Positions 1 through 54,104 of a stretch of DNA of 54,104 nt are shown piece by piece (within the stretch, counting starts at the first letter, position 1; every line of letters begins with the position of its first letter). Under the pieces are notes generated by a model that ran no database searches, was not told the DNA's origin, and was given only the letters and a program-made list of their open reading frames with translations. The DNA is taken from contig JALJEE010002719.1 in the NCBI GenBank assembly GCA_023231475.1, positions 1-54,104 of the forward strand. The letters are read 5' to 3'. The DNA is from Seison nebaliae. Taxonomy: Eukaryota. A program made the position numbers and the translations under genes.

Positions 1-345
1 CATGCACTCACGAACTTAAATTCAATTTGTATGGATGTTATTTTTGAATATGGTTTAGGTGGTACAGGAATTACTCAAGTAAAGCATTGTGGTTGTACAT
101 TTGAATCGAATGCAAATCGATATCGGGCTCATATTGGCCGATTAATATCTAATAATTTTCCTGCTCGTCAAGATTTCAGATCTTGCGACCAAAGCAGAGA
201 AGCAACAGATGGAGCTCAATTCGATGTCACTTCACCCAGAGGTTTTTGGGGAACATGCCACTCACCTTATTTTGTTAAGCTTTTCTCAAAATTTTATACT
301 TCAACTTTAGAAATATATGTGGATCTACCATCAATCATGAATTAG
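1..345 (+). CDS. 3' part of a divergent fibrinogen-related-domain (FReD-like) protein, paralogue 1 (5' end outside window)
   Basis: Open frame from the window edge to TAG at 343-345. ESNANRYRAHIG and FDVTSPRGFWGTCH align with QSNRESYRIQF and FTVSEGVGFWGNCF of the paralogues at 7628 and 10770. Confidence 0.55.
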   Translation, partial: HALTNLNSICMDVIFEYGLGGTGITQVKHCGCTFESNANRYRAHIGRLISNNFPARQDFRSCDQSREATDGAQFDVTSPRGFWGTCHSPYFVKLFSKFYTSTLEIYVDLPSIMN

Positions 346-476
346 TATTATTAATACTAATAATTAATATTATTTTTCACCCATTTTTCGACTCTTAATA
401 TAATTGGACTATCTACCGAATATCTATAAATTTATTTTGAATAAGGATTGAAAGAAAATATTTGAAAAAAACTTCT

Positions 477-550
477 TGGCCAATGTGGGGATCGAACCCA
501 CGACATTCGCGTTATTAGCACGACGCTCTAACCAACTGAGCTAATCGGCC
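477..550 (-). tRNA. tRNA-Ile(AAT)
   Basis: Reverse complement GGCCGATTAGCTCAGTTGGTTAGAGCGTCGTGCTAATAACGCGAATGTCGTGGGTTCGATCCCCACATTGGCCA folds as a cloverleaf with AAT anticodon, A and B boxes, and a downstream T-run. Confidence 0.97.
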
Positions 551-657
551 GACGTAAGACTTTTAGTTTAATCATATTTTATTTACTTCAGTTGTGAGAA
601 GTTTTGGAGAGAAACTTTTAAGAATAAACTTTATTTCCTTTATATATCATTATATTT

Positions 658-788
658 GGGCAATTCAATATTGTTTGAGCGATCTCCTTCGTTACGGTCA
701 GTGATAAGAGATCTCTACCTTTCGTGAGACGTCTCTCTCAATCGTTGTGATGTTGGAAACGTGCATAGACCACTGCGCTACGAAGACC
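658..788. repeat. Dispersed ~130 bp structured repeat, copy A
   Basis: Colinear with 11732-11873 (shared TTACGGTCAGTGATAAGAGATC, CTACCTTTCGTGAGAC, TCAATCGTTGTGATGTTG). Ends in a degenerate CGTGC.TAGACCACTGC.CTACG hairpin. Confidence 0.85.
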
Positions 789-1458
789 ACGAAGACTTTT
801 CATTCGAACGAAAGCTGTTATCATCAGGAATGTACTGGCAAATATCATTGTTGACATGATGACAAAATTTGTTCTTCCGAAGAACTTCTTCGATGATGTT
901 CTTGAAATTTCTTCTAACTTCGATATTACTTCTCATATTCCAGAGTATTTAAGAGATAAAACCGACGCTGGAAGAAAACTTATCCATGATAACATGTACA
1001 GTGATCTATCTCATTTTCTTTTTAATTTACTCGGACGGGATTTGATTTAATAATAAATAAATAACAACAAATCTTGTCTGAACTACTTATGGTAAATCAC
1101 TAACTTATAAGTTAAGATACAAATTTTTTAGTTTTGAAGTAATTTTTAAAATATAAGTAGAAATTAAGTTTTAGAAATTAAATGAACATTCCTAAATTTA
1201 GTATATAAAATATTTAAATAAATACCTAATTTACGTTAATTTCTTTTTAAGTTAATATTTATTGTTAGAATAAAGCAAGTTGAATGATCAATTAAATTTA
1301 AGGACGATGAAATTATTGATGAACTTTCAAGCTTTATAAATTGATTTTGTTTGAAGATTTGGTTTCCATTCAGTAGAAGAAATGATCTTATTTTACTATT
1401 TCATTCTAAAGCTTCATGAAAATTAAAAAACTTCTCAGAAATTTGATATCATCGTAAA

Positions 1459-2329
1459 ATGAGTGAAAAGAACATAAATTTCTTTATAACTCCTGATGAA
1501 TATGACGATGAATTTCGATTGAGGTTCAGTATGGAAAATGTGGATCTTTCATTTGCCAATGCATTAAGACGAATAATGATTTCCGAAGTGCCAGTGATGG
1601 CGTTCGATTGGGTGAAGATTGAGAGGAATTCGACCGTTATGTTCGACGAATTTATTTCTCATCGTATCGGATTAGTTCCATTATATTGTGATGATGTTAT
1701 TGATGATTACATTAATCCGAAAGAATGTATATGTGAAGATTTCTGTTCCAAATGTAGTGTGAAATATTTGTTAGATGTGACAGGTCGTTCCAACGACCGA
1801 ACTTTAGTAACAACGAATGATTTCATCGCTGATCCAACTGGTACATCGGTGAAACCGTTAACTGGTCAATTGATTAATATTATTAAGAAGATCTCTCCCA
1901 GTGATGTCAGTAAATCTGAAAATGATATTGTCATTATGAAATTAGCGAAAGGACAACAACTCAAATTCTCTTGTTATGCAGTTCGGGGCGTAGGGAAAGA
2001 ACATGCCAAATTCAATGCGACAGCAGCTGTCGAATTCGAATATGATCCAGATAACGAATTACGACATACGACATTCGAGAAACCTGAAGATTGGCCAGCA
2101 TCAAAATACTCTTCAAAATTATCTCAATATTTAGGTTAGAAATGATGAAGAAAAAAAAATAAATTTCATTCATTTTCCTTTTATAGAGGAGGCTCCATAT
2201 AATCCGTTTAAGAAACCGAACAAATTCTTTTTTACAGTCGAATCAACAGGAGCTTTATTGCCCGGATCTATTTTGAAAAGTTCATTGAAAGTTCTCTTAC
2301 ACAAACTCGAATCATTGAAGTCTTTGTAA
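1459..2329 (+). CDS. POLR2C: RNA polymerase II subunit RPB3; 2 exons, intron 2135-2186
   Basis: Motifs ANALRRIMISEVP, DEFISHRIGLVPL, Zn site CICEDFCSKCSV, GKEHAKF and EYDPDNELRHT. After the GTTAGA..TAG intron the frame continues EEAPYNPFKKPNKFFFTVESTGAL. Confidence 0.96.
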
Positions 2330-2611
2330 GAGATTGCTTATTATTTTTTCAATCAAAAAGAAAATTGTTTTAAAGTTTTCAATTGTTTCTACTATAACAA
2401 TACTAAATTTCCTAAGGAATGATTCTGTAAAAAAAAAGAGGGAAATTCACGTCGAAATATTTTCTTATTCGAAATGAGAAAAGAAGAAATCTCATTTGGA
2501 TTTGAAATAAACTTTTTATTTTTTCTAATAAATTTTCTTTGATTTTTTTTTGTTAAAAATTTCCATTTCAAAACTAAAATTTTTTTCTTTTGTACATCAC
2601 AAAAGAAGAAA

Positions 2612-3775
2612 ATGGCTGAAAGCTTATTTGATGAATCGATGAGCTTAGAGAATATTAGCATCATTTCGGATGGACCGGATTCCGATTACAGTTCATATGG
2701 AAGAGAATTGAGAATTCGACACACGTCCTCATCAAATCAGAATGATAATCATATGATTGACAATGATTTACTGAATGACAATAACAATAATAACTTTAAT
2801 TTTCTTAGGAATAATTCACGTGGAATGGACATCATTTTTTATGTAGCTACAGCGATTACTTTGCAGTTTAGCATCCTTTTACTTTATTGTTCATTTTGGA
2901 TGATCTATTCGACTGAATCGATAGTTGTCGTTTTCTTATCGACATTAGATGAAGATTTTGGAAATATTCGTTTTACAGGTGCTGCAAGACTAGTACTCTT
3001 TTTAGGTAGTCTATTATTCTTCTTTGCCGTTTCGGGACTATGTTTAATTCAACAGAGGAATTACTGTCTCTTCTTCCAAGATGTCAAAGGAGCCGTGTCT
3101 CGAACTTATTTCTTTAAAATAATTTTTTCTCTTCTCGGAGTAGCTGTGTTCATTCTCGAAATAGTCTTGATGGCAATGTTAATAGAGAATCGTAGTTTAA
3201 CTCAATCTTTCCTTATGAAATATTTGGATAAACAAAAATATAATAGAGAGAAGAAGTTCTTTGAACCGAACGACCAGAATAATATCAATCGTTTTATAAG
3301 AGATAACGTTTCTAGTTCACAATTTCATGTCATTGAAAATACTTTCGGTTGTTGCGGTTTAAATGGAGTTGAGGATTATTATTCAAAGGAACTATCTACA
3401 ATCAGTCTACCACGAACTTGTTTGAATGTAGTGAAGAATATGGGCGGCAATTTCAATACTCTCACTTTCGACGATTATCAATTAATCAATTCATCTGTCG
3501 TCTCTGAACCCATAAACGATCAATCATCTTTCATTAACTTCATTAATCGGAGAGCAGGTAAAATACAAACAATGTGCGATAATAATATTCGAGAAGTGGA
3601 ATCTATACAACAAACGGTCCCCAACATTCCAATTGGTTGTCGACATATTTTACCTGAATATTTCCGAACAAGATTCACTTCTATGTTATCTATGAATATC
3701 TCCGCCGTTCTCATTACCATCTCCTATATCATCATAAGTTTCATGTTTTTAGTTACATCGAAAAAGTTAATTTAA
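2612..3775 (+). CDS. Tetraspanin-family protein with enlarged extracellular loop, intronless
   Basis: Three hydrophobic helices, then a large loop with GCCGLNGVEDY, PRTC and a terminal GC, then a fourth TM helix. Confidence 0.8.
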   Translation: MAESLFDESMSLENISIISDGPDSDYSSYGRELRIRHTSSSNQNDNHMIDNDLLNDNNNNNFNFLRNNSRGMDIIFYVATAITLQFSILLLYCSFWMIYSTESIVVVFLSTLDEDFGNIRFTGAARLVLFLGSLLFFFAVSGLCLIQQRNYCLFFQDVKGAVSRTYFFKIIFSLLGVAVFILEIVLMAMLIENRSLTQSFLMKYLDKQKYNREKKFFEPNDQNNINRFIRDNVSSSQFHVIENTFGCCGLNGVEDYYSKELSTISLPRTCLNVVKNMGGNFNTLTFDDYQLINSSVVSEPINDQSSFINFINRRAGKIQTMCDNNIREVESIQQTVPNIPIGCRHILPEYFRTRFTSMLSMNISAVLITISYIIISFMFLVTSKKLI

Positions 3776-4206
3776 GTAATTCAATACGATTGTCTTATGA
3801 AAGAAATATTCATGTTCAATAAACAGATTCTCTTCTTATAATTTTCTTCTCGCATCATCTCATACTAATTTATCGCAATCAAATAATTTATGTACACAAA
3901 TCCACATCTATCGTCTTATGCATTACAAAGTAATTTTAAAGTTTTTTTCGATTGTTTTTGGGTTTTTTTTTGCATAATGGAATTTTAATTTCATAATTCA
4001 TTATAACAAATTCGAGTCATGATGATAATATTGGAGAATGGAGACAATTGTAGCTTAATCTTGATAGATAAATTTATCATCTTTAATATAGTCTAAAAAG
4101 TATTGTCGAGTAAAATGAAATTTAAATTTTAAGCTGATTTCGGAAAATCGAAAACTTGTCGAAATAAATCAATTATTCTAAAACGGTAACTTGTTTGATT
4201 CACGTA

Positions 4207-4674
4207 ATGGCATTGTCTCACAGAAATGTTAAACATTTCCCTACTTTTATTAAACTTTCATTAATTTTTTCAGTTACGATTAGCACCAGAAGTGAATAGA
4301 ATTCTTTTTGTTAAGAATCTTCCCTATAAACTATCGGAAGAAGATTTGTACAGTATATTTGGTCGATTTGGAGGAATTCGACAAATTCGAATGTTGGTGA
4401 GTTCTATTAAAGTTTTAACTAATTTTCTGTTCGATTTAGTGGAATTACGCAGGGAACTATGGGAACTGCTTATGTAGTTTACAATGATATTTATGATGCG
4501 AAGAATGCATGTGAGAAATTGTCTGGTTTCAGTGTTGGTAATCGTTATCTGGTCGTCGCATATTATCAACCGCAGAAGACACAGAGGCGAATCGATCTGA
4601 AAAGGAAAGAAATGGACATGGAGAAGATTCGGAAAACATATTACACTGGAAACGCTAGTCAAGACAAAACTTGA
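4207..4674 (+). CDS. SF3B6: Splicing factor 3B subunit 6 (p14); introns 4228-4273 and 4393-4439
   Basis: Spliced product [26 protein letters not shown]...[51 protein letters not shown] matches the SF3B14 RRM. Confidence 0.96.
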
Positions 4675-4818
4675 GAATTTCTTTCTAATAAATTTCTTCC
4701 CATCTCATTCATTCTATTTCATTTGTTAAATAAATTTCTTTATTTGTTAGGTAGAATAAAGTTTATGTGTTTCAATATAATGCAATTTAATAATTTGTCA
4801 TTCTTCGTCATTTATGTG

Positions 4819-4900
4819 GACGAGGTGGCCGAGTGGTTAAGGCGTTGGACTGCTAATCCAATGGGCTCTGCCCGCGTGGGTTCGAATCCCATCCTCGTCG
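4819..4900 (+). tRNA. tRNA-Ser(GCT)
   Basis: GACGAGGTGGCCGAGTGGTTAAGGCGTTGGACTGCTAATCCAATGGGCTCTGCCCGCGTGGGTTCGAATCCCATCCTCGTCG; GCT anticodon, long variable arm, T-run terminator downstream. Confidence 0.97.
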
Positions 4901-5063
4901 AAAAAATTTTTTTCAATAAACTTTCCCAAAATATCTTCGTCGTGTGGAATTCAAATCAACTAACGAAGATAGCGTTTAATTACCACGTTTAATCAGATAA
5001 ATTACCTCTAAATCTCGGTTTGATAGAGTTTGGATTTAAAATTAAACTATGAAAAAAGAATTA

Positions 5064-5910
5064 CTTCAGTATTTGCATAATCGATAGAAATTCGTACACG
5101 ATGTCAATGGACCAAATCAGGATTAAAAACAATTTACGGTTGATCCGGAAATGCAAAAATACCACTTTTGAAAAATGCTCAATAATTACGTCACTTTTTA
5201 ATTTTTTTTTGTAATTTTTTATTTTTTAAATAAATTGACCATGCTTTACAACTATAGATATAATTACTGGAAAGCACACAGCAGCATACTGGAAAGAGAA
5301 AAAGAAAAATTTTATCGAAAATTCCCTCTTAATGCACGCAATTAATTTAAATTAATTAACTAATACTAAAGTGGAGCTATTGAATGATTTATTTTTTTTT
5401 TTATTTTATTTTATTTTATATATGCACTCTAATAAAAAATACCTGATTAGACAGAAGTTACGACCTGTTTTGTAAAACTCCAAAATATCCGATTACTTTA
5501 AGTTTTTACTCTAGATATAATATGTTGAAATATGACGCCATTTTGTGAAAAATGTAGAAATTTTACCATTTTTTCAAGAAAAATTGAGAAAAAACTAAAA
5601 AATGCTCGTTACATTTTCCTTGATAAAATCATGAATATTGATCCAAACTGTTTAATTTTTTGAATATAGGTTAACAATTAATAATGAATTTTTTCTAAAT
5701 AATTACTCCAAGAATCTGTGCACCTTTAAGTGCGCTCAAATACGTGCATTTTTTGCGCTATAGTATTGCTTCAGTATTTCCAAAATCGTTGAAAATTTAC
5801 ACATGGGGGTTTTCGATGGTGACGATTTCAAAAAATCAAACCACGATTTAAAATAGTTTACGGTTGATCCGGAAATGCAAAAACACAAGTTGTAGAAAAT
5901 GCTCAATTGT
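5064..5910. repeat. Pair of degenerate direct repeats (~5064-5185 and ~5769-5910), probably a non-autonomous transposon relic
   Basis: Both copies contain CTTCAGTATTT, TTTACGGTTGATCCGGAAATGCAAAAA and AAAATGCTCAAT in the same order. Confidence 0.7.
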
Positions 5911-7627
5911 ATCGAGCCTTGTATGTATAGGACTCTTATCATGTCTGGATTTTTTTTTCCATAATGTATGGAGGACTCGAGTCTTATCACTTTGGACTCA
6001 CGGATCATAATCACAGCACTACATGCCACCATATTTTTCAAAGTTTTTCGAGCGTATGGAAGATATAATTGATCGAAAAGTTTTAATTTTTACTTCAATT
6101 TTCTTTGTAATAACCTCCTCGTTGCTTTTAGCACGACGAATTAATTTTAAAAATATTATTTGCAATTGGAGAACCAACGTTATCAAACGAAGAAATCCAG
6201 GTTAGGAACATTTATATCTTTTGATTTATCTTCGGAATTATATTAATTATTCTTAGATCTATGAGAAATTGAATGGGGAATTTAGTACCCAAAAACAACC
6301 CCATTTCAAATCCGTTACTTATACAATTAACTTTATCACTTAACTTCTTTTGGATCCATTTAATTATACGAACGGTAACGAAGAAAAACGATTTAGAGTC
6401 ATTTTAGAACTAAACTTCTCAAACGAACCTACAATCGACGTATTATAATGACGATCCACTGTTTCCAATCGTGCAATAGTTTTCTTCTTTTCAGTGGTAA
6501 AAATTGTGAATTACTTAACACTTTAGATTCCCATATATTGGCTTTTCTCTCATCATCGATTCCTAATTCAATTATCAATAATCTAATGAGTTGAAAGTGT
6601 TTTCAAGTGAAAGAAAACAATTTTTTGTTATTTTTTTATTATCGTTCAGAACGATTCGTTCTTTTCTATATTGAATATATTAAATAATCTATAGAACGAT
6701 AATGAAATCTAATATAAAAAATACTGACAGTATTTTCTTATCGACAATTTTTTAGTCAATGATTTATATTAAATTAAAAAACCCTGAAGTTAATCAACTT
6801 GTTAATTGTCTTGTTTCCATTCTTGGTTGTAAAATCAATACTCAGCGTAAGTTGTCCTTCGTCGTTTTTGGAAACCGTTAAATTTCAGGAATTGATTGGA
6901 AACTATTTATTCCAATGTCTATTCAAAACAGAAATGTTTAAAAATACTTTTTCTTTATCTGATCACTTTATTTCTTCGTAGTTTATGTATAAAGAACAAA
7001 CTATAGCTAACTAAAAAGGCAGTGAATTTCGGTATTAACAATGGTGTAGTTTAATTTTAGCCATATGTATAAGTAGTATTTCAGCTTACCATACTAGTAT
7101 TTGTTAGCCATAAAAGCTAACAGAATATAAAAAAATATTTTAAAAATGATTTTTCTTCACGTAATGCTAACATTACGGATTTCTTCTTGAATCTTAGTAG
7201 AAGGTTTTGAACGAACGGGCGTTAAAGGATTCAGATATATTCCAAATATTTAATTGAAGTTCTTCGGAAATCCTCATTTATTAACTTAATATAGGGAAAG
7301 TATATAATTAAATAAATTTCCAGGTTTTTACTATATTCTTATAGTTCACATTGGTTCCTTTAGAACTATGCTTGCATCTTTTGAACAGTTTATTTCTTCC
7401 ATTATGCTTCTGCCGGCGTTACCTCTGATATCAAATTTTGATATTACTTCCTATATTCCTGACGCACCCAAAGAATATATTGCGACGAGTAGGAATCTTC
7501 TTTTAAATTGATTCTTTTCATTTATACGTATGATTGAAATATTTAAAATTTTTCTTCTATAAATTTATCTTTATAATTTCTTTAAAACTTCTAGTTGTTG
7601 ATTATATCTATTGATAATAATTGGCAA

Positions 7628-8448
7628 ATGAATCTGAGTATTATCGGAATTATTCTATTATTAAACCGAATGAAATCAATGAAGAGCTACACTTTCTGGA
7701 AATTAAGTAGTGCGGCAATTCACTACGACGATGAACAACTATTGAAATATTTTATAAAATGTTCGTTCTGTGAATTATGTACGGGAGTGGCGGTTAGCAT
7801 TTACCAATCTTCAACGAAATATGCACTTCTTGATGACAAATATGAAGATAAGCTAATCAATATTTCAGTTGTGTTCCAAAAAATTCGTTAGTGTTATATT
7901 AAAATTGTCTATATAACATTGAACTAACAGCAACTGGCTTACGGAAGAAAGTGGTTAGAGCGACAAATGTTTTAAACTCAAATGTGAAATTTACTCTTGG
8001 TTTTATTCAATTAAGTGACATTTCTCCTCAACTAACTGAAATTGATTATAGAAATGGATGGGCATATTTTCATTCCTTTTACCATGGTAATGATCTATTA
8101 TATTTTTTAACGAAATTAGTTCCCTCGCTAAAATTGATAGTGAGCATCCAGGTCATGGTAATGAGATCTTATGAACTAATGAATTATTATGCGTCTGCTC
8201 GAATAATTTCTTTACAATCAAATCGTGAATCATATAGAATTCAATTTAACGGTACAACGAGTACTACAACATTCCCTCTTGGTAATTCTTTAATAGAATG
8301 TCACATGGACGAACATCGAATTCCGGCGAATGGTCAACCATTCACAGTAAGTGAAGGTGTTGGTTTTTGGGGGAACTGTTTCACTGTTCTCGGGAAAGTC
8401 CCTATGGATTTTAAAGTTCTAAATTTGAGATTTGATTTAACTGTCTAA
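7628..8448 (+). CDS. Secreted divergent fibrinogen-related-domain protein, paralogue 2; intron 7887-7930
   Basis: Hydrophobic N-terminus. VVFQK, DYRNGW...YHGNDLLYFLT, SNRESYRIQF, GNSL, ANGQPFT and GFWGNC follow the FReD motif order (VIQRR, DYKxGFG..WLGNExIHxLT, YRL, GDSL, HNGxxFST, GWWxxxC). Confidence 0.65.
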
Positions 8449-9130
8449 ATGGATGTGTTTTAAAACCAAAAATTAATATGCTTCAATATTTCCCATTTTT
8501 CTATTCAATATAAAAATTATTTCGTTCTATTTTTGTTCTGCTTCACGTTCTATTTCTTTGTTTATCATTTTCCCAAAAATTTTATGTTATAGATTATAAG
8601 ATTATCTTCCAAAAAACAATTCTATGCGACATAGAATCGATTAAAATAGTATTTATACCCAAACTTAAATTTAACATTTTTTAATATTTCTTACATTAAT
8701 GGACTCTTAATTAATATGTAGTGATATATCCGCCATGTAAATAAGAAATGGGACTGAACACATGAAAAGCGACAAAATATGCATTTTGATTAAAATTCAC
8801 TTGAAGACACTTTTCCAAAACAATAAAAAAAATATAAGAAAACGTCACATTTAAAAGTATCGTTGAAACGAAAATTTAAAAAAAAAGTAAAGAAATAATG
8901 TACAAATTTGCAAAACTTATTATACTATATCATGAAATAAAATGATTTGGTCATAAAACAAGTCCAAGATAGAGTCATAAAAGATATGGTTATAATCATA
9001 TGATTGGACTGGTAGCTGGTATTTTCCTCGCCCTACATAAAATTTGTTGAAAATTTTTTTTTTTTTTTTTTTTATTTATAAAATCAAATCCCCCCGGGGC
9101 AAATTAAAAAAAAATTAGCTGTAAAATTTA

Positions 9131-9251
9131 GGGCGTGCGTAGAGCAGTAGTCTACGCACGTTCCACGCATATTAGAGAAATAACGTACCCTGCAGCTCGA
9201 TAGAGTCATACTGGGGCGTGCGTAACACAGTGGTTTATGCACGTTCCCAAC
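9131..9251. repeat. Two tandem copies (9131-9164, 9213-9251) of a GC-rich hairpin motif, inverted relative to the copies at ~752-788 and ~11834-11873
   Basis: CGTGCGTAGA-GCAGTAG-TCTACGCACG is a perfect 10-bp stem; the second copy is GGGGCGTGCGTAACACAGTGGTTTATGCACGTTCCCAAC. Confidence 0.85.
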
Positions 9252-10289
9252 TTCTAATACATACAATTCTACTAATCTAATACAAATGACAATTGTCATT
9301 TCATAAATTATACTGAACTTCTAATAGTTATGACTAAAATATCAGATTAAACAGTGAATTTTTATCAGAAATTATCAATTTAGATAGATTCCGTCAGGAA
9401 AAAGAAAAGGACAGTGAATTCCTCTATAAAGTGAATTACCGTGTTAGATTCAAAAAATGGTCACGTTTTTTCTTCCTAGTTTATTTATAAAAGTTAGCAG
9501 AATAAACTATTTGAAAAATGCATTTGGTGATGTTTAGGCAATGGTTGTGAAGCAACATTATGAATTTCTTGTTGAGTATTAGCAGAAGGTTTCGAACGAA
9601 CAGAAGGTGATTACGAAGGGTACTCTTTTGAGAGAAAGTTCGGAAATATGTTCCTAGAATCATTACGAAGTTAACGGAAATTAGATATATTTCAAATATC
9701 TAATTCAGATTCTTCGAGAAAATTAAAAGTTTGAAAATTGTTTTTCTACTTCATATTTTCTAGCTTATTAGAATTTCGAACGAACAACAAATACCATGAA
9801 GTTAAGGGAGATTTAATAGGTAATTCATTCTCAAATTCATCTCATTTGATAATTAAATATTCTCCGCTTGATCAGAATTATTTTAATAATTTATAAAAAA
9901 AAATATTAATATTAATATAAAATAAAGTTAATAAATTTTGTTGTCAACCATGTTCTCAATTTTTGTCATGAAATCGATACTGGGTGAACAATTATTTCGC
10001 AGACCTGAAGACTTCAAACATTTCTCTAGAATAAGTATCAATTCCACTATCATTATGATCTATATTCAAAATTGGGAAATTTTCCGTGTCCAATTTGAGA
10101 GCGAGTATATGGTATGTAAAGTTAATTCTCGGGCATTCGATTTTCCAACATAATCGAAGTTGGACAATTCGGTGTTATAACATTTTCAAAAATTCGGTGA
10201 TAAATTGATGCTCGACAATTATGAACAGAAAATAAAAAATGCAATATTTCATTTCATAAAATCAAATAAATACTTATGTCACTACATGT

Positions 10290-10480
10290 ATCGATTCCGC
10301 ATTAAATTAGAACATATTTCAGATTCAAGACCACTGGATTTTAATGGCATCCCACAATTGATCTTCTGTTTTAAAGTATTTGATTCCATGGTAACGTCTT
10401 TTCCAGAAAATTCCCGATCGATTCTTAGTTGGATTTAGGACTGGGGACTTATGGTGGATGGTCCAATAACGTAATATTCT
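10290..10480 (-). mobile_element. Tc1/mariner-superfamily transposase remnant (C-terminal fragment)
   Basis: Minus strand, with a frameshift, reads LLDHPP/KSPVLNPTKNRSGIFWKRRYHGIKYFKTEDQLWDAIKIQWS*I. This resembles the Tc1 motif WPxxSPDLNPIENLWxxLKRR...LxxAIxxxWxxI. Confidence 0.75.
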
Positions 10481-10769
10481 CTTTTTCTAACTCTTCAATA
10501 GAGTACCGATTCGAATTAAAGATTTCTTATAGCTCACTTTCTTAGCATCAGTTTCTGGAACATATTCCATATGCCTAATATATATATATATTATACAGAT
10601 ATTAATATATACATATGCAAAATTTGAAGTACATAATTAAGTAGATTTCCAGTTTTTTCCAATATTTTTCTAATTTATATTTTGTAATTTATATTTTCTG
10701 ATATCTTATTAGAATTCGCTGAAATTTTTTTCATTAGATATTTATAGAATTGACGATAATAATTGCAAA

Positions 10770-11590
10770 ATGAATTTCAGAATTATAGGAATTATTATGT
10801 TATTAAATCGAATGATATTGACGGAGCGGTACACTTTCTTGAAAATCAGCGATGCGGCAATTACCTTCCACGATGAACGACTATTGAAATATTTTATAAA
10901 ATGTTCTTTTTGTGAATTTTGTACTGGAGTGAGTATTATCAATTACCAATCAACAACGAAATATACACTTCTTGATGAAAAATATGAAGATAAGTTGAAC
11001 AATATATCAATTGTATTCCAAAGACCTAGTTAGTGTTATATTATAATTAAGTATATAAAGATGAATTAATAGCAAAGGATCTACAGTGGAAAGTGGATAA
11101 AACAAGAAAGATTTTAGAATCACATGAGGAATTTGTTCTTGGTTTTATCGAATATGATGATGTTACTCCCAATCTAACTGAAAATGATTATAGAAAAGGC
11201 TTTGTAAACTTTGAATCACATTATCATGGTAATGAACTGTTATACTTTTTAACAAAAATTTTTCCGTCACTAAGATTGACGGTGGAAATCGCAGGAAAGA
11301 TACGTAGAGCTGTTATAACGAAGTATGTGTCCGCTAAGATACTTTCTTTAAAATCAAACCGCGAATCATATAGAATTCAATTTGACAGTGAAACGAGTTA
11401 TACACAACTCCCTCGTGGTAGTTCTTTAATGAAATGTAACTTTGACGAAGATCGAATTGCGGCGAATGGTCAACCCTTCACAGTAACTGAAGGTGTTGGT
11501 TTTTGGGGGAACTGCTTCACTTTCAGCTATCCCGGAAGTAGTGTAACGACAATCACTATTCAATATTTTTCTTTGGTATTGAGAATGTAA
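10770..11590 (+). CDS. Secreted divergent fibrinogen-related-domain protein, paralogue 3; intron 11029-11072
   Basis: Colinear with 7628-8448: same length and intron position, and shared LLKYFIKCSFCExCTGV, YHGNxLLYFLTK, SNRESYRIQF and ANGQPFTVxEGVGFWGNCFT. Confidence 0.7.
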
Positions 11591-11731
11591 ATGGACTAAT
11601 ATGCTTCAATACCAAAAATCAGAAAGGTCCAATGTTTACAAAAACTAAAAAATTTCGAAGTCTACATATGTACTCCATTCACATTTAACAGATTCACAAT
11701 TTCGTATTTCTTTTTTTTGAAATCCCAATCT

Positions 11732-11873
11732 GGACAATTGAATATTGTTTGGGTGATCTCGTTCATTACGGTCAGTGATAAGAGATCACTACCTTTCGTG
11801 AGACATCTGTTTCAATCGTTGTGATGTTGTGACGTTGGGAACGTGCCTAGACCACTGCCCTACGCACGTCCCC
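11732..11873. repeat. Dispersed ~140 bp structured repeat, copy B
   Basis: Matches 658-788. Internal stem GTGATCTC...GAGATCAC and terminal hairpin CGTGCCTAG-ACCACTGCC-CTACGCACG. Confidence 0.85.
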
Positions 11874-12300
11874 AAAAGTATTAAAAGTTTCTACATTTAA
11901 CATTGTTTCTCAAAAAATTTCGTGGCATAACATTCCAAATTTTTTCGTTCCATTATTATTCTGGATATTTATTATTTATTTGATTTTATTCCAAAAAACA
12001 ATTTTATACTAACGTAAATTCATATTTAATTTTTATAACATATTCCCATACTTACACCAAAACTTAAAGTTAACATTTTTCTATATTATTTCACTGCGCA
12101 TGTTGTTGCTTTCACAGATGTAACCGTTCTCTCCTCTTCGCAACAGTCGGTCTCCTCCCCCTAACCATTCTCTTCTCTCTTCGAATTTTTAATCTTATGG
12201 AAAAAATTGCCGGATCTAACTTCCACACTTCTCATATTTCGAACACAAAATTCTTACATAATTGATCAGTATTTTCACATACTCGTCGATACTACGGGTT

Positions 12301-12597
12301 GGGTGATGGAGAAAAGGGCGTCCAACTTGTTTTTATGAGAAAAACAGAAAAAAGGGCGCCTCTTCTGTATGTTTCCCTTTTCATTTCTTTTTCCCTCCAT
12401 GTTTTCTAAAATATTCTTAATCCAAATGATGAAAAAATAATTGTGAGAACAAATATTCCTTATCTATGCTCGTTTAACTCAAGCATATATACGTATAATG
12501 CTGATCAAATATCTATTTTTCAACGAACTGTTGAACGTATAAATGGGGCGCCCTTTTTTTCCGCTTTTTTCAAAAAAACAAACACTTTTATCACCCG
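12301..12597. mobile_element. Putative MITE with imperfect terminal inverted repeats
   Basis: Left end GGGTGAT...TTGTTTTT...GAAAAAAGGGCGCCTC; right end GGGGCGCCCTTTTTTTC...AAAAAACAA...ATCACCCG; AT-rich non-coding interior. Confidence 0.55.
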
Positions 12598-12730
12598 AAA
12601 AAATGATCTGTCACACTTTTTGAACAGCATTTCTAACATTCTAATAAGTAATGAAGAAAAACAAAAATATATAAATCAAAATTAATTGATAATCAAAGAT
12701 TAATAATATCTCTTTTACTTACTGTTTGAT

Positions 12731-15481
12731 TCATCGTCGTCTCTTCCAAACCGAAGAACCTGTCTTCGGTTGTGTGGCCCTTCTTTATCTGAAATATCTC
12801 GTCTCGACTGTTTCGATCCAGACACCGACACTATCCCATGTTCCCGTATCGTATTTCGTCAATGACTTCAGTTCCTCCCATAGTGGTCGATTCTGGTTTT
12901 CATTTATCCAAGGAATAAATCGGAAACCGGTATACCAGTCATACGTTCTCATTGTTCCGGAGATAATCGTTTGTATTTCAGGATAAAATTCAATTCAACT
13001 GCATATCTGCAGGTCCATCGAAGAGGAAAGAAGGATTTAACCACATCCATTCCTTTCATCGTAATCCACAATCGTTGAGGAGTATTCCGCCAATTCCTTT
13101 GCTGACACAATGCATTTATCGCAAACAACATTTCTGGAATATATCGTGAACTTATCCGTATACTAGGTCGAATCAAATCTTTAGTGTAACTAGTAGAAAA
13201 AGCAGCTGTTGACCATCCTACTCGTTCTTCTTCACGAGTATTCCCGTATTTTGCCGCACATGAGAAATTTCCTAGGACAATTCCAAAATTCGTAGCCAAG
13301 CGAAAAATTTAGCTGCTCCAAACATCATCTGCACAGCAGACACAATTGTATGATGGAATACTGCGGCCCATTCCGAAGCATAATCTAATATTTTATTCCC
13401 GTCCATTCCATTATTAAAAGGAGGACATCCCAAAGAGAAGATTTGTGAAGCCCAATTCATATGTTCCATCATACATGTCCAAATTGCAGACATTATCCAC
13501 GCCGTCAATCGATCTGACTATTTGAAGTACGCATCATCGAAAAAAGACAAAGTATTATTTCCTCCATCCTTATCTCTTCCATTCAATGCCACCCGATTGA
13601 AGTCGAATCTCGTAACATTCCATTCCAAATTGAATAGTCCATATCCCACGCCGACTAGAGCACCATTCAATACCAACAATCTTAAAAGTTGTCCATAATC
13701 ATATTTAACGAATGCATTCCATTCGTCTTCGATATTCAAATTTTCCATTAACATCTCCATTATCGCCGGGATCAGACGGAAGAGAAAATTATAATCGTGA
13801 GGTTTCGTTCGGACCACGTTGTAAGTGGGAATTTCATACGGGAGAATCCATCTATTCCAATTCCTTCCATGAGAATTTCATTTCAAGAATAAAGAGGAGT
13901 CCACCATACAACCGCTTCCGGGATTCGATACGCTCGATGATCCTGCGGTATCTCCGTAACTAATCCAGTTGTGATCTCCTCGACATCAAGATCATTGTCA
14001 AAATGAATATTTCGTTCCGTTTTGGCATGATAAGGAATGTCAACCTGCTCTTCATCATTCGCATTCTGATTCGAATGTCGCTTATTCATAACCGAATTAT
14101 TCTTCTTGACATTTGGTTACGATTGTGTGGCGTTGGGAGCATCATTCTGATCTCCTTGTTCCATTTCTGTGGTTGTTGTGTTATTGTTCTTTCGCTTGTT
14201 GATATTAGTTCCTTGGTCCGTGACTGATTTCTTATGGATCGGGCCCATTGCGACAAACGTGTTATACCTTCTCTTCTCTAATTTTAGTGCCTGAGTATTA
14301 CCTGGGATGTTACTCTTCTCATGTTCCGGGATATTAATGAAACTTATATTGTCGTTATCTACTCGTCGCAGGATGGTCGCTCGTTATATAGACTCTATAT
14401 CATTGATTGGTGTTTCTTCTACTTCTGATTCTTTTACATCGATTTTTGGACCAAAGAATCCATATACTTCGTTTTTGATCTTCTTACTTGAAACATCCAA
14501 AAAGATACCGATTCTACAGCTAAAATGCAATCACTCTTCTCTTTTCGGGCTATTGCCAATTTTTGCATATATAAGAAAATAAGAGCACCACATGGAAGAG
14601 GAAGTACAGTATTGCGAGAGGGACATGTCTCTTCGCCCATAAAGACGATTGCCATCGGAATCTCAACATGTGCGATTCGTGATATTCGAGGAGCGACATC
14701 TTCATACTCCAACATAATTCCTTCTCTTGCGATACACGCCAAAATTGCCAATTCCATCATTACCAATTGTGATGAGTCCATTTATTTAAAAATAAAGACG
14801 AAAATTCCAAATGCGATTGCATCAGCCAAATCGCTTGCAAAACCATTCGCCGTCTTCACTAACTACTTCGCATTTCTCGCCATCACATTCTTCGTCCTGA
14901 ATCGCGATTTTGATTGTTTTGCAAATTCTACAGTGGCTGAGAAACACATCAACTTTTCATACAGATATGAGTTAAGGAACCGTTGACTCTGCATGAAGAA
15001 ACTTTTCGACAGGACATTTGCATCTGGAAACGATATATGCAGATATTTCACTGCCGCATGGATTCACTGCCTCACTCGGGGTTGGATTCCAAAATATTGC
15101 GTTGATTTCATCGTTCGAGATTTTCATCGTTGGAGTGTGCACGACAAACGGTTTATCCGCTGTTTGACACCAAGCCCGGAAATTTGCCACAATTGGAAAG
15201 TCCCTAAATCGCTGACGAGAGACCCTAGTTATAATGCAACCATCTTGTTTAACTGTTCCGAAATCGATGAATGCAACGATGTAGCGAATGGATCATAGAT
15301 GAACACTCATTTCCCAGACATCGGGAACTTTTGATCGGGTACTCTATAACTTATCGACGATAAGTATCCAGAATCTGGATTCCAGATGCTTCTGGATTGC
15401 ATCTGAGTCGAATTTTTCCATGCGATCATATGAAATTATAGTGTCTTGAGACACTGGCGGAGTCGCATTATTCTCCGTCAT
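12731..15481 (-). pseudogene. Decayed long intronless coding sequence (~900 codons) of unknown, probably mobile-element or viral, origin
   Basis: GC content is visibly higher than in the flanks. Minus-strand ORF fragments (14972-15190, 14863-15051, 14434-14781, 13883-14089, 13518-13817, 13272-13508, 12949-13299) are joined by isolated in-frame stops (e.g. TAG at 13518-13520) and frameshifts. Confidence 0.65.
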
Positions 15482-15778
15482 TTATCAAAATCGATTTTGC
15501 TAATGTTAAAACTTAAAATAATAATAAATTATTAATAAATAATATATAAATATTTATATAAATATATAAAAAATAATGGATAAAATATCCATAAAAATAA
15601 TAAAAAGAAAACTGATTACGATTCGGTGACAATTGCTCCTCTTTTTCTTCAACTACTTTGTTTTTTTACATTTTTAACTGATTACGCAAAGAGTAACATC
15701 CTAAATATATATATACATTCTTAAAATATTTTTTCTCCTCTATCAAATGGTTCCCATTACAATATGTTTGATGAGATA

Positions 15779-15921
15779 GGTTGAGAACTGTCCGAAAAAT
15801 TAATAAAAGGTTGAGAACTGTCCGGAAGTATAAAAAACTAGGTTGAGAACTGTCCGATTTTTGGGTTGAGAACTGTCCGCTGCAAAATATTTATATAGGG
15901 TTCCGATCTGTCCGGTTACCC
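15779..15921. mobile_element. Transposon terminus with subterminal tandem repeats (MULE/Mutator-like architecture)
   Basis: GGTTGAGAACTGTCCG at 15779, 15809, 15841 and 15864, followed by the variant GGGTTCCGATCTGTCCGGTTACCC. No matching opposite end was found in the window. Confidence 0.7.
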
Positions 15922-16438
15922 GCTAATCCAATCCTATCTCTACTATCCTACTTTGAACAAGTGAGGGAATATCTCGATCGTTCTGTTTGGAAGACTTACA
16001 AACGAAGGACCCACATAGTTAGACACATAATGAGATTGTTTCTGTTGATTAGTTTCATCGGAGGAAATTCATTTAGAGATTCTCATTAACAATATTTGCC
16101 ATACGAGATTGGAAAATAACGAAACAGGATCTTCATGCTCTTCTTCAATATTCTCAGATGAACCAGGATCGTCCCCATTCTCAATATCATTATTATGTAT
16201 AATAAAATAATAATTAAAAGTAAAAGTTAAAAATAATAAAAAGGCATTTGCTATCAGATTCAATACGATCTTGATGACTATAATATTAAAAGATGTATTA
16301 TTTAGTTAGTAGTAGTATTAGTTAGATATTTATTTAGTTAAGAAACTGGAAATTAATTCAGGAGTATGTGAGAGAACATCTGCCTCCACATTTAGAGATT
16401 CTGTTGAATTCTCCGACTATATAATCAAAATTGGAGAG

Positions 16439-18229
16439 ATGTTGATGCAAATATTTTCCATTTTACTTTCAATGAATTACTTTCACTTTCTATTTTCGCT
16501 TTACTTCGTTTCCCATGTGTTTTGTGTCGAAATCTCTCATTCAGACTCCCAATGTTATTAAAATTAAATTATTCAAATTTTAAATTTTTATTCCACCACT
16601 AATAGTTCATATAACTGATGATGATGCTAATTCTGATATAATCATAGGAATTGCTGTTAAGTTTTATTGTCCAGTTTACAAGAATATGGATATCGATTTA
16701 AAATTGTATGGAATCTTATCTCTCGGTAATGAAACGTCGACAACTTTCGATTATCGAATTTTTATGAAAGAAGATGAAAATGGATGTACAACCAATACGG
16801 AATATGTGGTTTTAATGAATTATATTTTAATAATTAATTGTCATTTATTTATATAGATAGGCACATTTACAACTACAATCCCAACCAATTGGATAGTGGA
16901 TCATGAAACATTTTTGAATTCAGATATGTCTGAATATATTTTCGATTTTCCCCTCACTCTGACAATAGACGAAATCAACAAAAAACAAATTTCATATGAT
17001 AATTTCAATCCGTTTATTATAGAAACAGTTAGAATTGATAAAACAGGAATTTTTCATTTTTCTTTTGCCATTAGTCGACAGTTTTGGTGAGGCATGACGA
17101 ACATGTTTTTCTTTTTAGTCTTCCAAATTTGCGCAATAATGCTTGGACCAAATTCGAATCGACGACATATGTAGATTTCGGTTATATCAATTTTTTTCAA
17201 ATATAAATTTATTAAATATTTATTCTTATGTTTTAGTTAAAAATAATTCTTTTCAATTACATCAATGGACAACGGTTTATTTGAAAGCAATCTACAAAAC
17301 GAATTGTAACGATTCATATACCAATTTTAAAATTGAATGGGATAGTGAATTCTCGATGAGTCAGTCGCTTTCACTTCGTGAGATAAAACCGCGATTATGT
17401 CAATCGTCATCATTATTTCTAATTCCATCCGACATCATTGAAGATATCGATAAATATTCGATTTCTAATTTCGACGATAAAGAATTGTCATCGGTTAATT
17501 TTTAGTACTACAAATATATTTATTTATAAAATTTTATTTCCATTTAGACAACAATAACTTTAATGAATTCATCGAACGATTATGTCGACATGATTTCTTA
17601 TACTTCATATCAGACAGGTAGTTTCATTCTGATTCCTGGAAGTAAATTAATGAAAAAAGCACGTTTAAATTTATTCATAATTTATAACCATATAAGTTTA
17701 ATTATCAATTAATTCAGATGATTCCATTTCAAATAATTACGTAGAAATCGATTATTATAGTCCATTCAAACCTCCACAATTTAACGGAAATAAAGTGCAC
17801 AAAAGTCAAAGAGAGAATGGCACTATTTTCGTCAATCTACCTCGCAATGCCGACTGGAATACAAATTATTTAACTAATGACATAATTCCAGTTAATTTTC
17901 TTCATTATAAATATGATTTAATTATATGTTTATTAATAAAATTGTAGATTGATCAACAACAAACTGATATTATGTTAAATAACTCGAGTTATTTTGAAAC
18001 TAATCCAATTTCATTTAATCGAACGTTGACGAGAAGCATGAAAGATATGGAGATTACCGATTATATGAACTCTGTTTGGAATAACAAAAAATTAATTTTG
18101 GAAGTATGCGTTTCACTAATGATAATTTGTGTGGCATGTTTCTGGTGGAAGAGTAATCAATTACAACGAATTGGAACGAAATTATCAACAGAAATCAGAA
18201 CAATGTCTTTAAAAATTAGTTCAAGCTAA
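16439..18229 (+). CDS. Uncharacterised type I membrane protein, 8 exons
   Basis: Signal-like N-terminus (MLMQIFSILLSMNYFHFLFSLYFVSHVFC). The frame stays open across seven GTT..AG introns. C-terminal TM LILEVCVSLMIICVACFWW; several NxS/T sites. The start codon is uncertain. Confidence 0.7.
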
Positions 18230-18595
18230 TGAATGTTATAAATCTTTCTCGAATTAACTCACATAAAATTGTTGTTCTATTCATATTTTCACTCGTTTTC
18301 AATTGATATCTGTCATATCTTTTTGTACGACTTTCTTTATTCTTTTTAATAGTTAACTAAATATATTTACAAGAATTATTATTTATTCATTTCAACTAAT
18401 CTTGGTCGAATTAATCAACTGTTGAAAAATGTTTAAAAACTCATAAAAATTATTGATATAATAATTATGAACTTTTTATAAGAGAAGAGGCCGATTTCTG
18501 AAGAGATTCATGAAAATTAAATTGATGTATTTTCCCATTTTATTGATCGTTAATGAAGTGGTGATATTTTAAAGTTTTAGCGGAATTCAAAGAGA

Positions 18596-20047
18596 ATGTT
18601 CTTTTATTTTCATTATTCACTTGTAATTGTATTTTTGCTGATAATTAGTTTGAAAGCGACTGATGATTTCTTTGCTTTATCATCAACGGATGATCATTCG
18701 TCATCCGATCAAATATTCGTTATAAAAGAAGTAATAAAATTCTTCGAATCTTCTAAGAAACAATTAAAGGATTTGAATTCTCCTTATCGAGAAGGAGATT
18801 TCTACCAAATACAAAAGTCATTCAATATTAGTAAGAAACAATTAAATTCTTATTTCGAATTATTTATTTCAACTCTAAACAAGATCCAATCGAACGAACC
18901 TGCTCAACAAATGGTTTTCTATGAATCATTCGAAGATCTCTTCTCCAATTTCCATTTGAAACATATTCCACAACATCAACCTAAATCAATGAGATTAAGC
19001 GATTCTCTTTACTTCTCCACCATCTTTTTCACTTCGATGGTTTGGATAACGATCTTCTTTTTCATTCATCTCAAATCCAAAACAAAATCCAAATTCAAAT
19101 TCCACGAAGAAATGAAAGAAGAGAAAATTAATTATATTCAAAAATCATTCGATAATTTCCTTCGATCATCTTCCGCCGTTTGTTGGAAAAGATGTATCAT
19201 CATGCTCGTCATCATCATGTTATTCGGATTGTCATTCATGAAAAATATACGTGAAGATTATATTCGTTACGATTCCAACATTCGAAAAACGAGACGTCAA
19301 TTGATGAATTGTAACGAGAAGAAATCGAGTTGGTTCCAACAAATTCTCCCCGTCGACATGTTCGGATATCCATCTGTTGATACTTGTGACGAGATTAGTA
19401 TGAGATTACATTATGCTTCATCATCAATATTTTATGAATTGGATTGGTCTCGTATCTTCTGGGATACGACAACTGATGTCTTCTTCAATTGGTTACCGCC
19501 AATGGCAGCAATGATAAAGAATGCTGGAGATCGAATTTTTTTGAAAAGTTCATTCGCCCAAACCATCCTTTATGGTTTAATGCTCTGTCTAATTATTTAT
19601 GTTGCTGCTGGTGTTATTTTTTCCGAATTAATTCGTTCAGTTTTCGGTCTGATAACAAATGTTTTTCAAAAAAAACCGAAAAAAAAAGATTCATTTGTCG
19701 AGGAGAATGATCGGAATAAAATGAAAGAAAAAATTACAGATAAAATTGGAGGAACGTCAATAATGGGAAAGAATGACGATTGTCAAATTAAATTGAATGA
19801 TGATGAACTCTTCTCAATTCTCCAACAACGAATCTCTAAAAGAGACTTGAACAAAATGAATATGAAGAGTATTCTCCCTCAAATCAATGAAGAAATTCGA
19901 TTGAATACAAGTGAAGAAATTTATAAGAAAGATTTTCCTGACAATTCATCAAGGAGAACTCGTTTAATGAGTGATTTGGAGAGTATTAAACGTTTGAGAC
20001 AAAAACGTCGGTCGAAAAGTTTATATAATCGAACGGCACATTCCTAA
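18596..20047 (+). CDS. Multi-pass membrane protein, CLCC1/MCLC-like, intronless
   Basis: Signal peptide, two TM helices, a loop with CNEKKSSW...DTC, a third TM and a charged tail. This matches CLCC1 architecture from recall; similarity is weak. Confidence 0.5.
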   Translation: MFFYFHYSLVIVFLLIISLKATDDFFALSSTDDHSSSDQIFVIKEVIKFFESSKKQLKDLNSPYREGDFYQIQKSFNISKKQLNSYFELFISTLNKIQSNEPAQQMVFYESFEDLFSNFHLKHIPQHQPKSMRLSDSLYFSTIFFTSMVWITIFFFIHLKSKTKSKFKFHEEMKEEKINYIQKSFDNFLRSSSAVCWKRCIIMLVIIMLFGLSFMKNIREDYIRYDSNIRKTRRQLMNCNEKKSSWFQQILPVDMFGYPSVDTCDEISMRLHYASSSIFYELDWSRIFWDTTTDVFFNWLPPMAAMIKNAGDRIFLKSSFAQTILYGLMLCLIIYVAAGVIFSELIRSVFGLITNVFQKKPKKKDSFVEENDRNKMKEKITDKIGGTSIMGKNDDCQIKLNDDELFSILQQRISKRDLNKMNMKSILPQINEEIRLNTSEEIYKKDFPDNSSRRTRLMSDLESIKRLRQKRRSKSLYNRTAHS

Positions 20048-20367
20048 TTCTTATTTTTCATTTATTTCCATGTTAATAATTTACCTTAATAATTTTCACT
20101 TTTTTTTTGAAAATTTCATTAATTTCACACGAAGCATTTTCCCGATCATCCATTTTCAGAATTGTTGTGATGGCTTCTAATCAATAATTCTTTTGTCTAA
20201 CATCTCTAACGACATTTCAACAAATGTGCACAATTTATTTTTTGTTTCATTAATAATTTCTTCTTTTCCACTTTTTTAAGTTTGACAGATAAATAATAAA
20301 AAAAATTCCCAATTTTTTACTTCGTTTCACACAAAATCTCAACAACAAACATTCTCGATTAAGACAT

Positions 20368-20769
20368 ATGGATTTCTTCTTTATACTCAAATGTCTCTTC
20401 ATTTCAATCATTTGGGGCAGTAGCAATCCAGCTATCAGTTTTAGCAGTCGTCAAACGAATTTAGAAGATGGAAGTGCAACGATATTTCAACAATTAAGAC
20501 TTCTCTTTTCTAATCCATTATATGTCATCAGTATTCTATTCAATTCGAGTGCATCCTTTCTTTATTACGCATTAATTAGTCGGTCAGCAAGTGATTTATC
20601 TTTAGCATCACCAATCATTAATTCGCTGACCACATTCTTCACTTGTATGGCAGGAACGACGGTATTTCGAGAACAATTGAATTTTAATCCGAAAAATATT
20701 TCCGGCGCTTTTCTCATATTTTTCGGCTCTTATCTATGTCTCACAGCCACAGCTATTAGAGATACATAA
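20368..20769 (+). CDS. TMEM234: Transmembrane protein 234 homolog (DMT/EamA-like)
   Basis: IIWGSSNPAI, NPLYVISILFNSSASFLYY and DLSLASPIINSLTTFFT; four TM helices in 133 aa. Confidence 0.85.
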   Translation: MDFFFILKCLFISIIWGSSNPAISFSSRQTNLEDGSATIFQQLRLLFSNPLYVISILFNSSASFLYYALISRSASDLSLASPIINSLTTFFTCMAGTTVFREQLNFNPKNISGAFLIFFGSYLCLTATAIRDT

Positions 20770-21040
20770 ATTTTTACTAAATAAATTTTAAAATTAATTG
20801 TAAGAAAATTTGTTACGAAGGAGAAAAACATTGAAAATTTTTTATTTGTATTTCAGTTCTCACATTCTATTTCATTCGCTAACGATGAAAGTTCTGTTTC
20901 GTATGTAAATGAAAAATTAATCCATTCTTCTTTCAACTTTTCTTATTTTTTGACTGTGTACTTATTTTCAGTTTCCCTAATATTTTGGTGATAAATTATC
21001 ATCAAATCAAAATATTTCTCTTTCAAACTCATCTACCAAT

Positions 21041-23253
21041 ATGTCATGGTATTCGAATCATCGACGAATTGTCGTTGTTGTTCTCGCATTCTTCGCATTA
21101 GTTTTCATTCATGCGATGCGCACAAATATTTCGGTTATCGCAGTCGGTATAGTTCATAATGATGCACATGCGATGTTGGGTAGTAGTAAGGCGAAAAGCA
21201 GCGTTAATAATTTATTAAATTCTATTTCAATAAATCTCTCAAATTCTTTTCTTAACGGAATTATTTTACTATTAATCAGATACCTCGAATTAAATGGACT
21301 CCTAAAGAATTAGGTATTATTCATTGTGTCTTCTATATCGGATATACAATTACACATTTGCCAGGCGGTTTTCTCGCCACTCGATTCCCATCAGCATAGT
21401 TAATAATTTTAAAATTTTGATAAATTTCTAAAAAAAGAAATAACTTTTAATTTGAATAGTATCATGCAAATAGGTGTATTGCTGTCGGCAATTTTGAATT
21501 TATTTGTTCCAATTGCGATTAACAAATCATTCTCTATCTGTATCGTCATTCGAATTGTACAAGGTCTGGCAGAAGTTAGAGTTTTTTTAAATCCAAAAAT
21601 TATCCATTTGATGGTTTTCAGGGAACTGTTTATCCCGCCACGTACGTTCTATTGAGTCAATGGATTCCGAAAAATGAAAGAGGAAGAATGGGAGGCATCA
21701 CTTATACTGGTGTTTATGCTGGAGCAATTCTTGGCTATTTATTTGGAGGTCCCGTCGCTCATTATTTGGGTTTCAATTACCTTTTTTATTTTAGTGGTTA
21801 GATCTTGTAAAAAATGATGAGAAAATAACAATTATTTGGTTGAAGGACTTGTTTCTATTGTTTGGGTATTGGTTGCATATTTTCTATTGTATTCAACTCC
21901 AAGAGATGATCCAAATGTCACTGCTATCGAAATGGAAACCATTAATGCCGGAACTTCATTAACAACACTTAATGTTGATGATTCCCGACCATATACACCG
22001 TGGAAAGAAATTTTAACATCTCTTCCAGTTTGGTCAATAGCATTAGGACAATTTGCACGTTCATGGGTTTTCTTCCTGATGTTGTCGAACGAACCGGTGT
22101 ATCTCAGTCTCTTCAATTTTAATTTAGCAACAGTTAAAATTTTAATGAAATCCTATAAGAAACTATTGTTTAGAATGGCGTTCTCAGTTCTCTACCTCAT
22201 ATCGTTATGGTAATAACTGCCTTCACTAGTGGTTTCATAGCAGACGCTTTCATTATCGATTGGAGGAAATCGATAACATTAACACGAAAAGTATTCACTG
22301 CAACTGGATTTTCGATTGAAGCAATCTCCTTATTAGTTCTCGGTTTTATTCGTACTGGTCCATGGGCACTCGTCTGCCTCTCAATCGGTATTGGAATGAG
22401 TGGATTAACTGTTTCCGGTTCATTTAAATTTATTCCATTAATTCAAATATAACCTCATTAAATCTCAATTATAAAGGATGGCAAATCAATCATCTTGACT
22501 TAACTAAACGTCATACAGGAATTGTTGCTGGTTTTGGTGCAACCATTGGCAATTTTGCGGGAATTCTTTCTCCTTTCATTGCCGGTGTTCTAACTAAACA
22601 TCAAGTTCGTTTCAATTTTTTTATCTACTTTTTATTATTTTTTATTAGACTTTAGAGCAATGGCGTTTAGTATTCGTCATCACAAGTTGCATAATAATCG
22701 TTTGCACACTCTTTTATCTTTTGTTCGGATCAGGTTATCTTTTATATTCTTATACGGTTTTTAAAAATGAATTTTGATTAAAGGTGAAAGACAACAATGG
22801 GACCATTTCAAACCTTCGAAATTTCCTAATCGAATAAAAAAAATGAATTCGAGAGGACCAACTTATGATGAGGAACATAATGTTAATGAGAACAATGAAA
22901 ACGGATTTCATGAACGTTTGCACCTGAATAATAGTGCGGAAAAGGTGGATGAATTTGTTCCAAATCCATTCATCCTGTCTCATCTACCTCCAAACGATTC
23001 CTTCTATTGTATAAGTCAAAAGAATCACAATCAAAATAATTACAAAGGAAAAAGTTATTCGATGTCGGAATTATTCTTTCGTCAATCAAATGCCAAACTA
23101 CTCCAAGGATCATCGTCAAAGAATTGTGATTATAATTTGAACCTGAACAACAATAACAATCATTTCCGATATAAAAACAAATATCATTCCTTAACCAAAA
23201 TCAATTTGCTTCATTTACGTCGCTGTGAATCGGTACCGACGTTTTTAAGATGA
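21041..23253 (+). CDS. SLC17 family vesicular glutamate transporter-like protein; 9 exons (introns 21203-21279, 21399-21459, 21575-21621, 21797-21845, 22133-22173, 22418-22476, 22605-22648, 22734-22783)
   Basis: MRTNISV, GYTITHLPGGFLATRFP, RIVQGLAE|GTVYPA, WIPKNERGR, TPWKEILTSLPVWSI, FARSWVFF, SG|WQINHLDL and FGSG|ERQQW. FARSW and NHLD are VGLUT-type motifs. Confidence 0.9.
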
Positions 23254-23354
23254 AAAATATAAAAAGCGATTTTTAATTTCTACAATATTTTATATTTGCC
23301 ATTTGATTTGAAGAAAAAGGGTAAGAAAAAGAATAAATAAAAATATTCCATATT

Positions 23355-23540
23355 TTATGGTCTGTAGTCGAAATCATATGACTTCAGTGGTTGTGATTGT
23401 GTGTCGAACAGATCCATCAGATAATCATCATTCGTTGGTGCAGTTGAGTCTAATGCTGCTGCTGTTACATAAACGTCCAGTAGTTTCGTCGAATATAAGA
23501 GTAGAAAGCAGCTAAAGAGTAAATAAAAAGAATTGAACAT
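23355..23540 (-). CDS. Small secreted peptide precursor (putative)
   Basis: MFNSFYLLFSCFLLLYSTKLLDVYVTAAALDSTAPTNDDYLMDLFDTQSQPLKSYDFDYRP*: hydrophobic leader, acidic spacer, short C-terminal peptide. Confidence 0.45.
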   Translation of the reverse strand: MFNSFYLLFSCFLLLYSTKLLDVYVTAAALDSTAPTNDDYLMDLFDTQSQPLKSYDFDYRP

Positions 23541-26237
23541 ATCTAATAAAAAATAATGAATTAGAACAACTATCAATATATGAAATAAGAAGAATTCGTG
23601 TGAAGAAGATTGAGTGAAGAATAAAATGTTTTCAATTCCTTCCGGTCTTCAATTAATACTTACAAACGAATATTTACGTTGTCATATATGTCAATTTGTT
23701 GAGTGAGAACGATCAGAAACAAGAAAAGTAGTTCGATGAAAAATTTTCTTCTTCCTACGAATTGGAAATACGAGAGACGAAAATGAAGACCTATTTCTTT
23801 TCTGAACAGATTTATGATGATTAGAAAGAAAAAAGATGAAGAAGGAGAAGAATCTTAAAGGATAAATTAAACAGGAAATCGCATTCCATTAAGGTCTTAA
23901 TACTACAACCGGATGTTAAACGTGTGCGTGGATGAGAAAAGGATGATAGTTGAGAGCCTCAACTTGAGACATTTGAAATTTCTTCTACATTCTCTGTTGT
24001 AACAATACACATGTGTATTGTGTGTTCGATAGTATTGATCACAGATAAAGATAGATTATACACTAAAATCATACAAATTTTACATATACAATCATCCATT
24101 CCCTAATCGTCTTACGTATATGATTTTCTCTTATTTCTCCTTCTTTTATATACATTTCGTCTGCCCACATTACATCTTTCCAATCAATCCACTTACAATT
24201 CACTAAAATACCAGTTGGATGAAGAAAGAAAACCCCCAAGACGCGTATTCCACACATTTCTCATTTATAAGGTGGTCGAAGAATACACGTTGGAAGAATA
24301 AATGTGTGATGTTATGATGGAAACTAATGAAAATCAACAGGAAAAATATTTCGAATGGAAACTGTACTGAGATTTGAAGATGATGATTATTATTAATAAA
24401 GCAATAAACTTACCCAAACAGGGAATGTGAACAGGTTCTTTCTCATTCTTCCACAATTCACTCTAGAGACTTCGTTTCTTTTCATAAGAATATCAATTTG
24501 AGATTAGTTCTTAACCTTTTCTTTTGCCTAATAAAAATCATGGCTAAGGTCGATAGACAATAAAGAAAAATGGTTTCGTCTTCATAACTTTCCCATCTTT
24601 ACTGTTTGCTGGTAGAGTGAGAAGGGTTGTCTCTCGAAATAAAGGTGAATAATATAATGATAATTCCAACCGTCTTTTTCTTAAATAGAAGATTAATAGA
24701 TTAATGTTTGATGAAATGGCATTCGTTCAACAAAATTGGTTGAATGGAACGGAATAGATATTCATTGGAAACAGATAAAATTCTTCAATTCGACAAAGAT
24801 TAAGTTAATCATGAACTATGAATAAAGGAAGGAGGGGGAGGAGATTTAGATTAAAATGATATTTAAAAATCTCTTTTATTAATTCTGACCAATGGTAGAA
24901 TTTCCGGTGAATATCTCTTCCTCTTTAATTATCTTCTTTCATACTGTTCCTTCTCATCTTATTCTCTCTTATAATCTGGCACACCATTGTGACAACAATA
25001 ATTATCACCAATGCATTTCCTTCATTCCACAACAAAGAATATGTCGTGATTGTATTCCCGATGCTAGGTTATGTACATATTATTGTCCTGTCTTACTTTT
25101 TTTTTTCAATTTCGACATATCTGTCATCTTTTAAAAGAAATTATTCGAGCGGAATTCACATATCTGTACGGGAAGATTTCGAATTAGCATAAGATGGAAT
25201 ATTTTCCATTATCATTAATAATTTACTTCGACAATCATTCGGTCTTATCATTTATTATCTAAAACAGTATCTTCTTGATAGGAAATTAATAAGTGAACGT
25301 AGAACTCCTCGTTCCATATGGAATAAACTTATTTTCGTACTTTGTTTACTTCTGGTCGACGAATGGAGATGGGATCGATCATTCTAATAGAAGCGAAGCA
25401 AACTACGATACTTTCCTTTTGTTCCTCAACCATTTCAAATTGAATTCCTTTCTCTAACATAACAAACTTCTTCTATATAAGAAATTATGAATATTTTATG
25501 ATGTTCTTTGATGTCTGGTGTCATGATAAATTGATAATCAATAAAAGATTCTCTCGAAAAAGAAGTTTTATTAATTTCGAATAATCAAACTTCACGAGAC
25601 TACATATGACTGAAGAAATGGAGCAATAAAGAATAAGAGAAGAAAATGATTCCGAAAGAGAAACATGAGGAATCACTTGTCAATAATGTCGCGAGTGATT
25701 TCTTTGTTTTTATTTATTTACATCATTCTCCTTTTATGAAAATAAACTTTAGTTCATAAAATAGTCATCAATTCTGACAGTGACGTAAGTAGTTATTACT
25801 TATCAGAAGAATTGTGTTTGAGATGAAACTAACGTAAGTCATGAAATTAATAAATTTTATAAACAATTATTCTTCAATCACATTTCTTTCTTAAACTAAA
25901 TTCCTTATCAATAGACAAGTGTGTATTGAATAAAACGATTAATTGTAATTAGTTTGTTTCAATTTAATAATATTTATCGTCATTTTATTCATTAATTGAG
26001 TTAACGAATTATGTACAAATGTGAAAAATAAATTGATATTTGTAAATTTACAATATTTCATGTGTTTTATGATAAAGAAATGAAGAAATATTAAAAGAAA
26101 ATTAAGAACATTGAAATAATATTTGCGCGTACTAAAAATCAATCACATCATATTACATTAGTCGATTGTTGGTGATCTTGAGAGGAAGAAATTTCAGTTT
26201 AAATTCATATACATCCACATTCTGTTGAATCGGGATA

Positions 26238-28719
26238 ATGACGATGTTAGACGAAAAGAATTTATTATAATGAATAAATTTTATTGATTTTCTCTCTAAT
26301 TAACAATCGGGTACGAAATGAAAAAAATGTGGAAATTTTAGATTGAATCCTATTCATCAGACATATAGTGATCTAATTGAAATCGACGTAGCTAATCGAA
26401 TAAAACGTGATAAGAACTCGGTAGATGTATCGATGAGATATTCGAACATTCCGAATAACGACCCGAATGTAAAGATGGTAGAGTTCTCGGTACGTGGACA
26501 TATTTTCATATTATCGCTCCATGATCTATATTGGACTTGCGTTCCAAAGAAGTCCCGAATGATAAAATTCTTAAATTATTTACGTGATCCTGAGAAGAAT
26601 TCTCAACCGTCATTCGTTACTTTACAGAAGATTACTCCACGACTTCCTCTTGTATACATCAATTGTAATGTAGAAATATTTCAAGCCATCCTCACATATC
26701 TACAAACAAGTTACGATTCTTCCTTCCCATAAATTCACCAGAAGATTTCTCGTAAATTCCTAAATAAAATCTCAATTCCTTCGACAAGAAAATTAGACTG
26801 TAATGGAATTATTAAATGGCATCAAATTACTAAAATGTCAGAATGAGAGAGATAACATCTTTGAACATACTTTCTGGAAACATCATAAAAACAACCAATA
26901 TAAAATATCAGAGATAAATATTAATTTCATTTTCCTTCCCAAACACCATATTAGATTCGTTTCATGTACCGCGAAGTGTCTGTGGACTGCAAGTGAAAAG
27001 TGAACTACTCTACTGGGGCTTCAACAATTTTATCATCAGTCAATGTTGCTATGTTCACTATTATTCCTATCAAGTTACTTCTTGATATTTAAACTGTTCT
27101 TATAATTTATTCCAAATTCATTTCACCTTCCTCAATTTTCCTACAATACAATTTTTAAATTATTATAATTATATTATTAGGACAAATTTAAAATGTTAGA
27201 AAAATTTGAAAAACATTTAGGAATGCGAATCGCTTCCGATCATGCTTTAGCGCGAACCGTCCACAGGAAACTCAGTCAACATTGGAAAACGGATAAAGAG
27301 AATTGTTTCAAACGAAGTCTTCATTTAATTTGTCGAGCGTTAATTCAAACATTCGGCGAACGACTTGAAGAAAAAGTCGAGTCAGAATTGAGTATTTTCC
27401 AGCAGAAGAAAACAAACAATTTTAAAGGACTACCAAATCATAAAAATAAGAACAACAGTAATAAGAACGATAAGGAAATGAAAACGACTGATGGTTATTT
27501 CGATGCATCGAGTCATATAGTTGAAGATGAAATTGAAAATCAGAAGAAAATTTATGAGATTGATGATAGTGATGATGATTATATTGAGGGAGATGATGAT
27601 CAAATAATTGAAAATGATGATGATGTACATAAGAAGAAGAAGAGGAAGGATAAACAAGTGATAAAAAAAATGAAGCTTTTACATCAGAAGACTAATAAGA
27701 AACGACAAGTTGTTTCGTTTATTTCGACAATTGTTCTATTATTTTCGATTGGGGGATTGTTGGGCGAGGAAGAACCGAGTTTGATGCAGAAATTACTAAT
27801 ACCTCATGAAGACGCTGAATTGAAATTATCGTTATTTAAAAATTCGAGTTGTTTTGATGGATATGATGAATTGACTGAATTTCAAGTTGTATTCGTTCGA
27901 CATTATGCATTCTTCATTATCGAATGGTCAACAACCTTATTCTTCACTATCGAATTTCTCCTTCATTTCTTCACTTCCTCTCACACTTTCGTCAATTTTA
28001 TGATGCGTCCATTGAACATTATCGATTTCATCGCCTTATTACCAATGTATTTGGATGAATTATTGATTTTAATATCTCCCGATTTCTATTATCGGAATGT
28101 CTCTTCAAGTGTCGTCGTTTATTTATTCCGTTTACTCTTGTTCATTAAAGTCATCCGAGTATTCATGTTATTGAAAGTGTTGAAACAATATCAGGAATTA
28201 CGAATTCTCTTCCTCTCATTCAAGAAGAGTATGAGAGAATTGAAAATGTTATCCGTCTTTCTTATCTGTGGAACGGCGGCGTTCGGAGTTTTATGTTTCT
28301 ATGCTGAATATGAACCGATCGATCTACAAATTAAACTCGACGATTTGACTTTCAATCAAAGTCGAGTACATCGTCTAGCCAATAATGCCCTAATGAAACG
28401 AAGTACATTTCCTTCCATCAGTATCAGTTTATGGTGGAGTATCATCACCATGACAACAGTGGGTTATGGAGATTATTATCCGAAGAAAACTTTCGGTTTT
28501 GTAGTCGGTGTCATTTGTGCAATGAGTGGAGTCTTATTAGTAGCGTTGACTATTCCCATTATAACGAATAATTTTACACTTTATTATTATCAATCGAAAA
28601 TCAGAGAACAAGTTTTGGAACAAACGAAACAACATCGAAGATTAGATGAAACGAAAGGCATCGACATATCCCATTTTAACAAAGAAGGTTTGAGTAAAGG
28701 TTTCGGACAATTTATGTAA
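26238..28719 (+). CDS. Voltage-gated K+ channel, divergent Shaw/Kv3-like; introns 26246-26341, 26710-26954, 27074-27180
   Basis: T1 domain with FHVPRSVCGLQVKSELLYWG...QCC (Shaw-type HxxxxVCG..EL.FWG..CC); NIIDFIALLP; pore WWSIITMTTVGYGDYYPKK; S6 GVLLVALTIPIITNNF. Confidence 0.9.
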
Positions 28720-29562
28720 ACAATTTGAAAAAAGTTTCATAAACTTTCCAACTACCAAGAAACTTGTAAGTGGAAATTGGAAATTACTTCTCAAAAATAA
28801 TTTTTAAAAGAGAATTTGATTGTGAAATGAAGAATTAGTAAATTTCTGATTATTATGATTCATTCCTTTTATGTCTTTCTTTCATCCTTCTACAAACTTA
28901 CGTAATGGATAGAAAGCTAAGAAATTAAGAAGGAAAAATGGATGAGACGATATGGAATGTAGATAAATGTCAGTATTTGTTCTAATCCAATAATATTTAA
29001 ATTACAATAAAAGAAAATACATGACTTCCGAAATGTATTCGAGACTGTTCGTGTTAGGTTAAATCAATCATTCTTTCCCAATATGAAGTAACATTGCCAT
29101 GGATTTTAGTTTGAATATATTTCATAATGTCACTCATGTTATTGTCTGCAATTCATTTATCAGCTCCTTATTTAAGTCAAATCATTGTTGTATCTTCTGT
29201 GATTTGTTCGTCTGTTCTTTTTTTTCTCAATCTTGTCTTGTATTTCTTGTCTTTCTAACTTGAAATATTGTAAAATAAAATTCGGAATTTGCAGGTTCAA
29301 TTTTTTCACTTCCTTCTTTTCCAATTTTCCATTTATAACGCACACTAATTTCTGTTGTTTATCGTCGCCCCCATATAAAAGGGAAGAGTGGACGAGTAAT
29401 AGGAAATTTCCACTTTTTATTAATTTCATCCATTTACCCGTCACCTTATTTGTTAGAGAGAGAATTTATTGATATTTTCAAGAATTTATTTATTTATTTC
29501 CCTCAAACAAGGTCATCAACAGATACACTTTTTATTAATTGTTTGTTATTAGTTTGGGAGTA

Positions 29563-30021
29563 ATGACTGCGACGAAAAGAATCATGAGAGAGATGGCATC
29601 TCTTCAGCAACAGCCATTGCAGGGATTCCAAATGGACTCACCAACTGCATCAAATTTTTTGAAATGGTCCGGTCTTTTATTGCCCACTAGTCAACCATAC
29701 AATTTAGGTGCATTCAGATTCGAAATCGAATTTCCTCCCGAATATCCATTCAAACCACCAAAGATCACTTTGAAAACAAGAATCTATCACCCCAATGTCG
29801 ATGAGAAGGGTCAAGTGTGTTTATCGATGATTCTCCCCGAAATGTGGAAACCAGCAACGAAGATGGTTGACGTGTTACACGAATTCATCAAAGTCATCGA
29901 TGAACCACAAATCGATCATGCTCTGCGCAGTGACATAGCGGAAATATTTATAAAGAAACCTTCGGATTTCTTACATACTGCCGGTGAAGAAGTAAAGATG
30001 TATTCGGAGAAGAGACCATAA
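29563..30021 (+). CDS. UBE2L3: Ubiquitin-conjugating enzyme E2 L3 (UbcH7)
   Basis: PYNLGAFRFEIEFPPEYPFKPPKI, RIYHPNVDEKGQVCL, WKPATK and C-terminal EKRP. Confidence 0.93.
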   Translation: MTATKRIMREMASLQQQPLQGFQMDSPTASNFLKWSGLLLPTSQPYNLGAFRFEIEFPPEYPFKPPKITLKTRIYHPNVDEKGQVCLSMILPEMWKPATKMVDVLHEFIKVIDEPQIDHALRSDIAEIFIKKPSDFLHTAGEEVKMYSEKRP

Positions 30022-30468
30022 ATATTTATTGAAATAAAAATTTATTGACGAACACTTCGTAAAATTTCATTGAGGAATAAAGAGATTTGATGGAGTTCCT
30101 TTAAATACACACACCAAGTGAAGAGAACTCCATTATAGATCCTAAATTTTAATATTTTTTTTAAATTTTCATCTTTATTTCTTTTTACAATTTCCTTTAA
30201 ATTTAGTTTTCAAAATGAAATATTTTTTACATAGTTGGAAAGACGATAAAAATATTTTGATAGAATTCAAAGAATTAATATTGTCGAATCTGGTGAATGA
30301 TCTGCCTTTGTCTTCAGAGATATGTTATTGTGGAGAATTATGTAGATATGAAGCAGTAGGTCCTAAGATCAACTTATATCACTACATGTTTACCTTATTT
30401 ACATAGTCATCAGTTCTACTTTAATAATTTCCTTCTTTAATACACATTCTCAAATTGAAAATTAGTGA

Positions 30469-33400
30469 ATGATAAGAAGACAGTTGACAGGAGATATGAT
30501 GAAGAAGAACATGTACACGTTCAGTTTTGCGGTCGATTATTTAGGAACTGCCGTGGCATTACCTCGTGAGTTTATGTATGAAGCTACTCTCTCTTGGTTA
30601 GTCAGTGACACTTATCTTCAGAATATGGTACAAGGATTCCTCAAGAAAGACGTGATTGATTCTTCGAAAGTTACCGATTTTCTTGGAACTGTTTTCCTTC
30701 TGATATCCCCACAAGAAAATGAATTGAAAGTTAATTAATTATTTAATTCTCCTTATTTGACAAAATCTTTTTTGTTTTTAAATTTAAAAAAAATTCCTTT
30801 TGGTCAGGTAGTTCAAAATAAATATATTTCTGATAATTCCAATGTGAATGTGGAAGATTTCAATTTATTCACTCATCAATTAACTGAAGTGAAATGTTTC
30901 CGATCTTACACTTTGGGCAGTTTGCCTGACAGAAAAGTATTCGGATATCTTTATCCAAATAAAGATGGGAAAGAAACGAAGAGTATCTATTTATTCGCCA
31001 CACACAAAGCATCCATCATACCAGCAATGAAGGAACACATCGACGAAGCAGGACGATATGTTGTAAATCGTGGTCTAACGGTTTTGAAGAATACCTGGCT
31101 TGGTTGTTCAGCATTTGAAGTTAAATATTTGGGAAAAGTTTAAATTTAAAAAAAAATCATAAATTGTAAGTAAAAAATGAATTGAATAGGGAACAATGGT
31201 GAAAAAGAATCTCATTCCAACCGATATCGACATATTGTACACGAAATTAGAGAAATTTAAAAAGAAGAATGTTATAAATACGAAAAATGAAAACTCGACA
31301 TTCCTCTTGACCATTAGCAATCGAAATTTGAGAATCATTTGTCCCAATACGAAAATGATCATGTTGGAGAAACATATTTGTGAGCTACGTCATTTTATCG
31401 GAGTTTTATTTCCTTAATCGTCCCAGTTATCTTTCATGATTTGTAGGCAACAAAACAAAAACAAATTTTTGGACTAATTTCTGAAGATTACAAGACGACA
31501 GATGTAGCTTTTCTCACTTACATATTTCGATGTCAAGAAGAGAAAATCGTTAAATTTTTCATTTGTTTTTGATGATTATTTGAAATTTTGAAGAAATTGG
31601 ACATTTTGGAACGTTTGAATAATGAAGAGAAAACGGCTCGAAATGAATTGGATAATTTTTGTTTCTCTTGTCCAATGTTCCAATACGTACAACTTTGTCA
31701 TATTATTGATGAGATGAAACAGGATCCGAATGTTGATGATGATCATATCGATTCATATTTATGTGGACGTGTCAATTCAATGGATGCGGACGACAGAATA
31801 ATTATTCATGGAAAGATTTTCGTTAATTTTACTCTCGCTACAATAAAGTTGTAGAAATTTGTGAATTTTTGAAAAATAGATTTATGAAATTCATTCGTCA
31901 GCTGGTCAGAATGAATTACATATGGCAGCAATCCGTCATATTTGCCAACAAAATCAAAAATCACATATCCATCAGAATAAGATTTGGAGTCAAGTTATTT
32001 GTGATATGTTGAAGGAGAATAATATAAAGAATACAAAAGAAGAAATTATCGGAGAAAATATTCAAAATTTATTTTATTATCATCAAAAGTTTTATGAGGA
32101 CGAAGGATATATTCATAAATATCCATCAGAAAAAAATGAATATTTCAATTATTTCTTCGATGGTAATTTAATTCAATTATATTGGAAGAAATATGATCAT
32201 CAACAATTACATCCTCAATCACTAATGAGATCACAATCAGTGACGAAGATGAAGAAGAAAAATTTCCTTTCATTATTCCAATCTAAATCCGTCCAAGTTG
32301 ATCAAGTACCAGAAATTCAGGAACCATCAAATTCGTCTGATATTATCGAAGATTATGAAGATTTGGAATTTTGTTTATTCCGTGAAAAGAATCTCGAAAG
32401 TCCTTCATCCATCAAAGTTATTTAGGTATTAATTCTATTATCATTAATTTTCATAATTTGAAGGAAACGGATTCAGATAAATATATACCGATTGCCGTCA
32501 CTCATCGAATAAAACATTTCCACACTAACATACCAGAAGAAAATAAAATATTACAACGTTCATTAACCGAAAAGAAAATTAATTCCGATGAAGATGACGA
32601 CGAATTTCAATCGCCAGTGAGAAGAAGTGTATCAATTGAAGCACTAAATCAAGACAGACGATTATCCATCATCTATTTGAGTAAATTACAAGGGAAACCA
32701 AAAGTCAATCAACATTTTCCTAAACTAAAAGAGATAGCTGAATCTGTAGATAATTCTCCAAGTGGATATAACGAAGAAAATGAAGATGATAACGGCACTT
32801 TGGATTATAGTTATGGTGCTCTGCCAACGAACGATAATAAAATTCAAGAAGCTCGAAGATTTAGTGTTTTTCCTACCGACAAAAATGGATATACGCCCAA
32901 ACTAATTGGGACACCAGATCTCTATCACGAACGACGAAATACAGCTATAGCATGTAGAAATAACATGATATCTTCTCACACACTACAAGATGATACATTA
33001 GATTTGAATACTCTTGTAAATCTGGAAGTGGAAAATCGGATTTCTCACGGTACCATCAGTTTATCTTCATTATCATCATGGCGTTAATTTGAAATTTTTT
33101 TTAAATTGTAGCACAAGATGACGATTTCACAGATGACAAGAAGAAAATGAAGAAATATCTTTCTTATAAATTGTTGTGGAAAACGGTCATCTCCGAAATC
33201 ATTACGTTAGTTCGAATGGTGGAAAAACGGAAATCAGCCCATAGTTAATTTTCTATTATTAAAATTCAATTAAATAATAATTAATAAAATTAGAGAAATT
33301 AGTGAGTATATTGAGTATTAGAGAACCGAATATTGTGAGAAGTAACGACAAAGTTTTCTATGAAGAAGTTCAAATATTTTTAAAAATAAATTCAATTCAC

Positions 33401-35138
33401 ATTCATTAACAGACAATGATGAATGTGAATAAATGTAAAGAGGATTGGAAAGAAGTTTTAGATGATCCTACAACACTACAACCATTCATCAAATTGAAAC
33501 AACTGGTAGTGAAAGGTGTTCCGATATCGGAACGTTTTAAAATTTGGAAATATTTAGGTCAACAATATCAATTGAGAGAGAAAAAGAGAAATTATAAGAA
33601 TCCTCGTTTAAGTCGAATTTCTATCGGTGATATACCGAAAAATATAGAAAGAACAGAATTCTTTCATGAATATGATTTGAATGAAAATTATAAATCTCTA
33701 CTCAATGAATTAACTAATCATCAACATGGAATTCTGATTGATTTAGGTTTCATCAAATTTAGCTCTTTATTTTACTATAAAAATAATTGTTTGAAGGAAG
33801 AACATTTCCTGATCACGATTATTTTCGAGATGAGTTAGGAGAAGGACAATTGGCAATGTTCAATATTTTGAAGGCGTATTCCATTGCCGATAATGAAGTT
33901 GGTTATTGTCAAGGATTGTCTTATATCGTAGGATTTTTATTGATGCATGTTAGTTTGGAAATAATAAAAAGTTTTAATAAAAATTCTTTAGTGTCAAGAA
34001 GAAGAAGAATGTTTCAATTTATTCAATCATCTCATGGTGAATATGAATCTACGATTTAATTATATTAACGACTTACAAGGACTTCAAGTTTTCAAATTGA
34101 AACTTTCATTATTTTATTTAATTATTTTAATTCTGAATTTGTTTCTAATTTTAATTGTTAAAATTAAGAAATGTTTCTATAGATTAGCAAGAATCTTATC
34201 CGAATATTCTCAAGATCTTCTACGACATCTTCTTTCTCTCGATGTCTCACTAAAATTGTTCGCAACGCCTTGGATCATTTGTTTATATGCAGGTAAATTC
34301 CCGTTACAATTCGCAGCGCGATTTTTCGGTTTTTCTTTTGTCCATCAAAATTTTATTAACTTTTTCAGATCTCTTATTTCTTTATGGAGAGGAGGCGATT
34401 TATCGAATGAGTACAGCATTATTATTGTCGCAACAATTAGATATAATTTCCATTAAATCGTTTGAATCGATGGCGAATTTTTTCCAAACAGAATTAGTTG
34501 AATGTGCCGAATTTGATGTGGAGAATATAGTGCAACAAGCCACATCATATGATTTGAGTGAGGTGTTACAAAAGATAGAAAATGAATTGAATGACAATGC
34601 ATCAATTGGACAATATGAGACAGATAAACAAGAAGAATTTATGAGACAAGAAAGTGAAGAAAAGAAACAAGAAGAATTATTATCGAAATATGAACAATTG
34701 GAAACGGAAAATGTTACACTCAAATCCTACAATGAAGTATTGAGTGATTTCAACAATAGAAACAAGAAGGAAATTCAAAAGTTGAAACATTTGCTGGCGA
34801 ATAAGAATTCACAAATTCTTCAACTGAAAAGTACTGAAACGAAAGATGCGATACGAATAGCTGCGCTAGAGAATTCGTTGAAGAAACTCATGAAACGATT
34901 GAAGTCACATGATGAGTTCGATATCTATTCTTTAGATTTCGACGTTAATCATATCGATAATCAATCGTTAGGTGTTAGTGTTAGTGATAGTGATAGTGAA
35001 TTAACATCAACAAGACGTACTATAAATTATACGAAACATCATTCGCAAGATAAGATGAGAAATCGACAATCTTTACCTCTTTTCACATTGAAACCGTTAA
35101 GCTTAATGAAAATGAATATTGAAAATAGCAACCACTAA
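30469..35138 (+). CDS. Rab-GAP of the TBC1D1/TBC1D4 (AS160/pollux) type: PTB-like domains, TBC domain and coiled coil; ~14 exons
   Basis: PTB-like FEVKYLGK and YIFRCQ; TBC motifs [47 protein letters not shown] and FATPW...[14 protein letters not shown]. Thirteen GTT..AG introns restore the frame. The start codon is uncertain. Confidence 0.88.
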
Positions 35139-35324
35139 AATAGTTTTGAATAATATTTTTTATTTTTGGTTTTTAAAATTTATAAAAAAATATTAAATGT
35201 TCTATTTAAGAATGAGCACCAGCTTCGTGTATTTTTCGAGAAAATAATTTAGGAAATCATATTTACATTTTCTAATATTTTCTTCGATTATTTTGATAGA
35301 TGTAAAATTGACGAATTTTCTTTT

Positions 35325-37666
35325 TTATTTCGTGTTCGTCATTTGAAATTTGCGTTTGTGAGTAAATGCGAAACATGTCAATAATTTTGAAAATGCTGTT
35401 CGGAAATCACGATTGAAAACGGTATAAAGGAATGGATTTATTGCCGAATTGACATATCCCAACCAAGTGATGAATTCAAACACTGAATTTGACGCTAAAG
35501 GACATTCGTATGATTTCAATAAGCCTTTCTCTTGTAATTCTGATAATATTGATTGACATAATGGTCCATAGAGGTAATAAGCGAAAAAGGGAAACCAACA
35601 TAATACAAAGACACCAACAATGATCCCTAACATTCTTGCTGCTCTTCTTTCCTTCTTCACCGATATCTTCTCTTTTCTATGCAAAGTTTTCGAGAGGTTT
35701 TGTGGATTGACAGTTGGTCGAAATTGTTGAGTTCGCGATTCGTCATTACCAATCTCATCACTCATTGGAGGTGCGATTGTTGAGTCGTTGGAATCTGATC
35801 TAAATTTATCAGATGATCCTCGTTTAAAATCGAAACGTATTCGCTTTTGAAATATACTTTTCCTGTGTCGAATCTCTTTTTTTGGTCCGTTTGCCAAATC
35901 ATCTTTCTCTTCTACTGATTCTTTCACATTATTCCCACTCGTTCTCATCACTTGATCATCAATTAGTCCGTTGGTTGTTGTTATCGTTGTTGTGGTATTG
36001 GCTGAATGTCGTTGATTGTCTGATAGTTTCAATTTATTTTTATTTGCCACCACAACGTCATTGGAACGTCGATTATATTTTCCACATCTTTCCGATCCGA
36101 ATTGTGTCAATGAATATTTCTTTGGTAAAGTTTCGGAACTTTGAGAATAAGTTAATTTATTAAATATTTTCATTCCATTCGTTAAATTACTTCCATGTAA
36201 CGTGTAACGACAATGTGAAACTTTCTTGGCGATTGTCCATCGATGCCAATTACTTATTCGACTTCGATGACTTTTCATACTGTCACTCTTTCCATCATCT
36301 AATTTTGCTGCAGCATTCGCTAATTGTTTCGCTTGAGCATGACGACGTTTTAAACGTTTTCTCGTTGCTCGAAATATTCGATAGTAGACGAAGAAAATAA
36401 GAATAACTGGAACATAAAAACTACCACACGCTGAATAAATGACATAACTCAATTTATCGGAAACAGTACAAATAAATTCGAAATCGATATACGAATATTC
36501 TTGTAAAGGAAATCGGGTGAAATTGATTTTATGATAATTCTTATAATCATCCATCTGTTGTCGAGCTGCGATGGTGGAGGTGAATTCATGTGAATGATTG
36601 AATAATTGATCAGTTGAGATGTTGTAATGAGATTTAAGAATAATTCGATAGAATGAATCATTCAATGACGAATTATTCAACATTTGAGGTGAGATTATAA
36701 ATTTCTGCTTTTCATGATTTCTCTCATTCATCGAATCATTCGATAAAATTGTTATAGATAAATCGGTTTCATTAAATTTACGAAAATTCTCATATTCTTC
36801 AATGAGACGTGTTGCATTTGCAAGAAATTCTGATTGTCCCCAACCGAAAACCGGAGGGACGGATACTAATGCCGAAATGATCCAAACACCCAAAATCATA
36901 AGCGTCACATTAAAACTCGTTCGACGTTTCGCATATTTCAATGGATCAGTAATGGCCCAATAACGATCTAATGCGATGATACATAAGTTCAAGATGGACG
37001 ATGTACATAACATGACGTCGAAAGTGAGAAAAGCTTTACAAAACTTTACACCGAGTTGATATGGCCATAAGTAGTTGGTGAATTTTAGCATAATATGAAA
37101 TGGAATAACAAGTAGTGCTACAGCCAAATCGGCGGAAGCTAATGATATGATAAACATATTAGCAACCGAATTTTTCAACGGACGATGAGTCAACACACTT
37201 AATATTACTAGAATATTTCCAATAAGACAACTCAACAATATCGCACCACAACCGGTAACTGTAGAATAGAATGTAAAATAAGAGAATGGAAATAAAAAAG
37301 GCAACTTTGTGCGATGAAGAATAATTTTTTCAAATTTTTATTATCTTTTTTTGAATCAACGTTATCGGAATTTGATTGAATTGTGAAAGAATTATCAATG
37401 GGATATCTTTGTTTTTGATATTGTTGATATTCATATAATCGTACCAACGTCCTGTCAATCGCATAATTCGACGAATTAACATTCGATAAGAAGACGATGG
37501 CGGGAAGAAGATTCTCATACGAATAATTTGAATCCGAAATTTTCGGTATTTGATAAGTATGAATAATTGGTTTCAACGGTAACTGATTCTCGGGAGTTGA
37601 GAATGTGCATCGATAGAATGTTATTAGAAAGAATAGTTGAAGTTCTCGAACGACCAACCATACCAT
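35325..37666 (-). CDS. Biogenic amine GPCR (tyramine/alpha2-adrenergic/5-HT1-like, Gi-type architecture); intron 37259-37305
   Basis: GNILVILSV, SLASADL, DVMLCTSSILNLCIIALDRYWAIT (amine-binding D3.32), YSACGSFYVP, long ICL3, KERRAARMLGII, CWFPFF and WLGYVNSAINPFLY; short C-tail. The GTT intron joins ORF 37232-37666 to ORF 35325-37304. Confidence 0.92.
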
Positions 37667-40600
37667 TGCAGATCGAATCGAAAATGATAGACTTTCTTCG
37701 TCATTAACTTCCGACGAATGACGATCAAATTACACGATTCCTCATTATGTCAGACAATGAGGAGGGGGGGAATATGGCTAATGAAGAAAAGAAAGAAGAA
37801 TAAGATAAAAACATTGAGAAAGAGTAAGGTGAATCAATAAAAAGAATAATTTTTAATCAAAATTCCGAGATTAATTAGACATTTTGACAGGCTGAATATT
37901 AAATTCCGTATGCTCAAACTATTCTTCTTTTCTCCTCACATTATTTATCATCACTTCAAATATTATATTCGATTAATATTATCATTACTGTTCTTTAATT
38001 TCCTTCTACATGTCCCTCATACACATTAGAACATAAATTTCATATATTCCCACCCAAATATGGCCACCAGAATGAGATATGTTCTTCTCTCATCAGTTCT
38101 CCAATCTATCATTACATGGAAACAAGTTCCGCACCCATTATTCATAAGCATTTCTTCCATTTCGTACCTCTTATCTCTTCAAAGACGACATGAGAACGAA
38201 TGAAACTTATCGACGAAATATACTACTATATCGACCCACTTCTCCAATTGATGAGAAATTGTTCTTAGTTCGAAGAAGAAATATTTCATCAACCGAACTT
38301 TATGGGAAAAGGAAGAACAAATCAATATTTGACATCATCATCGTCAATTCGATGTTCATCTGATGTGGAATATATAATGAATTTAATTTGCTAATGCAGA
38401 AAATGAGGAGAAGGATCAGTCAATCTCATTGACATAATTCGAGAAAATCTTCAAAAATGCTTGTGAAAAAGAAAGTGGTGCTCTCAATATCGGTGAACTA
38501 CAGTCATTGATTGATGGGGAAAGAATAAAGGAATTATTCGAATCATTTCCGACATGATCGAAATCCGTAATAATCGTTAACAAATGGATAAATAAATAGT
38601 AGTCATCATAATAATGATAGTATTGAAAGATGGCGAATCGTAACGAAATAGGTTTTACCCATTCTGTATCCTTCTCCCCTGCAATTCTCTACTGGCAATT
38701 AATATACTTACAGTATCTTGCACATACTTTCCGTCAGTAACATCCGTTTGAAAGATTGTGAAAATGAAAGGAGAAAACTTTTTTTTACTTCTAAATTACA
38801 TTGAATATTTATTCATCAGGGGAATTTATTCTCCATAATCATTTTCTTCTGTTTTCATTTCTTCTTCTTCTTCAGTTTCTTCTTCTTTTCTGGGGAAGAA
38901 ATGGGAAACTATTATTTGATAATGTAAATGTTTGCCTTTATCTGTTTGAATAGCGATAAAAAAAAAGACATTTCATGATGACTTTGATGACGATAGTGAT
39001 ATGCGACATGTTACACTATGATTTCATTTATTAATCCTTTTCATTCCTTTATTTTATAATCGTTCTAGAAATATAAAACATTTCCTTTAGTCTCAATGCA
39101 ATTGATGGATAGGATAACATCATTATACACTTTCAAAATAAATTAAAAGAAAATTGATCACCATCTTAAATTTTCACCTTTCTACTCCATTGTTCTCCCA
39201 AGAAAAATGTACTGTGGGAATTAGGGATAGTGAGTTCTACTAATTACAACTTCAATTATCCAGCATACCATACACTCAATTCTTCTTGGCCGGTAGATAT
39301 CTATCGATGTCATTCATCCATTCAAATTTTCCATCTATAATTTTTCTCGTGCACTTTTGGTGCCCATCGTCAAATGTTTTTGGGGAAACCACATTGGTCG
39401 TTTGCTGTAATACAACAATATTAATTACATGGAATAAGATATTGCTCGATTATGTTTCAGAAGGAAATGGAATAAATTTGAAAAAATTTAAATCTGATGA
39501 ATATATTTTTCATTAATCATTTTTTCTCTAAAATTAATCGATGTGCGAACTAGTACAATTGATAGGTTAACTACTGATCGATCCATTGTCCAAATAACAA
39601 TTCCATGATGATTTCTGGTACTCATCAAATAGTTGTTATTGCTGGAGGCACTTCTTAATAAAAATAATGGGAAAGTATTTAGGAAAATTCCTCTTAACAT
39701 CAGTATTGTCCAATAGAGAATGTAGATATTATATGATCATCAAAGACCGTCGTCAATGAGTTGCTCAACTTTCATTTGTTTGGTTGACATTTAAATATAA
39801 CAGCTGTCAGGCATACGATATATGTACGTATCAGAAATAATTATCGATTATACATATGAAGACATATTAATTCAACCATTCCAATGCAATGCTATTCTAT
39901 TCTTTATCCATTCGAATTCATCTATTCTTTTTCCTTCAATTCAATTGCATTAATACGAAGAAATACAATTATTACGACAACTACCATCACTCAGCATAGC
40001 CATTCATTTTAACAAATGAATTTTCTTTTACTTTTAAATTGTCAAACGTTCAACGGAATTCGTTCATGTAACTTCATGCAACATGACAACGGGAAAATGA
40101 ATCAGAATTTCTGAAATTGATTTTCATCATTAATTTTCAAAATGAACAATCAACTTTCACAAATACTTTTCTGCTCTAGGAAGATTGACATTAAACAGTA
40201 GAAATTTATCTCTTCTTAATGATATTGTGAAGAATGAGAAAAGATGATAAACGGAAGAAAACATATTTTATTCTTTAAAAGAATATTTGGGTAGTCTATA
40301 TAATTGGTTAGTTCGAAAAAATACATAAATCATTTAAAGAAGTTGAACATGGCATGAAAGTAAAGGAAAACATTAATGTTCATATGATGATGTAAGTTTC
40401 AGTTGCTGACTGTAATTATGATTTGATTTCAACTCATAACAATCGTTCATTTTTCCGTCAACAGCGAGAGATGCTCACAACATCGGAGCGAATGGGAGGA
40501 TTTCTCGTGTGTTACCATAATAATTTTTAAAAAAATATGGCGTGCAGAACAGAAGAATGCAATTTTATTTCTTTTTCAAATTCAACATAATCATAATTCG

Positions 40601-42356
40601 GAAAATTGTGCAACATATTTTCTATTAATGTGATAACGATTTCTTTTAATGGACTTAGAAGTCTAATGTCATTTGATATTTCTCTCTGGAATTGGTGGCA
40701 GGATACTGATGAAAAAAGAAAGAAAAAGATTATGGAACAAACATCGAATACCTAACAAATTTGAGTATTCGGAGAGGATTTTGGATATATTATTTAAGAA
40801 AATTGTCTCATCTTTCACGATGGGAGGAGAACATTTGTTTTGTTAATTACATGTTAATGTTCAGTTTAAATGTCGAACGATGTTGTTTAGAATTGTTGCA
40901 TGGTTTGTTTATGATTTGACTATTAACTTCAATATGGATCAGATGGGAGTGTTACGAAGAAAATATTGAACTGACGTGCAAACAAAACATTCCCTCCTAA
41001 CGAATGAATATTAATCAGTCGTTGTCTAACTTATCGTTGATGTTGAGAATATATTAAATTGTGGATGGATAAAATAATCATATGCGTAAACGTAACTGAA
41101 TATTCTAATACTATTAGAACGTATGCTAATTTAGAGAAGAAAAGTTAAATATAATTTGTCTGAAGTCTATGCTTAATATTCTACTTAACCATGCAAATTA
41201 TGAGAAGGAGAACTTCTTACGGTACTACAATAAAGTAAATTGCAGAAAAATAATACAATATTGAGTGACATTTAAAATTTGAAGATTTCTTTCAATTTGA
41301 ATGATGGAAAGAATAAAATTTTCTTTTGTTCATGGCACGAAACATATAAAATGCGAAAACGTGAAATGGCTGGAGAAAATCAGATAATTGCACATAAAAT
41401 GCACAAATAAAAAAATATGTTGCGTACGAATCATGAAATTATGTGATTATGACAAAAATAGATAATTTCGGATATTTAACAACAATACTTATGTTGTAAA
41501 TTTCAAAAAAATAAGTAATAAATCCTCATCCGATCTCTTCTATCAATTCTGCAGATCTCTAGGAGAACTGCAGTATGCCATATTGGAATATCATTCTTTC
41601 TAAAGAATTCCATTTAACTTATGAAGATATTATGAAGAATAGTTAATAGTGTAACTGAAAAATATGTCGAGAATATAACAATGTTTCCATAGAAAGTATT
41701 TATGTGTTTCATCGTCTTCCGTTTGCTAATTGAAGGTCGACCATTGATTATAAACGATTAAATAACTGACTTGAGATTGACTGAGAACATACGGTCGATA
41801 AAAATTAACAATTATAAGAAAAGGAAGATTAATTTAAATTGTTTAAATGTTTACTTCATTAGTTAAGTGGAAATGAAACGGATTATTAATCGTTCAATTT
41901 CTTCTTACAGTTAGTTCACCGAATAATATTTAGTATTATTATAATGCAACACAAAACGTTATTGTTGCAGTTGAAATTTTTAATTGAATTCAAATACGGA
42001 CAATTAAATTTAATAAGTTATTCATATAATTTCCATATAAAGGTGTGGAGTATATTCATAGAATAAGACTGATAATTTAATAGAATGTGCGAATAATTTT
42101 GTCTTTATAATTGAACGGAAAATAGTTCTAATTCACTCAACTGAATGAGTAATTCTTAAGGGTTCACTAAAGTTATTATTTATCAACATTTTAGTGGCAA
42201 AACTTTGATCCATAAGTTCTTCCGAGGGTGTTTTCCGAAAGTCTTAAATTCTGAAGCTCCTGCAACTGAAACAGGAAATCTTATTGATGTATATACAGAG
42301 AACAGGAAGAAATAAATGTTTAATAAAATCGAATCAACTTAAGAATTACTAAAAAA

Positions 42357-45300
42357 TTATTCAAATCTGGGTTCGAGATTGGTACGCAACTCACTTACAT
42401 TAAATAGGATACGATAATCAGGAGGGAGATGCAATAAGAAATCCTCTTCCGATCCAACAGCACCTACATCAAATGTGTTCCCACATGTTTCCATCAATTG
42501 GAATGTTAGGTGGATTAGAGACGCATCATTTGAAATATCCTTTGTGGTTACTTGGAAAATGGATTTTTTTTCTTGTAAAATGTTTATCGGTCTCAATGCC
42601 GAATGACGTATTTTCCTTACGGTATGCATTGGGATATCATCGAAAGAATCAATTTTGAGATCATTGGCAAAATGTGATTCCATAAATATACTTTTAGCAA
42701 AGAACGAAAAAGAAGAGAATGTTCCATCAGTTTGATATTCATCGTTTACTCTTGGTGATTGATCATATAACTTCGTATTCATTTGATCATAACGTCGTAA
42801 GTGGCGTAATACATCATCAACATCATAAGTTCGAATATTTTGTAAAATATTTAGAATACTAAAGAGAATTAGTGAAGAAATAATTATTAATGTCCCTAAA
42901 ATAATAATTACTAAAATAATTCCGTCTTTTTACTAAAACAATCCACGAAATAAAATGAAACATTATTTCTTAATATTATTAAACAAAAAGTTAGTTAATT
43001 AGAAAAATCAATAAAACTTAAGTGAGAAAAGAGAAGAAGATTATGAATACCTAAATGGCTTACCTAAATGCATTTGTATTAAACAAATCTTTAGTGGAAA
43101 TATTGGTCAAACCAGTTTTCAACATCTTCTCAGGGAACATATAAGAGAAAATTACTACTCCTATCTCACAATAATCGAGAGGCATAACACATTCGGTTGG
43201 TAAATTATCGGTTGATAACCATTCACCATTTGTGGCACGTGCAGCGTGAAATGACAGAGGCATTACACGTTGACTAGACTCATCTATGGCAATTAATTTG
43301 ATCGGAATATCACAAAGGATTATTCCACTTACATGAGTCGCCTAAAAAAGAGTCGAATATGAATTTGAAAATTTACAAATTCAGAAATTTTCAAAAAGAA
43401 AAGAATAATTAGAAAGATTAGAACTAAACTCGTATCATGCTAAGAAGGTAAATGGGAATCTTTTCCTTTCTGGGATTATTTAACGAATAATGATAAAGAG
43501 TATGAACGATTTTATCAAATTTCCAAATTCTGATATGGAGCGAATTTGGAGGATCTCCTACAAGTTAAGTCGATGAAAACGAGAAGGTCATTCTACGAAA
43601 TTCATTAATCAACCTGATGTGATATTCTTAGTTAGGTAAGGAATAATTGTAAAGAAGGTTTGTGGATCTAAACCATTCAGAGTCGAATTATAAATTTCGT
43701 AGAATTTATCAAATTTCTCAATAGCATTCGCATTCGTTGAATAATGGACGATGAGAGTAGAGGAGCTTGTATGGAAAAGCAGAACATAATATTCATCACC
43801 AATGGCAGATAATGGATTCACTAAAGATATAGGTACCGGAATGAATTCCGTCAGAGTCATATCCTCAATCATTTCTTTGATCTGTAAATATTTACATTAA
43901 ATTGAATAATAAACATTTTGTTATCTAACATGAGGAAATATTCCATGTAAGATTCTTTCGTCTCTAAATTGGAAATTTGTGTAAGGTAAAGTTCCATTAA
44001 TATTATCCACATCATCATCAATATTTTGATTATCTAAAAAATTATCAAAATTTATATCGTAAAGAAACTTTAACTCTTATGTTTCAAACGTCTCTTCAAT
44101 TTTCTCTTAGATTTTATTACAATCTCTTTGCCTCTCTTCATGAACGATTTCTTCTCCTTCTTTGCTAATTTTATTTCTTTTTTTTCTTTATTTCCAAGTT
44201 CTTTTTTAGATGTTTTTTCAGTTTCATTAATTGGAATTTCAGATTTGACTTTTTTCCTCTGAAATTTATTTTTTACCTTCTTTTTCGATTGTTCCACAAA
44301 ATTTTTACCACGTTCCTTTATAGACTTACTTTTTTCTTCCGTTTCATTATCGGATTTTTTCTTTTTCTTTCTCACAACTAATCAAAATAGTTCAAAAATT
44401 AACATACAAAAAAACATAAATCAAAAATTAACATCGTTTGCCCCTAGAATGGACAAGTTTTTCGTTAAAATTTGGTTGAATTTCTAAATAATAAAATATT
44501 GAGAAAATGTTATGAAAATAACAATATTAACCGATATCGAATTGACAATTATTAACTCCATTATCATTCAACAAATATATTAATTCGTTGAATCGTATAA
44601 GAATTTGGTCGTTGCTATTCATAAAATAATTCATCCGATTAATTAATCTTTTCGTTCTTCTCAAATAATCTGTCATATCATCCGAATATCTGAATGATTG
44701 ACTGTGTGATGTGACGAGGAGAATTTCCAATAAATTCAAATATGAGAATTCGATATCAGAATTATCCCAATGGAAATGTTCACCATTCGACTGTTCACAA
44801 TCATTTATATCATCATCTTTTAATGTTCTCAATGAAAATGGGAGAATGTCTTTCAAAGAAAATCGAATAAATTTCACTGATACATCGAAATAATAATTTA
44901 GTTCTTTACAAATTATATAAATTTGTTTCAACATTTCGTTTGTCTCAAATTCCTCTTCCTTTAAACGTAAAATCAATTAATATCTTTTTTTTATAAAATT
45001 AAACTTCTATTATTTGTTCCAAATGTATAATTATGTTATTCAATTCTAATGTTGGTACAACATTAAGTTCGTTCCCGAAGTTATCATGAAGATCTAAATG
45101 GAACTGGATTTTTCCTAACCAATTCTGGTACATATTTGTCGTATAAATACTAATATTATCCAGGAAATCCACAAATGGAAAATAGAAAAATTTCTTCCAC
45201 ATGGTGAAAAATAATTGCACATTATTTTCAACTGCTTTACTTGAGAATAAAATTCCTTCCAGAGAAACTTTCTCGAAATTACTCGTATAATTATCAAGAT

Positions 45301-46114
45301 AAAATGGATATTGAGATTGATGAGATAATCGATAAGAATAATTTAAATGAACATATCCTTCCTTCAAAGATCTTATTGCATTCAATCGTATTTCATGATA
45401 AACTGATGAATTATACATTCTTATGACTTCTGATGATAATTTCGAATTCTTTGACATTCGTAAATCTTTAATGTCAAATATATTGAGATCAGTTCGATTA
45501 TTAATAAAATTCAAATATTCCTGAAATTCTAATGTTCCAAAATCATATTTTATTTGAAGAATGTTCCCTTGAATTGCTCTGAATGTTGATTGTTCGAATA
45601 CTTGTTTGATTAAAATTGAATTCAGTTCATAAATTCTTCTGACAGTTTTCAAAAAATTTCTCAGAAGTTTCGGCACAAAATCCATATCGAGGTTAATTTC
45701 GAAGTTCCTATTAAACATTTGAACGATGTAATGATGGGAATTCTGATATCGAAGATAATTCGTGAGACAATCACTTCGTTTTCTTTTCTTCAACTTTTTT
45801 AACATCAAATATGAAATCGATAAATCTTTCGCTTTTGTTATTCCAAACTTAAAATTCTCATAATTCTTCGTTTCTATTGCAAAATTCAGTAACTCATCAT
45901 TATTACGATGATCAACTTTGTGAATGGCCACGTGCAACATCTGCATTAACCTACAGGTTCCTTCATAGAATTGAGGAAGAAAAATTTCTTCGTTTTTCAT
46001 TGGGACATTTATGTTCTGGAATAGTTCAAACCGTTCACATAATCGTGATTCCGAAATTAAAAGGCACAAAGGCATTAACAATAAAGTCAATAATTTTTTA
46101 AGTAAAATTTGCAT
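42357..46114 (-). CDS. Large uncharacterised (~1000 aa) signal-peptide and C-terminal-TM protein with a Lys/Glu-rich internal exon; 9 exons
   Basis: ORFs 44999-46114, 44527-44976, 44070-44375, 43609-43872, 43060-43263 and 42357-42782 join in frame through eight GTT..AG introns plus small exons. No family was recognised. Confidence 0.6.
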
Positions 46115-46399
46115 TTTAATATAAATCTAAATTCGCTGTTTGAATAACAATCCAACTTGGTACACTTTTATATTAGAAGAAAAGACAGTAAGTGAACTAT
46201 TGGACAGAACAAACGCGCAATTTGCAAAGAGGTAAGAAATATTTGATCATTTTTGATTTTCCTACTTTGTAATTCATATGCTTTTGAAAGTAATTGATAA
46301 AATGCTAATGAAACGATTTTGTTTAACAATTCTTTCTAAAGTTTCATCATTTAAGTTGGAGACTTTTTTGACACATGGAAAACGTTTATCAAAATTAAT

Positions 46400-47025
46400 A
46401 TTTATCGAATGTTAAGTGACAAAATTTTGATCCATTTTGAGGAACAAGAATGAATAAATTTTTATTAAAATCAAATCAACTTAAGAATTAATAAACCTTA
46501 TTCAAATTTCGGTTAGATATTGCTAAGCAACTCAATTACATTAAATAGAACACCATAATCATGAAATATATGCCATAAGAAATTATCTTCCGAAATCCAT
46601 ACTGCACCTACATCGAATGTATTACCACAGGTTTCCATCAATTGGAATATATAGAGTATAGGATGAATTAGAGAAGCGTCGTTCGAAAAAACTTTGGTGG
46701 TGACTTGGGAGACAAATTTCTTTTCTGGTAAAGTATTTATTGGTCTCAATGTTGATTCTTTTCTATGTACATCGGAATGTCAATTTTTCTAAATTTGCAC
46801 ATGTAATAGTATCTGCATTAACCTACAAGTTCCTTCATAAAATAGTGGAAAAGAAATCTCTTCATTAGTGCACAAAGGCATTACCACTAGGAAGAATAAT
46901 TATTTAACAAAACTGATGTTAAACGATTGACCAGAACTAAAAGCGCAAATTGGAAACTGAATAACATTTTAATTCATATGCATTTTATATAAAAATAATT
47001 GATAAAATGCTAATGAAACGATTAA
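46400..47025 (-). pseudogene. Internally deleted duplicate of the 42357-46114 gene
   Basis: 46440-46750 matches the last exon and 3' flank (FQLMETCGNTFDVGAV shared). 46810-47025 matches the first exon and upstream region (ATCTGCATTAACCTACA.GTTCCTTCATA; TAATTGATAAAATGCTAATGAAACGATT). Confidence 0.8.
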
Positions 47026-47225
47026 CGTCTTTATAAAATTGATCGCTTAAGCTTTACCTTTTTTTTTGATATAAAGACACGTCCATTAGGAAATTTATGA
47101 AGTTCTTTTATAAACTGAGCAAGTTTAAATTTTGGCTTAAAGTTCTATAATATAAATATAAGAAAATAAAAAAAAAAATTATTAAATTACTAATCAATTA
47201 TAAATTAAAATAGTTTCTCCATCAA

Positions 47226-47816
47226 ATGGCATATAATCACTTATCGTTTCTATTGATTTTTGTGGGACTTTATTCCCGATATGGTTATTGAATGATTTAT
47301 TTGAAAAAAAAATGAATTTTATTGAATATTTATCGATTTAAGAAACCATAAAAATTGGTACAACTATCAAATGTTATGAATGTCGTTATCCCGATCCTAA
47401 TTGTAAAGATCCGTTCGATACGGAGAAATATCAGTTGGTGGAATGTGGTCGAAATAGAACAAAGTGTATGAAATATATGTGGCAATGTTATTCCCAATCA
47501 TTCTCCATTAATTTCTCTTATTTATTCTCATAGTTAGTGCATTGGGTCCCGTTTATTACGCACGGCAATGTTCGGCCAATGTAGAAATTGGTCGAAAAGA
47601 TGGACGTGATTGTATTGAACGAGTCGGTTAGTTGATCGATTGTTTATTATTTACATTCTCCCCCAATCAATTATAGGTGATTTTGAAACGAAGTTATGGT
47701 TTTGTGGTTGTGATAATCGTGATGGTTGTAATGGCGTTGATAAGATAAACATTCCACTAAATTATCTCTTACGTCTCCTCCTTCCTATTCATTTATTCAA
47801 ACAATATATTTTATGA
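47226..47816 (+). CDS. Ly6/uPAR three-finger protein, quiver/sleepless-like; introns 47284-47342, 47487-47533, 47627-47676 (absent from the ORF track)
   Basis: Spliced product: signal peptide, IKCYECRYPDPNCKDPFD...ECGRNRTKCMKYMWQ|FSALGPVYYARQC...DCIERV|GDFETKLWFCGCDNRDGCNG, then a hydrophobic GPI-like tail. Confidence 0.88.
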
Positions 47817-48160
47817 GAAATATTCTCATTTATCGTTGAATGATGGGAGGTGGATGGAATCTCATATTTATATTTATCCACTTCATCTCAACTTCATCGA
47901 CATTTATAATTAATTTACTTATTCATCACAATCTTTATTCAACTCATAATCGTAATCTTCATATCTCTCTACATTCCATATCTATTTTCCTTTTTGCAAA
48001 CAAATTATTTCATTCCAAATATCATTTCAAATTTTATACATCTCGCTCGTTTTTTTATTGCTGTAAATAAACATTTTTTCCAAATTTCTCTAAATTTTCC
48101 ATTAAACGTAATTGAGTAAAAATAAATTTTTTTTTCAAATTTTAGATCATTCTCATTATC

Positions 48161-48652
48161 ATGTTTTTGTTTTTATTTGTGAATTTTTGTGTTTTCCATT
48201 TCATCATCACATTTCCCAATTGGAAGACTTCAGATCATTCGATTTGTCGACCATGTCCACTTTGCGAAATGCCATTGATGCATCGTTCGAATAATTGTCT
48301 CCGATACGAATGGACATATTATACGAGACAATTGGAAATTCCTTATAGAAATATAAGTCTTTTAAATGATAATGATCGTTTATCGAAACGTCGAACAAAT
48401 CGACAAATGAAATCATCAACAAAGAATGCATTACATGTGGAATTTCAATATTTGACGAAACATCATCGACATGTGAGACGAAGTGTCTTCCTAAATAAAC
48501 CATCGATAATTCGATCGGTTATTGTCAAACCGAAAACGATCGATTTGGATGCGATAAGAATGAATGAAACTTTCCAAGAATCTCAATTGATTTTAGTGAA
48601 ATGTCCATGTTGTAAATATTGTGTGGAATGGAGTAAACGAAATATTGATTAG
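48161..48652 (+). CDS. Uncharacterised secreted Cys-rich protein
   Basis: Hydrophobic N-terminus; Cys clusters CRPCPLC...C and CPCCKYC separated by a basic linker with KRR and RHVRR sites. Confidence 0.55.
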   Translation: MFLFLFVNFCVFHFIITFPNWKTSDHSICRPCPLCEMPLMHRSNNCLRYEWTYYTRQLEIPYRNISLLNDNDRLSKRRTNRQMKSSTKNALHVEFQYLTKHHRHVRRSVFLNKPSIIRSVIVKPKTIDLDAIRMNETFQESQLILVKCPCCKYCVEWSKRNID

Positions 48653-49265
48653 AATGATGATAATTTACCTTTTGTAATTTCCTTTTTTCATTCATTTCAA
48701 AATAAAATGATTTTCTTTTTAAAATTAGATTTATTCAAGAATTAGAAGAGAGTGAGAAATAAAACAAAAAATATAAAAATTCATTGAATTCTTTCTGTAT
48801 TTCTTGTTTCTGTTGTGGAACGAGAATAATTCATTCGGATTCATCCACCAAACTCAACATAAGCTTAAACAGGTTGAGAATGAAACAAGTGGATTTAAAC
48901 TGATCATATCAATGATGTGTGAGAAAGAAAAGAGAAATCGATGGATTTTTTTTCCGATATAGTCTGATGATAATATATTGGAGAGAGGAAATATAAATAA
49001 TGGAATCCTGTCGATAGAATTCGAGAGAAATGATGATGAAAATGTTCGTTAACGATAAAAAAAATTTCAATTAAAACATAATTGAGAAAGATTTATACTC
49101 TTCCCTGTGTGAACGACGTTCGATTTTGTGAGAAATAATTTAATTTTAGTCAACGAAACAAATGGAACAGTATTCATAACAATATTAATACGAATAACAA
49201 GAATATTGAGAGATAAGATACAGATGATGAGTTATTAAATTAAAACATATTTTCTTCAACTCTTC

Positions 49266-51003
49266 TTATAATTCGGTTTTGGCACCTTCGCCTTCACTAT
49301 CGCTACCATCATCATCTTCACCTTCTGGAAGTGGTTCCTCTTCATCTTGCTCATCTTCTGGTTCCTCTTCAGCATTTCCTCCTCCAACTGCTCCATTCGA
49401 TTCAACAAATTTTGTCAAACCTTCCAATGTTCGTTCTCCATTGTACGCGATGATTTCATTCGTATCTTTAGCAACCAATCGAAGAGTTGGGAAAGATTTC
49501 ACTTTGACACTTGAAACTTCGTTTGTGGTCGAATCCATTTTGGCAATGACAACATCTTTCGAGTCCTTAAACTTCTCAGCCAATTGTTCCCAGATTGGTG
49601 CCAATGCTTTGCAGTGACCACACCATGGTGCATAAAATTCAATCATAACTGTCGTCTCTTTATTCATGGCAACTTCCTCGAAATTCTTTCCTACCAATAC
49701 CTACACAAATTTTTAAAATAATTTTTAAAATAATTTTCAAAATAATTTTAACTTTGACTGGTTTTGCATCCCAATCTTCTGGCACCTCATCAGAGAGAAG
49801 AGTTGGAGACAATTCTCCTTTCAAATAAGTATCGACGAATTTCTCGATTTCATCAAGAACAATTCCTTTGAATTCAGGTGCATATCGGCTCAAATCTTCT
49901 CCCACATTCACCAATCGGAGAGTTGGTGCGTCCGTTGCTTTCAATCCGAAGAATTCTAAGACACGTTCATTCTCAACATTATCTGTGTCAATAATCACGA
50001 AAAAGACCTTAAACAAATGAGAATGAAAAAAATGGAAGATCATTTAAAATGTTCAACTTTTCCTTTATATTTCTTAGCGACCGTTTTCAAACTATCCATT
50101 TGTTCTGAATAATCACTCGATTTCTTCGAAAGGAAGAAAAGAAGATGATCTTTAATTGGTCCACCGAAGATCTTTTGAGCAGTTTCTTCATTGAACTCAA
50201 CAACGAGTGGTAATCGATTTCCTTGAACATGAAGTGTAATACTTTCCAATGATAAATCATCAGTTAAAACTTCACGTCCCTCATCCATCTAAAAATGACA
50301 AATAAAAATTTAGTCGAATTTATCAATTCGAACTTTTCGGAAGACGATCACCGTATCTTTCTCCACATTAAGACTCTCGATCACATCTTTATCATTTGTC
50401 TTTCCAAATACAACATCTTCAAATTGATCAGCCAATTTCGTCAAATGATCGAACATATCATTCTTTTCTTCTTTGGAGATGGCCAAGACGAAACAATCAG
50501 ATTCGCCTTTCAATTTGTCGAATTGAGCGACAGTTGTCACTTCGGTGACTGGTGCACTCACTTTTCGTTGTAACCAGTTAACGATATCGTTAGCAGTTCG
50601 TCCACCTCGATATGCCGATGGTTCCTTTCCTCGGGCGAAGAATTTAAGTGTGGGATATCCAGAAATTTCGAATTTCTCTGCTAATGCCTTCTCGACAGTG
50701 GCATCAACTTTTCCTAATTTGACCTGAAGAGAAATTTTAAGAAATTAAAAAAAAATTATTTGAATTAACTTCTGATCCATTCTCTTCTAATTGTTTGGCA
50801 GCAGCAGCGTATTCCGGTGCCAATGCTTTGCAGTGACCACACCATGGGGCATAAAATTCAACGAGTATATGTTCATGATCTGCCATCGCTTTCTCGAAGT
50901 TGTCGTTCGTCAGAACTAACACACCTTCATCCTTTGTGATCTCATCGGTGAAGACACACGAGATGGATATGAAGGCGAAAAGGTAAAACAAATAATTTCT
51001 CAT
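49266..51003 (-). CDS. P4HB: Protein disulfide-isomerase (PDIA1); introns 50724-50769, 50289-50333, 50008-50057, 49701-49752
   Basis: Signal peptide, two [15 protein letters not shown] active sites, a-b-b'-a' order, [17 protein letters not shown], acidic tail and KTEL retention signal. Confidence 0.96.
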
Positions 51004-52072
51004 TCTTTTAATCTCTTTAACAAATCTAAAATTAAAAAAATTCTAAAAATATTCAATAAGAGTAGAGAAACAAAATATGAAGAAATATGAAAGAAATTTA
51101 CTGTCGACAGTTCGAAATGAAGAAAGTAGTAATACTTTCCAACTAAATAGAAGAAGAAGGAATGTGAACGATTACGTGTGAATAACTTTAACCATACGTG
51201 GCACAATGACGTTACTGATTGGCTCCATAAACCTGTATGATTCATAAATTTCCTTAAGAAAAACTCAGGCGAATTTTTAGGAATGTTCTCATTTGAAAGT
51301 TTTGGCTTTACTCACAAATGAATTTTACATTAGTTGACGCAACTGTAAATTGAAATTAACATTTTTTTTCTTCAAAGAACAAGAGCAATTATCTCTCTTT
51401 CTTGTTGTGGAGTAGAGAAAGAACATGTATTCAAAATCGCATTATTTAATTAATTTCCGAATTTTTGTCCACGTCAGATCAAACCCTTAATTTTTCACTT
51501 GAGCTTTTTTCAAACTAAATATAAAGGATTAAAGACACACGTCTCATATTCTATCACTACAACAAGATTGATATAATTAAACTTCTGTTTTAAAGTATCA
51601 AATTACGTTGCCGTAAGTCATAATTTAACTTTTGATGTAAAAATTGATAAAATAATAATTCGTTTTTAATATTAACATTATTTATAGTTCAGTAGCTAAG
51701 AAATTTAACTAAATTAAGAAATATGATTAAAATACACATTGTCATGTGAAATGCTGATACATTTTCGTTTTTATTATTTTAGTTAGTTGATAAATTTTAT
51801 GGTTGATGAATAAAATATGGTTGAATAAAACACATTAATGTTACATCATCATGATAAAAAGAAGTTTGTTAAATTGAGTAAGTAGCAGAATGAAATTGTA
51901 GAAGAATTGTAAGAGAATGATAACAATTGAATAATACTTTCTCGTACTTTCACTTTAATTTTAAGTTAGTTAATTTCATTTTTATGTTCAGTAAAATCAT
52001 TTAAATATAGCTCCACTAATTATAATCAGTAATAAACAATCAATTGTAGTCAGATAAATTAAATTAGTTGAG

Positions 52073-53446
52073 ATGGGATCAATAGGAGATTATTCATGTT
52101 CACTAATGAATGAACGTTGGGAACAACTTGAGAATTTTGCAAAAGGAAATGAAGGGAAAGTTGTCGGATTTGACAATTGTCCCAATACGGGAATTTGTTT
52201 GACTAACGTCCTTTTGGCAATCATCATGGCTAGTACTACTTTGATGAACAGAGTGTTATATTTAGAAGACTTTTGTCCAAACGATTTACACGGTCAATTG
52301 GATGATATTCGAAAAAGACTGTGTAATCCGCATCATAAAATTAAATCGTCCAATATCGTTTTATCCAATGTGTTAACGAAAGGAATATGTGAAACGTTTA
52401 ATGGGAGGAAATTCAATTCGACCTATGGCGTCGTCGGAGAATATTTAATACTTAAATATTATATAATGAATGTGGAAAAGAAGGAATTGAAGACTCCAAT
52501 TGAGCCGTTGCCATGGGAACAAATGATTTTCGAAACAAAAGATTGTGATATTAGAGATTGCAAAAGATTAGACAATTTGATTCAAGATCTTTTAGGCCTT
52601 CCTTTCCAAAGAATTGATGATCGAGGAATGCTTTTCAGTTGGTATCCAGAAATTAAATTGTTAAACTTTGAAATTGTTGTGACTAAATTTAAAACGGGTC
52701 CATTTGATGCACGACCTTTCTTACCACTTTATCAATACGTATATGAAACTGAATTGAAACAATTAGATCGTTTGTTAAGGAGAGAACAAGCTAATCCGAA
52801 AGTGGTATTTTTAGGCTTTACCGGTTCAACTGCCCTTCGACTTCATCCTAAATTCTTTCACGACTTTATAAGACAGTTGAATAATTCATATCATGATTAT
52901 ATGAATGGAGAAAATGAACCGAATAGTTTCAATATCTCATTCTATTATTATCCGCAAGAAATGTCAGTTCCGAAAGTAAATAAAATTAAAAATAAATATC
53001 CACTCATAGTCAATGGAGCTATCAAATATTATAACTTAATTGCGATCTCAATGAGATTAACCGAAGAAAGAAAAGCTGATGTCCAACTACTTGAACGTCC
53101 AATTGTGAGCAGAAATTTAGAAGTTTGCGTATCGGAAATGATGAATTATACTCAACATTTGTTAAAAGATAAAAGGAATGACGAATTAAGACATTATTTG
53201 GAGAATGTTGTGCAAACCGTAAAAATGGATTTCATGAAGATTTGTAATTTCTTATTAACACCAGCAAATGCAGAATCATATTACTATGATCGACCTGTTA
53301 AATTACATGCTATTGCCCTTATTTTGAGGAATGGTCAATGGATGATGATGAGTGATCAATTTTCAACAATTATTGAAGACATTGAACAATTTAGCACTTT
53401 CTTAAAAGATGAATCAATAACTGGAGTATTATTGGAAGACAACTAA
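52073..53446 (+). CDS. Intronless 457 aa protein, possibly a highly divergent USP/peptidase C19-like cysteine protease
   Basis: Long clean ORF. N-terminal GFDNCPNTGICLTNVLLAI resembles the USP Cys box and C-terminal LHAIALILRNGQWMMMSD resembles the His/Asp box. Confidence 0.5.
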   Translation: MGSIGDYSCSLMNERWEQLENFAKGNEGKVVGFDNCPNTGICLTNVLLAIIMASTTLMNRVLYLEDFCPNDLHGQLDDIRKRLCNPHHKIKSSNIVLSNVLTKGICETFNGRKFNSTYGVVGEYLILKYYIMNVEKKELKTPIEPLPWEQMIFETKDCDIRDCKRLDNLIQDLLGLPFQRIDDRGMLFSWYPEIKLLNFEIVVTKFKTGPFDARPFLPLYQYVYETELKQLDRLLRREQANPKVVFLGFTGSTALRLHPKFFHDFIRQLNNSYHDYMNGENEPNSFNISFYYYPQEMSVPKVNKIKNKYPLIVNGAIKYYNLIAISMRLTEERKADVQLLERPIVSRNLEVCVSEMMNYTQHLLKDKRNDELRHYLENVVQTVKMDFMKICNFLLTPANAESYYYDRPVKLHAIALILRNGQWMMMSDQFSTIIEDIEQFSTFLKDESITGVLLEDN

Positions 53447-54104
53447 ATTTGTAAAATTTAAGTTAAACATATATGTTTAAAATTATAAACATTATAGATC
53501 TATAAATTGAACACTCCAAAATTATGACGATAGTGTTAAAAAACTATAATAATTGATATCATATTAATCAGAACATTTATAACAAGATAGAAATAATCAG
53601 AGTTATTTTTTTATTATTATATACTATAAGAATACCGAATTATTGTCCGTGTTTAATAAGAAATCAAAAAATCGGAAAATAAAAATTTTCCAGAGTATTG
53701 AAAAGAGTAGAAAAACTAAATGAAACATAAGAATCTCTTTGGTTTAAGAAAAAGTGTAAGAAAAAACAAAATTTAATTATAATCAGTATCAACAAGAAAA
53801 GCTGGCCAAAGAGTTTGATCCTAACAACCAAAAAGCCCAATAAGGAATGCATAATGTAAAATCCAATACTATAAAAATAATATTATTTAAAATTTCTGAA
53901 TCAGAAATTTTACTATAAATTTATATTATATACTATAATTAATTATATAATTACCCTAGCATGCAAAAATTGATGTACTGTAACGTTGCGAATTACAGTT
54001 GATGTGATTTCTTATCAACGTTTAAAAAAGTAAGAAATAACTGAAAAGCAACCTTAAAAAGAAAAAATAAAAATGTAACTCTAAAATATTTATTTAGTCT
54101 ATTA

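Follow-up and report, generated by a model that had tools for sequence, protein, structure and literature searches.

Introns with U at donor position +3 in a 54-kb contig of the rotifer Seison nebaliae

Described donor systems

The donor consensus of introns removed by the major (U2-type) spliceosome is GURAGU. U2-type donors are divided into the classes AG//GU and //GURAG (PMC11732430). In humans, about 1.5% of donors are atypical sites at which U1 pairs in shifted or bulged registers (Tan et al. 2016, PMC4856993). Fixed U+3 has been published for one lineage, Entamoeba, a protist with few introns and a strict code that also fixes U+4 and G+5: its donors are GUUUGU(U), GUUUG is present in 96.9-98.5% of introns, U1 has coevolved (ACAAAC), and the U6 box is normal (Roy and Bowser, bioRxiv 10.1101/2022.06.08.495308). 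No U1 change accompanied the donor shifts at +4 in Thecamonas, Micromonas and yeasts (bioRxiv 10.1101/2022.06.08.495308; PMC10581693), and the switch from A+4 to U+4 in Saccharomycotina was linked to METTL16/SNRNP27K (Parker et al. 2023, PMC10581693). The sequence-only reading of the DNA analysed here had known of no lineage with fixed U+3, which Entamoeba contradicts; for near-fixed U+3 donors in an animal, our literature searches gave no report.

Introns and donors of the window

The window, meaning the whole stretch of DNA analysed, is one 54-kb contig of Seison nebaliae (Rotifera), a marine rotifer relative. The deposited set (28 introns) was obtained by mapping four deposited S. nebaliae proteins back exactly onto the DNA (RPB3 3, PDI 4, SLC17 8, TBC1D1/4-like 13); the predictor behind their models had probably been trained on the motif of the species itself. 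The transcript set consisted of gaps in published Trinity transcript alignments with coordinates fitting the window, in total 15 distinct intron-sized gaps among the matches listed, 8 of which are not slidable at all. A curated set of 45 introns was taken from a GTT-only parse, and the union set contained 55 introns. The first Kv intron (GTTAGA, 26246) was omitted from the counts, as its boundaries could not be fixed. Genes carried up to 13 introns, and GTT donors were seen at 13 loci on both strands (Table 1). The hexamers quoted by the sequence-only reading are present on the forward strand at 2135, 4228, 4393, 33747, 33949, 34088 and 34329, and its position 50769, on the reverse strand, is the first PDI donor.

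Table 1. Introns and transcript gaps of the window, with donor hexamers and the evidence that places them.
Gene or transcript	Position and donor	Strand	Evidence
RPB3	2135-2186 GTTAGA	+	deposited model; best of 4 GY-AG joins against profile of 19 non-Seison RPB3
RPB3	2280-2330 GTTCAT; 2375-2416 GTTTTC	+	deposited model only
SF3B6	4228-4273 GTTAAA; 4393-4439 GTTGGT	+	exons join gap-free at human p14 residues 50/51
Unnamed gene (7628-8448)	7887-7930 GTTAGT	+	donor-blind parse, frame only
Paralogue (10770-11590) of the 7628-8448 gene	11029-11072 GTTAGT	+	donor-blind parse, frame only
Unnamed membrane-protein gene	7 introns, 16554..17947: 16554 GTTATT, 16809 GTTTTA, 17028 GTTAGA, 17181 GTTATA, 17494 GTTAAT, 17663 GTTTAA, 17891 GTTAAT	+	transcript support for 17891-17947
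Transcript antisense to TMEM234 3' end	20777..20829, GTTTTT..TAG	-	53-nt gap
SLC17/VGLUT	8 introns, 21203..22783: 21203 GTTAAT, 21399 GTTAAT, 21575 GTTAGA, 21797 GTTAGA, 22133 GTTAAA, 22418 GTTCAT, 22605 GTTCGT, 22734 GTTATC	+	deposited model
Kv channel	26710-26954 GTTACG; 27074-27180 GTTACT	+	frame allows GTT donors only
TBC1D1/4-like	13 GTT introns, 30730..34368: 30730, 31138, 31403, 31549, 31822, 32417, 33059, 33244, 33368, 33747, 33949, 34088, 34329	+	deposited model
GPCR	37305-37259 GTTGCC	-	frame only
GPCR coding exon	37044-36968 GTTTTG..TAG	-	77-nt transcript gap, frameshifting
Unnamed 1057-aa gene	7 GTT introns, 43342..45004: 45004 GTTTAA, 44531 GTTAAT, 44432 GTTAAT, 44074 GTTAAA, 43929 GTTAGA, 43613 GTTGAT, 43429 GTTTAG	-	all transcript-supported
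Exception, 205-nt intron	43063-42859 AG/GTAAGC	-	transcript-supported, open frame kept; donor-blind parse agrees
Ly6-type	47284-47342 GTTATT; 47487-47533 GTTATT; 47627-47676 GTTAGT	+	joined, a single cysteine-patterned open frame
PDI	4 introns, 49701..50769: 50769 GTTAAT, 50333 GTTCGA, 50057 GTTGAA, 49752 GTTAAA	-	deposited model, profile of 107 non-Seison PDIs, transcript

The alignment of SLC17 with VGLUT2/3 is gap-free over junctions 2-8, and the last four TBC1D1/4-like junctions match human TBC1D1/TBC1D4; we take the VGLUT and TBC1D1 intron positions to be ancestral. The second SF3B6 intron bypasses a canonical GTGAGT at 4397, the choice of which would lose 3 aa. In the profile test a few non-GT-AG joins scored higher than the RPB3 junction (by up to 2.4 bits) and one PDI junction (by 0.5), so that homology alone cannot place these junctions to the base. 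The two later RPB3 introns clash with the homologous C-terminus and may have been over-called or belong to a minor isoform, and the gap in the GPCR coding exon is likely cryptic splicing. The 16554 and 16809 donors of the membrane-protein gene were picked by the analyst, and GTG alternatives exist. Gap patterns for SF3B6, SLC17 and TBC were not present among the matches listed in the transcript table, and two sequencing runs covering 16000-35999 behaved like DNA, with no intron-like joints.

All 28 deposited introns were GTT..AG. Among the matches listed, 14 of the 15 transcript gaps were GTT..AG and one was GTA..AG (p = 2.8e-5 against a background in which 40.3% of the window's GT sites continue as GTT). 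GT-AG termini were found in 55/55 introns of the union set, GTT in 54/55 and a purine at +3 in 1/55. The introns of the window are thus short GT-AG introns in which U+3 is nearly fixed. It is not obligatory, as had been claimed together with the statement that all introns begin GTT, because the transcript-supported intron listed as the exception starts with GTAAGC. This lone GTA donor matches 4/5 flanking consensus positions, which only 3/54 GTT donors equal.

The flanking positions carry less. A+4 was enriched (28/45 against an intron background of 0.37, p = 0.0009; 33/55 in the union set), as were G+5 (11/45 against 0.07, p = 0.0001; 13/55) and any purine at +5 (34/45, p = 1.6e-5); U+4 was depleted (10/45 against 0.45; 13/55). 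Position +6 was at background level in the 45 introns (U+6 27/55 and G+6 3/55 in the union set). The sequence-only reading, which had let +4 to +6 vary freely, therefore holds for +6 and not for +4 and +5; it was right that donor information is concentrated in G1-U2-U3 and that there is no preference for a preceding AG. Since exonic AG precedes the donor in 5/55 and G+5 is present in 13/55, most donors belong to neither the AG//GU nor the //GURAG class.

On the sense strand of the window's genes 11 perfect GTRAGT hexamers are unused, those at 42394, 42398, 43332, 44329 and 50561 lying inside transcript-matched exon blocks. Nearby GTA/GTG sites were rejected as the true donors by homology, frame and transcript tests; GTT is the sole frame-compatible donor within 30 nt in 23/45 curated introns. 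U12-type introns were likewise rejected, as RTATCCTT is absent from all donors in the set; ZMAT5 is scored Missing in Seison in the published BUSCO table. Sense-strand exons showed no depletion of GTRAG (25 vs 25) or GTTA (86 vs 74), and no fixed-position branch point motif was found in the last 22 nt of introns, where A+T richness would hide a floating motif.

An unconstrained whole-window parser was discarded, as it over-called introns everywhere and its +3 T (206/546) equalled background. A constrained donor-blind parser returned GTT in 44/50 introns; 12 of the 50 lie in its training genes, RPB3 and Ly6 gave no usable parse, and its GPCR choice was wrong. Among its six non-GTT calls, 43063 is real, 49758 and 33050 are contradicted by a transcript or deposited model, and 16171, 16524 and 16806 are neither confirmed nor contradicted. 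GMAP recorded 13/14 short gaps at the locus as deletions and, by hand count, did the same on other contigs with 32/36 gaps of 40-99 nt.

These results bear on the view that the pattern is local or technical, produced by A+T mutation pressure on a +3 position free of constraint or by GTT-favouring gene prediction, with a more mixed rest of the genome. The single contig, the probable training of the predictor and the GTT-only origin of the 45-intron list speak for it. The transcript gaps are motif-independent, however, half of the curated junctions permit GTT alone, the pattern extends over 13 loci, and GMAP treated other contigs alike, so we regard this view as very improbable. Pure A+T bias was rejected: with 45% T and 37% A in intron bodies, A should be frequent at +3 if nothing constrained that position, yet U+3 is nearly fixed.

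Seison resembles Entamoeba in its near-fixed U+3, its short U2-type GT-AG introns and its poor fit to canonical U1, but it is an animal with up to 13 introns per gene in the window, favours A+4, is weak at +5/+6 and tolerates a canonical donor. With U2-type donors it shares GT-AG ends, residual A+4 and G+5, an intact SF3B6 and ancestral intron positions (VGLUT and TBC1D1), and differs in having U, not a purine, at +3. Human shifted or bulged sites also combine a GUU start with purines at +4/+5, whereas such atypical sites make up nearly all of the Seison donors of the window, and G+6 is absent as a consensus. As in the Saccharomycotina switch, the donor change would be lineage-wide, and METTL16 is scored missing in Seison; that switch is at +4 and towards U, while Seison retains A+4 and alters +3.

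A predicted U1 with A at position 6

The likely cause, at a probability of roughly 0.5, is a change of the sixth base of U1 snRNA from pseudouridine to adenosine (ACUAAC), with AUACUAACCUG as the predicted 5' end of S. nebaliae U1. GUUAG, not GUAAG, would then be the best match, and the core U1 helix would comprise G+1, U+2, U+3 and often A+4. The introns, of about 50 nt and 83% A+T, would supply the remaining information through intron definition, and a non-U+3 donor would function only with compensating flanking pairs at -2, -1, +4 and +5. At the U6 step, an unchanged ACAGA box could accommodate U+3 through a wobble with its G44, by analogy with the argument made for Entamoeba. As ancestral intron positions are kept, donors would have been rewritten in place, not replaced.

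Duplex energies of U1 5' ends with the 55 donors and 966 unused GT sites were calculated with duplexfold, allowing bulges. The canonical end did not separate the two (AUC 0.502), the A6 end did (AUC 0.618, p = 0.0016), and an Entamoeba-type end, which was rejected, did not (AUC 0.454). Among 16 variants of U1 positions 5-6, the A6 change alone gave the best pairing. Canonical U1 pairing thus fails to explain donor choice, and the altered machinery suggested by the sequence-only reading is a fair inference. The A+4 and G+5 enrichment fits the canonical register, and the lone GTA donor behaves as a compensated mismatch would.

Against A6, the energy test is partly circular, using the same donors, and its AUC of 0.62 is modest; G+5 and U+6 are weak for a U1-driven code; and the evidence is from one window with one GTA exception. 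No snRNA genes were found within the 54-kb window. When metagenomes were scanned for U1-like patterns carrying A6, the single match lay on a 1.2-Mb contig and had no Rfam hit; it is not U1 and neither helps nor harms.

GUU donors could also pair with canonical U1 outside the normal register, shifted or with one U bulged so that A+4 and R+5 meet the two pseudouridines, possibly with help from a second U1 gene; a minor human mode would thereby be generalised. Purines at +5 agree with this, bulging U+2 raises mean pairing from 5.6 to 5.9, and such registers are validated for human sites (PMC4856993). The register nevertheless expects G+6, canonical U1 would still favour GTA/GTG, although hardly any donor is of that kind and such sites are skipped where present, and the canonical end stayed at AUC 0.50 although duplexfold permits bulges. 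We consider it improbable.

Alternatively, canonical U1 may be weakly used and U+3 set later or by protein, through U6 transfer (by a wobble of U with G44 or an altered ACAGA box, with no m6A on U6 after METTL16 loss), Prp8, or diverged U1-C/LUC7; this is possible but doubtful. In the published BUSCO table, METTL16 is scored Missing in Seison alone of 25 syndermatans, the remaining 24 having it either present or fragmented, which points to a U6-stage change and counts against A6, as does the absence of U1 changes in the +4 shifts described elsewhere. U5-40K is Missing in Seison and one other syndermatan. The contact of A/G+3 with U6 G44 is described as weak (PMC11732430), and donor change without snRNA change is documented and tied to METTL16/SNRNP27K (PMC10581693). 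METTL16 loss, however, predicts U+4, which is depleted here, and SNRNP27 is Complete. Because Seison lacks 356 BUSCO genes, a single Missing call is weak and may reflect divergence. Besides SF3B6 in the window, the major-spliceosome proteins SF3B1, SF3B3, SF3A3, PRPF6, PRPF3, Prp31, SLU7 and U2A' are Complete in the same table.

Meaning for donor evolution

In animals, to our knowledge, both the U1 5' end and the purine at donor +3 are regarded as invariant. Seison may, at somewhat short of even odds, be the first animal with a rewritten donor code, in which a U1 with ACUAAC reads GUU genome-wide after the in-place conversion of thousands of ancestral introns, and in which U6 functions unmethylated by METTL16. 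The S. nebaliae genome will be mis-scored by software for alignment and gene prediction that is tuned to GTRAG, as the GMAP deletions illustrate. An intron-rich animal with U+3 in nearly all donors raises the question of how machinery and splice signals evolve jointly if thousands of sites must change together, and its close relatives (acanthocephalans, bdelloids and monogononts) make Seison tractable for ordering the steps. Its donors are information-poor, with little beyond GTT, and so provide a natural test of intron definition.

Donor sites in protein models, homologues and reading frames

Exons of the RPB3, PDI, SLC17 (VGLUT-like) and TBC (TBC1D1/4-like) genes matched deposited proteins of the seisonid rotifer S. 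nebaliae (SNEBB_005404, SNEBB_005420, SNEBB_005412 and SNEBB_005415, respectively). The four proteins were mapped back exactly onto the window with intron ends left free, which gave one GT-AG solution per junction. All 28 introns of these models, which are predictions and whose predictor was probably trained on the species' own motif, started with GTT (RPB3 3, PDI 4, SLC17 8, TBC 13), compared with 40.3% of GT sites in the whole window; two RPB3 introns close to the C-terminus were in conflict with homologues.

Using a profile of 107 other PDIs, the GTT junction was the top GY-AG join at 4/4 junctions by a margin of 11 to 30 bits, and was top or at most 0.5 bit below it among >1000 motif-free joins. 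The RPB3 donor at 2135 was the top of 4 GY-AG joins in the profile comparison. SLC17 aligned without gaps to VGLUT2/3 across junctions 2-8, and the final four TBC junctions matched human TBC1D1/4. In SF3B6 the exons join at human residues 50/51, so the donor must be GTTGGT at 4393; choosing the textbook GTGAGT, 4 bases downstream, costs three residues. A parser that ignored the six opening bases of each intron picked GTT at 44/50 junctions, 12 of these 50 lying in genes on which it had been trained. In a curated list of 45 introns, biased because it was taken from a GTT-only parse, 23 junctions were without any frame-keeping non-GTT donor inside 30 nt.

Transcript gaps and pooled intron anatomy

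Transcript evidence was taken from a GMAP table of Trinity transcripts aligned to an S. nebaliae assembly (Supplement 2, Mauer et al. 2021, PMC8351084), at least 21 rows of which had coordinates fitting the window. Among the rows listed, at least 15 distinct intron-sized gaps were found, 14 GTT..AG and one GTA..AG (p = 2.8e-5), with 4/15 (PDI) already in the deposited-model set. Eight of the 15 admitted no sliding, and three (44432, 20829, 37044) were absent from our own earlier set. One frameshifting gap in a GPCR gene is likely cryptic splicing; GTT was thus used by apparent cryptic splicing too, an event that low-information donors would invite. Other loci are listed with these features below.

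Features located in the window
Feature	Position	Strand	Observation
tRNA-Ile(AAT)	477-550	-	RNA-gene search of window
RPB3 C-terminus	2280-2416	+	conserved end removed by two extra GTT introns in deposited model; read-through instead of splicing gives homologue-like end at 2328
tRNA-Ser(GCT)	4819-4900	+	RNA-gene search of window
Paralogous unnamed gene pair	7628-8448 and 10770-11590	+	one intron apiece, same position; no Pfam match
Raised-GC stretch	12700-15480	-	broken reading frames; one transcript row (14189-14508) in the table portion covered; no Pfam match in four frames; by eye looks like a decayed transposon
Spliced transcript	20590-20900	-	intron 20829-20777, antisense to TMEM234 and overlapping its 3' end
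GPCR gap, 77 nt	36968-37044	-	GTTTTG..TAG, cut from coding exon by transcript
GTA exception, 205-nt intron	43063-42859	-	transcript gap; donor GTAAGC after exonic AG
Intron, 48 nt	43929-43882		retained in one transcript isoform
Exon, 51 nt	44433-44483	-	flanked by two GTT introns; seen in transcripts, missed by own parse
Transcribed fragment	46455-47027	-	pieces resemble both start (about 45950-46080) and last exon (42357-42858) of the 1057-aa gene next to it; chimeric duplicate by appearance

The union of all sets gave GTT at 54/55 introns. Counted among the 55 are the cryptic gap, the two RPB3 introns that are in doubt and two donors that we preferred to GTG alternatives; the first Kv intron is left out. 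The sequence-only reading, that all introns begin GTT, is narrowed to near-fixation by the single GTA exception, whose flanks match unusually well. Median intron length was 50 nt. Counts (n=55) were U 54 at +3, A 33 at +4, A 25, G 13 and U 13 at +5, and U 27 and A 20 at +6. Compared with intron background, A+4 and G+5 were over-represented and U+4 under-represented, so the earlier view of free variation does not hold at +4 and +5, although G+5 is not fixed; exonic AG preceded just 5/55 donors and, as first read, is not preferred. Downstream A+T was 83% behind true donors vs 67% behind 363 unused GTT sites. Eleven GTRAGT hexamers were unused, five of these within transcript-matched blocks. Acceptors were TAG (32), AAG (12; e.g. 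21845, 22476, 33796, 50008) and CAG (11), and a pyrimidine tract was not evident apart from T at -5.

Pairing with U1 and alternative mechanisms

From the scarce GTA/GTG donors and the skipped perfect ones, we infer incompatibility with an unchanged splicing machinery. When donors were compared with 966 decoys by pairing, the canonical U1 end gave no separation (AUC 0.502), A at U1 position 6 gave 0.618 and an Entamoeba-type end 0.454. The leftover A+4 and G+5 sit in the normal U1 register. Bulged pairing of GTT donors with canonical U1 would predict G+6, which only 3/55 donors have. We predict that the S. nebaliae U1 end is ACUAAC, at roughly even odds; the RNA-gene search of the window found no snRNA genes, only the two tRNA genes.

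The main rival to this prediction is an altered U6 stage or protein, not U1. Among the rows listed in the BUSCO scores published by Herlyn et al. 2025 (PMC12256650), METTL16 was Missing only in Seison among 25 species, U5-40K in 2/25 (Seison and one other), and ZMAT5, a minor-spliceosome protein, in Seison and both acanthocephalans, being present in 22/22 remaining rotifers; the last pattern hints at a shared loss of the minor spliceosome in Seison and acanthocephalans. However, SNRNP27 was scored Complete in Seison, the METTL16 score is weakened by at least 356 BUSCOs lacking there, and METTL16 loss is expected to yield U+4 (PMC10581693), for which donors in the window have no preference.

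Extent and known cases

In the opening portion of the transcript table, a hand count over other contigs gave 32/36 gaps of 40-99 nt entered as deletions, which is how GMAP treats gaps whose splice sites score poorly. This is an indirect hint that the GTT bias may be genome-wide, and it could also reflect acceptors.

That no lineage with obligatory U+3 had been described, as initially supposed, is contradicted by Entamoeba, in which GUUUG begins 96.9-98.5% of introns, the U1 end reads ACAAAC and the U6 box is normal; a different U1 variant occurs in Mastigamoeba (Roy and Bowser, bioRxiv 10.1101/2022.06.08.495308). A changed +4 without U1 change is described for Thecamonas, Micromonas and yeasts (bioRxiv 10.1101/2022.06.08.495308; PMC10581693). 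In largely open-access literature, including the portions covered of PMC8351084 and PMC10125929, no report of GTT donors in Seison or any rotifer was found, and the portion of PMC9311317 covered held nothing decisive. Within the window, the near-fixation of U+3 at the donors of this animal is real. With U+3 codes already known in protists, the animal case is a new form, for which we infer the mechanism.
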